NCBI RefSeq assembly: GCF_964204865.1
Contig: NC_135250.1
Coordinates: forward strand, 26,908,001 to 26,972,000
From: Styela clava
Taxonomy: Eukaryota
Length of the DNA: 64,000 bases
Direction: 5' to 3'
Part shown: positions 1 to 64,000 of the stretch, piece by piece
Layout of the letters: each line of letters opens with the position of its first letter
Position numbering within the stretch: position 1 is the first letter of the stretch
Made by a program: the position numbers and the translations under genes
Notes under the pieces: model-generated
The model's input: the letters and a program-made list of their open reading frames with translations, nothing else
The model's database searches: none
What the model was told of the DNA's origin: nothing

Positions 1-3000
1 TCGTTTGTTTCTGTACAACCTTGTTAGTTTCCTCAGTGACACTTTTAATAGCCTGAAACAAGTAACCGATGATGAGTGTACCAGTAGTTTATTTACTTCT
101 ACATGAGAATAAGCTTGATGGCAGTGGCATTCTAAGAATCCACAGTTCCTTCCAAGGGTTTGGGCAACGCTGAACACGAAAGATTTTGAATAACACTATT
201 GACTAGGCCGAAGTGATTAAATAAAATGATAGATTGATAATAAAATAAAAAGGCAGGTCTCAAACTCTCAAGATCCATACCAACTACCGAGTTTTGATTT
301 TGATAGGTTTCAATAATAAGCCAACACATAAAAGAAAATACATTACAGTCGAATGATTTATCAATAAATGGTCAATTTACTTTAAATTAATGTAGCTATC
401 AAGAATGGCACTTAATGAAGGATTTTGCTAGTGGCCCACAGATAACTGACCTGCTGCCTCCTAAAGAAACAACTTTAAAAACCAGAGTATACACTTATAT
501 ATTAACGTCAACCACGCTGTGTAGATGAGAAGGACAACAATCCCTTCACAGATAAAAACACCCCCTCCTCAACATGCAACCCTGTTTTCCTTAAACAGGA
601 CAGTTAACATTTTTCTAATGCTTAGCAAAGGGGTTCACAAACATGTACCCCAGAGGTACAGTTCGATATTTCAAGGGGTACATTAGATTAAGTATAAGGC
701 TATTCTTTCTATAACTTCCAATTTGCCTTAAAACATTTTTCATCAGCTAGTTTTAATAATTCGAAGACCTGAGTTTAATAATCATTTACAAAGTCAAATC
801 ATCACATCATCAAGTAGAAGCTTCAACTACAACTACAGTAACTACCAAGTCCATAATCACAGTTCACATTTATTCGATTTATTTTGTTCAATCACAGCAC
901 ACAAGACATATCAGCAAATTTGGGAGTACACGAGCGAATTTATAAATTGTCCAAAGGCACTTACTACCAATAAAGAGAAAGTTTGGGAAACCATAGCACA
1001 ATAGACCAACCTGCTGTATCTTTGTTTCACTGGTTGAATAAAAGTACAAATTCAACGATTCATCTATTTGTTGTTGTCGTTGAGGAGGGATCCATCCTTT
1101 GGCTTCTGATGGTGCTGATGACTGAGATGTATAATAACTTGAAAATGCTGAAAATAAACATAGATTTTTAAATGGGTTTATTCAGAGTCAGAAATCCACG
1201 AATAGTAAGATGTGACTAGTGCTTAGACACCAATGAAACATATCAGAGGCTTGAGGAACTTCTGTGCAATAATTTTATTGTCTAAGTTGTATGGACCAGG
1301 GTTGTGCAACAGGCGGCCAGCAGGCCACAACGTGATCCGCAAAGTCATTTAGTGTGGTCCTTGTCAACACTTAGAATTTTCCTCATAAAGCATAAAATCC
1401 TCAAATCTGATGGTTCATGTTTAAATTGCTTTGTAAATTGCTTTGTTATTTTGCTCTTGTCTCTGCTTTAAACTTTTTACCATTTAGCCCATTACATTTT
1501 CTACTGTAAGGCTAATCGGTAGCAGTATCGTCTTTTCTGCTGATTTTTTTGTGTGGCCCAGCTAGATATCTGTTAGTTATATGGCCCACTGACAATAATG
1601 TTTTACACCCCTGGTATAAACCATAAATATATATAAGATAACCTAATAATGGTGGAACAAAACGAAATTTAGAGCCTTATAATATTGGCAAACCAAAGGT
1701 ATTTGATTACATTCAAACAACATACATATAGTGGTATAAACTCTCATACCTAAATGTGAACTTGCGAAACCCTAGATTGGTGTGATGGAACTCTTTAATG
1801 TCTTAAAGTATCCAAGTCAAATGGATTCAACATCAAAGTAATAACAAAAATATTAGCCATCATTTACTTTCATATATTCTTGTCAAAAAACCCTTTTTCT
1901 TTTTGCTGTCATTTATAATTGCGTCGATGAAGTCTTGCAGCATAATTTGATCATAAATCACAATGTTTATCTGTTGAAGATATCTTGGATTCGATCGAAC
2001 ACATTTTTCAATCGATGCTCTCATCACTGAACTAACTGTTGCGCTATCCATGTTGAGCTGTCCTAAATAAAAAAGAAATGACAGTTGGTAAATCACTTTA
2101 AACACATCAGGAATGTTATTTCAATACCATATGATTTATGTTTGGCGTGACTCATCATGCTGAGCGCTAAGGATACGCACCTCTGATTACTCTGTGTGGG
2201 TTCACAGGTTCGATTCTAATGCGGGGATAGTTATGCGTGAGAGGATTGCTAGACTCCTCGCTGCCGTAGGGTGGTTTGCGGAAACCGCTGGTCGGTTACG
2301 ACTTTCTCCAATATCAAATCCATGCTTCCGAAAATAAATACTTAAATAATCCAATACCTGACATGGAATGGTAAATGGACTATAGGCCTTGGTTTGAAAT
2401 ATGGTTAAGTTGTCTTATCAGCTTTCTTCTCCCTGGGATAAATATGTAAATCCTATCCTATGAGTTCAAAGTATTATTGTAATTTCATGTAGAATTTCTA
2501 AATATAGCACTAAAGAGTGAGTATTGAGACCATGCCATGCATTGATTGTACTTACCTGTTCCTAAAGCAGGAATGCTAACAGAAGAAAGTTGGCTTTTCT
2601 CCACAGCATCAAAAACCTCAACGAGTTTCTTTTCAAGATCTTTAGCATCAGTTGGTACCACCAAGTGTATGATCTGTCTGCAAGGTAAGTTTCCACTGGA
2701 AGTTATCACATAATAACCTTTTCCAGTAGAAGCTTCTATTTGGATTTGCTGGCCGCCCATTTGTAAGATTTTAGATGAAATCATTCCTAGAACGGATAAA
2801 TTCTTGTTTGTAATAAAACACAATAGATTTGTAATAGTAGAGAGCAACGTTTGGCATATCATTACAAACATTGGGAATATGGTTGTCATCGCACCTTTGA
2901 TCACCCTACGCAGTTCGAGTCTCATGCGGAACAATTATATGCAAGATGAATGCTGGGCTCTCTGCCATCGCACAGTGATTCATGTGACTACTGGTCAGTT

Positions 3001-6000
3001 ACAGTTTCTTTCACCATCAATTCAAAACAAATTATTGGCTAACCAATCCCATAGCGGGTATTGACAAGAAACCAGACGATAGGCCATTGTATGCCAGATG
3101 ATTGAGCCATTTAATCAGTTTCCTTTTCCTAAGATAACTATGAAAATCCTATTCTATCCTAACCAAAAAGGGTGAAAACTTGAAAGACTGGTTTGAATAG
3201 ACAATGAAAACCAGATTAAAAATATTTATTTCTTGTCTATTTCATAATTAAAAATGGTTTAAAATTTCAGCATTCGTACTTTTGTGTTGAAAACACATGT
3301 TAGATTACACAACAATGTTGTTATTACCCAAAGGGTTCAAATCTTATGTACCATGCACCATATTGCTAGTCGGAAACAAAAGGAGCTTTGTAATATATAT
3401 AAAAAAAAAAAATAATGGCACAATAGGAATAGAGTTAGACTTAACAATGTTGGACAATCGCTAGTCAAAGATCTCAAGTGCAAACCCCTTCAAGTGTATA
3501 AAATGGCAGACGATGCAAAACTGAAAAGATTCTGGTCATTCGAACCTACAGTAGCTGTTTATATATCAGTTTATATATCAGTGACGAAGAGATCATTTCA
3601 GAGCGGTAATTATTTAAATACTCTGTGTGAAAAATCTTTAGCCCCCACCTCTAGTAAGGTTAAAGTCTGAATGTACGCTGTTGACGATAACATCACAATT
3701 CTGAGTTGTTATGTCTCCTTGATAAACTGACACAACAACAGAGCCAAATTTGGCTGAAGATGAATTTATTATCTGATGGAACGAAGTGCTTGAAGAAGTG
3801 GGTGGATTGGAATATGATGGAGAAGCAGCAGAAGCCGATTGCTGGTTGAATTCAGTTGTGAAAGCCTGTATAAAAACAGTTTATATTGAATTGAGTCCAG
3901 TTTTACTGACATGTAATTTCACACTATAGTTCGTTATGCAGTGATTTTCAACCTTTTTAGGGGAGTGGAACCGCATTGAAACATATAGAAGCTCAAGGAA
4001 CCACTGTGCAATAGTTTAATTATCTTTTATGGTCTGAATTGGATAAACTATAAATAAATAAAATACTGGAGTGTAGCAAGTTTAAAATAATCGGAAACCT
4101 AATAAGCAATTGGTTATATATCAACAATACACATTTCTTAATTTAGACTCTTGGTTTTTAGTGGAACTTGCGGAACCCCCAAACTGTACTGGCAGAATCC
4201 TAGTAGAAAACCACTTATAACTATAACTGTGCTGATGAGTATCTGAGATAGCACGTCTTTTCGTTTGAGCAAATGTCTTTAAAAAGAAGATTTGTTTTCA
4301 TCAGTGAATAGTGAATCGAAAAAGAAAGATTACGTGTCTATAGAAATTAGATAAGATAATAGGGTGGATACAGTCGTATACACAGGACTTTGCTAGGGCG
4401 TAATCACTTTGAAGGTTTTTATGATAAATTTGGGGGGCAACGCCGTACCGGAAAGATTCCACTCATTCTAAATATAGTAGCTCGAACATATTGGTAGACA
4501 TAATTGGATGAATGAAAAAAAATAAGCGAAATGATTCATCTTAATATTCGAAAACTTCACTTACATTTATTACAGCCTGGTTTCCCGGATAAAGTAGAAT
4601 AGTTATATTCTGAATATTCGTTGCATTAAATTTCGATATTTGTGATTTCATCCATTTAGCTACTAATTGCGGTGGATGTTTGAATCCTCCAGTTGCAATT
4701 GCAGGAAAAACAATCGACCTGTAAATTCATAGTTTTTGAATAGTTATATTATCTGTTCTATCAAATTGTGTGCGTATTCACCTAGCACAGTGCTTCTGAA
4801 ATGATAAGACGTGCCCCACAAGGGGGTTTAGATTTGATCTTGCCCTTCTTATTTTGGAAATTCACATTTCTTCACCTACTATTTGTTATTTTTAGCATAT
4901 TGTTAGCTAGTTATTTTTGAGGTATGGCGCGAGGCTTGACAAATTTTTAAAAGAGGGCTCAAAAAGTTTGAAAACCACTGATCTAACAGCCTCGGGTCAA
5001 ATTCCATTTCCGAATTTCAAAGTGTTATTATTAATTATTATTATAATTTATTTATACCTATTACCCTACATTTGGGTAGTTCTTGAGCTGGAGTATACAT
5101 GACTGTCGAGCTAATTCCCACACCGATAATAATTAATTAAATCAACATGCTGGGTGTGATTTTTTAAATGGGTGCAACGACAATATGATTCGAGCATGTA
5201 ATTAACCTAACTATATTCACGTCACAAGGTAAACATTTCAGAATCAAATCCCATGAACCCCACCTCCCGAGTGTGTAATAAATTGTGTACGCAATGCCAT
5301 ACAGTGAAGATTCAGGAAGGACCCAATTTATTCCACCCAGGATAGGGTGGGGTTCATGGGATTTGAAGTATTATAGTTAAGTCTTAACACTTTAACCACT
5401 ACTATTCAAAATATATAAAAAATTAGGGCCTATTAATGCACTAATGAAATTATAATAAAAAGAGTGAAAATAGAAACCTGTATCCATCTCTGTCAGCCAT
5501 GTTTAATGATTTTTTCATCACTGATTTCACAATTGCTTCCGACGTATTTGCATCATAATGACCAACAATTCCATGATACAATCTCTGACATCCAAGTCCA
5601 CCTCCGCTAGTTTCAAACACTTGTCCCATGGATGGAGTATTTATTTGAGCACACTCTTGCTGAAATCATAAAAGCTATTTACAGTGATGGTAATACCTAC
5701 TGGTAAGTCGCAAATTAAAATTCGAAAAACAGAACTCATTTCAACTTCTGTTTGTGTATCATTGTATCCAAAAGTATCAGTAATCTGGTACACTTCGCAA
5801 AAAAGTTGGGTTCTCTCTAGAACAGTGGTTTTCATACGGTGGGACGCAGCCCACCGATTTGAAGGAGCGCATTCGCGATGAATTGGAGCCGGAAAAGTGT
5901 GATTACTCGACGCCAAGATGTCGCGAAAGACGTCGTAATATGGCGGCGGAAGAGTAATTGTGTAATAAACCAACGCAACCACTGCTTCAAAACATGTTCA

Positions 6001-9000
6001 AAATGACCTTGGTTCTCTTTTTTGGTCACCCTGTAAAATCAAAATTAAAACTTACAAGTACTGTCTGTCCAGCTTTTTTCAACAGAGCCTTTGATACAGC
6101 AGATCCGCTCATGTCAGCAACATATTTTGGAGGACTTATACTCACAATCACATCATCCTGTAATATGGAAACAAATTGTTGCTGAATCATTTATTAATAA
6201 ATTTTGGTGATGAACTCTCTATAAATGTCCTTGTTCACGCTGATGCCTCTTAACTAGCTACTTTTTATGTGACACGTATACCATTATTAACACCTTGCGC
6301 TCAGAACACAATACTATACCAGTAGCACTGTCTGCGTTATCCACATCTATTACTTAGGAAAAGGTCCTCCTGTGCGAGTTCAAAGGGTTGTCTACTGTGG
6401 GGGATTATTAGGTGCAACATAGCTAGACTCCACTCCATGGTAGGGTGGTCCACAAAACTATGATTGGTTACGAATGCTACTCCTATCTAGTCCATGCATC
6501 TGAAACAAATAACTGGTTAACTATTCCCATACTCGACATTAATTGGTAATTGAATGAAAGACCGTGGTTTGCCATATTATGATTAACTTATGATTTCCCC
6601 ACCCCTGGGATAGATATGAAAATCCCATCCTGAGATGGGATGGCGTCAGAATGAGAAGTTTGAAAATGAGTTTATCTATTACAAAAATGGGCGCTCCTGT
6701 AGTATGTATACCAATATGGCGGTAACTGATTTTGTTTGCCCATTTTACATCAAGTTGTGTAAAAAGACTGAAACCTTTGGGCGGGGGGTATATTCACTCA
6801 GCTAACACAAACAGTCCCCGAACTTGTAATAGAACTAAAATAAGGGAAATCGGAATAAAATTAGGGCGTAATCCTAACCTGATGCACATACTATTGGTAC
6901 CACATATATAACAATTTTATATCTATATATTTGTGCATCACTTTCTTATACTAAAACAAATCTTACATTACGTGCTGTGATATCTCCTTGCACCAATGAA
7001 ACATTGCATGAAGTATTTAAACTTGCAACCTGAGGTTGAGTATTTTGGTTAGGCTGGACCGTGGGGTTAGATTGGAAAGAATTATTTCCATGTTTCTTTA
7101 TATTCTTCACAAACTCATCAAGAATGTCTTGTTTGCTGTTTTCAACAAGGTCAATCTAAAAATAAATTAATAATCAGACTGTCGGATGAAATCTTATGAA
7201 AATACATTTGTGCTAGCGCACTCTTGAGTTGAATATAATATATAATGTCATTTTCATTTTTGCTACAGCAATCTTTCATTAAATGAATATGGATCTATTA
7301 GCGCAAAAGGATAAAGAAAGGATAGCAATTTAGTTTCAAGTAATCACATCTGATAGTTTCTATATTATGATTTGATATCCATCATAGCAGGACTGTTAGG
7401 ATAACCCAATCATATTATACCATATTTTATAGGTTCAACAAGCCGAAGAGAATCTGAAAATGAGGGGTTTTCCATATTATCACCCAATAAGTCAATGTAG
7501 AAAATTTGCATTTTTTTTAGCGTTTTGTATCCTATACTCATTTTATTCATCAGCTATGCACCAATGCACGCTCTTTCGTTGACTAGTTTTTCTAATATTG
7601 ATTCTATTTTACTCATCAAACCTACCTTAGTTATCACAGAATCAGTAGTATCTTTAAAATACTCTGCTATTGCTTCCAAAATTAATGGAATGCAGATTCT
7701 TGGATTTCCACCAAAGACTCCACAACTTATTGCTGGCATGGCTATTGACTTCAGTTGTTGGTTTTCAACTTCCTCAAGGGATTTTGAAACGCAGGCTTTC
7801 AACAAGAGAGACGGGTCACTTCTATCTGACTGAGAATCCCATCTTAGTGTAGAAAATAAAAATATATTCGTTTTGTTGAACATATTTTAGCTTGGCTGTT
7901 GGTGAATCGTGCAATGCATTACGAATACACTTGTCATTGCACCTTTGATTACCCTGCGTAGGTTGAAATCCCTTGGGATAGTAAAGTGCAAGAGAATTGT
8001 TCAACACTTCTTTGTCATAGGGTAAGTTATGCAATCGCGGGTCAGTTACAGCCTCGTTGACCATCAGGTGAACGCATCTAAAATGATCAACTCTCAGAAA
8101 TCATTAACTGCATATAAAGAGCCTTGTTTAAAGTCACAACTTTGTGAGAACTAGCATGAAATAGTAACCGGACGAGGGGTCATGGTTTGTCATATGATTA
8201 GGCCATCTTCTTGACTTCTCTCTGCCAAGAATATGCAATAAAAATCATATTCTATATTCACTTTACTTTTGTGCATTTCATTTACTTCTACGGGGGTTTC
8301 TTAATCTGCTTTGAGCAAATTTCCAAAATAACAACATCCACATACCTTGGACCAACAGCATGGACAATCTTTTTGCAAGAAGGTGAATTTCCAGCCCCAG
8401 TTAAAACTGCATCACCAGGCAGAAGGTTTCCACGGTTACTACTTATAATTCTGTTCATTTCTGTTTGAATTTGATTTCCATTTTTGACATCTTATTGTAT
8501 AGGAAATAGAAATAAAATAAACTTAAATAATATTATTACCAAGCATTTTATTCATCAATGCATTTTATACACTATTACCGGTAGTCATCATTCATTGCAA
8601 AACAGATATCGTCCCTGCATTTAGCAATAGTGGAACTAAGAAATTAACTGCTGAGGCAGTTTTTTCCCTGAGATGGATTTTCTAGCATGGTTGTGAACAT
8701 TAACAGCTGCTTGAATATTTTGAAAATGTGTGTTTCAACTCATGCCCTAATATGGCAAACACTCACTAAATGGATGTCAAAACTAGGCAATTGTCAATTG
8801 TAAAGTATTGGAATTAATTTTATGCTATTTTTTTTACCATGTTGGACCTACCTACTTAGTAGAACGGAATAGAAAATGCTTCAAAATAATTATTGTGAAA
8901 TTAAAATCATTACCTAAGTTTTTGATGACACCAGACACACCACCTGCCAACAACTTTAATTCTGGATTTGATGTGTTTACTATGACATCACAGGTATGCT

Positions 9001-12000
9001 TTGTGATGTCAACTTTCCAAACAGTCAAGGTCACTGATGAATTTGCCAAGGTCACAGAAGCCAATTGTTGTGTCCTTGTATTCTATGTGACAAGAAAATA
9101 AGAAGTTAAACAAAGTAATGTAAAGTAGCATTGTATTAGGTATGTGTTCTCATTATCGGGCACCCATCCTAAGCCTACAAGTTTGAATCTTGCAGAAGAT
9201 AGTTCTGTGCAAGAGAATTGATAGACTTCTTCATCGTCATAGTGAGGTGCATGTCACTGCCCACAGCCAGAAGAAAAGTATTTTTTGGTATACGGAATTC
9301 ACAACTAGGGCTGTCCAAAATCGAATATTTTTTTGCTTCGAATTGAACCAAATATTTTTCTCGAATCGAACCGAATAATCAAATATTATTGCGCAATCCT
9401 AAATTTGTCTCTAGTGTACAATAAAAACTTCCTCTTCAATATTGTGATAACGTATGTGCAGTTATATCTAAATTATTGCAAATATTTTGCATAACTACCT
9501 ATGTTTCCAGAGTTATAAAATGAGATCACAAGCCTCCTTGAACTGCCAAAAAAATTAGGGTTTTAAAAACTATCAAGTTTTAAGAGTTGGAAGTTGCACA
9601 GACTCTTTTAATGGTCATAGTTGCTATTTTAGTCCTATTATCATTAGTATTATTAACTCAATATTTTTTGTGTAATTTTCAGTAAAATGATAAACAACTA
9701 TTAATATAGATATAACTGTTGCCCAAAAAATTCAAAATTGCATCTCGGTAACTCACAAATTCAGAGCTAGTTTGATGACATTAATATTTGAAACAAAGTA
9801 TTGCCATTAGAAGAAATTACAAATTCTATTGGAAAAAGATATTGGACCTCCAAAACGTGTTTCAGTCCTGTACCATGTTCCTATGATTACTGACTCAACA
9901 GCTACAAATCGATAGAACTGGCGTTTTTGGCTGACACAAAATTTGCTTTTTTCTCCTTGTGTTCTCTCAAAAAACGTCATCTTTAAATCATTGTCATCAT
10001 TACCGATAACTTTTCATTTATGACCATGCATGGAATGGATAATTAGGTACATGTCACTGGGCAATAGGAGAGACCTTTTTACAGCAAAGAAAGCGATAGA
10101 AACATGTTTTTGCTTGCCCGGTGAAAAACGCGGTGCAAAGGTGGTCGTGAGGCGCATTATGTACCAAATTTTAGCGATTTGTAAATTGGCCGAAAAACGC
10201 TTCGAATAGTTTGCGATTCAATCTCGAATATTCGGTTCGCTTGGACAGCCCTATTCACAACCACTTAGTTATTTCTCCAGTCATCGTCTATTACTGAATA
10301 GAGTACTTTGCCAGTGATATCTAATGAAAAAAAAATAAATGAGGTTGTTTGCTGGTCTTTCCAAGGTTATGGATGATAGTTTACAGATTGTTTACAGATA
10401 GAAGTACTACCGGTAGTATCTGGATAAACTGCTGTCGCTGATTAACTATACATTAACATAGCCGATTTTTACACACTCACCGAAGAAGCAGGCCTTCTAC
10501 TTCTCGACCTTGGAACAGGAGCTTGCTGCCTCGCCTCTGGGTTGAATTTAACCCATTCCTCACAGAGGGGCGACATTAAAATGATACAATCATTCATTTT
10601 TTCAGTTGTTGATAAAAACTTTTTGCCTTTAGTTTGATAATATTCCTTAATTCCAGCGATGTTTAGATTGGTTGTCTGTTCAATCACTTGGTTTTGGAGA
10701 AGTGTTAGTGCCGAATGTGCTGTAATAATATCGTACATTAAAAGTTAAAATAGCACAATAAGATGTTTTTATATTTATTTTTGTGAAAAAGAGTGCTGAC
10801 AAGCTGAAAATAAAAAGTTGAGAAGAAGCCTAATAATATGGTTCGACACATGACGCATCACGCCATACATTATGAATGTGCTTGTCATCACAACTGATTA
10901 CTCTGTACGAGTTCTTGGGTTCGAAACCTGTAAACCTGTGGGGTATATTTATGTGCAAGGGGGTTGCTAGACTCCTCCCCACCATAGGGTGAATCACGTG
11001 GACTGCTGGTCAGAAATGGATACTTCATTATCTAGTCCGTGCCTCTGAAAAAAAAACTGGCTAACGAATCCCATACCCAACATGGACTGGTAACCAGAGG
11101 AGAGGCCGTGGTTCGCCATATGATTAAGCCATTTAATCTGCTTTCCGTTTTCTGCAGGGTGAATATGTAAATCCTATTTTCCTAATATTACTTAGAAGGA
11201 CCAAAATTTTCGCAGTTTGGCATTGCCAACCCAATTTATTACAACTTGGGTGAAGTGGGGGCATGAGACTTGAAGCCCAGATGTGTAATTGCGTTGCTAA
11301 CAGAGTTAATTATAGCACCTTAACCCTCTGGCCATCGCCACCACTTAAAACTTCCCTGTTTCCCTCCTGCAAAAAAATCTTACCATCTTCAAGTGGTTTT
11401 CTTTTTCCTTCAATACATAATCCACCTCCATTTTCAGGAGTCAAACTACATTTTATTGATTTCTGTTTGCATTTCTCCATAGAATATTCTTCAGATCTTT
11501 CCACGATAAATTTTGCTTGTCCATATTTCATTGTAATATAAATGCACTTGATTGAATTTTCATCCAGAAATGAGTTGACTTTGTTCTTCAAAATTCTTAA
11601 TTCTGAAAGTTCTGATACTAATATGAGACTTTGATTGGGCTGAAAAAAGAACATAAAAATCATTTTAATAGAAATTCTAGGTCACTGCTTCTCAACTTTC
11701 GTCATTTATGGCATGTTTCCAAAGATTGCCATTGCTTATAGCCCTCTGCTCTTCTATCAAAATACCTAGTTTTCTTTTCGGTTATTTTATCCCATACGTT
11801 AATAATGAAAAGCCAACAAATTATTGTGAAAGAATAAATGCATTATGGTGAAATAATTGTAATAATCATAGTCAATAAATGTAGTGATTGAGAATGAAAC
11901 CTACTGACTTCTTTCGATATAGCCTTCGGAGAACTGGATAAGATTTACATATTTATCCCAGGGGAGAGGAAAGTGATAAAACAGCTTAATTATATGGCGA

Positions 12001-15000
12001 ACCACAGCATCCTCTTGCACAAAATTAACTGATTTATGGTCTAAATTAATTTCAAAAGAATTGACTGTGGTTTGTTCGATACTTCAACTGTAAAACATTC
12101 ATTCTATTGCTTTTTTTTAGTTTTTATTATTAAACGTGGCACATGCATTAACTAATAACAATGCACTAAAAGCAAAACTATACATTTTTGTAGGAGCAGG
12201 TGGCAAGTGATTCTTTAAAAGAGGGTAAAGATCATGAACATGGGAAAACACAACTGGGTTTGAACCTGCTACATCTAACCAGCATATTATTCGATACAAA
12301 TTTTCAACAGTGTATTTTCCACCTACTTTTATATAAAGTCCGTATATTCCAGATTTTTTAAGATTTTGTTGAAATCCTCTCCATGCAGGAGATTTCACCA
12401 GACTTGATCCAGATTGGTCTGTTTTTATTGTTTCCGTGGCAACCATTTCTTTGATAATACGAATGGTTTTTTTGAACTCGTCATCTGACCGACTTCTCAA
12501 ACAAAGCTCGTCATCATCAATTCCGAGAGAAGCTGTAAGTAAACGAGTTGCATGATATGATTTTCATGTTTGTTTCATGGAGGGGAACGGGCAAAATTGA
12601 AAAGACAATACCCGCGCCCTCATAATTGGGACTAGAACCCACACAGCGTAATCAGAGCTTTGATGGCAAGTGCGTTCGCTAACGTTTGCAAAGCATTATT
12701 TCATTTTATTTACGAAGAAGACCCTTATAATACCAGCATGTACGGTATACAATTTCATATGACATGTACTATAATTATATTATCATTTGTTTGTAATTTG
12801 AATAATTATTTCATTGTGTCAGCTATTTGTATTTATCTATTATGTTAATATATGAACACAGTCAGTGTTAATGAACAAATTTATATACTCTCATAGTGTA
12901 TGTACCAGGTTAGGGTTAGGCCAATATTTCAATGCGATTTTCCTTATTTCAGTTCTATTACGAGTTCAGGACCTCCCTGTGTTAGACAAGTGAATTTCCC
13001 CCCTGCCCATATGTTTCAGTCCCTTTATACAACTTGATGTGAAGTAGGCCAGCGGTTCCCAACCTTTCTACCCTGGTGGACCGGTAAAATTAGACTAAAT
13101 GTACTCGCCGACCGGCAAAAAATTGAAATGGCCGGAACAGAAAAAAATACCATATATCCGCGTAATATAACGCAATGTCGGGCACTCAATATACTTCTAG
13201 ACAAAAAAGCACACTTAAAAACATTTCACACGCCCAAATTTAATAGTATTATATTTACAGTATAACCACCGATACCTTTGATGTTATCGATCTTCAGTTT
13301 GTCTTGTATTTTTGATATAACGATGTTAGACTGAGATGCTGATTCCAATAAATATCTAACTATGCTCTCATCTACATCTGATAATTTTCTTTTTTCAACA
13401 GTCTGTTATGAAATGAGGAATTTATTGGTTAATCAAATGTCAAGAAGAGAATTGGATTGATTTTTATCCTGTAAATATATAAAGATGAAAAGAATTTGTA
13501 TGGAAATCCAATCACTAACTATTGTCTTGATACAATGGTAGTTTATATATGTTAATACGCAGTTCATTTTCAATGTTCCAGATGCATTGATGGGCTTCCT
13601 AACCCAGTATAGTTTTTTTAAAAACCTTCTTTCTGTAATTTGAATATGAGTGATTTTTATGGCTTAAAAATTTGACTCAGATATACGTAAACTCAAGTAA
13701 TGTTTTTACAGTTTATTTTCATATATTATCCAGGGAAGAGCAAAACAGTAGCCATTTGGACCAAACAGTAACTGGTACAAACTTGTTAGTTTCACTAAAC
13801 ATGGGCCTACAGCCAGAATAGAGGATACAATAGGAACGTCTTATTTTCACTATCAGACACTTGTATTTGCATATAATTAGTAACTTTTTACATTTAATGA
13901 TGCACGGGATAAAACAGATAGTAAACCTTGAGGGCTGCAGAGCAATATGTCAAAGCACCATGAACAATGTGCTGTGGCCAGTTGAACAGTTGAAAGTATT
14001 GGTTTGATACAGCTTCTCTTTAAATTTTTCATTTTAATGGTAGCTATGTCCACTTCAAACCAAATTTAAACCTATTTAAATTCTAGTATATTAACATTAC
14101 TGGTATTGCAAACTGTGTGTATCACCCAGACTAATTCTCCTCCGGCTAATAAGAAGTATTATATTATATTCCAACAAAGCAATTGAAAAAAATAAGAATT
14201 ATGTTATGCTACCCTAACAAATATTAAAAAATTCATAACTAACATTCAATATAGTCAAAGCATCAATTTGAATCCTTGAAACATCCACTTCAGGTCCCTG
14301 TAATGTCACACTGTGCTTTGCATCATCTAGTTTTAATTGTACTTTCTTATGCTTAGCTTGAAGTTCGGACAGTATTCCGCAGTTTGTAAGAATTCTGTCA
14401 ATAGAGTAGAATAACATGGCAAATGGATTAAACAGCCCAAATAGAAGAATTGAACAGCCCTAATTTAATAAAGTTACTTCGTAAAGAGGAACGAGTGTTT
14501 AGGAGTTGGTTGAATGGTGGACTTTGCGATGCTTGCTTGGAAAATGAAACCTCAAATACTTTATAATTCATTGTCCCCACTACAACTTCCCAAGATCATT
14601 TTTATTTAACCATTGGAAGGAACTGAATATATCTCCTGTAATAATATCAATTTGTTTACATACTTTTCGCCGCTTTTGCGCTTCTGTTCAATTCAACCAG
14701 AATTGCATTAAGATTAATATTTTTTGTTAAAAGAACGAGTTCTTTACCCATCAAATAATTAGAAACAGGGGCAGTTTTTTTAATACCAGAGTCAGAACCA
14801 TGGGTATATATTTTTTAATTCCTAAGTCGAATTTTCAATTTCCACCAAGTCACAATTTCAGATTTCTGCAGTCAAGGTTTGAAAATAAAACAAATTTTCA
14901 TAGTCATACGTTTATTAATTAACCAAACTCTGGAATGGAGTCTATTCAATAAGACAGATTTATTTCAAATCAAGAATAATCAGTTTTATCTTTGAATTTT

Positions 15001-18000
15001 AACAAACTTTCATTACAAATTGCATGGGTTTGTCCATAATGGCAATGGCATAATAATTCCAACACATGTTGGCATGAAGCAAATAAACAAACAAACATTA
15101 AAAGTTATCTGTATAAATCGGCATTCCACAAAAAGGGAATATTCACCTGTATTGTTCTTCATTAACTGACATTTCAGCAACAGTTGAATTGATAGAAGTT
15201 TCAATTTCTTTCATTATTTTATCAACAGATTCTTTCAATCCTGTTACAGTTACTATTGGTTGATTGGGTTGCCACCTGAATAAATTGAAGACATGAAAAC
15301 AAAAATTCAGTCGTAAATAGAATAAGTATTTGAAAACAATGATTCATATTATGTCATCTATTATGAACAACATTGATTATCACCCTGTTTGAATGCAAAA
15401 TTTAACACATGTGGGTAAGATGGTCTAGTGCAGTGGTTCTCAAACTTGAAAAAAATTTCATGACAGACTCCCTGCAATTTTTTTTATGATATTTTTAGTG
15501 CGCGGCCTTGTGCATCAAAACATATTAAGATCACAACATAAAATTAATGCACCATATAGTAAAAAAAATACAACCAAACAAAAGTATATGCCAAAGTTTA
15601 ATGAGATGGGTGCAATTGTTTCATTGTAAAACAGCATTTAGAAGCGGACTGGCAAAACTTCATAAATTGCCTACTGTAACTTCCTCCTAAATCACCAAAC
15701 GTGCAAAAGGGCAGCCTCAGCTACACCTCTGCAGTTAGTTAACTTGTAATGGCAGCAATTGAACTCTCACTGTGATGTCACATGCTCACAGCTCTGTGAC
15801 ATCACAGTGGGGCTGCTTAATAGAAACTGAAAGTTTTTAAAAAAGAAAACGGAAAAGTGAAATAATCACTAACCTGATGTTGATATCATTCTTAGTTTCT
15901 GGTTTATTCAAATAAGGACAAACGTTGAGTGATATTGCTTTGCTTAATTTATCTTTGTCAAATGTTTGAGTCAAAGTTAAAAACTTGGTAATGAAATCAT
16001 CAAATCTTGTTTTGCATTCAGTATCGAATCCATCTTGGGTGTCCATGCCTGGATCCTGTAAAAAGAACAATAGGAAAAATGTCCCCAATGACCTTAAATG
16101 ATAAATCAAAACAGACTGAAAAAAATGAATGACTAAATGAACTCATATAATGACTCCAACAGATCACTGAAACTAATCAGTAATCAGTAAATTATTTTAC
16201 ACATGCCAAAAATACGCATTGTACGTACAGACAAGAGACAGATAAAAAAAATGCATTCTATTGTGAAGGGAGACTCGATAAACCAGTAATAGTTATTTAG
16301 CAGCGTCAGCTATGGAGGAAGTCTAACATTAAATTATACTGTAGAAAAAAATCAAACATTTAAATACTAAGAAAAGCCGGAAATGAAAGACATACAGGCG
16401 ACGGATATTCGAGTCTTGTTCATAACAATGAAAGCAAACGACTCCACACATGACAGACGAGGTAATTTAAAGATAAGTTCATGGCATTCTGATTCAATTA
16501 AACGTAAACAGGTTTGTCAGCTACAACATATGTAAACTTTTTCTGGTTAATACCTTTTCTGGAACAAACTTGACAAATTTCCCTTCTTTTGCAGTATGAC
16601 ACAATTCAACATTGGCCAAATCTTTGAAAACGTCTTTTATTTTGTTAACTTGCGCTTTAGTTAGTCGAATGAAGAAGAAAATTTTATCATGACATTCAGG
16701 TTTGTAAATGTAAGTGCTCAGTGTTTCATTTTTTTGAGATCTTGGAGTAGGCTTGGGTGGATCTGAATTTAAAATGAAAAGGAATGAGTGAATATTAAAA
16801 AGTCATGCTTCGGAAAAAAATTATGGGCATAGAAGTTGAAGCGACAAACTAAGATGTGTTGGCATCGCAGGTTACAAATCTCCCATGCTCACCAACTAAC
16901 CGAAGGTATAATGCATTGGGCAGAAAGAGTCTTGTTCCTAACAAAAGTTATAAAAAAGATAAGTACCGATGGGGATCATATGTAGTCTATGGACATTGAG
17001 GAAAATATATAATGAAACTTGATGTTTGGTGCATTATTCTAAATGTTTAAAGGGGACGAGACGGCAAAGTACCATGAGAAACAATTATGGACAATAGGAT
17101 TGCTAGACTTCTCACCTTCGTGAGATGGTTCATGTAACTGCTGGTCAATTATGACTTCCTCCACCATGAAGCCCACACAGATAAATGAATAACTGATTAC
17201 CTATTACCATACCCGACATAGATTGGTAACTGGATGAGAGCCAGCTTACCCCTCTTTCCTCTCAGTCTGCCATATGATTAAGCCACTTCACTGTCTTTCT
17301 CCTCTCAAACAAAATAAATAAACATAAAAAATCCAATCTTATTTTTTACCTTTTTTGCCACCTTTTCGTAGATTTTTCCCGTTTTCACTTTTTTCAACAC
17401 TTTTATGTAGATTTGAGAGTGAATGAAAATACAATTCAACTTCAACAGGATGTTGCCCAATAATAATTGATTCAGAACTAGGTTTTTTGAATCTTTTGCA
17501 TACTCGAGCAGTATCTAAAGAGTTTAACAGAAATTTTAATTTTTTTGTCAAAATTGGCGACTGTAGAATGAATGTAGTAATTGTGGTCACTGGTCATTTA
17601 TATTGGCATAATTCAATTTATTTTCAACTTTGTTGTGTCTGTTTAATGACAGTGACAACAGTGTTTTACCGGCGCTCTAGAATTACCGTTATGTGTACCA
17701 ATATGGAGGTAACTAATTTTGTTCGCTCACTTTACATCAAGTTGTGTAAAGGGACTAAAACCTATGGGCAGAGAATATTTTTACTTGGCTATCACAAACA
17801 GTCCCCGAACTCGCAATAGAACAAAAATAAGGAAAATCGGAATCAAATTATGGCCTAACCCTAACCTGGTACACATACTTAGTACCGTTTTACCTGCTGA
17901 GTCATACTTGATATGCGGCTATTGTTATAGTGAATAAAAACTTAGTATTTGTAAAACCTTATAGTTGGCGACAGTATGTTCCCCAGCTTTCCAAGTTAGG

Positions 18001-21000
18001 GGGGGGGGGGGTCAATTTTAGGGTGTGGTAGATATTTGTTATTAGTAATAAAACTATTTGTAACTTATAAAATGTGGTATGTATTTGAATGATCTTATGC
18101 CACAGCATCTAATCCTCTTTCTAGATATTTAAATGTAATTTTAATCAAGTTAGGAATTGAAGTGAGGTGTCATACCACAAAATCAAGGGGGAGGGGGGTT
18201 GGGGATGTTTGAAATCAGAGGTTTTCACCCGCTATAAGGCCAGGGAGGTAATGTAGGGACTGGTTGGCGAGGTCATGAAGTAACCCTTGGTAACGTCACG
18301 ACAGTAATAAGCATTACCCAATTTCTTAAAATAGATATTCAAACAATGGTGTTATACAGCATAAGAAATAAATATTGGTCAACTGTTTTCATTCCAGACC
18401 TCGGTAACAGAATAAAAGTCTGGCCCATATCACACCACCTTGAGTTTATACAGTTTCAGTAGCTATGGTCATTTTAGGTGGCTGCCTGTGACTTTGCTCA
18501 GAAACCAGTCTCCTCTAGTTCTGAATGAGTACACCGGACTGTGGTTTTAGCAAATTCCCTTGGAGAAAAAACTATACCAACTGGATAAAAGTCTTGCACG
18601 TATCATTTTAGTGGCCGTCCATAACTTTACTCTGAGATCAGTCTCTTCTAGTTTTGAATGAGCACATCTGACTGTGGTTTTAGCAAATTCTCGAAAAAAA
18701 AAAGATTGGAAAAAACACTATTCCTATACCGAATCTGGTAATTGGAAAAAAGTATGATGCACTAAATTTCAATACTTACCAATATAGGATGCAAAGTAGA
18801 CCAAAGTAATTTGATTTTCAATTCTATCAATTCTTGTCACAGGCCCACCATCAGTTCTTTTCTTACTTTCAAACGTAAGTCTGATTGTATCATTTGTTAC
18901 TGAATCTGGGATTCCTGATGCTTTTAGGCAATCAGTTCTTAAAAGCCTTGAAGCCTGAAAAATAAAAGAAAGTTCAAATTTAGGAATATTTCAGCCACTG
19001 CACAGACCAAAGTTTCTTAAAGTGGGACCTTGGCCCCACTGTGTCGACACAGAGTAATTATCTGGGCGCTACTAGCAATGACTAGGTACCATTTGTGATG
19101 ACTACAGTAATTTAAAGTAAATTGACTATAATTTGAGATTAGTTTGAGTCACTAGTATATACCAATTGAGTATGTGGTACATTATTTTCACATGCTGACG
19201 CGCTGCTTTGAATCCTATGCTTGATGATTTCGTGAGAAGGATTGCTGGAAAGTGGTTTGTACGACTTTCACAATCATTGAAAATGAAACATTTGCTTACT
19301 GGCTACCATGCCAACTGTAGTCACACTGAACAAAATCGTTTGATACCAGTATCAATAAAACAATAATTGATGCAAGAACTTCAGCTTACTTTCAAAGTCC
19401 GGTCTTCCAAAGGTTTCTTCCTAATTTTTTCCAAAAATGAATCTCTTTCACTGATATCTGTATGAAAGTTATAATAAGTATTAGGTGTAAAGGAGTTTGG
19501 GTATTTCTCAGGAATGCAAAAAATATTGTACTTTTTCTGGATTTTAGCTGTTTTAAAAAATATTCTGAGTGCGCAAATTTTCCAGACTCACAAGGTGTCA
19601 CTCAAAAATGGGCGCTCCAGAAATATATGTACCAATATGGTGGTAACTAATTTTTTTCGCCTACTTTTCATCAAGATTTGTAAATGAACAGAAGCCTATT
19701 GGAAGGGGGTATATTCAATTAGCTAACACAGACAGTCCCCAAACTCGTAATAGAACTACAATAAGGAAAAACAGGATAAAATTACGGCCTAATCCTAACA
19801 TGGTACACATACTACAGGAGTACCCAAAAATGTATTTCTGAAATGGTAAACTCCTTGAATAACTGGAAGAATTGGTTAACTATTCTCGAACCCGACCTAA
19901 ATTGTAAGCTAATGAGAAGGTTGTATAATTAAGTATAAATATGAAAATCCTATCCCCAAATAATAGCCTACATAATATTTAACGATATGGACTATATAGT
20001 AAAATTTTATTCTATATATTCATAACCAGGTATAGCAAGAAAAATAGGTACTCCCCTAGTATGTGTACCAGGTTAGGGTTAGGCCAACATTTTATTTTGT
20101 TTTTGCCGAAAAATGTGGTGAATTTTTATTGAAAATGAGAATCTGAACCCACCAAAATCATCTCCATATTCTACGAGATAAACGCCCTGTATATCTTGTT
20201 TTTTCAAAGATACAGGCGACGCTTCATTAGTAGAGCTAGTTTCAAGGTACATTGTCAAAGTATCTTGTGTTGTTGCTTCTCCAACTCCCTGTAAATAGTA
20301 TGAATGGAAAACTTTAATGAGAGTCGTGTATAATTTAATATTATTTTGTATTACTGTATCTGTTTTGAAATTTTGATATGAATTACATAACTCATTGGTC
20401 AATTTGTCGACTAAGGATTTTAAGTGTAGTTGTAGGTAATCAAAAATTAGTCTCAAAAAACCTGCGAAAGATTAGGCTAGAATTGGAACTTTGAAATGAA
20501 ATAATTTGAATCAAAATATTAGTTATGAAGCATATAAAGCAGTTTGTAAGCCCCAACTCGCTATAACACTTTCGAAATGAGTATCAAAAAATTTTGTGAA
20601 ATGGTAAAGTAGTAGAATAATACATCTGGGGTCAGAGATCAGTGTTGGTTGGGCCATGTTCAAAAGAAGTATTGAATTTGGTATAGCAGGATAATTGAAA
20701 TAAGCATAGTTGCGATAAGAAAAAATTTATAAAAACATTCCACTATATGGTATTTGTGGAAATTGTGTTCCAGCATTTAGAACATTGAATGGGGTGCAAT
20801 GTAATGAGCTATAGGAATACGATTTCTATAATACCTCTGATGACCCTGTGCATCCCACAGAGGATAATTATGTGCAAGAGGACTACTCCTTGTTGTTGTA
20901 GAGCAGTTTGAGTAACCGCTGGCTTTTTGCGTTGGCTTTTTCCAACATCCTGTCTATGCATCTGAAATGACTGGCTAACTAATTTCATACTCGACATGGA

Positions 21001-24000
21001 CTGTTAACTGGACGAGAGGCGGCCATATGATTAAGCCATCTTTTCCTCTCTCCCCTCCCCCTGGGATAAGTATAAAAAATCTCATCCTGACTGTGATAGC
21101 GTTGCACATTGAACAGAAATACATATACCGTAAATCTGATGATTCAAAATAGTGCTACCTCGATCATAAAGGTTTGCTCAAAATATGAAGGAATTGATTT
21201 AGGAAATACAGAAATGTCTTTTCCATCAAACTTTTGATCTTGTTTTCCTGAACATGACTCACAATCTGAAACAAGATATAAAAAATTGAAAGAATATAAC
21301 AGATTTTAATTTTATGTATCTGAAAAAAAAACAGTGAAATTATTCCTACACCTGACAAGGATTGGTAACTGGATAAGAGGCCGTGACTCATCACATGATT
21401 AGACTGTCTTATTGGGCTTGTCTGACTGTTGTAAATTCGGAAAAACTAAAAATACAGAAAAATTGAGATAAACATTCTTAAAATTAGTATTCACTATTTT
21501 ATTCTGTCAGAAGTTAACTATTTTTTTACTATTTTGATATCCTGACTGTGATAGGTGCGTACGGCGTGTTACGCTTCGTAAGGTCTGCTTATATGCGAAT
21601 GATTATGAAATCGCCGTTTAAAGACCATTTTTAGGGAGTCTGCTCATATGCGCGATCGGCGTATATGTGAGAATATACGGTAACTATTTTATTGTCTATC
21701 ATAAAATAATAAGTGTTTGCAAAGATATTTTCAAATATAAATATTTCTATTTCACAATTATCAACATACCTTCTTTACTCTCAAATACAATGAGCAATCC
21801 ATCAATCATTCTGATAACACTTTTCACAGGCCCGCCGTTCGAACGTTTCTTATTTTCAAAATGCATTTTCACTGTATCAATGTGCTTGGATGGATCAATG
21901 TTTTGAGCAAGAACACATCTGTGAAATAGATAATAGAGGAAATAAGAGATAAAAAATTATACTATGGACAATATGGCTCTGTGGTTGAAGCATTTGCATT
22001 AACTATGTTGGCATCGCTGATTAAAAAAATCCATTCACTGTACGATAAATTGGGTAGGCAATGCCAAACTGGAATGATTCTGGTTCTTCCAAACTACAAT
22101 AGTTCGTTAACTATCAGTTAACTGCTTGTTCAAAGTGTTCTTCAGAACAAAAGTCATTCAAATACTATAAAAAAAACTTTATCCTTCGTCTTGATTTTTC
22201 TCCCTTGCTCTCATACCAAGCAGTGGCTGGTTATACAGAGCAAGGAGAGCATATAAATACATCGTATATAAAAATATGTTTATCTCCCAGAATTCTGCAC
22301 ATCGAAATGACTAAATGGGCAACTATTACTTAACTGAGCTGACTATCTTGAAAGGGAACCAGACAAGAGGTCACAGCCTGTCATATGGTGTAGGATTGGG
22401 CAGTCTTATAGGATTTCTTTATCTTAATATGTTAATGTTACGTCCTAATGTTTTTATTTACCATATTTTAGAATGTGAGTAAGTTAATTGCGATTACATA
22501 TGAAGATGTCACGACTGACACGACTAAAACAAGAGGGAAATTCGAGATGAGACAAAAATCAAAAGAAAGTTTATGACATGGATTTGTAAATTTTACAGCA
22601 AGGCCTTTTGAATATTTATTGAAATTAAATTGAATAATGTAATAAACGAGAATATCGGTTAGAGACCGAGGACTTATCGATCAAAAGTTAGGGGATCCCC
22701 CAAAACAGCGCTCTTACTCCATAGTGACACCTTGTGTCCCATCACTAATTAATTAATAACTCGCTAATTATACGACATAATTCGCCCAAAATCAATAGGC
22801 TTCTCGTCCGAGATATGATGAATGCACATGAAAAATCTGGAGCAGATTTAATCTCGTTTTCGTGAGATATCGCGTGCATCTAACAGACAGACAGACAGAT
22901 ACATTTTATCAAATAGTAATTTACCCATATCAAGTATAAACCATCAAATAATTTGTTCAAAATGGAAAATTTAGTTTTATATATTCTGCCTAGTACTACT
23001 CAGTAATAAATAAAAGATCACTTTGGACGTTTCCTCATTCAAATTGAATTTTCATGTAATGTGGTTTTTTCAAATATTCATTTCATTGTTATGGCTCAGT
23101 TATACAGATTCAAATAGATTTGGCATGGTTACTGATAATTTTGACTCACTGGCCAACACAAAAGGCAACATTATATACACACATATAACCACAAACAAAG
23201 GTATAGAGATTTCAGGGACACATGACAAAACATAAAATAGGGTGTGATACCCCAGCGGTTATAGACTTAAATGTTTTTGCATAGCAGATTACACATCCCA
23301 ATTTTAATTTCCAAATTCCATGTTCCGACCCCACCCCCGGTGTGATAAATTGGGTGAAAAATGCCGAAAATGAAAAGATTGTGATTTGTTTCAAAAAATA
23401 GAAGATTGTTAGATAACAGTAAGTGGCTGTTTAATTAGTTCCTTATTCAGAGCAAAAGGCGTGAATAAGCGAGATATAAAAATATTAATCCTTCATTTGC
23501 TAGACATAAAGTATTGAGTTCTATTAATTATTTCTGAAGCGTGGGTGTTAAACAAAGACTCAGTGTAATGAACAAACACACAACGCTGGCTATGCTTGCT
23601 GTTATCACACAGTAAACAAAACCAGCTGATTTCTGTTTGAATAAACTGTATTTATACATGAGTCATAAGATAGTTTGGCAAATAAAGACTCTGGTGAAAC
23701 TATAGTATCATTATCGGGAAATTTTACAAATGCTTATTCGAATTCCATAATTTTATAAAATATTTTAGATTCATTTATACTGTTCATAGATACTATGTAT
23801 AGTTTATTGGCCCCTAAAGGTGTATTAAATGAAGTAAAATATTTTAAAATGAAACAAATATGACAAAGATATATTGAGAACTGACTTGAAATTGTAATGT
23901 GACTTTATGAACAACCAGTATAAGTAAATATGCTGCCATATGCTACCCATATTTGATTTCGTATTAGGATATGCCATGAAAGTAAAACCTGAATTATGTA

Positions 24001-27000
24001 TAACAAAAATAAAAGAAGACTCAATTCAAAATAATATTATGTCATACACTGGAATTTTGAGTACAGTTATATATCACTATGCAGTACAATAAACCTGAAT
24101 CCGGGTCATTGTAAATGGTTCGGACTTGACTTCTTATTTTAAAATCAAAATTTGTCATGTGCCAATCAATGTTTTACCTTCACATCAAAAATTGAAACTT
24201 TCAATGAAAAACAAATACTTTCATATTCTAAATCCTTCAGTATAAATCTTTTTTGCATCAAATTTGAATTTTGCCTTAAGCAAATTTCATATTATAAAAT
24301 CTCTAATAAAGACTCACATAGATCCTTCAGTTTCAGGCATCTTCTTTAATGTAGTCCAGTAATGAGTTTCAGTGAAAAGTTCTTCTTGAATCGGATCAAG
24401 TACAGCGTGTTGAGGGCCTTCATTCAAAGGTCTACTTGGTGTTGGAGGGCGTAAGTCTGGCATAGATGGTGCTTTGCCCATTCTTGATATTCCAGCAGAG
24501 TTAGCATTCGGCCTTCTTTTTCTTCGACCACGATTGCCTGGTGTTGAGTAACCGCTATCATCAGAAGTGGCTGATGAGCGTCGAGGCCCAGGACCAGGTT
24601 CATTAAAGTTTGGGGTAGGTTTGGGACCTGCATAAGAAAAGAGAAAGAATAGTGATCAATTATAGTAATAATTAATAGGGCTTAAATAAGTTGGCATCAT
24701 AGATTTCAAATCTTGGGTTCAAAATCCAAGGCCACCAGTTTACATTGTTTGGAACAAAAGCGCTGCATCATGAGATGATTTGTGCAATGATTTTGGCCTA
24801 CTCTCACTAATTTCAATTTACATGTAATTTAAAGTATTTTAACTTAAACGTTGATAAGTCCTACATCTGACTCTTTTTTTAGAAAACAATAATAATAAAA
24901 CTCAGATCGCCAGAGTAAAACCAAATTAGCTTATGTCACATTTTTCAGAAATGGTAATTTTTTATCTACTGTCATTAGGGATAAACATCAATATTTTGGT
25001 CTAGTCTTCAAAGCTGGGTACTCCTAAAATATGTGTACCAAGATGGTGGACACCGAAATGTAGTATGTGTGCCAGGTTAGGGTTAGGACATAATTTAAGG
25101 AGCAAATACTACAGGAGTTTCTTGGCTAGTCCCTGAACTCGTAATAGAACTAAAATATAGTAAATTGGAATAAAATTATGGCCTAACCCTAACCTGGTAC
25201 ACATACTACGTTCTGGTGGCCGCCATCTTGATATGCATACTACGCAAAGCTGTACCTGTTTCACTTTTGATTTTAGGTAATTTCTAATTTTTATAGTTGG
25301 ATGCTGAAACCAAAATTATAAACATGTGACTTTTTCAAAACCAAAATGTGGCTTTTTTGAATTTCTGTCATAATGGAAAAGCGGCAATCTTTTGGTATAA
25401 GTTTCAAAGCTGTACCTGTTTTACGTTTGATTGCAGGTGATGCCCTATGTCCATTTTTATTTTGGAACCGAATTATAACAAAAATACAAATTTCTCAAAA
25501 TCTAAATTTTGACACAAGCTTATTTGGTTCTACAGTGGCAATATAAAAATAATCTTAATTTAGAAAACAATTATCAATCTAATCACCTTCACTATCAGCC
25601 CATTGTATACTCAGATTACTCATTGGTCCAGCATTTACTCCTTCATGCCTTGCTCGGCAAGCATCATTCTGAACAAAATTCATCAATTAGATACCAGTAT
25701 TCTAAACCAGGGGTGTGCAACCTGCGGTCCAAATGCGTACACCAAGAAATAATTGTGCGGCCCACGGAGAAGGGACTATTTTGAATGATGCATAGCCCAC
25801 GAATCAAGTTTTAAATTTAGTTTCTGGTACATGCGAGTAATTCCATTCCCTTTACCCAGCGTCCATTTTATTATCTATGCTCATGACGTTACAATGATTT
25901 TTCATGCCTGCAACTACTAGAAAGGCTATGATAAAAGTGCAGCCCACGGCCCTGTGCAATTCATTTCCTATAAAGATGGCCCTTTTCTCTCAAAAGCCCA
26001 GAAGCTCTGAGAATAACATTCACACCTTGCCTAGATCCTTATTTATGGCTTGCTTGGAGCCTTGTTTTTGGCAAAGAAACACCTTAGACAGAGATAATAC
26101 TCACATGATTTCTAAATGTAACATATCCATGAAATCCAGGATTCTTCCTGTTTGGTTTGAACAAGCAATGTTCGAGAGGTCCAAACCTAAAAAAATGATG
26201 ACACAGTATGGTAGGCGTGGAACACAGGTGGAGGTTTAAAAACCAGAAATAACCAAAAAAAAAAAATCATTTTTATACACTAACAAATTTTTCAAACTTG
26301 ATTTATGAATTTATCTTCTGACTAGGAGTGGTATTGGGAGGTAATATGTAGTGTCAGAAGCTTTTGGTAGCTTTGCCTGTAGCTTTGCTCAGAAAAACCA
26401 CCTTTGATTTCTGAGTGAGTTCTCGTGACCTTGCCTTGGGAAAAAATAATAAATGAAATCTTGTGTACAAATAAGGATCAAAGGTTGTGGTGTAATCTTG
26501 CATTTATCCTCATATTTTTATGCTTCTAAAATAAATTTCTGGTAAACTATTCCTATACCCAATATAAATTGGTAACCAAATGAGTGACCATAGTCACCTT
26601 ATAATAGGCCTTCTCATTAACTTTCATCTCCGCCATGACAAATATAAAAATCTTATTTTATTTATCAAAGATAAACAGTGTGTGCAAAAAAAGTTCAAGT
26701 TCATAAACTGAGAAGCGTCCTACCTTTGGAAATGTAAACTGAAAGCTAGATGATTGCACAAATGCTGTGGTATCTGAGTGACATATAAAATTCTCCTCCA
26801 TTGATCTGCATCGCCTCTGTCAAATCTTGGATTCTGTCTATGCGGTTGATCGGTTCTTTCGTTTCCATATTTATTGTCCCTGCCTCCAAATCCTGGATTC
26901 TGTCGATATGGTTGATCGGTTCTATCGTTTCCATAATTATTGTCCCTGCCTCCAAATCCGGGATTCTGTCGATATGGTTGATCGGTTCTCTCGTTTCCAT

Positions 27001-29368
27001 AATTATTGTCCCTGCCTCCAAATCCTGGATTCTGTCGATATGGTTGATTAGTTCTTTCGTTTCCATAATTATTGTCCCTTGCTCCATATCTTGGATCACC
27101 TATTTGGAATCCTGGATTCTGTAGATACGGTTGATTAGTTCTTGCGTATACATAACCATCGTCTCTTGCTCCATATCTTGCATTACCTCCTTCAAAGCCT
27201 GGATTCTGTCGATATGGTTGGTTAGGTCTTTCATTTCTAAAACCCTCATTTCTTGGACCGTATCTTTGATTCCTTTGTTGATGTCTGGGTCCTGTGATCA
27301 TTATAATATAAATTTGTGTTTGGAATAAATTTATTACACTGATGCTAGAACACAATTCACTCTTGATTGAATTCTTAAATCTTTTAAATGCACAATTTTG
27401 ATCCCTGAAATTCTTTCATTCCTGATATAAATTTGCGAGTGCGATGGACTAGCAGTTGAGCCATTAGACCTGACAGAGGTTCCTCCTATATTCAAATCTC
27501 ATGGCTCGGGTTCCAAATAGCGACTGTCAGAACATCGACTGTCATAATGGAAACTTCATAATAGCGACGTAATCAAGTGAGCGACTGTCATAATGGCGAC
27601 CGCATTAATTTCATATGATTTTAATAATAGACGCTAGAACAGACTTGAAAAAAGCCAAAAAAACGCCAAAAAGCCAAACGAAAATTCTGACGCCAAACGC
27701 GTTTGAAAAAAGTAAAAAATGGCAAATTTGGCGTTAAAAAAGCCAATATGGCAATCCTGATCCAGCCTGGATACCAAATGTCATGCCGCCATTGGACCAA
27801 GGATATAATAAATTAGCAATGCCGAACCAGGAAGGCCCTGGCTCCTTCCAATACCAGCAGTTTCTTTTATGTCTTTATTTATCCGTGGCACCTTGTATAG
27901 AGCGGGCCTTGTTCGAAAAAACAAAAAATAATAAGCCCCGTATAAAAAAAACAATAATGATTGACACTTTAATAGTTTATATATAATTCCCCCTTATTGG
28001 TATTCCAGAATTTCACCCAATTTTACCGCATTCGTGAATTATCACGATCTTTGACGAGCCCCAGGGTACATATATTTTTTCATTTATATTCAAGTTATAA
28101 GGGGAGATCTAGCACTCCTATGGAGCACTTTTGAGTCCTGTCTTTCCATTCCCATATGAAATATAGAACTTTCCATACTGTATTACTGTATGTTGTCATT
28201 TTAATATTATTTATTTACTTTATCTTATTACAGCATTTCAATCCCAAAATTTGGTATAATCATGCTAATGCTGTGTGTTTTTTTCACTTTTGAAATATAA
28301 ATAATTTTTTGAACCCCATACCTGTGTCATATCCTTGATGTTGTTCTGTAAGTTGCTGTATTACTGTAAGCTTGTAGTTTTCATTTCCAAAGGTATATTC
28401 ATTTAGACCAGCATTAAGAAATTTTTGCAAACCTAAATAAATATCAAAAATGTTAGAAACAAATAAATTGTTACCTATGGTGCAAATAATAAATAGATAA
28501 GATGCCTTAATCATATGAATAACTATGGCCTCGCTTCCAATTACCAGTCCATGCCGTGTATAAGAATAGATAACCAGCTATTTTTTTTAGAAGCATGGTT
28601 TTGATGGTAGAGGAGGCGATAAACTATGCCCGCGAGAAGTCAAGCAATCTTTTTGATCATAATTATTTCCCTCGAGATTTTAACCTGCATACCCACTAAC
28701 CAACGTCAAAATAATTCATAGACTAAGACGAGCGGTCGGAAATAAGACAAGATAAAATGGAAGATTTGATAGTTTTCACCAGTACTGAAAGTTCTAAGCA
28801 TGCTAGCAATGGTAATGCTGATTATCCTGCATGTCATCACAGTTTTGAGTTTTATTAAACATTTTTAGAAATTAAAATTACATTTTTTCTATCAAAAATC
28901 AATATGCAGAAATGTGAATAAAAGCCTCATTATTCTGGTGTCACAGATTAGTAAATATGTCAAACATATTTCTTGTCCACCACTACGGTAATGGTGTAAT
29001 AATTTTGGAAGAGAATGTCAATATAGAAAATGATGTTCCAATGTATTAGTGGCTGCTAAACCAGAGCCTTTCATGAAGTGAAAATATGACGAACGAATCA
29101 AAAAAAAACATCGGGAACTCACAAAACAAGATTAGAGAACTTCTAAACAAATTTTCAAATAATTACTCAAATTTATTACTTAATAATAAAAAATTACTCA
29201 AAAACAACAATTACCACGAGGATGTTTAAAAATGAACACCGCAACATCTGCTCTTTTCTCTACATCTTCTATTATATTAGGTCCTATGTTGTTTTCAACA
29301 AACAATTTTAATTTCACTTTATTAACCGAAGAGGGAAAACCAGTAACATGTACTGTTCTGTTTTCCAT
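1..29368 (-). CDS. PARP14: PARP14-like macro-PARP, copy L (32 coding exons, ~1865 aa visible; 3' end beyond left edge)
   Basis: GT-AG exons in transcription order: 29368-29215, 28432-28322, 27291-26724, 26186-26105, 25668-25587, 24627-24318, 21918-21770, 21265-21159, 20288-20153, 19457-19390, 18954-18780, 17514-17350, 16762-16554, 16055-15874, 15275-15147, 14394-14244, 13402-13276, 12532-12327, 11639-11384, 10719-10481, 9082-8914, 8490-8346, 7842-7626, 7155-6967, 6157-6056, 5659-5478, 4718-4565, 3865-3649, 2786-2556, 2062-1868, 1147-1011, 52-1. Cumulative phases match at every junction. It contains PARP14-type RRMs (HFENKKRSNGGPV, TFESKKRTDGGPV), KH-like segments (VTVTGLKESVDK, VTLQGPEVDV) and three macrodomains. 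Orthology to PARP14 rather than PARP9/15 is inferred from architecture; the ART domain is not visible. Confidence 0.88.
1297..1613. mobile_element. hAT (Buster/Charlie-like) MITE
   Basis: CAGGGTTGTGCAAC...TTTTACACCCCTG; TSD GTATGGAC/GTATAAAC. Confidence 0.7.
1868..3760 (-). CDS. Macrodomain 3 exons, copy L
   Basis: VSVYQGDITTQNCDVIVNSV; VITSSGNLPCRQIIHLV; SVSIPALGTGQL; INIVIYDQIMLQDF. Confidence 0.9.
2144..2461 (+). mobile_element. SINE family 1 copy
   Basis: GGTTCGATTCT B box, same body as 41324-41662, tail ATCCTATCCTAT. Confidence 0.8.
2880..3160 (+). mobile_element. SINE family 1, degenerate
   Basis: AGTTCGAGTCT B box remnant, body motifs, ATCCT tail. Confidence 0.65.
3939..4216. mobile_element. 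hAT-type MITE
   Basis: CAGTGATTTTCAACC...TAGAAAACCACTT with internal GGAACC motifs. Confidence 0.55.
4565..7010 (-). CDS. Macrodomain 2 exons, copy L
   Basis: VSLVQGDITARNDDVIVSISPP; SAVSKALLKKAG; FETSGGGLGCQRLYHGIV; RSIVFPAIATGGFKHP. Confidence 0.88.
6285..6632 (+). mobile_element. SINE family 1, degenerate
   Basis: GCTAGACTCC...TAGGGTGGT...CCCATACTCGACA...GGGATAGATATGAAAATCCCATCCT. Confidence 0.65.
6690..6910. mobile_element. Merlin-like MITE
   Basis: CAAAAATG|GGCGCTCC start, family body, degenerate far end. Confidence 0.7.
7080..9082 (-). CDS. Macrodomain 1 exons, copy L (hydrolase-type motifs)
   Basis: VWKVDITKHTCDVIVNTSNPELKLLAGGVSGVI; PGDAVLTGAGNSPSCKKIVHAVGPRW; SIAMPAISCGVFGG. Confidence 0.9.
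7885..8245 (+). mobile_element. SINE family 1, degenerate (paralogous copy 61690-62235, interrupted by a MITE)
   Basis: GCACCTTTGATTACCCTGCGTAGGTTGAAATCC...GTAACCGGACGAG. Confidence 0.6.
9306..10253. mobile_element. hAT-type non-autonomous element, copy L only
   Basis: TIR TAGGGCTGTCCAA/TTGGACAGCCCTA, perfect 8-bp TSD TTCACAAC, subterminal TCGAA motifs. Confidence 0.85.
10849..11180 (+). mobile_element. SINE family 1 copy
   Basis: GGGTTCGAAACC B box, body and tail. Only the head remains at the paralogous site ~59340-59400. Confidence 0.75.
12887..13049. mobile_element. Truncated Merlin-like MITE abutting a hAT-type end (paralogous copy ~57635-57797)
   Basis: TATGTACCAGGTTAGGGTTAGGCC body, followed by CAGCGGTTCCCAACC at 13050. 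Confidence 0.65.
17090..17340 (+). mobile_element. SINE family 1, 5'-truncated (paralogous copy 53396-53640)
   Basis: GGATTGCTAGACTTCTC...CCATACCCGACATAGATTGGTAACTGG. Confidence 0.65.
17671..17886. mobile_element. Merlin-like MITE (paralogous copy 52849-53064)
   Basis: Perfect 8-bp TSD GTTTTACC; internal CCTAACCCTAACC. Confidence 0.8.
18490..18700. repeat. ~134-bp tandem duplication (paralogous copy ~52380-52590)
   Basis: Two copies of CAGTCTC.TCTAGTT.TGAATGAG.ACA.C.GACTGTGGTTTTAGCAAATTC. Confidence 0.7.
19611..19824. mobile_element. Merlin-like MITE with telomeric motif (paralogous copy 51228-51441)
   Basis: Termini GGCGCTCC...GGAGTACC, inner TIR TATGTGTACCA, perfect 8-bp TSD CAAAAATG. 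Confidence 0.8.
20830..21090 (+). mobile_element. SINE family 1, degenerate (paralogous copy 49910-50170)
   Basis: Body motifs and CCCCTGGGATAAGTATAAAAAATCTCATCCT end. Confidence 0.65.
22642..22900 (+). mobile_element. Helentron/HINE-like non-autonomous element, copy L only
   Basis: Starts AAACGAG, ends in an (ACAG)n microsatellite, absent at paralogous site ~48410. Class assigned by resemblance only. Confidence 0.5.
25017..25244. mobile_element. Merlin-like MITE, symmetric subtype (paralogous copy 46088-46315)
   Basis: TSD CAAAGCTG on both sides; ~70-bp inverted arms each with GGTTAGGGTTAGG. Confidence 0.8.
25245..25510. repeat. ~160-bp diverged tandem duplication
   Basis: CAAAGCTGTACCTGTTT at 25245 and 25406, with continuing similarity. 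Confidence 0.6.
26724..27291 (-). repeat. Coding tandem repeat exon (two 87-nt then 66-nt units; NERTDQPYRQNPGFGGRDNNYG), 6 cores
   Basis: Direct translation. CAG acceptor at 27294-27292 and GT donor after 26724, both in phase with flanking exons. Confidence 0.9.
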
Positions 29369-32292
29369 AACTCTTATTACATCTGTAAAATGGGTAACAG
29401 GAAATGAAATTATGAAATGGATTATGTAAGTATTCTATGTATCATATTTCCGGCAGCTAATAGGCCAATTTTCGGGGTTTGGCTTATTAGATGGCTTGGC
29501 TTATCCTATTTTCTCTGGAGTCGATTTATTATCAGTTATGGACCAAAAAATGAAAAAAGAGGATGATAACATGCCTTACCCTTCAGTTTTCATGAATAGG
29601 CAGGCGTTTTTATACTGCAAATTCGGAATATCTCTGATTTTTATTATTAGTGCTAAAAATTAGCCTCAACTTGTTTAATGAGTCAGCTTATTAGCCAGGA
29701 AATATGGTAATAGGTGTTACACTTTACCATATTGGGATCACAAGTTAAAATCTTGGATTCAAATCCCACGGCCTCCCCCTCGCCAAGGCTGTATGTAGTA
29801 AACTAGGTGGGCATTGCTGAAACAAGAAATAAGGTGCTTGTGCAAAACTTGTTCAAAGAAAAAGATGTATGAATATGTTGCATAAAAAATAGGTATCCAG
29901 TAGTATAAGTATAAAGTATAGTAAAACTTGTCAAAATTCGTCTAATTAAAAATTTTTTTTTTTTTTAATTAGTTGAGTAGACTATTTGAAATCCAAGAAG
30001 AGTGCTAAAATAATAAATTATTCGAATACGGATAAAATTATAGAAAAAAAAAACAGAAATTTCAATCACTTAAATTCTTTCAAGTTTATGAGTGCGCAAC
30101 CTTTAATACAGAAGGGCCACATTCAAATAACTGAAAGAAACCGTGGGCCGCATCTTTTTTAACATTTGCTTCCAAGTACCGTACTTGCACAAACAAAAAT
30201 TTTGGCTTCACACTAGCCAGCTGCTAGGGCATTGTAATGACATAAAAATTGGACTCAGGTATAGGCTTTGCAACGCAAGTGGATTGAGATTACTCACACA
30301 TACCAGATTAAACTACCGGTAAATTAGAATTTCTTCTGCGGGCCGCACAAAATTCAAAATTGGCATGTCTCCGCAGGCCGTAATTTTTCTTTGTGGGCTG
30401 CAGGTTGTACACCCCTGCTTTGAGCGACTATTAAAAATGGTTGAAGTTGCACGAAGGCTACTTTTATAATTTTCATATTTATTTTGAGTGATATGAGGAA
30501 AAAAATTTCACCCAATGGTCCGCTAATATATTTTAATTAATGGGAACACTTTTTATGAAATATTTGAACAATTTATTCTATTTCCATTTTCCGCCTCTTT
30601 TTGCTTTTCTGCCAATCTTTCCAGCAAACTGGGTGCTGTACTAAGACTTTATCATATCGATATGTTAGGTTTGTGTCCATATACGAGTATTTGACCATTG
30701 CTCTCGTTTCAATTAGATTATGTTTTGACATTTTGTCCACTTGGAATTCTATCAGCTTTATTTATAAAGATCATATAAAGGTAGCGTATCTTGAGTAGGA
30801 GGTATCTTTGAGTAGCTATGCCACCGTGCGCACCACCTCACCCAGGTTGTAATAAATTGGGTGACAAAGAAGAAACCGGTCATTCTATTCTATAGTAAAT
30901 TCTCACCCAGCAGTGACTGCTTGTTCAGAGTCTTGTTTGGAGCAAAACACATATACATTCATCCTAAAAAAATCATTGATTCAAAAAATGGACATGTTGT
31001 GAGCTGCGCCTTATAGCCATCATCTAACTCTAACATTGTCAAACTACGGCCAGCGAGCCAAATTCAACCTGTTTCAGCTAAAAAATAGCTCAAGGAATTT
31101 GTTGATATTGTTATTAAACTTAGTTTTAGCACGAGGCTTATTGTTTTTCACTTTTGCATTTGTAAGACTGTAAATAATGTTCGTAAAATGTAACTTTACG
31201 CTACACTTACATGGCTCGCCAGTCTAAATGGGGAATATTTTCGACCTTTGGTCCAAAAATCTTGCCCCTCCCCCCTCCCTAATCTAACTGCATTGAACTA
31301 ACCAAGGGCACTTACATATAATTCAATATAAAATGAAAAGCACTGAAGCGTGACAGCCGAATTTTAGTCCCTATACTGAAAAAATACTATGACTGTATCA
31401 AATCGGAGATGTATTGAAACTTGTGTGGCTATTATAGATTTTTAGACCAAAGGTATGCAGGCCCATAAGAAAAATTTGTTAGCCAGCGGAGAAGTAGCAA
31501 TTTTGAATGGTGTGCAGCGCACAAAATGAGTTTTAAATTTAGTTTAATCTGGTACGTGTGAGTAATCCCAATACCTTTGCTTTGCAAGGCTAAACCTGAG
31601 TTCAATTTATTATATATGCCTATGAATCCTATGAATTAACAATGCCCTAACAGCTAGCTTGTGTGAAGTGAACAATGCATCTCATAAAATCATTACCCAA
31701 ATAATTAATCATCATTTTCTGCCTGCAACTACTAGAAAGCCTATGTTGAGGTGCGGCTCGCGGTTTAACCCGGATAATTGTATGTGGCTTTTCTGTATTA
31801 AAGGTTGCACACCCCTGGCAGTCTGGTCTAGACTAAATATCTTCTAATCTTATCTAATTCCAGAACCAAAGAGTTCTCCAAATCCAATTTCAGCATGTTT
31901 TCATCAAATTTTACTAAATTAGACAATTTCGAACTGATAAGTATGTTGACAGTAGCACAAGATTAAATGATTGTTTTGTAATTACTTGGGCTTGGAATTT
32001 CAGTAAAAATACTTTATCGTGTCAGTATGCTAATATCCCTGCAACCGAATGCCCATTGAATAGACGCTCTTGGTATAAAATCGTAAACATTATATTCTGA
32101 TCGAAAACTGATTCTGAACTTATTATTGTCAAATTTTCATAATCAGCACTACTAATACTTCAATTATTTCCCTATATAATTTTTGGTGCTTACCAATTAA
32201 ATTAGTGATATCCTTTTGAATTGAACGCCGCGAGAGATAAATTAGCAAACAACTGATCATTTTTTGAAAAAATTGTACGGTATTAGAAATTG

Positions 32293-33203
32293 GGGTCTAG
32301 TGTAGTTTTTTACCTAACGTACTTTTAGTGGTTGTAGCATAATCATTTTTTGATATGTCAATCCTAAATCCCATCTGACCACGCCATCCAAAAATTACGT
32401 CACTACGACATCACAATCACATCCTAGAGCTTGCCAAATATATACGTACAATCGCCCGAAATGGCATTGGCGCCGACGATAAAGAACTGTCAGACGTTAT
32501 CGATCTCTCTCCTATTGGAATCGTTGCGACGAGAAAACGATAGAAATACCTGTTTGATTTTGGGTGCTCGTTTGCGTCTTGGATGGCAGTTCGTATAGTT
32601 TGACGGGTCTCGTGTAGTTTCGTACCTAACATACTTCTAGTGGGCGTAGCATGACAATTTTTTCACGTATCAATCCTAAACGTCACCTGACTACACCATC
32701 CTAAAATCACATCATTGCGACGTCACAGTGACGTAATAGAGCCCTTCAAACTATACAAACTGCCATCCAAGACGCGCAAACGAGCACCCGAAATCGAACA
32801 GTTATTTCTCTCGTTTTCTCATCGCAACGATTCCAATAGCAGAGAAATCGATAACGTCAGTCAGTTCTTTATCGTCGGCGCCAATGCCATTTCGGGTGAT
32901 CGTACATATATTTGGCAAGCTCTATGACGTGATTGTGATGTCGTAGTGAAGTAATTTTTGGATGGCGTAGTCAGATGGGGGTTAGGATTGACATATCAAA
33001 AAATTGTTATGCTACGCCCACTACTGCACTAGAAGTACGTTAGGTACGAAACTACACGAGACCCGGTCTGTATTACGTCACTGTGACGTCGTATTGCTGT
33101 AATTTTTGAATGGTGTCGTCAGGTGGGGGTTAGGATTGATACGTGAAAAAATTGTCATGCTACGCCCACTAGAAGTATGTTAGGTACGAAACTACATGAG
33201 ACC
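32293..33203. mobile_element. Modular foldback / MULE-like non-autonomous element
   Basis: 9-bp TSD TAGAAATTG at 32284-32292 and 33204-33212; termini GGGTCT...GAGACC; long internal inverted repeats. Confidence 0.8.
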
Positions 33204-33521
33204 TAGAAATTGTACCTGCTATTAATATAAGTTTATATCCAATGGAAAATCTGTTCTGTCCTACAGTCCTAGCTGCCTTATTCTTTGGACAATAAAGGAA
33301 CATATATGAATGGTTCTTTATACCCGTGAAGTGAGCTCACTACATATCTTTAAACCTATAGCCTTTATCGAAATATAGACCTAAACTAAGTAACCAACGG
33401 AATACAAATCTGCCCGAAACAAACACATTACCGTATACCGCCTGAACAACATCTAGACGCCTAAACGCGGATATATTTTGGCAAAACGATCGAACCCGCT
33501 GTTTCATTTCGGGGGAATTAC

Positions 33522-33595
33522 CTTTTCTCGTCGACGGGGATTTTCTACTCGACAACAGGCTGGCCGGTGTAGTACAGCATCGGTGATAAGGGTAG
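33522..33595 (-). promoter_or_regulatory. Putative non-coding first exon / TSS region, copy L
   Basis: CpG-richer block conserved with 40015-40091, ending in GAGAAAAG|GTAATT. The ATG exon has an acceptor 14 nt upstream of the ATG, so it needs an upstream exon or trans-splicing. Confidence 0.5.
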
Positions 33596-34145
33596 AGATA
33601 AAAATATCGTGCAGAGAGCGAGTTTTATTAATACGATTTCCTTGTACTAGTCAACCGTATTGGATAGATTAATTTTATAACTAACTTTTACTAATAGCCA
33701 CGGAAAGTTGAAGTGAATTTGGATACAATTCACTAACTTTGATTTGTATCTGAGCTCAAAATTCCTTTTATCTCCTAATCAAATCCATTTTGTTGTGAAC
33801 AAGCGCTTGCTTCTGAACTAAATTACCTCATTATAACACCAACATTGACGTACACAACGTAATGATATGCATTGATCTTGTTGGCATGACATAATGCTAT
33901 TTTACGTAGCCATTCTATTGTACAAAACTAATAGATGACGCATGATGCCATAAGTCGGTGGCGTATCAATACGCTGCCTTTCAAGCTAAATATCTGAGTA
34001 AAGATATGAGATCTCTCAATTTCGAAATCACACTGTAAGAGTTGTTGAAGAAAACGACAAACAAAGAATAGGCCTACATTTTGGAATTTAGAAGATGAGT
34101 ACTTGCACAGTTGCACTTTTCGCTCAGAACGAGAAGCCGCTAAAA

Positions 34146-34456
34146 CAGACATGGGCAAAGTACGACCTGCGGGCCAAATCCGGCCCGGCGGGTAATTCAA
34201 TCTGGCCCGCTTGATGCTGCCACAACCAAACTGAAACCAAATTTTCATGTTTCAGTTAAAAATAGCTCACGGAATTTGTTCAGATTGCGGTTAAATTTAG
34301 TTTTGGCACCAGGTTTATTGTTTTCCACTGTTGCTTTCGTAACACTGTAAACATTGTTCATGAAATGTAACTCTCTACGTCATACTTACTACTCATGGTC
34401 CGCCAGTCTAGGTGGGCAAAATTTGGCTCTTGATTCAAAAACCGTGCCCGCCCCTG
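34146..34456. mobile_element. hAT MITE
   Basis: CAGACATGGGCA...TGCCCGCCCCTG; TSD CGCTAAAA/TGCTAAAA; degraded relative at ~31030-31270. Confidence 0.75.
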
Positions 34457-34912
34457 TGCTAAAATCTAAAGATTTGTAGATAGCTGCTGCTTAGACCAGG
34501 ATCCCTCCGGTTCAGCATTGCCTACCCAATGTATTACACCTTGGGTGGGATGGGTGACATGATATTCGAACTAGAGATGTGTAATATGTGATGCCAGCAT
34601 AGTTAGACTGGATGTTTTGTACCAAACACCCGCCAAAAAACACTCCAGCAACCACTCAAAAAATACTAATTATCACCTACCCAGTTAGGAAGGCAGATTG
34701 CGCTGAAAATTCAGATCATTCTTTACCCTAACTGGATATTCACTAATTTGTTATTTTAAAACGTGGCGGGGTGATACCACTTTCCCAACTCTCACATTTT
34801 CATTGGCGTTGGGGGCTTTGTATAAAAAAAAAAACGTTTAACTTCTAACTGCGAGGCCCTCACGCCGCCCGAAACCCCAGGCGATCGACTTCTTTTATTA
34901 AATTATTTAATT

Positions 34913-35145
34913 GGTACTCCCGTAATATGTGCAAGATGGCGGACACCGAAACGTGGTATGTGTATCAGGTTAGGGTTAGGCCATAATTTCAGGTACAAAT
35001 ACTACGAGAGGCACTTGGCTAGTTCCCGAACTCGTAATAGAACTAAAATAAAGAAAACTGGAATAAAATTATGGCCTAACCCTAACCTGGTACACATACT
35101 ACGTTCAGGTGTCCGCCATCTTGTTGCACATACTACGGGAGCGGC
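34913..35145. mobile_element. Merlin-like MITE, symmetric subtype, in spacer
   Basis: Inverted arms with CAAGATGGCGG and GGTTAGGGTTAGG; TSD ATTTAATT/ATTTATTT. Confidence 0.8.
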
Positions 35146-35409
35146 ATTTATTTCTTGGAATCTCTCTTCCAGGACAGCGAGTATACATGAATTTATATTC
35201 ACTATATTTTTTTATTTGTAGTCGTGCCCGTATTTGTGTTTTTCCATACGGGACAGACACGTTTAACATTAACTGTGTATTTGTTATTTGTATTTAATAT
35301 GTGCATTGAGAGTGTAGAAGTGCTTTTAACCGGGGTTCCGCATTGCTCTATGGTTCCGCCAATGCCCAGAGGCACTGGAAGTTTTCATTCGAATACAAAG
35401 TCTATATTA

Positions 35410-35682
35410 CGATAGGATTTTTAAAGAAATCCGATTTTATCCAAAAGGCGTCCGGTATATCTCGTCCGGTTACCAGTCCATGTCAGGTTTGTGATTACAT
35501 GAAGTTGTAAAGAAGGAAGCTGTAATTGACCGGTTGTTACGTTAAACACCCCACGGCTGGTCCAGCAATCCTCCCGAACACAGTTATACCACATGAATTG
35601 AACCTGCGAATCCACGCAGGATAATCAGAGGCCCCACGGCAAACGTATTAGTAACGCTATATCACGATGTGCCACACCGCCG
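35410..35682 (-). mobile_element. SINE family 1 with internal deletions
   Basis: Reverse complement of GGCGGTGTGGC head, GGTTCAATTC B box, ATCCTAT tail. Confidence 0.7.
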
Positions 35683-36225
35683 CTGACTAGAAAAGACGAC
35701 GCATGCTAGAAAAAATGCATAATCGTTTTCTTCATTCACATGCGTTCTTTATATACTAACACAACTCATTTTAGTTCTAATTTTACAGCGATGGGTTGCA
35801 CAATGTTGGCATCGCAGGCTAAATTCATGCTCACTGACTTTGGAAATGACCAGGGCCGTATCTACATAAAATGGAACCCATTATAAAATTAAGAAATACG
35901 CCACGTAACCGTTGTCTGGCAATTTTTAACATTAAATACTTGCGCGTTATTATTAATGTAAAAATAGGAGTTCCAGTTATTTCCATTTTGAAATTATCTT
36001 ATTGATACATTTTACGATTACAAATTTTAGCCGATTTTGCGCCCCAATCCAAACGGCTCTCTTGGTACGAGCAATGGTCGCCACGCCCTATACGCCACTG
36101 GATATAACTATTATACAATGCCGAACCGGAAAGATTCAGGCCCTTTCAAAGATAGTAGCACTTTTTATATCAGTGAATGGCTTGTACAAAACCTTTTTAG
36201 AAATGAAGACGTGAGAAGATAATGC

Positions 36226-36494
36226 AAACAAGAGAGCTATGCCCAAATATGTGGACACGTCACAAAGTGTCGCTATTTTTTTTATTCTGACACATAAAAA
36301 ACGAATCTCTTGAAGTCCACAGAAACTATTGAAATAAGTAATAGCCTTCTGGCCAAATAATCAATCTTTAACCACTGAAAATTTCAAAGCAATTGGACCA
36401 GTATTCAAAGAGAAAAGAGATTTTATCATGACGAAGAAGAAAAACAACAACATAATATTGAAACGATCGTTATGTACACTGACGTGTCCAATAA
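36226..36494 (+). mobile_element. Helentron/HINE-like element
   Basis: AAACAAGAG start; subterminal inverted repeat TGGACACGTC/GACGTGTCCA. Confidence 0.45.
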
Positions 36495-36841
36495 TAAATC
36501 CGCAGTATTCACATCAACTTAATTGATTACCTTGAAAAGTTACAGTTCTAGATCAGCAATATAACTCGAACCACAAGAAAGGCAATCTACAAGTATAGGT
36601 ATTTCGAACTTGTGTCAAACGGCAACCCAAATATATATTTGGAAGAGGTTCAAATTGAACTTGACATAGTGTGGCTATTTTTATTTGTTGAAAAAGGCAT
36701 CTGATTCACCAGAAATGAAAAAAAAAATTGTACCCCTTCGAATAACATAGGTACCGGAGCTTTTTAGAGTAGCACGACGAAGCAATTGAGCAAGAGCGGT
36801 TCAGCTCATTGTTAAAAGAAGTATATTAGTGCTCCGAAATC

Positions 36842-37272
36842 CAGGCTTGTCCATGGGAAACGTCCCATAGGATGGGATAGGACAGCACACATTTGTATTT
36901 CCCACGGGACACGTAGAACACGAAAACCGTACGATTTTTGAGGAAATGATGGTGAAACATTGCGTTGCAGATTTCGTGTCCATATATTTGAGCATAACTC
37001 TCTTGTTGATTATAAAGAGCAAAATATATTCAGCAATAACAATATTCTTCGTGAAGGGGATGATAGTTATGAATATAAGGTTGCCAAAGTCCGTAATTTT
37101 TGTAGTTTTGAATGTCTATTTGTACATGTAGTCCTATTTAGTAGACGCTAAACCTAAATTTAGCAGTTTTTATTAAATTTTTTTCCAATGGAATCCCATG
37201 GGATGGGATGGGACATACTTAATTGCTATGGGATGGGAATGAGACAAAATATAGGTCCCATGGGCAAGCCTG
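36842..37272. mobile_element. TIR element with (TGGGA)n subterminal motifs
   Basis: TIR CAGGCTTGTCCATGGGA/TCCCATGGGCAAGCCTG; flanked by a 20-bp direct repeat. Confidence 0.8.
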
Positions 37273-38644
37273 TATATTTGTGCTCCGAAATATATTCAAT
37301 TGAGGTTTGTAACATCCGTCAATTTCAATTATTATGTATTCCGCGAAAATCATTTAAAATTTAGCACGTATTCTCGTTGCACAATCAATTGGCCGTAATG
37401 ATTAAGTAGGCCTACAACTCAAATAAACATTAAGTTTAATTTTCAATGATTTCATAATAATTGGAAGTCTAATTTTTTGAACGGCATAGAGAAAGATTTA
37501 CCTCAAGAATATAAGAACATTATCCCAGAAAAACAAATCTGTACACGAATGTAAAATAAAAAACGTGGTAATTAGTATTATCCATTTGTAACTATTTGTC
37601 GTCAATTTACGCTTCTGTATATACCGCAATCTTCAATAACACGCGATCTTCAATACAGCACAGTTTTTTTCTTTACACAGTTCATATCATCCTTTTGGGA
37701 TTCATCGTGAACACTATTAATTGTCAGTTTGTTTTATTTTCACCTCAGAATACATTTTATAGTATTCGGTGAATAGTTCATTACAAACAATGAATAATGA
37801 GTATCTTATATCGCAGGCGTGGCCAAAAAATTCCACCGTTGCAAATAATCTCGGTTTAGTGGGCGCATTTTTAATGGAATCGTCACAAAAAATAAGTTCC
37901 ATTTTATTTGTTAATTTGGTTATTCAGATTTAAGGCCTAATGCCACTGCTTCCGTTGCATATACAATCTACCACATTACTCTTGGGGCGCGAGTGAGACA
38001 ATAACTTTCGCATGCCGCAGAAGGTATTCTTTTGGTATAGGATCTTTTCTCGGTCAAAACATATGATATTCAGCATGTTCATTTCTAAATCTTGGCAATG
38101 GTGAAACTTTTATTTATTACGTTCTAATATGCTCTGTCAGGCTATGTTATTACATTGACTTAAACATCAGGCGCGATCGACTATTTGAGACGTGGCGATC
38201 GACCGCTCGACGTGTTGGCCACCCTTGTTATATAGTAAATTAGTATGCACGAAAATGTCCTAACAAGTGTGGAACTGAGATGATTTATATTAAAACTGAT
38301 TCGTCATTGTGATATGGGTTGGAGTTATTTAATTTATGCCTAGTGAAAAAAACAAGTTATGGCTGTTTATAATTCTAAGAAAGTCTACATTAACTAGTTC
38401 TACTCCGATTAATATAATTGATTTGAAAAACAACAGTCAAATCTCACTAAAATAACAACATTATTCCTATATATATTTTCAGGAATGGCAGTAGTATGTT
38501 CTCAATTTTGGTCGGCACGCGGAGGAATTTTGTCATTAAATTTTGACGATTTTGGCACGCAATCCGAAAAAGGTTGCCCACCCCTGACCCAGTACAAGGA
38601 AAAAATTTAAAAACTGGTGTTCTTGGTGATATATTTCTCTATAC

Positions 38645-40014
38645 CAGTGTTTCCCAACCCGAGTCCGTTTGAATGAGTCCGCAACGAGCCAGCAATTCAC
38701 TGCGGGTCGCAAACGTTCTTGCGAAACCTAACTATCAGCCAAGTTACGATTTACGTTAGAATTTACATAAAACACGAAAAGCAAGTTCATTCACATAGCA
38801 TTAATCGAGTCAATATTTACTGGTTACTAAGTAGGGCTAGGCATATATTAGAATATTCAGTTATTAGAATAGCAATTTACTATTCGAAAATTTGGTAACA
38901 GGTGAGGCGACAGGTCACGTGCGCGTCGCTTAATCAAACGATTGTATTTCACAACTCACTTGCGGATTTCCAATGAAAACACGAGTCTGCACACGCATCG
39001 ATAGATATCTAAGTGGTTTTCGAACAACGAGGAATATATTTTTTTCTGGTTGGTGTCAATGGTGGCAACCCAAATTTTCTAAATTGAAAAGCGGCAATAC
39101 AAAATACTTGAAAAAAAAACGGAGAACATCACAAGTTTTATTTTATGATTGTCCGCGACCGATTAAAAACGCTTTTTCAGACATTGCAAATCGCAACATT
39201 TCGGGTGCTACTTTAGTATAAGTACCAGGGCATTTTCCCTTAAGAATTCTTTGCTTTACTGCCTCCACATTGGTACGTACAGTAATGTAGCGCCGTAAGC
39301 GTTGTACGAACAGCCCATATTTGTCGAATTTACAAAAATACGAATCAAAACAAAATATAATCGGGCACTTTACCACGCGGTTTTGTGTCCACGGATTGTC
39401 ATAGTATTGCTTTTATTTCGTCAACACAACCGCTGTTAAAATGATCACAATTAAATTAAAAATAATAAAGCAAGGCGATGGATATGTCTTTTTGATTTAC
39501 TAATATATTTTAAATATATTTTTAATATGTTCTAAATCAAGTTGAAATTTATAGCAAACAGTAGGATTTTTCTAACGGCGATAACGAATTCGCAAGATCG
39601 CTAAAAATACGTATCAAAACCAAATATAATCGGGCAATATATTCTCACATTATTATGTTAGCAGATTGCCGTGGCATTTTAAAGAAGTAATGCTTCCATC
39701 TTGTCGTAAGTGCACGCAACGCGATTTACCATGAACACAATTAAATAAAAATAGAAAGACATTTTAAACCCTCGTCGTTGTCATGGATTGAATATTGTGC
39801 GTCAGAAAAGGCCATTATACACTTAAAAAGCCGGCTTATTTAACGGACGCGTAATCGCTTCGAATTTCCGATTTCGAAATTCGATAAAATTCTGTTGTGT
39901 TTGGTTTTATTGCCTCTTCACACAGAGTACGGTTGCAATAAATGCACCTTGAGTACGCAAAGGTTTTCGCCGATGAGAAAATAGTCCGCGACCGAAAAAG
40001 GTTGGAAAACGCTG
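38645..40014. mobile_element. hAT-type non-autonomous element, probably with a nested TAGGGCT element from ~38832
   Basis: TIR CAGTGTTTCCCAACC/GGTTGGAAAACGCTG, perfect 8-bp TSD CTCTATAC. Confidence 0.85.
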
Positions 40015-40091
40015 CTCTATACCCTAATCACCGATGCTGCACTACAACGACCAACCTGTTGTCCAATAAAAATCCCTGTCGACGAGAAAAG
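40015..40091 (+). promoter_or_regulatory. Putative non-coding first exon / TSS region, copy R
   Basis: Mirror of 33522-33595; donor AAG|GTAATT at 40091/40092. Confidence 0.5.
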
Positions 40092-40757
40092 GTAATTCCC
40101 CCGCAATGCAAAGTTGGGTTCGTTACTTTTTGCAAAATCTTTCCACTTTTCAGATGTTCTTCAGGCTGTTCGTTTCGGGCCGATTTGTATTGTATTCGGT
40201 GTTTACTTAGCTTAGGTTAATATCAATATATCAGTTTAAAGGTAAATATTAAATTTACTTCATGTGTATATAGAACGATTCATATCTGTGGGCTGTGTTG
40301 TCCAAAGTACATGGCAGCTAGGACTGGACAGATTTCCCATTGGATATGAATAGGATAGGATAAATACTGTATAGTACGCACAGTGGCATAGCTACTAAAA
40401 TAGCGCCTAGATACGCTACCTTTATATGACCTTTATAAATAAAGCTGATAGAATTCCAAGTGGACAAAATGTCAAAACATCATCTAATTGGAAAGAGAGC
40501 AATGGTCAAATATATGGACACAAATCTAAGTTATCGATAAGGTGAAGTTTCAGTACAGCACCAAGTTTGCTGGAAAGATTGGCAGACAAGCAATATGAGG
40601 CGGAAAATATAATAAAATAAATTGTTCACATATTTTATAAAAAAAGTGTTCCCGACCATTGGGTGAAATTTTAAGCCCCAATAACACTCTGAATAAATAT
40701 GAAAATTATAAAAGTAGCCTGCTTGCAACTTCAACTATTTTCAATAGTCGATTAAAG

Positions 40758-41126
40758 CAGGGGTGTGCTACGTGTGACCTGCGGGCCAAATGCAGCCCAC
40801 AAGGAAAAATTTTGCGGATCGATGATACGTGCCAATTTTGAATTGTGTGCGGCCCGCGGAACAAAATTCTAACTTAGTTTAATCTAATATGTCTGAGTAA
40901 TCCCAATCCCTTTGCGTTGCAAAGCCTATACCTGAGTCCAAATTTTATGACGTTCTAATGCCCTAACAGCTAGCTTGAGTGAAGCGAACAACACATGTCA
41001 TAAGATCAATTTTCAGGATTTTTGTACGTACAAGTACTTAAGAGCATATGGTAAAAAAGATGCAGCCCGCTGTTTCTCCAAGTTATTTGAATGTGGCCCT
41101 CATGTATTAATGGTTGCACACCCCTG
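40758..41126. mobile_element. hAT MITE (paralogous copy ~30085-30417; relatives 25708-26030, 45297-45625, 31447-31817)
   Basis: CAGGGGTGTGC...GCACACCCCTG; TSD GATTAAAG/GCTTAAAG. Confidence 0.75.
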
Positions 41127-41323
41127 GCTTAAAGTATTTAAATGATCGAAATTTCTGTTTTTTTTTTCTCTTATTTTCTTCATATCTAATAATTTATTAT
41201 TTAAGCACCCTTCTTATATTTTAAATAATCATCTCGCCAAATATAACAAAAAAACTATTAGCAAATTTTGACAAGGGCACCTATACTGTATACGATATAC
41301 TTATTTATTTATGCAACATATTT

Positions 41324-41662
41324 ATAGGATAGGATAGGAATTACATATTTATCCCGGGGGAGAGGAAAGTCGATAAAACGGCTTATCCATATGGCGAACC
41401 ACGGCCTCTCGTTCGGTTACCATTCCAAGTCGGGTATGGGATCAGCTAGTTATTTTATTTTTTCGGAAGCATGGACTTGGTGGTGGAGGAAGCCGTAACC
41501 GACCAGCGGTTACGTGAACCACCCTACAGCGGCGAGGATTCCAGCAACCCTCTCGCACATAACCATCCCGCATGGTATTCGAACCTGCGAACCCCACGCA
41601 GACTAATTAGAGGTGCGGTGGCGAGCGTATTCCTAACGCTTAGCACGATGAGCCACACCGCC
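41324..41662 (-). mobile_element. Full-length tRNA-derived SINE (family 1)
   Basis: A box-like TGGCTCATCGTG, B box GGTTCGAATAC, 3' tail (ATCCT)n. Absent at the paralogous site ~29870. Confidence 0.85.
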
Positions 41663-42011
41663 ATGCCTTTATACGGCTTTTTCTTTGAACAAGTCCCTGC
41701 AAGCACCTTCTCTCTTTGGTTCAGCAATGCCTACTAAATTTTCAGCATCAATAATTACAGCAGACATATTCCCGATTTGAAGCATAAAAATGCCTTCCTA
41801 TCAATGAAAATTGATGGGGAAGGCACATTACTGTCCCTTTTTTCGGTATTCCAGGAAAAGACAAATAAACCGAGCCATCCTATGAGTTAATCCCATAGAA
41901 TAGGATATGAAAAATTGGCGTATTAGCTGGAGATACAATACATGGAATACTTACAAAATCCATTTTATAAACTCATATCCTGTTACCCGTCTTACAGATT
42001 TATTTAGAGTT

Positions 42012-45000
42012 ATGGAAAACAACACAGTACATGTTACTGGTTTTCCCCTTTCTGTTAATAAAGTGAAATTAAAACTGTTTGTTGAAAACAATATAGGACT
42101 CGATATAATAGAAGATGTGGAGAAAAGAGACGATGTTGTAGTGTTCAATTTTAAAAATGCGCATGGTAATTGTAGTTTTTGGGTGTTTTTTTTAATTTTA
42201 AAAAATTCGTTCAGAAGTTCTCTAACCTTTTTTTTTGAGTTTTGATGTTTTTAGGATTCGTTCGTCATATTTTCACTTCATGAAAGGCTCTGGTTTAGCA
42301 GCCACTAATACATTGGAACATCATTTTCTATATTGACATTCTCTTCCAAAATTATTACACCATTACCGTAGTGGTGGACAAGAAATATGTTTGACATATT
42401 TACTAATCTGTGACACCAGAATAATGAGGCTTTTATTCACATTTCTGCATATTGATTTTTGATAGAAAAAATGTAATTTTAATTTCTAAAAATGTTTAAT
42501 AAAACTCAAAACTGTGATGCCATGCAGGATAATCAGCATTACCATTGCAAGCATGCTTAGAACTTTCAGTACTGGTGAAAACAATCAAATCTTCCATTTT
42601 ATCTTGCCTTATTTTCGACTGCTCATCTTAGTCTATGAATTATTTTGACGTTGGTTAGTGGGTATGCAGGTTAAAATCTCGAGGGAAATAATTATGATCA
42701 AAAAGATTGCTTGACTTCTCGCGGGCACAGTTTATCGCCTCCTCTACCATCAAAACTATGCTTCTAAAACAAATAGCTGGTTATCTATTCTTATACACGG
42801 CATGGACTGGTAACTGGAAGGGAGGCCATAGTTATTCATATGATTAAGGCATCTTATCTATTTATTATTTGCACCATATGTAACAATTTATTTGTTTCTA
42901 ACATTTTTGATATTTATTTAGGTTTGCAAAAATTTCTTAATGCTGGTCTAAATGAATATACCTTTGGAAATGATAGTTACAAGCTTACAGTAATACAGCA
43001 ACTTACAGAACAATATCCAAGATATGACACAGGTAGGCAGATCAAAAATATATTTATATTTCAGAAGTTAAAAAACACACAGCATTAGCATGATTATACC
43101 AAATTTTGGGATTGAAAATCTGTAAGAAGATAAAGTAAATAAATAATATTAAAACGACAACATACAGTAATACAGTATGAAAAGTTCTATATTTCATATG
43201 GGAATGGAAACACAGGACTCAAAAGTGCTCCATAGGAGTGCTAGATCTTCCCTTATAACTTGAATATAAATGAAAAAATATATGTACCCTGGGGCTCGTC
43301 AAAGATCGTGATAATTCACGAATGCGGTAAAATTGGGTGAAATTCTGGAATACCAATATTGCCAAGCGGGAAATATATATAAACTGTTAAAGTGTCAATC
43401 ATTATTGTATTTTTTATACGGGGCTTATTTTTTTTGTTTTTTCGAACAAGGCCCGCCTTATACAAGGTGCCACGGATAAATAAAGACATAAAAGAAACGG
43501 CTGGTATTGGAAGGAGCCAGGGCCTTTCTGGTTCGGCATTGATAATTTATTATATCCTTGGTCCATTGGCGGCATGACATTTGGTATCCAGGCTGGATAG
43601 CGACTGTCATAATGGCGACTTCATAATAGCGACGTGATCAAGTGAGCGACTGTCCAAACAGCGACTGTCATAATGGCGACTGCATTAAAACAGCGACTGT
43701 TATGATAGCAACTTAACTTTCGGTGCAGAAATGACAAAACAAAGTTAGGGTTAGAGTGTGGGGGATGGAAGGTCTATTGGGGGGGGGGGCTGTTTTAATG
43801 CGGTCGCCATTATGACAGTCGCTCACTTGATTACGTCGCTATTATGAAGTCTCCATTCTGACAGTCGCTATTTGGAACCCGAGCCATGAGATTTGAATAT
43901 AGGAGGAACGTCTGTTGGGTCTAATGGCTCAACTGCTAGTCCATCGCACTCGCAAATTTATAACAGGAATGAAAGAATTTCAGGGATCAAAATTGTGCAT
44001 TTAAAAGATTTAAGAATTCAATCAAGAGTGAATTGTGTTCTAGCATCAGTGTAATAAATTTATTCCAAACACAAATTTATATTATAATGATCACAGGACC
44101 CAGACATCAACAAAGGAATCAAAGATACGGTCCAAGAAATGAGGGTTTTAGAAATGAAAGACCTAACCAACCATATCGACAGAATCCAGGCTTTGAAGGA
44201 GGTAATGCAAGATATGGAGCAAGAGACGATGGTTATGTATACGCAAGAACTAATCAACCGTATCGACAGAATCCAGGATTCCAAAGAGGTGATCCAAGAT
44301 ATGGAGCAAGGGACAATAATTATGGAAACGAGAGAACCGATCAACCATATCGACAGAATCCCGGATTTGGAGGCAGGGACAATAATTATGGAAACGATAG
44401 AACCGATCAACCATATCGACAGAATCCAGGATTTGGAGGCAGGGACAATAAATATGGAAACGAAAGAACCGATCAACCGCATAGACAGAATCCAAGATTT
44501 GACAGAGGCGATGCAGATCAATGGAGGAGAATTTTATATGTCACTCAGATACCACAGCATTTGTGCAATCATCTAGCTTTCAGTTCACATTTCGAAAGGT
44601 AGGACGCTTCTCAGTTTATGAACTTGAACTTTTTTGCACACATTATTTATCTTTGATAAATAAATAAGATTTTTATATTTGTCATGGCGGAGATGAAAGT
44701 TAATGAGAAAGCCTGATTATAAAGGTGACTATGGTCACTCATTTGGGTACCAATTTATATTGGGTATTGGAATAGTTAACCAGAAATTCATTTTAGAACC
44801 ATAAAATATGAGGATAAATGCAAGATTACACTGAAAACCTTTGATCCTTATTTGTACACAAGATTTCATTTATTATTTTTTCTCAAGACAAGGTCACGAG
44901 AACTCACTCAGAAATCAAAGGTCATTTTTTCTAAGCAAAGCTACAGGCAAAGCTACCAAAAGCTTCTGACACTACATATTACCTCCCAGTACCACTCCTA

Positions 45001-48000
45001 GTCAGAAGATAAATTCATTAATCAAGTTTGAAAAATTTGTTCGTGTGTAACAATGATTTTTTTTGTTTTGTTATTTTTGGTTTTTAAACCTCCACCTGTG
45101 TTCCACGCCAACCATACTGTGTCATCATTTTTTTAGGTTTGGACCTCTCGAACATTGCTTGTTCAAACCAAACAGGAGGAATCCTGGATTTCATGGATAT
45201 GTAACATTTAGAAATCATGTGAGTAATATCTCTGTCTAAGGTGTTTCACATCTTTGCCAAAAACAAGGTTCCAAGCAAGCCATAAATAAGGATCTAGGCA
45301 AGGTGTGAATGTTATTCTCAGAGCTTCTGGGCTTTTGAGAGAAAAGGGCCAGCTTCATAGGAAATGAATATCACAGGGCCGCGGGCTGCACTTTTATTTA
45401 TCATAGCCTTTCTAGTAGTTGCAGGCATGAAAAATCATTGTAACGTCATGAGCATAGATAATAAAATGGACGCTGGGTAAAGGGAATGGAATTACTCGCA
45501 TGTACCAGAAACTAAATTTAAAACTTGATTCGTGGGCTATGCATCATTCAAAATAGTCCCTTCTCCGTGGGCCGCACAATTATTTCTTGGTGTACGCATT
45601 TGGACCGCAGGTTGCACACCCCTGGTTTAGAATACTGGTATCTAATTGATGAATTTTGTTCAGAATGATGCTTGCCGAGCAAGGCATGAAGGAGTAAATG
45701 CTGGACCAATGAGTAATCTGAGTATACAATGGGCTGATAGTGAAGGTGATTAGATTGATAATTGTTTTCTAAATTAAGATTATTTTTATATTGCCACTGT
45801 AGAACCAAATAAGCTTGTGTCAAAATTTAGGTTTTGAGAAATTTGTATTTTTGTTATAATTCGGTTCCAAAATAAAAATGGACATAGGGCGTCACCTGCA
45901 ATCAAACGTAAAACAGGTACAGCTTTGAAACTTATACCAAAAGATTGCCGCTTTTCCATTATGACAGAAATTCAAAAAAGCCACATTTTGGTTTTGAAAA
46001 AGTCACATGTTTATAATTTTGGTTTCAGCATCCAACTATAAAAATTAGAAATTACCTAAAATCAAAAGTGAAACAGGTACAGCTTTGCGTAGTATGCATA
46101 TCAAGATGGCGGACACCAGAACGTAGTATGTGTACCAGGTTAGGGTTAGGCCATAATTTTATTCCAATTTACTATATTTCAGTTCTATTACGAGTTCAGG
46201 GACTAGCCAAGTGACTCCTGTAGTATTTATTCCTAAAATTATGGCCTAACCCTAACCTGGTACACATACTACATTCCGGTGTCAACCATCTTGGTACACA
46301 TACTTCAGGAGTACCCAGTTTTGAATACTAGACCAAAATATTGGTGTTTATCCCTAATGACAGTAGATTAAAAAAGTCCATTTCTGAAAAATGTGACATA
46401 AGCTAATTTGGTTTTACTCTGGCGATTCCAAGTTTTATTATTATTGTTCTCTAAAAAAAGAGTCAGTTGTAGGACTTGTCAATGTTTAAGTTAAAATACT
46501 TTAAATTACATGTAAATTGAAATTAGTGAGAGTAGGCCAAAATCATTGCACAAATCATCTCATGATGCAGTGCTTTTGTTCCAAACAATGTAAACTGGTG
46601 GCCTTGGATTTTGAACCCAAGATTTGAAATCTATGATGCCAACTTATTTAAGCCCTATTAATTATTACTATAATTGATCACTATTCTTTCTCTTTTCTTA
46701 TGCAGGTCCCAAACCTACCCCAAACTTTAATGAACCTGGTCCTGGGCCTCGACGCTCATCAGCCACTTCTGATGATAGCGGTTACTCAACACCAGGCAAT
46801 CGTGGTCGAAGAAAAAGAAGGCCGAATGCTAACTCTGCTGGAATATCAAGAATGGGCAAAGCGCCATCTATGCCAGACTTACGCCCTCCAACACCAAGTA
46901 GACCTTTGAATGAAGGCCCTCAACACGCTGTACTTGATCCGATTCAAGAAGAACTTTTCACTGAAACTCATTACTGGAATACATTAAAGAAGATGCCTGA
47001 AACTGAAGGATCTATGTGAGTCTTTATTAGAAATGTTATAATATGAAATTTGATTAAGGCAAAATTCAAATTTGATGCAAAAAAGATTTATACTGAAGGA
47101 TTTAGAATATGAAAGTATTTGTTTTTCATTGAAAGTTTCAATTTTTGATGTGAAGGTAAAACATTGATTGGCAGATGACAAATTTTGATTTTAAAATAAG
47201 AAGTCAAATCCGAACCAGTCACAATGACCCGGATTCAGGCTTATTGTATTGCATAGTGATATATAACTGTACTCAAAATTCCAGTGTATGACATAATATT
47301 ATTTTAAATTGAGTCTTCTTTTATTTTTGTTATACATAATTTAGGTTTCACTTTCATGGCATATCCTAATACGAAATCAAATATGGGTAGCATATGGCAG
47401 CATATTTACTTATACTGGTTGTTCATAAAGTCACATTATATATCTTAGTCATATTTGTTTCATTCTAAAATATTTTACTTCATTTAATACACCTTTAGGG
47501 GCCAATAAACTATACATAGTATCTATAAATGAACAGTATAAATGAATCTAAAATATTTTATAAAATTATGGAATTCGAATAAGCATTTGTAAAATTTCCC
47601 GATAATGATACTATAGTTTCACAAGAGTCTTTATTTGCCAAACTATCTTATGACTCATGTATAAATACAGTTTATTCAAACATAAATCAGCTGGTTTTGT
47701 TTACTGTGTGATAACAGCAAGCATAGCCAGCGTTGTGTGTTTGTTCATTACACTGAGTCTTTGTTTAACACCCACGCTTCAGAAATAATTAATAGAACTC
47801 AATACTTTATGTCTAGCAAATGAAGGATTAATATTTTTATATCTCGCTTATTCAGGTCTTTTGCTCTGAATAAAGAATTAATTAAACAGCCACTGACTGT
47901 TATCTAACAATCTTCTATTTTTTGAAACAAATCATCTTTTCATTTTCGGCATTTTTCACCCAATTTATCACACCGTGGGTGAGGCTGGAACATGGAATTT

Positions 48001-51000
48001 GAAAATTTAAATTGGGATGTGTAATCTGCTATGCAAAAACATTTGAGTCTATAACCGCTGGGGTATCACACCCTATTTTATGTTTTGTCATGTGTCCCTG
48101 AAATCTCTATACCTTTGTTTGTGGTTATTTGTGTATATATAATGTTGCCTTTTGTGTTGGCCAGTGAGTCAAAATTATCAGTAACCATGCCAAATCTATT
48201 TGAATCTGTATAACTGAGCCATAACAATGGAATGAATATTTGAAAAAACCACATTACATGAAAATTCAATTTGAATGAGGAAACGTCCAAAGTGATCTTT
48301 TATTTATTACTGAGTAGTACTAGGCAGAATATATAAAACTAAATTTTCCATTTTGAACAAATTATTTGATGGTTTATGCTTGATATGGGTAAATTACTAT
48401 TTGATAAAATGTAATTGTTTATTTATTACATTATTCAATTTAATTTCAATAAATATTCAAAAGGCCTTGCTGTAAAATTTACAAATTTATGTTATAAACT
48501 TTTTTTTTTTGAGTTTTGTCTCATCGAATTTGTCTCGAATTTCCCTCTTGTTTTAGTCGTGACACTAGTGACATCTTGATATGTAATCGAAATTAACTTA
48601 CATTCTAATATATGGTAAATAAAAACATTAGGACGTAACATATTAAGATACGAAAGAATAAGAAATCCCAGATGTGCAGAATTCTGGGAGATAAATATAT
48701 TTTTATATACGATGTATTTATATGCTCTGTATAACCAGCCACTGCTTGGTATGAGAGCAAGGGAGAAAAAGCAAGACAAAGGATAAAGTTTTTTTTTACA
48801 GTATTTGAATGACTTTTGTTCTGAAGAAGTCTTTGAACAAGCAGCCACTGATAGTTAACGAACTATTGTAGTTTGGAAGAACCAGAATCATTCCAGTTTG
48901 GCATTGCCTACCCAATTTATCGTACAGTGAATGGGTTGGTCGCGGTGGGATTTAAACTCTCGATTTTTTTAATCGGCGATGCCAACATAGTTAATGCAAA
49001 TGCTTCAACCACAGAGCCATATTGTTCATAGATATAATTTTTTATCTCTTATCTCCTCTATTATCTATTTCACAGATGTGTTCTTGCTCAAAACATTGAT
49101 CCATCAAAGCACATTGATACAGTGAAAATGCATTTTGAAAATAAGAAACGTTCGAACGGCGGGCGTGTGAAAAGTGTTATCAGAATGATTGATGGATTGC
49201 TCATTGTATTTGAGAGTAAAGAAGGTATGTTGATAATTGTGAAATAGAAATATTTATATTTGAAAATATCTTTGCAGCACTTATTATTTTATGATAGACA
49301 ATAAAATAGTTACTGTATATTCTCACATATACGCCGTTCGAGCATATAAGCCGGCTCTCTGAAAACCGGTCTTAAAACGACGATTTTATAAAAATTCGCA
49401 TATAAGCAGACCCTACGAATCTTACCACGTCGTACACACCTATCACAGTCAGGATATCAAATTGTAAAAAAAATAGTTAACTTCTGACAGAATAAAATAG
49501 CGAATACTAATTTTAAGAATGTTTATCTAAATTTTTCTGTAATTTTAGTTTTTTACGAATTTACAACAGTCAGACAAGCCCAATAAGACAGTCTAATCAT
49601 GTGGTGAACCACGGCCTCTTATCCAGTTACCAATCCTTGTCAGGTGTAGGAATAATTTCACTGTTTTTTTTTTCAGATACATAAAGTTAAAGTCTGTTAT
49701 ATTCTTTCAATTTTTTTTTATCTTGTTTCAGATTGTGAGTCATGTTCAGGAAAACAAGATCAAAAGTTTGATGGAAAAGACATCTCTATATTTCCTAAAT
49801 CAATTCCTTCATATTTTGAGCAAACCTTTATCATTGAGGTAACACTATTTTGAATCATCAGATTTACGGTATATGTATTTCTGTTCAATGTGCAACGCTA
49901 TCACAGTCAGGATGAGATTTTTTAAACTTATCCCAGGGGGAGGGGAGAGAGGAAAAGATGGCTTAATCATATGGCAGCCTCTCGTCCAGTCAACAGTCCA
50001 TGTCGAGTATGAAATTAGTTAGCCAGTCATTTCGGATGCATAGACAGGATGTTGGAAAAAGCCAAAGCAAAAAGTCAGCGGTTACTCAAACCACCCTACA
50101 ACAACAAGGAGTGGTCCTGTTGCACATAATTATCCCCTGTGGGATGCAAACTTGCACAGGGTCATCAGAGGTGTTATAGAAATCGTATTCCTATAGCTCA
50201 TCATATTGCACCCCATTCAATGTTCTAAATACTAGAACAAAGTACTATATAGTGGAATGTTTTTATGAATTTTTGCTTATCGCAACTATGCTTATTTCAA
50301 TTATCCTGCTATACCAAATTCAATACTTCTTTTGAACATGCCCAACCAACACTAATCTTTGACCCCAGATTAACTATTCTTCTACTTTACCATTTCACAA
50401 AATTTTTTTATTCTCATTTTGAAAGTGTTATAGCGAGTTGGGGCTTACAAACTGCTTTATATGCTTCATAACTAATATTTTGATTCAAATTATTTTATTA
50501 CAAAGTTCCAATTCTAGCCTAATCTTTTACAGGTTTTTTGAGACTAATTTTTGATTACTTCAACTACACTTAAAATCCTTGGCCGACAATTGACCAATGA
50601 GTTATGTAATTCATATCAAAATTTTAAAACAGATACAGTAATACAACCATTCCCTAAAAAGCATCTCACTTATTATCTATTTTACGTAATTAAACCAAGT
50701 ATAAACAAGATGATTGGTGAAACATCCGATAAGCACATATTTTATATTCCAAATTCAGAAATATTATTCCAGAATGTATCCATAATAATAAATTATACAC
50801 CACTCTCATTTCAGTTTCCCATTCATACCATTTACAGGGAGTTGGAGAAGCAACAACACAAGATACTTTGACAATGTACCTTGAAACTAGCTCTACTAAT
50901 GAAGCGTCGCCTGTATCTTTGAAAAAACAAGATATACAGGGCGTTTATCTCGTAGAATATGGAGATGATTTTGGTGGGTTCAGATTCTCATTTCCGGTAA

Positions 51001-54000
51001 AAAATATACCAAATTTCTTGTTATGAATACCCTTGGAAGAACTTTACTTTATAATCCATATCATTAATCAGTCTAAATGTAGGGCTATCAATCAAGGATA
51101 GGATTTTCATATTTATACTTAATCATATCACCTTTGCCTCTCATTCGATTACAGTTTCTATCGGGTGCGAGAATAGTTAATCCTCCCAGCTATTTTAGGA
51201 GTTTACCTTTTCAGAAATACATTTTTGGGTACTTCTGTAGTATGTGTACCACGTTGAGCTTAGGCTGTAATTTTATTCTGATTTTCTATATTTTAGTTCT
51301 ATTACGAGTTTGGGGACTGTCTGTGTCAGCTAATTGAATATACCTCCTGCCCATAGGCTTCTGTCCATTTACAAATCTTGATGTAAAGTAAGCGAAAAAA
51401 ATTTGTTACCACCATATTGGTACATATATTTCTGGAGCGCCCATTTTTGAGTGACACCTTGTGAGTCTGCAAAATTTGCGCACTCAGAATATTTTTAAAA
51501 CAGCTAAAATCCATAAAAAGTACAATATTTTTTGCATTCCTGAGAAATACCCAAATTCCTTTACACCTAATACTTATTATAACTTTCATACAGATATCAG
51601 TGAAAGAGATTCATTTTTGGAAAAAATTAGGAAGAAACCTTTGGAAGACCGGACTTTGAAAGTAAGCTGAAGTTCTTGCATCAATTATTGTTTTATTGAT
51701 ACTGGTATCAAACGATTTTGTTCAGTGTGACTACAGTTGGCATGGTAGCCAGTAAGCAAATGTTTCATTTTCAATGATTGTGAAAGTCGTACAAACCACT
51801 TTCCAGCAATCCTTCTCACGAAATCATCAAGCATAGGATCCAAAGCAGCGAGCCAGCATGTGAAAATAATGTACCACATACTCGAATGGTATATACTAGT
51901 GACTCAAACTAATCTCAAATCATAGTCAATTTACTTTAAATCAATGTAGTCATTACAAATGGTTCCTAGTCATTGCTAGTAGCGCCCAGATAATTACTCT
52001 TTGTCGCCACAGTGGGGCCAAGGTCCCAGTTTAAGAAACTTTGGTCTGTGCAGTGGCTGAAATATTCCTAAATTTGAACTTTCTTTTATTCCGTGCTTCT
52101 TTGCCATTACATTTTTCAGGCTTCAAGGCTTTTAAGAACTGATTGCCTAAAAGCATCAGGAATTCCAGATTCAGTAACAAATGATACAATCAGACTTACG
52201 TTTGAGAGTAAGAAAAGAACTGATGGTGGGCCTGTGACAAGAATTGATAGAATTGAAAATCAAATTACTTTGGTCTACTTTGCATCCTATATTGGTAAGT
52301 ATTGAAATTTAGTGCATCATACTTTTTTCCAATTACCAGATTCGGTATAGGAATAGTTTTTTTCCCATTTTTTTTTCGAGAAGAATTTGCTAAAACCGCA
52401 GTCAGATGTGCTCATTCAAAACTAGAAGAGACTGATCTCAGAGTAAAGTTATGGATGGCCACTAAAATGATACATGCAAGACTTTTATCCAGTTGGTAAG
52501 GTTTTTTCTCCAAGAGAATTTGCTAAAACCACAGTCCGGTGTACCCATTCAGAACTAGGGGAGACTGATCTCTGAGCAAAGTAACAGGCAGCCATTAAAA
52601 TGACCATAGCTACTGAAACTGTTACTAATAACAAATATCTACCACACCCTAAAATGGACCCCCCCCCCCCCCCCCCCCAGTAACTTGAAAAGCTGGGGAA
52701 CATACTGTCGCCAACTATAAGGTTTTACAAATACTAATTTTTTTATTCACTATAACATTAGCCGCCACTTGAAAGCGGAACATGAATGAAAGCACCAATA
52801 AATATGACTCAATTGAAAGCATATCAAGTATGACTCAGCAGGTAGAACGGTACTAAGTATGTGTACCAGGTTAGGGTTAGGTCATAATTTAATTCCGATT
52901 TTCCTTATTTTAGTTCTATCGCGAGTTCGGGGACTGTCTGTGTTAGCCAAGTGAATATATCCCCTGCCTATAGGTTTCAGTCCCTTTACACAACTTGATG
53001 TAAAGTAAGCGAACAAAATTAGTTACCTCCATATTGGTACACATACCGGTACTTCTAGAGCGCCGGTAAAACACTGTTGTCACTGTCATTACACAGACAC
53101 AACAAAGTTGGAAATAAACTGAATTATGCCAATATAAATGACCAGTGACCACAATTACTACATTCATTCTACAGTCGCCAATTTTGACAAAAAAATTAAA
53201 ATTTCTGTTAAACTCTTTAGATACTGCTCGAGTGTGTAGAAGATTCAAAAAACCTAGTTCTGAATCAATTATTATTGGGCAACATCCTGTTGAAGTTGAA
53301 TTGTATTTTCATTCACTCTCAAATCTACATAAAAGTGTTGAAAAAAGTGAAAACGGGAAAAATCTACGAAAAGGTGGCAAAAAAGGTAAAAAATAAGATT
53401 GGATTTTTTATGTTTATTTATTTTGTTTGAGAGGAGAAAGACAGTGAAGTGGCTTAATCATATGGCAGACTGAGAGGAAAGTGGGGTAAGCTGGCTCTCA
53501 TCCAGTTACCAATCTATGTCGGGTATGGTAATAGGTAATCAGTTATTCATTTATCTGTGTGGGCTTCATGGTGGAGGAAGTCATAATTGACCAGCAGTTA
53601 CATGAACCATCTCACGAAGGTGAGAAGTCTAGCAATCCTATTGTCCATAATTGTTTCTCATGGTACTTTGCCGTCACATCCCCTTTAAACATTTAGAATA
53701 ATGCACCAAACATCAAGTTTCATTATATATTTTCTTCAATGTCCATAGACTACAGATGATCCCCATCGGTACTTTCTTTTTTATAACTTTTGTTAGAAAC
53801 AAGACCCTTTCTGCCCAATGCATTATACCTTCGGTTAGTTGGTGATCATGGGAGTAACCTGCGATGCCAACACATCTTAGTTTGTCGCTTCAACTTCTAT
53901 GCCCATAATTTTTTTCCGAAGCATGACTTTTTAATATTCACTCATTCCTTTTCATTTTAAATTCAGATCCACCCAAGCCTACTCCAAGATCTCAAAAAAA

Positions 54001-57000
54001 TGAAACACTGAGCACTTACATTTACAAACCTGAATGTCATGATAAAATTTTCTTCTTCATTCGACTAACTAAAGCGCAAGTTAACAAAATAAAAGACGTT
54101 TTCAAAGATTTGGCCAATGTTGAATTGTGTCATACTGCAAAAGAAGGGAAATTTGTCAAGTTTGTTCCAGAAAAGGTATTAACCAGAAAAAGTTTACATA
54201 TGTTGTAGCTGACAAACCTGTTTACGTTTAATTGAATCAGAATGCCATGAACTTATCTTTAAATTACCTCGTCTGTCATGTGTGGAGTCGTTTGCTTTCA
54301 TTGTTATGAACAAGACTCGAATATCCGTCGCCTGTATGTCTTTCATTTCCGGCTTTTCTTAGTATTTAAATGTTTGATTTTTTTCTACAGTATAATTTAA
54401 TGTTAGACTTCCTCCATAGCTGACGCTGCTAAATAACTATTACTGGTTTATCGAGTCTCCTTTCACAATAGAATGCATTTTTTTTATCTGTCTTTTGTCT
54501 GTACGTACAATGCGTATTTTTGGCAAGTGTAAAATAATTTACTGATTACTGATTAGTTTCAGTGATCTGTTGGAGTCATTATATGAGTTCATTTAGTCAT
54601 TCATTTTGTTCAGTCTGTTTTGATTTATCATTTAAGGTCATTGGGGACATTTTTCCTATTGTTCTTTTTACAGGATCCAGGCATGGACACCCAAGATGGA
54701 TTCGATACTGAATGCAAAACAAGATTTGATGATTTCATTACCAAGTTTTTAACTTTGACTCAAACATTTGACAAAGATAAATTAAGCAAAGCAATATCAC
54801 TCAACGTTTGTCCTTATTTGAATAAACCAGAAACTAAGAATGATATCAACATCAGGTTAGTGATTATTTCACTTTTCCGTTTTCTTTTTTAAAAACTTTC
54901 AGTTTCTATTAAGCCGCCCCACTGTGATGTCACAGAGCTGTGAGCATGTGACATCACAGTGATAGTTCAATTGCTGCCATTACAAGTTAACTAACTGCAG
55001 AGGTGTAGCTGAGGCTGCCCTTTTGCACGTTTGGTGATTTAGGAGGAAGTTACAGTAGGCAATTTATGAAGTTTTGCCAGTCCGCTTCTAAATGCTGTTT
55101 TACAATGAAACAATTGCACCCATCTCATTAAACTTTGGCATATACTTTTGTTTGGTTGTATTTTTTTACTATATGGTGCATTAATTTTATGTTGTGATCT
55201 TAATATGTTTTGATGCACAAGGCCGCGCACTAAAAATATCATAAAAAAAATTGCAGGGAGTCTGTCATGAAATTTTTTTCAAGTTTGAGAACCACTGCAC
55301 TAGACCATCTTACCCACATGTGTTAAATTTTGCATTCAAACAGGGTGATAATCAATGTTGTTCATAATAGATGACATAATATGAATCATTGTTTTCAAAT
55401 ACTTATTCTATTTACGACTGAATTTTTGTTTTCATGTCTTCAATTTATTCAGGTGGCAACCCAATCAACCAATAGTAACTGTAACAGGATTGAAAGAATC
55501 TGTTGATAAAATAATGAAAGAAATTGAAACTTCTATCAATTCAACTGTTGCTGAAATGTCAGTTAATGAAGAACAATACAGGTGAATATTCCCTTTTTGT
55601 GGAATGCCGATTTATACAGATAACTTTTAATGTTTGTTTGTTTATTTGCTTCATGCCAACATGTGTTGGAATTATTATGCCATTGCCATTATGGACAAAC
55701 CCATGCAATTTGTAATGAAAGTTTGTTAAAATTCAAAGATAAAACTGATTATTCTTGATTTGAAATAAATCTGTCTTATTGAATAGACTCCATTCCAGAG
55801 TTTGGTTAATTAATAAACGTATGACTATGAAAATTTGTTTTATTTTCAAACCTTGACTGCAGAAATCTGAAATTGTGACTTGGTGGAAATTGAAAATTCG
55901 ACTTAGGAATTAAAAAATATATACCTATGGTTCTGACTCTGGTATTAAAAAAACTGCCCCTGTTTCTAATTATTTGATGGGTAAAGAACTCGTTCTTTTA
56001 ACAAAAAATATTAATCCTAATGCAATTCTGGTTGAATTGAACAGGAGCGCAAAAACGGCGAAAAGTATGTAAACAAATTGATATTATTACAGGAGATATA
56101 TTCAGTTCCTTCCAATGGTTAAATAAAAATGATCTTGGGAAGTTGTAGTGGGGACAATAAATTATAAAGTATTTGAGGTTTCATTTTCCAAGCAAGCATC
56201 GCAAAGTCCACCATTCAACCAACTCCTAAACACTCGTTCCTCTTTACGAAGTAACTTTATTAAATTAGGGCTGTTTGATCCATATTATGCTACTCTATTG
56301 ACAGAATTCTTACAAACTGCGGAATACTGTCCGAACTTCAAGCTAAGCATAAGAAAGTACAATTGGTACTAGATGATACAAAGCACAGTGTGACGCTACA
56401 AGGACCTGAAGTCGATGTTTCAAGGATTCAAATTGATGCTTTGACTATATTGAATGTTAGTCATGAATTTTTTCATATTTGTTAGGGTAGCATAACATAA
56501 TTCTTATTTTTTTCAATTGCTTTGTTGGAATATTATATAATACTTCTTATTAGCCGGAGGAGAATTAGTCTGGGTGATACACACAGTTTGCAATACCAGT
56601 AACGTTAATATACTAGAATTTAAATAGGTTTAAATTTGGTTTGAAGTGGACATAGCTACCATTAAAATGAAAAATTTAAAGAGAAGCTGTATCAAACCAA
56701 TACTTTCAACTGTTCAACTGGCCACAGCACATTGTTCATGGTGCTTTGACATAATGCTCTGCAGCCCTCAAGGTTTATTATCTGTTTTATCCCGTGCATC
56801 ATTAAATGTAAAAAGTTACTAATTATATGCAAATACAAGTGTCTGATAGTGAAAATAAGACGTTCCTATTGTATCCTCTATTATGTTTAGTGAAACTAAC
56901 AAGTTTGTACCAGTTACTGTTTGGTCCAAATGGCTACTGTTTTGCTCTTCCCTGGATAATATATGAAAATAAACTGTAAAAACATTACTTGAGTTTACGT

Positions 57001-60000
57001 ATATCTGAGTCAAATTTTTAAGCCATAAAAATCACTCATATTCAAATTACAGAAATAAGGTTTTTAAAAAAACTATACTGGGTTAGGAAGCCCATCAATG
57101 CATCTGGAACATTGAAAATGAACTGCGTATTAACATATATAAACTACCATTGTATCAAGACAATAGTTAGTGATTGGATTTCCATACAAATTCTTTTCAT
57201 CTTTATATATTTACAGGATAAAAATCAATCCAATTCTCTTCTTGACATTTGATTAACCAATAAATTCCTCATTTCATAACAGACTGTTGAAAAAAGAAAA
57301 TTATCAGATGTAGATGAGAGCATAGTTAGATATTTATTGGAATCAGCATCTCAGTCTAACATCGTCATATCAAAAATACAAGACAAACTGAAGATCGATA
57401 ACATCAAAGGTATCGGTGGTTATACTGTAAATATAATACTATTAAATTTGGGCGTGTGAAATGTTTTTAAGTGTGCTTTTTTGTCTAGAAGTATATTGAG
57501 TGCCCGACATTGCGTTATATTACGCGAATATATGTTATTTTTTTCTGTTCCGGCCATTTCAATTTTTTGCCGGTCGGCGAGTACATTTAATCTAATTTTA
57601 CCGGTCCACCAGGGTAGAAAGGTTGGGAACCGCTGGCCTACTTCACATCAAGTTGTATAAAGGGACTGAAACATATGGGCAGGGGGGATATTCACTTGTC
57701 TAACACAGGGAGGTCCTGAACTCGTAATAGAACTGAAATAAGGAAAATCGCATTGAAATATTGGCCTAACCCTAACCTGGTACATACACTATGAGAGTAT
57801 ATAAATTTGTTCATTAACACTGACTGTGTTCATATATTAACATAATAGATAAATACAAATAGCTGACACAATGAAATAATTATTCAAATTACAAACAAAT
57901 GATAATATAATTATAGTATATGTCATATGAAATTGTATACTGTACATGCTGGTATTTTATAAGGGTCTTCTTTGTAAATAAAATGAAATAATGCTTTGCA
58001 AGGGTTAGCGAATGCACTCGCTATCAAAGCTCTGATTACGCTGTGTGGGTTCTAGACCCAATTATGAGGGTGAGGGTATTGTCTTTTCAATTTTGCCCGT
58101 CCCCCTCCATGAAACAAACATGAAAATCATATTATGCAACTCGTTTACTTACAGCTTCTCTCGGAATTGATGATGACGAGCTTTGTTTGAGAGTTCGGTC
58201 AGATGACGATTTCAAAAAAGCCATTCGTATTATCAAAGAAATGGTTGCCACGGAAACAATAAAAACAGACCAATCTCGATCGAGTCTGGTGAAATCTCCT
58301 GCATGGAGAGGATTTCAACAAAATCTTAAAAAATCTGGAATATACGGACTTTATATAAAAGTAGGTGGAAAATACACTGTTAAAAATTTGTATTGAATAA
58401 TATGCTGGTTAGATGTAGCAGGTTCAAACTCAGTTGAGTTCTCCCATTTTCATGATTCTTTCCACTTTTAAAAAATCACTTGCCACCTGCTCCTCTACAA
58501 AAATGTATAGTTTTGCTTTTAGTGCATTGTTATTAGTTAATGCATGTGCCACGTTTAATAATAAAAACTAAAAAAAAGCAATAGAATGAATGTTTTACAG
58601 TTGAAGTATCGAACAAACCACAGTCAATTTTTTTAAAATTAATTTAGACCATGAATCAGTTAATTTTGTGAAAGAGGATTACTGGAATCCTCACTGCTGT
58701 AGGATGGTTCACGTTACTGCTGGCCGGTTGCGGCTTTCTTCACCATCGAGTCCATGCATGCGAGGTATTTTGATAGAAGAGCAGAGGGCCATAAGCAATG
58801 GCAATCTTTGGAAACATGCCAAAATTAGTTTCTATTAAAATGATTTTTATGTTCTTTTTCAGCCCAATCAAAGTCTCATATTAGTATCAGAACTTTCAGA
58901 ATTAAGAATTTTGAAGAACAAAGTCAACTCATTTCTGGATGAAAATTCAATCAAGTGCATTTATATTACAATGAAATATGGACAAGCAAAATTTATCGTG
59001 GAAAGATCTGAAGAATATTCTACTGAGAAATGCAAACAGAAATCAATAAAATGTAGTTTAACTCCTGAAAACGGAGGTGGATTATGCATTGAAGGAAAAA
59101 GGAAACCACTTGAAGATGGTGAGGTTTATTGCGGGGGCAAAATAGAGGATCTTAAATGATAGCCAGGGTATTAATGTGTTAGAGTTAACTGTGTTGGCAA
59201 CGCAATTCCACATCTCGGCTTCGAATCTCATCTCAACCAAAGTTGTAATAAATTGGGTTGGCAATGCCAAACAGCGAAAAAAATGGTCCTTCTAATTAAT
59301 AGTATGATAATAGGATTTACATTTTACGTACGATATTATTATAGAGTAATCAGAGTTGTGATGACAAGCACATTCATAATGCTTGGCGTGATGCCTCATG
59401 TGTCGAGCCATATTATTAGGCTTCTTCTCAACTTTCTATTTTCAGCTTGTCAGCTCTCTTTTAACAAAAATAAAGATAAAAACATCTCATTGTGCTATTC
59501 TAACTTTTAATGTACGATATTATTACAGCACATTCGGCACTAACACTTCTCCAAAATCAAGTGACTGAACAGACAACCAATCTAAACATCGCTGGAATTA
59601 AGGAATATTTTCATACTAAAGGAGGCAAAAAGTTTTTATCAACAACTGAAAAAATGAATGATTGTATCATTTTAATGTCGCCCCTCTGTGAGGAATGGGT
59701 TAAATTCAACCCAGAGGCTAAGCAGCAAGCTCCTGTCCCAAGGTCGAGAAGTAGAAGGCCTGCTTCTTCGGTGAGTGTGTAAAAATTGGCTATGTTAATG
59801 TATAGTTAATCAGCGACAGCAGTTTATCCAGATGCTACCAGTAGTACTTCTATCTGTAAACAATCTGTAAACTATCATCCCTAACCTTGGAAAGACATGC
59901 AAACAACCTCATTTTTCCCCATTAGATATCACTGGCAAAGTACTCTATTCAGTAATAGACGAGGATACTTTTCTTCTGGCTGTGGGCAGTGATATGCACC

Positions 60001-63000
60001 TCACTATGACGATGAAGAAGTCTATCAATTCTCTTGCACAGAATTATCTTCTGCCAGATTCAAACTTGTAGGCTTAGGATGGGTGCTCGATAATGACAAC
60101 ACATACCTAATACAATGCTACTTTACATTACTTTGTTTAACTTCTTATTTTCTTGTCACATAGAATACAAGGGCACAACAATTGGCTTCTGTGACCTTGG
60201 CAAATTCATCAGTGACCTTGACTGTTTGGAAAGTTGACATCACAAAGCATACCTGTGATGTCATAGTAAACACATCAAATCCAGAATTAAAGTTGTTGGC
60301 AGGTGGAGTGTCTGGTGTCATCAAAAACTTAGGTAATGATTTGGATTTCATAATATTTATTTGGTACACCTGAAATATGCGTACCAAGAGGCAAGGCAGC
60401 AATATGCGGACATCGGAGCGTAGTATGTGTACCAGGTTAGGGTTAGGCCATAATTTTATTTCAATTTTTTTTCCCTATTTTAGTTCTATTATGAGTTTGG
60501 GGACTAACCAAGTGACTACCGTAGTATTTGTAGCTAAAATTATGGCCTAACCCTAACTTGGTACACATACTTCAGGAGCGCCAGTTATTTTAAAGCATTC
60601 TCCACTTAGTAGGTAGGTCCAACATGGTAACCACTAGTACTAAGCCAGAGGTTTCATCTGATTTCAATCGTTGTTCACAATTTTCATCTTTATTGAAACA
60701 TTAGCTAAGTATATGCACAACACAAACTTTTGGACAGTTAAAAGACTATATTGTGCACATAAATATTTGTTTTACAATACTACTAAGTAAGTAAAAAACA
60801 TTAGTAATACTACACACAAACACGAAGTTGAATTCCTCAACTAGAACTGTTGAATTCCCTGTTTAAGCAATCATGCTCAGTTGCTCACTGCCGCGCCCTA
60901 TTTTTAGAATTTGTCTCGCCCCCTCCTCAAATATAACTACCGGTATTTAACAATAAGCTACAAATAGCATATATTTTATTCAAAAGCACGTTGAAAATAT
61001 GTGGATGGAATCGCAATCTCTCAACAATGAAGAAATGTAAATATCCAAGAAAAGACCGTCAAAATCAAATCTAACAAATATTTTTATTTTCAATTAGTTT
61101 CATGCCGCCGCAAAAATTTGTCTATGCCCCCTTTGACAAAACTGTCTCAGCAGCAAATAAATTCCTTAGTTGCACTATTGCTAGATGCAGTGACAATATC
61201 GGTCCCACATCTGTTTTGCAATAGATGATGCCAAATAGTCTCTACCTTGGGTGTCGTTGCTAAATAACCAGCTTTGGTTCCCCGTGGCTTTCAGTGAAAT
61301 TTGTATTCAATATTATTCTTTGAATTTTGCTTTTACTTCACTGGATGGGAAAAATAAACTTGACTATGACTGTATAATATACAACAATGAATAAACTGCT
61401 CGGTATAAAAAATTGAAGATTATTTTATTTTTACATTCTATATCAAGATGTCAAAAATGGAAATCAAATTCAAACAGAAATGAACAGAATTATAAGTAGT
61501 AACCGTGGAAACCTTCTGCCTGGTGATGCAGTTTTAACTGGGGCTGGAAATTTACCTTCTTGCAAAAAGATTGTCCATGCGGTTGGTCCAAGGTATGTGG
61601 ATGTTGTTATTTTGGAAATTCGTTTAAACCAGATTAAGAAACCCCCGTAGAAATTAATGAAATGCAAAAAAGTAAAGTGAATATAGAATATCATTTTCAT
61701 TGTTATTCTTGGCAGAGAGAAGTCAAGAAGGTCGCTTAATCATATGACAAACCATGGCCTCTCGTCCGGTTACTATTTCATGCTAGTTCTCACAAAGTTG
61801 TGACTTCAAACAAGGCTCTGTACATGCAGTCAATAATTTCTGAAAAGCTACTGTTTTGTTGCTCACAGTCTGCTCTGTTATTTGTTTTAGATCAGTGGTT
61901 CTCGAACATTTTAAGTCGTGCACCATTTTTAGAATTTGTCAAGTCCTGTGCCCCACATCAAAAAAAAGGCGCACAAGATCAAATCTAACATTTATTTTTA
62001 TTTTTAAATATCTACACAACCCATAAAAAAATCCACGGTTTTAGATGCATTCACCTGATAATGGAGGGGGAAGCTGTAAGTGACCAGCAATTACCTAAAC
62101 CACCCCACAACATAGAAGTGTCCAGCAATTCTCTTGCACATAATTATCCCCCAAGGGATTTGAACTTACGCATGGTAATCAGAGGTGCAATGAAAAGTGT
62201 ATTCCTAATGATTAGCACAATGCACCAACCGCCAAGCTAAATTTGTTCAACAAAATGAATGTCCTTCTATTTTCCACACTTAGATGGGATTCTCAGTCAG
62301 ATAGAAGTGATCCGTCTCTCTTGTTGAAAGCCTGTGTTTCAAAATCCCTTGAAGAAGTTGAAAACCATCAACTAAAGTCAATAGCCATGCCAGCAATTAG
62401 TTGTGGAGTTTTTGGTGGAAATGCAAGAACCTGCATTCCGTTAATTTTAGAAGCAATAGCAGAGTATTTTAAAGATACCGCTAGTTCTGTGATAACAAAG
62501 GTAAGTTTGATGAGTAAAATAGAATCAATATTAGAAAAAAAGGCAACGAAAGAGCGTACATTGGTGCATAGGTGACGCATATAGTGAGTATATAATACAA
62601 AACGATAGAAAAAGCTTGTTGAACCTATAAAATATGGTATAACATGATTGTGTTATCTTAACAGTCCTGCTAAAATAGATATCAAATTATAATATAGGCC
62701 CTATCAGATGCGATTACACGAAACTAAATCGCTATTCTTTCTCTATACTTTTGCACTAAAAGATTCGTTCATAATGTAACATTACTGTAGTAGGAATGAA
62801 AATGACCATTCTTTTCAATTAAAGAGTATTGCCACAAAATACAAATGTTATTTCAGTAAGAATTCATCTGACAATTAGATTATTAACTTATTTTTAGATC
62901 GACCTTGTTGAAAACAGCAAACAAGATATTCTTGATGAGTTAGTGAGGAATATTAAGAAACATGGGACGAATTCTTCCCCTTCAAATTCTACGGCCCAGT

Positions 63001-63750
63001 CTAACCAAAATACTCAACCTCAGGTTGCAAGTTTAAATATTTCATGCAATGTCTCATTGGTACAAGGAGATATCACAGCACGTAATGTAAGTATAATTCT
63101 AATATAAGAAAGTAATGCACAAATAAAACATTTTTGGGCGCTCCAGAAGTATGTGTACCAATATGGAGGTAACTATTTTGTTTGCCTATTTTACATCGAG
63201 ATGTGTGAAGGGACTGAAGCCTATGGGCTGGAGGTGTATTCACTTGGCTAACACAGACAGATAGAACTAAAATAAGGAAAATCGGAATAAAAGTATGGCT
63301 TAACCCTAACCTGGTACACATACTACGGGAGAGAATTTAAGAGTTGGGATGGCATTGCATTTCTCAGGATTTATCATGGAGTAGGGTCTAGCAGTCTTGC
63401 ACTTACCGTAATAATTCCCCACAGTAAACGAACCTTTGAACTTGCACAGGAGGACCTTTTTCGAAGTAAAAGATGTGAATAAAGCAGACAATGCTACTTG
63501 TGTAGGGCGTTGTTTTGAGCGCAAGTTGTGAATAAGCGTACAAGCGTCACATAAAAAGTAGCAACTACATGAACAAGGACATTTATAAAAGGTTTGCACC
63601 AAAATTTTCTAATAAATGAACCAACAAAAGTCTGTTTCCACATTACAGGATGATGTGATTGTTAGTATAAGTCCTCCAAAACACATTGCTGACATGAGCG
63701 GATCTGCTGTATCGAAGGCTCTGTTGAAAAAAGCTGGACAGAGAATACTC
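42012..63750 (+). CDS. PARP14: PARP14-like macro-PARP, copy R (25 coding exons, ~1455 aa visible; continues beyond right edge)
   Basis: Exons: 42012-42165, 42922-43032, 44097-44598, 45137-45218, 45664-45745, 46706-47015, 49076-49224, 49732-49838, 50838-50973, 51594-51661, 52120-52294, 53221-53385, 53967-54175, 54674-54855, 55453-55581, 56305-56455, 57283-57409, 58155-58360, 58863-59118, 59529-59770, 60164-60332, 61448-61592, 62284-62500, 62898-63086, 63649-63750. Exon lengths equal copy L except exon 3 (-66 nt) and exon 20 (+3 nt). The spliced frame is open throughout. Confidence 0.88.
43597..43879. mobile_element. MITE with inverted arrays of GCGAC-core short repeats
   Basis: Tandem TAGCGACTGTCATAATGGCGAC units facing their reverse complement; single arm at 27509-27610. 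Confidence 0.65.
44097..44598 (+). repeat. Coding tandem repeat exon, 5 cores
   Basis: Same exon as 26724-27291 but exactly one 66-nt unit shorter. Confidence 0.9.
48870..49020 (-). mobile_element. Second SINE-like family (paralogous copy ~21972-22120)
   Basis: TGGCTCTGTGG and GAGTTTAAATCCC Pol III-like boxes followed by ATAAATTGGGTAGGCAATGCC. That motif recurs at ~5280, 11235, 23345, 30850, 34520 and 59250. Confidence 0.5.
60164..63750 (+). CDS. Macrodomain 1 and start of macrodomain 2 exons, copy R
   Basis: DITKHTCDVIVNTSN; GAGNLPSCKKIVHAVGPRW; SIAMPAISCGVFGG; QGDITARNDDVIV. Confidence 0.9.
60363..60582. mobile_element. Merlin-like MITE present only in copy R
   Basis: TSD ATTTATTT/AGTTATTT; empty site AATTATTT on the minus strand at ~8885-8892. 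Confidence 0.8.
63137..63332. mobile_element. Merlin-like MITE
   Basis: CATTTTTG|GGCGCTCC start, ends TAACCCTAACCTGGTACACATACTACGGGAG. Confidence 0.7.
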
Positions 63751-64000
63751 GTAAGTTTTAATATCGATTCATTTGGAACATAATTCTAGAGCAGTGGTTT
63801 TTGAACTTATTAAGCCGCTCCCCGTTTTTAGAATTTGTCAAGTCTCATGCCCACCTCAAAAACAACTACCGGTAGCTACAAATAACATATAGTAAGAGAA
63901 AAGTATGTTTTTATTGAAAAACACGTTGAAATACGTGGATGGAACTAAATATTCAAAATGAAGAACCACTATTTTAGATAGAACTTAACTTTTGTGCAAA

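Follow-up and report, generated by a model that had tools for sequence, protein, structure and literature searches.

Macro-PARPs are a focal point of conflict between host and virus, and how the writing and erasing of ADP-ribose are balanced is an open question. In the ascidian Styela clava, two PARP14-like genes, here called A and B, lie head to head in a window of 64,000 nucleotides (the whole stretch covered by the initial annotation). The locus raises the question of whether these are two genes at all and, if so, how old their duplication is and what has kept them so alike. The preferred answer, at a probability of roughly three in four, is that A and B are two real loci derived from an old inverted duplication in a tandem PARP14-like cluster, homogenised by recombination outside a few islands that may still move as a whole, and with promoters of their own. 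Annotation of the genes as PARP14-like is already known, as are clusters of this family. A search by title and abstract start found no publication on PARP14 expansion in ascidians or on these Styela clava PARP genes, and the literature found on PARP14 positive selection, gene conversion and macrodomains concerns vertebrates. The mosaic and macrodomain losses described below were not found in print in the mostly openly available literature covered, supplements aside, where gene-family tables could mention the cluster.

The inverted pair and its cluster

The inverted repeat spans the window. Self-BLAST returns blocks from 6037-6442/63769-63372 inward to 33232-33598/40350-40016, many of them at E = 0.0, which excludes chance. 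Extended positions, as used below, continue the window numbering beyond both window ends.

1..33650, minus strand: left arm of the inverted duplication, part within the window (whole arm about 45 kb, outer end at extended position -11506)
33650..38588: spacer, made up largely of high-copy repeats, with several bins at very high contig depth
38588..64000, plus strand: right arm of the inverted duplication, part within the window (whole arm about 41.5 kb, outer end at extended position 80111)
1..29368, minus strand: gene A as far as it lies in the window; 37 coding exons encode 2216 aa, from the ATG at 29368 to a stop at extended position -4484
42012..64000, plus strand: gene B as far as it lies in the window; 37 coding exons encode 2195 aa, from the ATG at 42012 to a stop at extended position 72924
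Extended 84165-111784, plus strand: gene C, outside the window
Extended 116702-158062, plus strand: gene D, outside the window

Inside the window, 25 coding exons were built per arm; both spliced frames are open and all introns are AG/GT. In the whole genes this holds for 36/36 acceptors and 36/36 donors each. Together with self-BLAST, these frames bear out the initial annotation, which had described a head-to-head palindrome of two intact PARP14-like genes with every splice site preserved. Its spacer limits are correct after allowing for a 1370-bp insertion at 38645-40014, and the arms, put at 25 kb or more, are real but larger, extending outside the window. The product of A is identical to database protein P0069 (0/2216 mismatches); residues 451-2195 of B are identical to P0070, the current database model of B beginning at residue 451.

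The term ‘pair’ is only partly apt. A and B do stand head to head, but they form the left end of a four-gene cluster in which C and D follow to the right, on the same strand as B; an orphan ART exon accompanies the four close paralogs. Outside the cluster, no locus among 21 matches in the assembly exceeds 62% identity to the ART exon. The pair is apparently lineage-specific, as had been proposed, since a sparse search with the ART exon listed named proteins from outside Styela at no more than 55% identity, with one further row at 60%. Lancelets and sponges also have PARP14-like clusters, formed by local duplication and encoding one to three macrodomains (PMC4245714, PMC13224862); an inverted pair, concerted evolution and a polymorphic macro block are absent from the descriptions in the available parts of those two papers.

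Domains and predicted activities

Both A and B have the order RRM-KH-three macrodomains-WWE-like-ART, with an H-Y-I triad and three DIT motifs each. In P0069, Pfam Macro (PF01661) matches three times (E 6.9e-50) and PARP (PF00644) once, all past the curated cut-offs; RRM_PARP14_3 and KH_PARP14_8 score above cut-off, and KH_PARP14_2, KH_PARP14_3 and RRM_PARP14_1 below. Human PARP14 (ARTD8/BAL2) is the top solved relative: its ART domain gives the best match in the PDB (E 2.4e-40), while the macrodomains match PARP14 macro1, 2 and 3 in order. Alignment of the A ART domain with PARP14 structure 5v7t pairs H2103, Y2133 and I2198 with H, Y and L, which we take to be the triad positions (in mono-ARTs, H-Y plus a hydrophobic residue instead of Glu).

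The initial annotation had advised looking for ART and WWE exons past the window in both copies. The ART exons are present; for WWE there is only a WWE-like region. Pfam WWE has no match in A at E 0.1, and the region before the ART domain has a weak, colinear alignment to P0010 over the Pfam-WWE stretch of that protein (376-440). In the structural model it shows a strand-strand-helix-strand-strand pattern, at a pLDDT of only ~50.

Residues of the hydrolase type are confined to the first macrodomain.

7626..9082, minus strand: A macro1, encoded by exons 22-24 and carrying the hydrolase-type residues N1241, G1249/G1250 and V1349-F1350; C and D have lost this module by deletion
60164..62500, plus strand: B macro1 (exons 22-24), with the same hydrolase-type motifs

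Hydrolase macrodomains are characterised by Asn/Ser and Gly at loop 1 and a hydrophobic plus an aromatic residue at loop 2, according to section 3.1 of PMC10221186. Macro1 of A and B carries VNTSN..GGV and GVF at these places and is the only predicted hydrolase of the three; macro2 and macro3 have neither the Asn nor the loop-2 pair. In human PARP14 the order is likewise RRM-KH-macro1/2/3-KH-(WWE)-ART, and hydrolase residues are again found in macro1 only. A and B differ from human PARP14 in a length greater by about 400 aa and a repeat exon rich in R/G/N/Q/P, in having Ile instead of Leu as third triad residue and a WWE below Pfam detection, and in being two near-identical inverted copies that appear to exchange sequence.

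By analogy, with enzyme activities and immune role carried over from vertebrates and lancelet, A and B would be mono-ADP-ribosyl writers (H-Y-I ART) that combine an eraser (macro1), readers (macro2 and macro3) and RNA-binding RRM/KH domains, most likely serving antimicrobial or stress defence. The interferon-type framing of the initial annotation is unsupported; it was transferred from vertebrates, and the organism is labelled an ascidian.

The neighbouring copies have shed macrodomains. D lacks macro1 through an internal in-frame deletion that leaves two macrodomains, and it would write and read but not erase. C lacks macro1 and macro2 and is frameshifted before the ART domain; it would yield a one-macro reader without a catalytic domain. 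For P0001, a C-type fragment, an AlphaFold2 model matches the ART domain of PARP15/PARP14 (TM ~0.9 by target length). The predicted hydrolase has been deleted twice independently, and D reproduces the macrodomain set of PARP15, a transferase described in section 3.1 of PMC10221186 as mammal-only, with counterparts of macro2 and macro3 and without macro1. Unlike PARP15, D keeps its RRM/KH N-terminus, and the likeness is convergent, not orthologous. The locus amounts to a natural experiment outside vertebrates, in which near-identical scaffolds carry alternative macrodomain blocks.

Promoters and expression

Conserved elements on either side of the spacer suggest a separate start for each gene.

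33522..33600, minus strand: putative non-coding exon 1 of A, which is a conserved element with a GT donor at its end
40016..40091, plus strand: putative non-coding exon 1 of B
38645..40014: 1370-bp hAT-like non-autonomous insertion with an 8-bp target duplication and terminal inverted repeats of ~15 bp, directly upstream of B exon 1

The promoter/exon-1 element recurs upstream of all four paralogs (the score for D is 54, where shuffled sequences reach at most 39). The insertion, presumably hAT by the rules of 8-bp target duplication and CAG termini, also lies upstream of C (1312 identities, 35 mismatches), and its end matches at 40/40 scored places among 757 candidates genome-wide. The last 650 bp of the spacer (from 37937) recur upstream of C as well. 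A conserved upstream ORF of 11 codons in exon 1 of A and B was rejected as a candidate; C has no ATG for it.

Co-regulation from the spacer had been suggested on the model of PARP9/DTX3L, in which two different genes, one of them also a macro-PARP, stand head to head on one shared promoter (PMC13224862, as far as available). Applied here, a single bidirectional promoter would drive A and B and hold them in place. Their divergent orientation fits this idea, and a scan of both strands of the spacer gives one IRF-E-like match (0.10 expected), four GAS-like matches (0.97 expected) and one palindromic NF-kB-like match. The several tests are uncorrected, and the matches are near chance or inside repeats, of which the spacer mostly consists. 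Head-to-head pairs are defined, in the parts available of PMC7817982 and PMC4089025, by starts within 1 kb; the putative exon-1 donors of A and B, at 33522 and 40091, are 6.6 kb apart (starts ~6.4-6.6 kb, ATGs 12.6 kb), so that a shared bidirectional promoter is unsupported. A and B are paralogs with a duplicated element each, present in tandem orientation at C and D too, and common control from the spacer is improbable.

The insertion raises a further alternative, that B is a nearly silent copy whose promoter was weakened and which is kept intact by conversion from A, serving as a sequence donor only. RNA reads and gene models can be assigned to a copy only through the divergent islands; A and B differ at 20 positions in exon 2 and at 6 in exon 3. 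In the X2 DNA contigs, B-type exon 2 is covered over 519 nt with 0 differences, and A exon 1 running into the spacer over 462 nt with 2. RNA-type contigs, which end at exon borders, match A exons 2 and 3 with 0 differences. A-type exon 2 occurs in both RNA-type runs and B-type exon 2 has zero depth in 2/2, where the label RNA is itself a guess and contigs cannot prove absence. Because of this zero depth and the database model that omits residues 1-450, B may be weakly expressed. That it is a mere donor is nevertheless unlikely. Its specific changes in unconverted islands are mostly synonymous (34 vs 18), C has the same insertion yet full-length 5' models with two isoforms, and one RNA-type contig, though perhaps DNA, matches B intron 1 exactly.

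X2 contig depths (387 at B exon 2, ~330-670 in the spacer, 1153 at the shared exon 7) fit three loci but are not counted as evidence, since contig depth is not copy number; depth in the Hi-C run is ~0-1 in unique bins.

Age, exchange and origin of the arms

With arms of ~45 and ~41.5 kb around a spacer of ~5 kb, the locus has the outline of a palindrome. Palindromes of mammalian sex chromosomes have a uniform arm identity above 99%. Here identity is 91.0% overall (38,963 aligned columns) and exceeds 99% in a few kb only; per kb it is 94-99.8% in homogenised parts against 66-80% over macro2-3. The inverted arms stand, but as a recombination mosaic and not as a recent clean duplication, a point that the initial annotation had missed. 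The age signal is correspondingly split: dS between A and B is 0.034 over most of the gene, 0.244 in exons 24-32 and 0.28 in exon 2.

29215..29368, minus strand: A exon 2, divergent from B (dS 0.28), 98% identical to C
42012..42165, plus strand: B exon 2, old unhomogenised island
8346..28432, minus strand: A exons 3-23, homogenised block (exon identity to B 94.6-100%) that encodes RRM, KH and the N-terminal half of macro1
1011..7842, minus strand: A exons 24-32, a macro block that is old and unhomogenised (dS to B 0.244, omega 0.22)
62284..64000, plus strand: B exons 24-26, with which the B-type macro block opens (the full block, exons 24-32, reaches extended position 68164)

Synonymous differences number 70 in 475 codons (aa 1315-1857) vs 36 in 1568 elsewhere, a clustering matched by 0/200 permutations, and introns follow the same pattern, being partly unalignable at the islands. 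Trees of different segments disagree: A goes with C in exon 2 and with B in exons 14-38, and in exons 3-13 A, B and C sit on short branches with D apart. In the unhomogenised blocks, B-specific changes are 34 synonymous and 18 non-synonymous, A-specific changes 21 and 18; both lineages are under purifying selection. Positive selection on the macro block is unsupported (omega 0.22 inside vs 0.35 outside, Fisher p = 0.21), and a search for a distant-paralog donor of an A-only patch in exon 38 found none, the patch merely resembling such paralogs in type. The arms appear to be an old duplication, patchily homogenised, whose genes keep overwriting each other. For arms of this kind, an identity of 97-99% understates age about seven-fold.

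An older annotation set (XP_039) complicates the macro block further. Its proteins include distinct models of A type (P0072), of B type (P0073, P0074) and of C type (P0041, P0001). Over exons 15-21 the distance is 1/427 residues for P0072 to A and again for P0073 to B, against 11 residues between A and B. The macro block of P0072, however, is B-type: it differs from B at 7/696 residues and from A here at 59/696, and shows the B residue at 54/58 diagnostic sites in exons 22-33. The macro cassette thus seems to vary at locus A, a statement drawn from predicted proteins only. Among short database proteins, candidates for either macro block are distant homologues only (18 matches, best E 7e-51, 27% identity); this search of 7999 scored candidates says nothing on cassette frequency.

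Several histories could produce such a locus. If A and B were alleles of one locus, mis-joined as an assembly fold-back, long stretches of 94-99% identity would be accounted for; such values are within the range of very heterozygous ascidians. No read or contig was found that spans the spacer from arm to arm, which is also in favour of this reading. It is nonetheless very improbable: the older set contains both A-type and B-type models, exon 2, promoter and macro block stand at dS 0.24-0.28 with partly unalignable introns, and beyond -11506 and 80111 the outer flanks are no longer alike. A recent inverted duplication (dS ~0.03), with divergent patches received later from other paralogs, has in its favour that near-identity runs to a sharp edge 7 kb beyond the genes and includes a neighbouring 7TM-like gene (98.5% identical between copies; its ORF has no Pfam match). 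It lacks a donor, as the A- and B-type islands are equally distant from C and D (dS 0.18-0.34) and from one another, and the rest of the assembly yielded no closer ART locus; moreover, exons 29-32 still join A with B (22 sites vs 4). This history is accordingly given little weight.

A subtler alternative accepts the two loci and the old mosaic but takes the B-type block of P0072 as an assembly chimera, the macro blocks being fixed differences, shielded from conversion either because the introns have diverged or because selection favours two reader specificities. Chimerism is possible because assemblers mis-resolve a bubble between two near-identical flanks, here ~20 kb and ~12 kb of mostly 94-99% identity, and in the older set B is broken up into two models, with the frame changing near residue 673, which points to errors there. 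Copying of a bubble should leave no differences, so it counts against a chimera that P0072 and P0073 differ at 6/696 residues in exons 22-33, compared with ~7/2640 between presumed alleles (Fisher p = 0.036, a modest result). P0072 also has the outgroup-shared residue S1607, as do A and C, and omega is not raised in the macro block. Fixed blocks with a chimeric model are thus a serious minority view. Equally tentative is the opposite proposal, that the palindrome acts as an exchanger of cassettes for a defence enzyme of an invertebrate chordate, and that two macro cassettes ~24% apart at silent sites segregate at A through arm flips, long-lived and possibly balanced. D would then have shed the eraser, as in PARP15, and C, independently, its catalytic half to become a decoy reader, with the cluster tuning its writer/reader/eraser ratio combinatorially.

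Under the preferred reading of two old loci, the length, inverted orientation and proximity of the arms would let them recombine with each other. Most of the gene would have been homogenised by gene conversion and probably also by crossovers that invert the inner segment. Islands whose introns are too diverged to pair (promoter/exon 2, exons 24-32 and the exon 38 patch) would keep their true age, and each gene would be driven by its own duplicated promoter. A whole island could still move through exchanges in the near-identical flanks, either by two flips at different points combined with ordinary allelic recombination or by one long conversion; this would account for an A gene with a B-type macro block in another genome. 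Inverted paralogs under interlocus gene conversion are documented in Caenorhabditis elegans (hsp16-48, hsp70-7/8, and fog-2/ftr-1 with a region that resists conversion). Like A and B, they are adjacent copies with homogenised exons and introns, conversion-resistant islands and shared polymorphism, according to the available part of PMC3966223. The tracts given there are mostly 50-200 bp and at most ~3 kb. For A and B, homogenised blocks of 12-20 kb and an exchanged block of ~8-9 kb point instead to many tracts or to crossovers.

Inverted arms within a four-gene cluster

The window (GC about 35%) belongs to a 377-Mb assembly of 380 contigs; with the flanks joined to it, 324 kb without N were available, and coordinates below 1 or above 64000 carry the window numbering into these flanks. 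The inverted repeat proposed in the initial annotation is seen when the window is compared with itself, and the feature is real. Once the flanks are included, the left arm extends from -11506 to about 33650 and the right arm from 38588 to 80111. The inner edge had been placed correctly, after discounting a 1370-bp insertion at 38645-40014, which is flanked by a target duplication of 8 bp and has inverted repeats at its termini. The end of this insertion recurs genome-wide (40/40 scored matches, among 757 candidates).

PARP14-like genes of the cluster
ATG at 29368, minus strand: gene A, 37 coding exons, single terminal stop, 2216 aa
ATG at 42012, plus strand: gene B, 37 coding exons, single terminal stop, 2195 aa
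84165-111784, plus strand (that of B): gene C, PARP14-like copy
116702-158062, plus strand (that of B): gene D, PARP14-like copy

The open frames and intact splice sites ascribed to both genes of the pair are borne out, with AG/GT at 36/36 introns in each. The model of A equals the database protein P0069 at every residue, and residues 451-2195 of B equal P0070; database proteins identical to these models carry the label Styela clava, an ascidian. The genes are ordinary, previously annotated members of a known family. The proposed pair is present, but as part of a cluster, with C and D following B. Of 21 genome matches to the ART exon, those above 80% identity (n=5) all lie within the cluster.

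In lancelet and sponge, PARP14-like genes carrying one to three macros are likewise clustered locally (PMC4245714 and PMC13224862); the second paper also reports positive selection on PARP14 macrodomains in vertebrates. A search mostly outside the subscription literature found no published account of the A-D locus, of the mosaic or of the losses of macro1. What is new here is the architecture, an apparently old palindrome under patchwise recombination, together with an apparent difference between genomes in one macro block, and the loss of the predicted eraser domain, twice and independently, in the adjoining genes C and D.

Mosaic identity of the arms and a second genome

Identity between A and B, calculated per kb, is 94-99.8% across most of exons 3-21, with dips to about 90%, and again 94-99.8% from exon 33 to the outer arm edge. 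It is 66-80% across macro2-3, and is reduced near the promoters. Between A and B, dS amounts to 0.034 (36/1080 sites) across exons 3-23 plus 33-38 and to 0.244 (77/372) across exons 24-32; for exon 2 it is 0.28. The clustering of differences was matched by 0/200 permutations. The high dS of these islands equals the distances to C and D, so A and B stem from an old duplication. Both genes were under purifying selection within the islands; omega there (0.22) is not above that of the remainder (0.35; p = 0.21). Exchange extends to C as well: A groups with C in exon 2, identity between B and C is mostly 98-100% in exons and introns 3-13, and C and D have a near-identical ART end in common. Adjacent inverted paralogs in C. 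elegans are likewise homogenised with resistant islands, although the tracts described there are far shorter (PMC3966223). In exon 38 of A (about -4255 to -4295), 10 of 11 A-only substitutions are packed into about 35 nt; this patch alters six ART residues, and the other form is common to B, C, D and the older model of A.

The XP_039 proteins P0072-P0074 presumably derive from another assembly, because no link ties them to this contig and their sequences depart from it. In exons 15-21, P0072 differs from A, and P0073 from B, at 1/427 positions each, which favours two loci. In exons 22-33, P0072 differs from A at 59/696 positions vs 7/696 from B, and carries the B residue at 54/58 diagnostic sites; it is A-like again at 4/6 sites in exons 34-37, and equals B at 6/6 sites in exon 38. 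P0072 and P0073 differ at 6/696 positions (p = 0.036 vs the allelic rate), and P0072 does not appear to be a plain copy of P0073. These protein comparisons are most simply read as two forms of the macro block at locus A. A B-type block would come to lie at A if the arms crossed over twice, at separate points, and allelic recombination then took place in the spacer; one long conversion would have the same effect. Possibly the B-type block of P0072, known here from a protein model, is instead an assembly chimera. In the older annotation set B is represented by two models, P0074 and P0073, and the frame changes around residue 673, either through an error or in a null allele.

Domain composition and loss of macro1

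Pfam matches comprise three macrodomains, RRM and KH domains of the PARP14 type, and a PARP catalytic domain. Pfam found no WWE; its position aligns weakly to the Pfam-WWE of another ascidian protein and is poorly modelled. The three macros correspond in order to PARP14 macro1, 2 and 3, and the best solved relatives of the ART are the human PARP14 and PARP15 ART domains. Because H2103-Y2133-I2198 stand where PARP14 has H-Y-L, the ART should attach single ADP-ribose units. Among the three macros, only macro1 has the hydrolase residues, by the criteria in section 3.1 of PMC10221186. PARP14 is reported to have dual writer and eraser activity (PMC10499325 and PMC10470015).

Gene D has an open frame of 1906 aa from which exons 22-24, equal to macro1, are gone; the database model P0002 has the same junction. 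In C a distinct deletion, with 5-bp microhomology, has removed exons 22-28 (macro1 and macro2). Every macro module begins and finishes in phase 0, so these deletions keep the frame. According to PMC10221186, PARP15 retains only macro2 and macro3; D, with the same two macros, is therefore a convergent case. In exon 33 of C, a 16-nt deletion leads to a stop at codon 1492, while the last five exons are still open. The older annotation set gives a 1491-aa product with one mismatch to C; the break is thus not confined to the present assembly.

Exon 4 (26724-27291 and 44097-44598) is a low-complexity array of 66- and 87-bp units, rich in R/G/N/Q/P/Y, which is possibly RNA-binding or condensate-forming; its length differs with copy number (568 nt in A, 502 in B, 568 in C, 235 in D). 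Exon 18 of C (99309) has a GC donor, and 11 residues where exon 32 begins distinguish the database isoforms of B-type genes. The last ART exon also has an orphan open copy (161462-161743, plus strand, 83% to B), 3.4 kb past the stop of D, which this gene may use as an alternative last exon.

Promoters, transcription and neighbouring genes

A bidirectional promoter is common to PARP9 and DTX3L (PMC13224862), and Parp14 rises in lancelet and lamprey after treatment with interferon-like proteins, according to a preprint (bioRxiv 10.64898/2026.05.30.728932). Upstream of all four genes lies an element with a GT donor at its end, read as a putative non-coding exon 1; it was not seen in any RNA contig. 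These donors are 6.6 kb apart in A and B, beyond the 1-kb limit by which head-to-head pairs are defined in PMC7817982 and PMC4089025, and high-copy repeats make up most of the spacer; both points speak against a shared promoter in the spacer, from which co-regulation had been suggested initially. One IRF-E-like match (about 34228) and one palindromic NF-kB-like match (about 36855) in the spacer are not confidently above chance. Just within the first intron of A, a nested fold-back element (32293-33203; inverted repeats of 88-91%) has high copy number by contig depth.

Four runs were compared with 27001-47000, two of them guessed to be RNA. A-type exon 2 occurs in both RNA-type runs with 0 differences, and A-type exon 3 in one; transcription of A is therefore very likely. 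In one of them a further contig, which joins exon 4 to exon 7 by splicing, is not assignable to a copy. B-type exon 2 is in neither RNA-type run, and is present in DNA contigs of run X2. No contig or read record listed for these runs crosses the spacer.

Neighbouring features
L001:372-1403 (-9629 to -8598), plus strand, left arm: intronless membrane-protein ORF, 336 aa
78064-77033, minus strand, right arm: second copy of this ORF
L019:6751-8169 (170751-172169), minus strand, about 13 kb past D: ORF of 473 codons, kinase and Ribonuc_2-5A
-34903 to -39595 (L004), minus strand, left of the cluster: long exons

The two 336-aa copies are 98.5% identical, and each faces the PARP gene of its arm tail to tail; one paralog lies at 231433 (84%) and another, whose frame changes towards its end, at -15376. 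Pfam gave no match for this ORF, and in the Atlas it neighbours 7TM-like clusters of chordates (score 0.95-0.96). The 473-codon ORF combines a protein kinase with a Ribonuc_2-5A domain (RNase L/IRE1-type), and is possibly a second defence gene adjoining the cluster. The long exons we take to resemble a receptor tyrosine kinase C-terminus. Elsewhere in the assembly, further macro-PARP-like ART exons are clustered with opposite orientations (contig C1:23495846-23502183, C4:17350358-17419422 and C1:27182632), and inverted pairs may therefore recur in this family.

What the first reader, a model, noticed from the sequence alone, without database searches (positions are those of the whole stretch)
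26724..27291. Prion-like R/G/Y/F/N/Q tandem repeat inside a PARP14-like protein, with paralog-specific copy number
Seen: one exon encodes two 29-aa units, then 22-aa units (NERTDQPYRQNPGFGGRDNNYG). There are 6 QPxxQNPxF cores in L and 5 in R (44097-44598), running straight into an RRM. Known: regularly spaced Tyr/Phe/Arg stickers in G/N/Q/D spacers beside RRMs drive condensation in FUS/TAF15/hnRNPA1-type proteins, and such regions can bind ADP-ribose polymers. I know of no such repeat in human PARP14. Inference: a built-in, length-tunable condensate module.
Basis: partly seen in the sequence, partly recalled or inferred. Interest (0 to 1): 0.7.

Follow-up and report, generated by a model that had tools for sequence, protein, structure and literature searches.

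The report
Sticky repeat in sea-squirt PARP14
A sea squirt's PARP14-like immune enzyme carries a real, lineage-specific stretch of repeated tyrosine/phenylalanine/arginine-rich units beside an RNA-binding domain; it may help the enzyme gather in RNA granules, but that is untested, and related proteins often carry unrelated sticky stretches in the same region.

Summary
Exon 3 of two inverted PARP14-like paralogs of the ascidian Styela clava encodes two 29-aa units and then 22-aa units: 6 cores in L, 5 in R. It runs into a canonical RRM. My L model equals RefSeq XP_077969210.1 (RRMs, KHs, three macrodomains, ART). Spliced contigs from probable RNA runs support inclusion of the exon.

The unit was found only in a young Styela clade (6, 6, 5 and 2 cores). 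The Ciona relative has the same layout with a plain linker there. The sequence is a near-neutral, 13% aromatic, 15-17% Arg disordered region with no RGG: sticker-like, but not a FUS-type prion domain. Polymer binding and length tuning are unsupported.

Wider result: 22 of 73 relatives with a long N-terminus carry an unrelated prion-like stretch there, some as independent tandem repeats. So this looks like one case of a recurrent feature that human PARP14 lacks.

Best reading: a multivalent module that helps RNA-granule entry (0.45). Main rival: tolerated linker expansion (0.3). No functional data exist.

The parts
26724..27291 (-). L exon 3: 164-aa repeat region (29,29,22,22,22-aa spacing; 6 cores) plus the first strand and helix of the canonical RRM
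44097..44598 (+). R exon 3: same repeat with one 66-nt unit fewer (5 cores)
28322..29368 (-). L exons 1-2 (29368-29215, 28432-28322): N-terminal PARP14-type RRM (weak Pfam hit, E 0.017, below cut-off)
25587..26186 (-). L exons 4-5 (26186-26105, 25668-25587): rest of the canonical RRM
24318..24627 (-). L exon 6: second disordered linker, with a basic cluster; homologous to the longer prion-like stretch of the Ciona relative
17350..21918 (-). L exons 7-12: block of PARP14-type RRMs
10481..16762 (-). L exons 13-20: KH-domain region
2..9082 (-). L macrodomains 1-3 and start of the last KH domain; the gene runs off the window, and the ART domain lies outside it
42012..63750 (+). R paralog, 25 exons in one open frame through macrodomain 1 into macrodomain 2; continues off the window

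Best explanation
The repeat is a lineage-specific tandem expansion of the flexible linker between the first (PARP14-type) RRM and a canonical RRM in an ascidian PARP14-like mono-ADP-ribosyltransferase. Shown: it is coding, in frame, part of the PARP14-like model, and confined to one young Styela paralog clade. Inferred: it is disordered and offers about three aromatic and three to four Arg residues per unit at near-zero net charge. These give many weak contacts with RNA and with other copies or similar regions. Together with the neighbouring RRM they would concentrate the enzyme in RNA granules or other cytoplasmic condensates, where it would meet its substrates. More units would add valence. 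An antiviral role is inferred only from vertebrate PARP14.
For: Composition: 13.4% aromatic, 15-17% Arg, net charge +0.04 to +0.05 per residue, aromatic spacing mostly 6-9. hnRNPA1-LCD has 12 Phe, 7 Tyr and 10 Arg, with optimum net charge about +0.02 and Arg as auxiliary sticker (bioRxiv 2021.01.01.425046, passages). My coarse-grained single-chain runs gave scaling exponent 0.470 and 0.457 for L, against 0.519 with aromatics changed to Ser; the most compact 5% of human disordered regions lie at or below 0.477 (bioRxiv 2023.05.08.539815, passages). Among the six L units 9 of 17 changes in the 14-codon core are synonymous (p 0.014-0.032 at kappa 2-4). The adjacent RRM keeps Tyr in RNP2 and RNP1 (sequence; consensus recalled). 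22 of 73 relatives with 150 or more residues before the RRM block have a prion-like segment there, against 0 of 111 after it. Human PARP14 goes to cytoplasmic condensates that overlap p62 bodies (PMC13224862, passages).
Against: No functional data. R gave 0.499 and 0.495, not compact. The 2-unit paralog gave 0.465 and the ordinary downstream linker 0.462, as compact as L; a shuffle of L gave 0.465, so neither copy number nor the pattern mattered (short runs, most parameters recalled, no outside benchmark). The selection signal is weak: 1 of 6 changes synonymous in the tail, 10 of 23 overall (p 0.03-0.08), and the split was chosen after seeing the data. Three other Styela PARP14-like genes lack the repeat (P0006, P0007, P0024). 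PARP10 condenses through folded RRM/KH domains, with RNA neither scaffold nor required (PMC13710856, passages). The upstream/downstream contrast is biased, since downstream sequence is mostly folded domains.
Confidence: 0.45

Rival explanations
1. Tolerated minisatellite expansion in a flexible linker: slippage or unequal exchange among young paralogs lengthened it, only the frame is constrained, and the sticky composition is incidental.
For: The unit is found only in one young clade of one species. Counts run 2 to 6. The Ciona relative has a plain 66-aa linker at this place and P0006 a plain one. Overall unit divergence is only marginally non-neutral. The cluster is full of truncated and mosaic copies.
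Against: The core shows a synonymous excess. The 2-unit paralog, 76% identical overall, keeps the YRQNPxF cores and the same aromatic fraction. Sticky N-termini recur in relatives.
Confidence: 0.3
2. An array of short docking or modification sites: each core binds a specific partner or RNA, or serves as an acceptor for ADP-ribosylation or Arg methylation, without driving condensation.
For: The synonymous excess sits in the 14-codon core and not in the tail, as expected if a motif and not bulk composition were selected. A shuffle compacts as well as the real order, so condensation alone would not explain a conserved order.
Against: No known family matches the unit (Pfam; Atlas). Recent duplication alone makes units alike.
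Confidence: 0.2
3. The exon is not in the main transcript, or L and R are one locus assembled twice.
For: No contig spans the whole repeat, and no GT..AG joint was among the 15 joint rows shown. The current RefSeq model of R starts at Met451, after the repeat. Listed exon-1 letters in the probable RNA runs are L-type.
Against: Contigs start at the exon's acceptor and share depth with upstream and downstream exons. RefSeq models of three loci include the exon. L and R both appear in both RefSeq rounds with separate ART-bearing models, and differ by 14-20% in distal DNA.
Confidence: 0.05

Closest known systems
Human PARP14 (macro-PARP, mono-ADP-ribosyltransferase)
   Same: PARP14-type RRMs, KH domains, three macrodomains, ART domain; tandem duplication of such genes is known in lancelet and sponges (PMC13224862, section 9 read).
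   Different: An extra canonical RRM and a 142-164-aa repeat. Human PARP14 is not among the PARPs listed with disordered regions over 100 aa (PMC10450202, passages). No WWE hit was reported for P0005 at E 0.05.
Ciona intestinalis LOC100181452 (XP_009862272.2, P0021)
   Same: Same order: first RRM, linker, canonical RRM, disordered stretch, PARP14-type RRM block.
   Different: No tandem repeat; its R/P/Q/N-rich prion-like stretch (228-292) lies after the canonical RRM, has 7% aromatics, and was expanded in my runs (0.536). The record has no macro or ART domain.
hnRNPA1 low-complexity domain and FET-family (FUS/EWS/TAF15) regions
   Same: Evenly spaced Tyr/Phe plus Arg, slight positive net charge, next to an RRM.
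   Different: 28-30% charged residues, 10% Pro, N/Q/D/P spacers and only 14-15% Gly; 0 RGG and 0 [GS]Y[GS]. No sequence homology found; a resemblance in composition only.
Human PARP10 condensates
   Same: A related RRM-KH mono-transferase that forms antiviral condensates (PMC13710856, abstract start and passages).
   Different: PARP10 uses folded RRM and KH contacts, not a low-complexity repeat.

Membership tests
PARP14-like macro-PARP | N-terminal PARP14-type RRMs and KH domains | tested here: met
   PF23085 66.6 bits and KH_PARP14_8 38.1 bits above cut-off in P0005; other KH hits below cut-off; exon-level hits in L
PARP14-like macro-PARP | Three macrodomains | tested here: met
   PF01661, 3 stretches in P0005; all three map to L exons in the window
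PARP14-like macro-PARP | C-terminal ART domain with mono-transferase triad | tested here: met
   Outside the window. PF00644 in P0005; H2103, Y2133, I2198 in P0010, which equals L over 1476 of 1476 residues. Triad reading is recalled convention.
PARP14-like macro-PARP | WWE domain before ART | tested here: inconclusive
   No Pfam WWE hit listed for P0005; may be a diverged copy
PARP14-like macro-PARP | Catalytic activity | not testable with these tools
   needs an assay
Prion-like low-complexity domain (FUS/hnRNPA1 type) | PLAAC-type composition over 60 or more residues | tested here: inconclusive
   Segment 93-232 called, best 60-aa score 14-17; none in the 2-unit paralog. Parameters were recalled, not the real program.
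Prion-like low-complexity domain (FUS/hnRNPA1 type) | Low charge, Gly/Ser spacers, [GS]Y[GS] motifs (recalled definition) | tested here: not met
   Charged fraction 0.28-0.30, no Ser in the repeat region, 0 [GS]Y[GS]
Prion-like low-complexity domain (FUS/hnRNPA1 type) | Evenly spaced aromatic stickers with Arg, near-neutral net charge | tested here: met
   against figures in bioRxiv 2021.01.01.425046
Prion-like low-complexity domain (FUS/hnRNPA1 type) | Phase separation or condensate entry | not testable with these tools
   Only single-chain proxy runs, with mixed results
RGG/RG box (PAR- and RNA-binding) | Clustered RGG or RG motifs | tested here: not met
   RGG 0; RG 1 in L, 2 in R, 3 in P0001
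Canonical RRM | Pfam RRM_1 above cut-off, RNP aromatics | tested here: met
   23 bits in P0001 and 20.9 in P0005 against 20.7; weak PDB hits to hnRNPA1 RRMs, E 0.0035. Tyr kept at two RNP positions, His at the third.
Polymorphic coding VNTR | Copy number varies between individuals at one locus | tested here: inconclusive
   6, 5 and 6 cores at three loci in both RefSeq rounds; independence unknown; contigs break inside the repeat

The most novel reading that the evidence does not exclude
Non-vertebrate PARP14-like enzymes repeatedly evolve their own N-terminal condensation modules, by unrelated low-complexity stretches and independent tandem repeats, whereas human PARP14 lacks one and joins p62 bodies. 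The Styela repeat would be a young Arg/aromatic version whose unit number sets how readily each paralog condenses with RNA during infection.
Probability: 0.25. Interest if true: 0.68.

Novelty: new variant of a known kind. Interest (0 to 1): 0.42.

Why it matters
PARP14 and PARP10 act in condensates in human cells, but by borrowed scaffolds or folded domains. If invertebrate PARP14s carry their own sticky modules, condensation is an old and repeatedly re-invented way to aim these enzymes. The Styela cluster offers a natural series (0, 2, 5 and 6 units on closely related backbones) for testing how repeat number changes condensation and activity. If the repeat is neutral, it is an ordinary coding minisatellite in a fast-changing immune gene cluster.

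Tried and rejected
No whole genome was held for this window, so paralog counts rest on RefSeq protein records. No run was on record as RNA; nine were guessed RNA, of which I laid three plus one DNA-like run. The joints table showed only intronic-repeat artefacts (15 rows shown, 383 hidden), and copy number could not be read from contigs. No R-type contig was listed at exon 1 in those three runs; contigs show presence, not absence. A single-sequence AlphaFold model of P0015 had mean pLDDT 38.5 and was not used for a fold search. The Atlas gave no usable hit for the repeat and only sub-0.9 RRM leads for the RRM. A search for proteins over 2262 aa with alignment A1 found none. My recalled guess that the RRM is of RBM26/GANP type was not tested. 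Earlier-findings look-ups were empty. Weak Pfam hits of exon 6 to Filo_glycop and of the ORF at 36801-37115 to RSV_NS2 are below cut-off and were taken as noise. Literature: 'PARP14-like' + 'tandem repeat' 0 papers; 'PARP14' + 'ascidian' 1; 'Styela clava' + 'PARP' 11, 10 listed, none on this by title; 'PARP14' + 'prion-like domain' + 'invertebrate' 1, unrelated by title; a four-term search gave 449 papers, 15 listed, none containing 'macro-PARP'. The library lacks most subscription journals, and no supplements were read.

Full report
OBSERVATION. The repeat is at the stated places. Tandem Repeats Finder reports 66-nt and 87-nt periods in both arms. The window is an inverted duplication, 92-97% identical in the middle and 80-86% in the distal macrodomain region. 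I built 25-exon models for R (42012-63750) and L (29368-6056); all introns are GT..AG and both frames are open. Units are spaced 29,29,22,22,22 in L and 29,29,22,22 in R, with 6 and 5 cores; R lacks one 66-nt unit.

HOST GENE. Searching with exon 3 among proteins of 330-2000 aa gave 2 hits of 1887 candidates, both Styela clava. My L model equals XP_077969210.1 (P0010, 2216 aa) at 1476 of 1476 residues, and its later exons map down to the window's start. Its counterpart P0005 has PARP14-type RRMs, KH domains, three macrodomains and a PARP domain. The ART triad is H-Y-I, which by recalled convention means a mono-transferase. R residues 451-1455 equal XP_077969213.1, a model that starts after the repeat; an older record (P0015) covers R's N-terminus with 5 cores and then shifts frame.

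IS THE EXON USED? I laid 4 of 13 listed runs on R: three guessed RNA from three studies and one DNA-like. Contigs there are spliced: one record carries exons 13, 19 and 20 at record positions that leave out the introns. In all three runs a contig begins to align at 44092, five letters before the acceptor, with 258, 112 and 43 letters ahead of it that do not fit the intron. In X1 and X2 a contig of the same depth covers upstream exon positions. In X1 and X2 one depth value covers the exon's 3' end and exon 4, and in X2 it runs on into exon 6. These joins are inferred from record positions and equal depths, because the joints table showed only repeat artefacts. No contig spans the whole repeat. 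Of 35 listed exonic differences from R, 25 are L's letter, so the L type is the one shown expressed; R's own 5' end is not shown.

DISTRIBUTION. Core counts: L 6, R 5, LOC120335121 6 (one macrodomain, no ART in the model), LOC144425641 2 (truncated, with a damaged RRM). P0006 (first RRM, no canonical RRM), LOC120335126 (canonical RRM first) and P0024 have none. A profile of the unit hit only these Styela records among 165 stored proteins (8 hits; the next had E 0.057). An HMMER search of 1.84 billion representatives with the N-terminal alignment gave 149 hits; outside Styela all but one matched best through the RRM block, and the exception (P0159) is an unrelated repeat protein. The Ciona protein P0021 has the same domain order with a plain 66-aa linker where Styela has the repeat. 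So the layout is shared by the two ascidians and the repeat is a Styela-lineage expansion (or was lost elsewhere; sister species were not available). Counts are the same in both RefSeq rounds, but records of one locus differ by as little as 1 of 1491 residues and of others by 73 or more, so I cannot say the rounds are independent animals.

CHEMISTRY. The L repeat region (164 aa) is R 15%, N 15%, G 15%, Q 10%, P 10%, Y 8.5%, D 8.5%, F 4%; charged fraction 0.28, net charge +0.037; aromatic spacing follows a 7-9-6 pattern; FoldIndex is strongly negative. It has 0 RGG. A PLAAC-style scan with recalled parameters calls residues 93-232 with a modest score. The aromatic content and net charge are close to the hnRNPA1 low-complexity domain (12 Phe, 7 Tyr, 10 Arg, 4 Asp; optimum about +0.02, passages), but the charge is much higher and spacers are N/Q/P. 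My own coarse-grained runs (about 30-55 ns each; four stickiness values checked against PMC12002312, the rest recalled; no outside benchmark) gave exponents of 0.470 and 0.457 for L, 0.499 and 0.495 for R, 0.519 with aromatics removed, 0.465 shuffled, 0.465 for the 2-unit paralog, 0.462 for the downstream linker, and 0.536 and 0.556 for the Ciona stretches (errors 0.01-0.02). Aromatics drive the compaction, but there is no trend with unit number and an ordinary linker is as compact. This is weak support. Among L's units, 9 of 17 core changes are synonymous (p 0.014-0.032), 1 of 6 in the tail, 10 of 23 together (p 0.03-0.08).

WIDER PATTERN. Of the 149 hits, 23 have a prion-like segment of 60 aa or more by the same approximate scan. 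Leaving out the three Styela hits and those where my profile found no RRM block, 22 of 73 proteins with at least 150 residues upstream of the block have one there, against 0 of 111 downstream. I scanned 21 of the 22 with Pfam: all have the PARP14-type RRM, 17 a macrodomain, 11 a PARP domain. They are P/Q/G/Y-rich with Arg at 6% or less (Ciona 12%), and several hold unrelated tandem repeats (22 aa in P0131, 23 aa in P0145, 7 aa in P0112, 11 aa in P0088). Only two of the 22 are named (Ciona, Branchiostoma belcheri), so calling them invertebrate is an inference. The downstream control is mostly folded sequence, no proteome background was available, and these are predicted gene models.

MECHANISM. 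Most likely (0.45) the repeat is a disordered multivalent Tyr/Phe/Arg module that, with the neighbouring RRM, draws the enzyme into RNA-rich condensates. Coding status, anatomy and distribution are shown; disorder and stickiness are predicted; RNA binding, condensation and any immune role are inferred. Rivals: tolerated linker expansion (0.3), an array of docking or modification sites (0.2), exon or assembly artefact (0.05).

COMPARISON WITH WHAT IS KNOWN. The host is a PARP14-like protein; clustered duplicates are known in lancelet and sponges (PMC13224862, section 9 and passages). Human PARP14 has its first RRM on a flexible linker and is not listed among PARPs with long disordered regions (PMC10450202, passages). 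It enters condensates overlapping p62 bodies (PMC12084362, abstract start and passages). PARP10 condenses through folded domains (PMC13710856, passages). FET proteins sense PAR through RGG boxes (PMC7050482, passages), which this repeat lacks. The repeat works like an hnRNPA1-type sticker region at best; it is not a member of the FUS-type or RGG families on the features tested. My five searches found no paper on it, in a library without most subscription journals.

VERDICT. Real, expressed at least from the L type, apparently undescribed, and a new variant of a known kind. The condensate reading is plausible but untested; polymer binding and length tuning are unsupported. The most interesting lead is the recurrence of unrelated sticky N-termini in PARP14-like proteins. 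Interest 0.42.

Noticed in passing
window 29368-17350 and 42012-53385 against stored P0001: LOC120335121 is about 98% identical to L and R over the first 700 residues but only 70-85% after that, and lacks macrodomains 1-2 and ART; this suggests gene conversion or exon shuffling among paralogs.
   Followed up: partly
window 12009-17916 and 52819-58679 against distal arms: L/R identity is highest in the middle of the gene (97%) and falls at exon 1 (20 of 154 differ) and the macrodomain exons; repeat exon has 0 synonymous differences at 88 sites.
   Followed up: partly
window 42012-49224: The current RefSeq model of R begins at Met451 although exons 1-6 are intact and in frame here; the model may be 5'-incomplete, or R's 5' end may be little used.
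   Followed up: partly
window 24318-24627 (L exon 6), 46706-47015 (R): The linker after the canonical RRM holds DSGYST, resembling a beta-TrCP degron, and a basic run resembling a nuclear signal (both motifs recalled); both are missing in the 2-unit paralog.
   Followed up: no
window 8346-9082 (L macrodomain 1): Macrodomain 1 keeps the Asn, Gly-rich loop and GVFGG loop but appears to lack the His seen in hydrolase macrodomains (recalled); whether it erases ADP-ribose is open.
   Followed up: no
window 43597-43871: An element with 69-nt inverted arms sits in intron 2 of R just before the repeat exon; the same intron of L shows no inverted repeat.
   Followed up: no
window 17350-17514 and 53221-53385 (exon 12): Record positions of one contig in run X2 imply a 153-nt exon 12, against 165 nt in X1: an alternative donor 12 nt upstream or another paralog.
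   Followed up: no
stored proteins P0131 and P0145: Two unnamed full-length PARP14-like proteins carry much longer Gln-rich tandem repeats (22-aa and 23-aa units over 200-500 residues) at the N-terminus.
   Followed up: partly
window 36801-37115 (minus): A 104-aa stop-to-stop frame between the two genes has a weak, sub-threshold Pfam hit to RSV_NS2 (E 0.0033); probably noise.
   Followed up: no

Follow-up and report, generated by a model that had tools for sequence, protein, structure and literature searches.

The analysed window (64,000 nucleotides, to which all positions refer) contains two PARP14-like genes arranged head-to-head within a large inverted duplication. Copy A occupies positions 1..33598 on the minus strand, with its ATG at 29368 and 25 modelled coding exons down to 6056, and copy B lies on the plus strand at 40016..64000, with its ATG at 42012 and 25 modelled coding exons to 63750. 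The frames are open across all 25 compared exons of both copies (stop-free over 1476 codons in A and 1455 in B), and 24 of the 24 copy A introns are GT-AG. Additional macrodomain exon pieces matching Pfam Macro are found in copy A near 5659-5477, 4723-4565, 3772-3649, 2786-2556, and 2062-1868 (minus strand); the WWE/PARP end of this copy falls outside the window, and copy B continues past the right edge. The two 5′ ends are separated by a unique spacer of 6.4 kb (33599..40015), in which the CpG observed/expected ratio is 0.8-1.8 vs. mostly ~0.5 in the gene bodies, and in which no convincing gene or coding exon was found. On both sides of the spacer, a block that is 88% identical between the arms and ends in a conserved splice-donor-like site was taken as a putative non-coding first exon (40016..40091 on the plus strand in B, partner ~33598-33522 in A), predicted from sequence rather than from RNA. 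A spliced contig of run X5 matches the copy B model over exons 13-19; none of the listed matching read runs is labelled as RNA on record, run X5 still contains this contig, and it is no proof of expression from both copies.

The nearest protein matches of both copies come from Styela clava, and the window exons are colinear, exon by exon, with the Styela clava relative P0002, which has Pfam matches to RRM_PARP14, KH_PARP14, three Macro domains, and PARP. The window exons themselves match Pfam Macro and RRM_PARP14, several of the matches being under the curated cut-off; the layout of a PARP14-like macro-PARP (N-terminal RRMs, a KH region, and three macrodomains) is assigned via the colinearity with P0002; it is likewise via this relative that the genes agree with the PARP14 domain order given in excerpts of the review PMC13224862. 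Both copies leave the window upstream of where a C-terminal ADP-ribosyltransferase domain would fall. An extra RRM suspected by eye in exons 3-5 found no support, as an RRM profile built from the other RRMs of the gene scored 0.2 bits, under many of 2000 shuffles.

The similarity between the arms is strongly uneven. A diverged 5′ segment (40376..42254 on the plus strand, partner 29100-30831) covers the upstream intron, coding exon 1, and 89 bp of the next intron, with a non-coding divergence of 0.18 and arm-specific insertions of 311 bp in B and 143 bp in A; coding exon 1, the first RRM-like region, has pS 0.23 and pN 0.10. At the end of this segment (42166-42254) 68 matches and 21 substitutions were counted, while from 42255/29099 onwards 265 of 265 columns are identical. 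The preliminary description had placed an abrupt jump of identity at 42257/29099, and the jump is real: the first break of a segmentation of the non-coding columns, to which the boundary was not supplied, falls at 42255, at most 2 bp away. The first coding exon and the region upstream of it are diverged as had been described, while the names promoter and intron 1 used there rest on the putative first exon.

Downstream of this boundary, exons 2-18 and their introns form a homogenised middle (42255..58680 on the plus strand, partner 12008-29099) with 96.5% identity without gaps and pS 0.033, in which 560 substitutions and 61 gap events are kept between the arms. Near-identity is a fair term for 53100-58400 (98.7%; 69 substitutions per 5299 aligned columns) and for 42257-48400 (96.2%, a few poorly aligned repeat columns included; 3.0% divergence over confidently aligned non-coding columns), and overstates the stretch between them, 48414-53099 (94.3%, 34 gap events). 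The lowest divergence is reached at 53120..57918 (plus strand, partner 12767-17615), where 32 of the 3796 non-coding columns carry a substitution (0.8%) and the longest perfect run is 758 bp, and the non-coding plateaus of the middle lie at 0.8%, 3%, and 4-5%. The similarity does extend to introns and old repeats, introns and decayed repeats being 99-100% identical in places and the eight tested repeat copies 91-100% identical arm-to-arm vs. 67-88% when compared with further copies elsewhere in the window. Islands with 14-42% divergence are embedded in the middle, one at 49337..49466 (plus strand, partner 21528-21656; 22 of 121 columns differ; no third copy within the window) and one at 50994..51293 (plus strand; 31/74 and then 25/177 columns differ), the latter adjoining an 80-bp A-only insertion and overlapping a repeat in its last ~60 bp only.

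The 3′ edge, given at ~58650 in the preliminary description, is ragged. A third diverged island in intron 19 (59121..59342, plus strand; 40 of 189 columns) adjoins a 240-bp A-only insertion; like those at 49337 and 50994 it has low divergence on each side, and third copies in the window do not account for any of the three. Low divergence returns at 59343..60342 (plus strand, partner 8904-10904), over exons 20-21 and the intervening intron, where 21 of 555 non-coding columns differ and a 1000-bp A-only insertion is spanned, and again in an exon-sized tract over exon 22 (61438..61620, plus strand, partner 8318-8502; 2 of 175 columns differ). The latter belongs to the first macrodomain, includes 28 identical intron bases, and has neighbours at 24% and 13%. 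Synonymous divergence remains low through exon 22 (5% vs. 22% in exons 23-25), as is seen in the silent sites of exons 19-22 against exons 23-25 (9.5/176 vs. 24/111.5, p = 1e−4) and in the single silent changes of exon 21 (1/41) and exon 22 (1/34; binomial p = 0.0006 and 0.003 vs. 0.215). Only then does the diverged 3′ segment begin (exons 23-25; 61621..63765, plus strand, partner 6041-8317), with pS 0.215, pN 0.051, and a non-coding divergence of 0.156.

Change-point and permutation tests were run on a non-coding set of 15,781 columns. The longest identical run measured 825 columns vs. a maximum of 282 across 10,000 permutations of all columns, none of 10,000 permutations confined to the middle reached this length, and uniform spacing was also rejected within 53.1-58.4 kb (p = 0.0005). 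The mosaic at neutral sites thus exceeds chance, the mark by which interlocus conversion was to be recognised, and uniform divergence, which according to the preliminary description would speak against it, is rejected by both kinds of test. A uniformly old duplication whose middle owes its similarity to purifying selection or to locally slow mutation is extremely improbable: the exons are indeed more conserved than the introns (pN/pS 0.22-0.44 across four exon groups), but introns and decayed repeats of the middle are as similar as described above, a 20-fold drop in non-coding divergence at a one-base edge would be unexpected under constraint, and the segmentation rests on non-coding columns only. 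As the drop is visible in these columns alone, purifying selection is not the explanation. Positive selection on the escaped ends was also considered and found no support, pN/pS being 0.44 in exon 1 (where pN is somewhat raised, p = 0.03) and 0.23 in exons 23-25, with no group above 1. No sign of GC-biased conversion was found in an unpolarised test, strong/weak differences being balanced in the middle (139 vs. 136 and 10 vs. 16) and GC flat.

The two ends, 78-80% identical, have diverged to about the same older degree, with 0.23 and 0.215 at synonymous sites and 0.18 and 0.165 at non-coding ones; a Fisher test on silent sites finds exon 1 and exons 23-25 statistically alike (p = 0.64), and the middle is far lower (p = 2e−5). 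A single event that replaced the middle as one large block (from ~42255 to 59120 or to 60342), with drift afterwards, would fit the one sharp 5′ boundary, with plateaus and islands produced by mutation-rate variation or donor polymorphism, and the allelic diversity of the species is poorly measured here. This is nevertheless very unlikely given the rejection of uniform spacing in the middle and within its most similar part, the six-fold contrast of adjoining multi-kb plateaus, and islands as diverged as the ends. An older duplication with a homogenised middle, as initially proposed, is the best reading of ends at one older level with lower plateaus and islands between them.

Read-derived contigs bear on the assembly itself. 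In run X1, single contigs were 13.5-17 deep in the B-only flank vs. 24-35 for seven listed long middle contigs, and this approximately twofold depth argues against polishing collapse, the other outcome that had been named as able to overturn the conversion reading, although by itself a depth ratio does not reveal whether two loci or two alleles are present, and X1 is possibly the source sample. If the middle were a collapsed consensus of two diverged copies, its contigs should have flank depth; if alleles of one locus had been joined inverted, the 1:2 ratio would fit a haploid flank and a diploid middle equally well, and none of the contigs across four runs spans the whole stretch. Set against either artefact are the substitutions and gap events kept in the middle, with a longest perfect run of only 758 bp, the unique spacer, and a Styela clava pair that likewise consists of two copies; moreover, the ends are 16-23% different, yet the B-flank contigs of three runs are less than 1% different from B (2/633, 0/215, and 1/151 differences in three short contigs, which are also the basis for judging allelic diversity here). 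We regard an assembly artefact as highly improbable. For other individuals, run X15 was too shallow, with a depth mostly of ~2 or less in non-repeat bins. From 40 of 593 variants, 31 were checked and 9 left out as lying in high-copy repeats; 26 of the 31 had the arm-A letter, 4 were new letters, and 1 was a third letter. As these variants are pre-selected and contigs drop variants, they were kept out of the conversion evidence.

In our judgement the locus is very probably an older inverted duplicate that interlocus gene conversion has rewritten in patches, within limits set by indels. The inverted duplication, the open reading frames, and the mosaic with its boundaries are observations; that conversion produced the mosaic, in exchanges of several ages and held back by indels, is inferred. 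The PARP14-like gene would have been duplicated inverted and head-to-head long ago, unexchanged DNA now differing by ~0.19-0.28 substitutions per site. Arm-to-arm homologous repair would then have overwritten tracts of ~0.2 kb to several kb at differing ages, most recently where unbroken homology is longest (exons 12-17), and exchange would have waned toward both ends as insertions and substitutions built up, until only conserved exons were still long enough to pair there, leaving the exon-sized tract at exon 22. This leaves two genes that are almost alike in their RRM/KH-type middles and in most of macrodomain 1, with differing promoters, first coding exons, and later macrodomain exons. In excerpts of PMC3924837, indels and the insertion of transposons bring concerted evolution to an end; here, the tract at 59343-60342 spans a 1000-bp insertion and the 5′ boundary has only small indels nearby (3 and 23 bp), so an indel barrier is an incomplete account. 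The data represent one haplotype, and part of the difference between the plateaus may stem from donor alleles that varied instead of separate ages.

One haplotype cannot tell conversion from double crossover either. Two spacer flips at different points could swap a segment, and allelic recombination could then give both arms the same segment, leaving the same mosaic and predicting a polymorphic spacer orientation. The geometry (16 kb of inverted homology at 96.5% around a 6.4-kb spacer) permits this, and in the yeast flip/flop region, according to the abstract of PMC9731477, a homogenised 4-kb inverted repeat leads to recurrent inversion; ~0.2-kb tracts flanked by old divergence (61438-61620), however, need two very close crossovers, and conversion explains them directly. 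Crossing over as the source of the mosaic is unlikely. Also unlikely is the reading that the middle is a standing crossover platform, on which recurrent spacer flips exchange promoters and first coding exons against macrodomain and catalytic ends, and that the pair might also predate the Styela clava split. If the platform existed, reshuffled versions of this innate-immune ADP-ribosyltransferase pair would circulate in the population, and selection would preserve the difference between the ends; if the pair were older than the split, it would have been homogenised separately per lineage.

The Styela clava pair used for comparison (two copies on one 32.7-Mb contig) lacks the same profile, with 97% in exon 1 and 86% in the middle. 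Of 1146 gap-free columns over all regions, 437 unite the copies of one species and 2 unite paralogues, one in each direction; at ~45-52% identity this outgroup is too distant to discriminate; both residues are shared in 4 of 1829 columns, and 5 are co-polymorphic vs. 2.2 expected. A duplication shared with Styela clava is unsupported by the 2/1146 columns, a weak test.

If conversion is right, the locus is a clean, well-bounded invertebrate-chordate case in which a large multi-exon gene evolves in concert and conversion can be seen to decay toward either end, as far as a tract the size of one exon. Trees and dN/dS of the PARP14 copies would vary with exon choice, and short reads could not assign expression of the middle to either copy. 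The case would gain in interest only with evidence that the spacer inverts or that selection acts on the diverged ends. Interlocus conversion itself is well known, and the gene pair is new. Among the matches listed in a search by title and start of abstract, with most subscription journals outside its reach, no report of such a pair was found for PARP14 and gene conversion, and only unrelated work for ascidian PARP14.

Lineage-specific duplications of PARP14 in fish, birds, microbat, and bushbaby and the origin of PARP15 are described in PMC4038475, the main text of which does not contain the word "conversion"; they resemble the present case in additional copies of a macrodomain PARP gene, and here none of the four exon groups has pN/pS above 1. 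The adjacent inverted paralogues hsp16 and hsp70 of Caenorhabditis (excerpts of PMC3966223) are also head-to-head invertebrate neighbours with conversion reaching introns, but their genes and tracts are far smaller. The Saccharomyces flip/flop region (YNL018C/YNL034W inverted repeat) likewise has genes on a repeat that is continually homogenised and encloses a unique core. Polymorphism for the inversion is documented there; crossovers here would fall within genes and exchange their 5′ ends. The palindromes of primate X and Y chromosomes have arms of >8 kb at >99% identity according to excerpts of PMC8327919, and share with this locus inverted arms with paired genes around a unique spacer and, probably, arm-to-arm conversion, but the Y-palindrome analogy of the preliminary description fails on length, as the longest stretch at ≥ 99% is 4138 columns (53807-57940), and nothing here places the locus on a sex chromosome or in DNA that does not recombine. 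A closer analogue is primate SIGLEC11/SIGLEC16, head-to-head paralogues separated by ~9 kb in which conversion has recurred in fragmented tracts (excerpts of PMC5701461), likewise an immune-gene pair with conversion, probable in the present case, over part of the gene; in that pair, the 5′ 2-3 kb are converted and tied to paired-receptor function, while here the 5′ end escapes and a middle of ~16-19 kb is homogenised.

The self-comparison of the window revealed a single large inverted duplication, in which ~4.9–33.6 kb match 40.0–63.9 kb on either side of a unique spacer (~33.6 to 40.0 kb). Of 76 candidate proteins, a macrodomain exon used as query matched just two, which are PARP14-like and come from Styela clava (58–60% identity). 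One of the two (P0002, with the PARP14 domain set) was colinear, exon by exon, with both arms, i.e., with copy A on the minus and copy B on the plus strand, and the 5′ ends of both copies face the spacer (head-to-head). The 25-exon model had GT-AG borders at 24/24 introns in each copy and no stop codons (1476 codons in A, 1455 in B). A spliced contig from sequencing run X5 matched exons 13, 14, 18, and 19, with 409 bases between the matched exons vs. a total of 407 for exons 15–17. Both copies run off the window edges before reaching the catalytic domain. CpG observed/expected ratios rose to 0.8–1.8 across the spacer, in the interval 32001–40000, vs. mostly ~0.5 in both gene bodies, which would fit promoters located in the spacer; high spacer CpG together with depleted gene-body CpG is a pattern consistent with gene-body methylation. 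Exons 3–5 (44097–46705, plus strand; 24628–27291, minus strand) contain ~220 extra residues without counterpart in the S. clava proteins, including a Gly/Asn/Arg-rich tandem repeat (22-residue unit, one unit more in A than in B); the segment following this repeat looks RRM-like by eye, but it did not score against the other RRMs of the gene. A nested inverted-repeat element of ~0.9 kb (32293–33203), sitting in a 2.2-kb insertion that the upstream intron carries in A only, is probably a foldback or MITE-type transposon.

The divergence between arms was found to be a mosaic (coordinates of B unless noted). At the 5′ boundary, 21 substitutions in 89 aligned columns were followed by 265/265 identical ones, and the abrupt identity jump claimed in the preliminary description is thus exact. 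Segmentation was unguided (boundary positions not supplied) and used 15,781 confidently aligned non-coding columns out of 22,659 aligned, after removal of exons, gap edges, and unalignable stretches. Non-coding divergence was 0.181 in the 5′ segment (40376–42254), 0.037 in the first plateau of the middle (42255–50993), 0.286 in a diverged segment (50994–51196), 0.050 up to 53119, 0.008 in the lowest-divergence tract (53120–57918), 0.065 up to 60342, and 0.165 beyond, at the 3′ end. The longest identical non-coding run reached 825 columns (maximum of 282 over 10,000 permutations), and non-uniformity also held for the middle tested alone (0/10,000). Synonymous divergence (pS) followed with 0.234 in exon 1, 0.033 in exons 2–18, 0.054 in exons 19–22, and 0.215 in exons 23–25. 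Homogenisation extends to old repeats of the middle, as had been proposed, the eight copies tested being 91–100% identical between arms vs. 67–88% to other copies in the window. Old-level islands occur at 49337–49466 and 50994–51293, and third-copy repeats within the window do not explain them. Only five gap events, all small, were present in 53120–57918; the 48.4–53.1 kb region had more substitutions and arm-specific insertions of 80–402 bp.

High-copy short repeat families were located at 41349–41659, 46091–46304, 52856–53045, and 57490–57800, and at the first three the read depth exceeded that over unique sequence by a factor in the hundreds. Palindromic repeat copies at 46091, 51237, and 52856 were 91–94% identical between arms, below the surrounding identity. 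In exon 16 of B (56365–56378), a three-base substitution and one further change alter two residues; three runs carried the arm-A letters, and A equals S. clava at the first altered residue, so that B may carry a recent or private variant here.

The observation was confirmed except for its 3′ edge, placed at 58650 with exons merely aligning beyond; the 3′ side shows no single edge there. With a lower penalty (finer segments vary with the chosen penalty and rest on one alignment), divergence was 0.044 at 57919–59120, 0.212 at 59121–59342, and 0.038 at 59343–60342, followed, with exons included, by 0.242 at 60343–61437, 0.011 at 61438–61620, and 0.134 beyond 61620; low-divergence tracts thus recur past the proposed edge. 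Silent sites of exons 19–22 differed from those of exons 23–25 (p = 1e−4) and not from those of exons 2–18 (p = 0.18). Homogenisation here covers these silent sites and an entire intron, as well as the 28 intron bases that follow exon 22; as silent sites and intron sequence are also of low divergence, protein constraint alone does not account for the similarity of exons 19–22. In coding sequence, the boundary falls within the first macrodomain, with exon 22 on one side and exon 23 on the other, and the 3′ introns are interrupted by insertions of 185–1000 bp.

A polishing step that merged two diverged copies, suggested earlier as a refutation, predicts a middle at flank depth. In run X1, which may be the source sample and whose summed contig depth does not equal copy number, single contigs over the B-only flank were 13.5–17 deep, while seven long middle contigs among those listed reached 24–35; at variant sites, two short rows of the middle had depths of 12.5 and 17.2. 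None of the contigs listed spanned the whole stretch. Two alleles of one locus would yield the same depth ratio, but the arm ends differ by 16–23%, a unique spacer separates the arms, B-flank contigs of three runs (contigs ≥ 90% alike only) differ from B at 2/633, 0/215, and 1/151 bases, and the gene is likewise present twice in S. clava, where both clusters have members on one 32,746,820-base contig. A contig from run X7 matched from 42185 onward, its upstream continuation being 255 letters unlike B (the 30 shown are, by eye, unlike A too); an insertion polymorphism could explain this, or else a third copy with homology ending ~70 bp from the conversion boundary.

Both ends lie at one older level (Jukes-Cantor 0.19–0.28) with lower plateaus as a patchwork between them, and repeated interlocus gene conversion is probably behind the mosaic, in support of the earlier interpretation of an older duplication with a homogenised middle and escaping ends. 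Long recent tracts would form where homology is long and uninterrupted (53120–57918), the 48.4–53.1 kb region, with its additional substitutions and insertions, would be an older tract, and toward the 3′ end, where insertions break the introns, exon-centred tracts alone would persist. Such indel-limited conversion agrees with PMC3924837, in which conversion is ended by substitutions, transposon insertions, and large indels. The fit to an indel barrier is imperfect, as the indels beside the 5′ edge are only 3 and 23 bp and one low-divergence tract extends across an insertion of 1000 bp, possibly younger than the tract itself. Selection maintaining the difference between the ends is possible, against which stand pN/pS values of 0.44 (exon 1) and 0.23 (exons 23–25). 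Crossover-based exchange between arms would give an identical mosaic in data from one haplotype, but the 0.2-kb tract favours conversion. Recurrent spacer inversion, swapping promoters and first exons between two catalytic ends, is unlikely, with a precedent in the yeast flip/flop region (PMC9731477).

The two S. clava PARP14-like copies (P0001, P0003, P0004, P0002, P0005) are ~84% identical, and in one annotation two gene models apparently make up a single copy. Grouping by species (window pair vs. S. clava pair) was seen in 437 and grouping by paralogue in 2 of the 1146 columns free of gaps, at a between-pair identity (~45–52%) where independent duplications and one old duplication under concerted evolution look alike. 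The S. clava pair (82–97% identity by exon group, highest in exon 1) does not repeat the window-pair profile, and at 4/1829 columns an identical pair of residues segregates in each of its copies.

The literature covered on PARP14 gene conversion or ascidian PARP14 (incomplete, main texts) gave no account of this locus, which adds a further case to a well-described process, in a gene family known for duplication; among vertebrates, PARP14 has commonly been duplicated (PMC4038475). The likeness to sex-chromosome palindromes did not hold, as PMC8327919 gives arms > 8 kb at > 99% identity as criterion and no such stretch is longer than 4.1 kb in this pair. Parallels are conversion between inverted neighbours in Caenorhabditis (PMC3966223) and SIGLEC11/SIGLEC16, likewise head-to-head, where conversions are fragmented and ~9 kb separate the two genes (PMC5701461).
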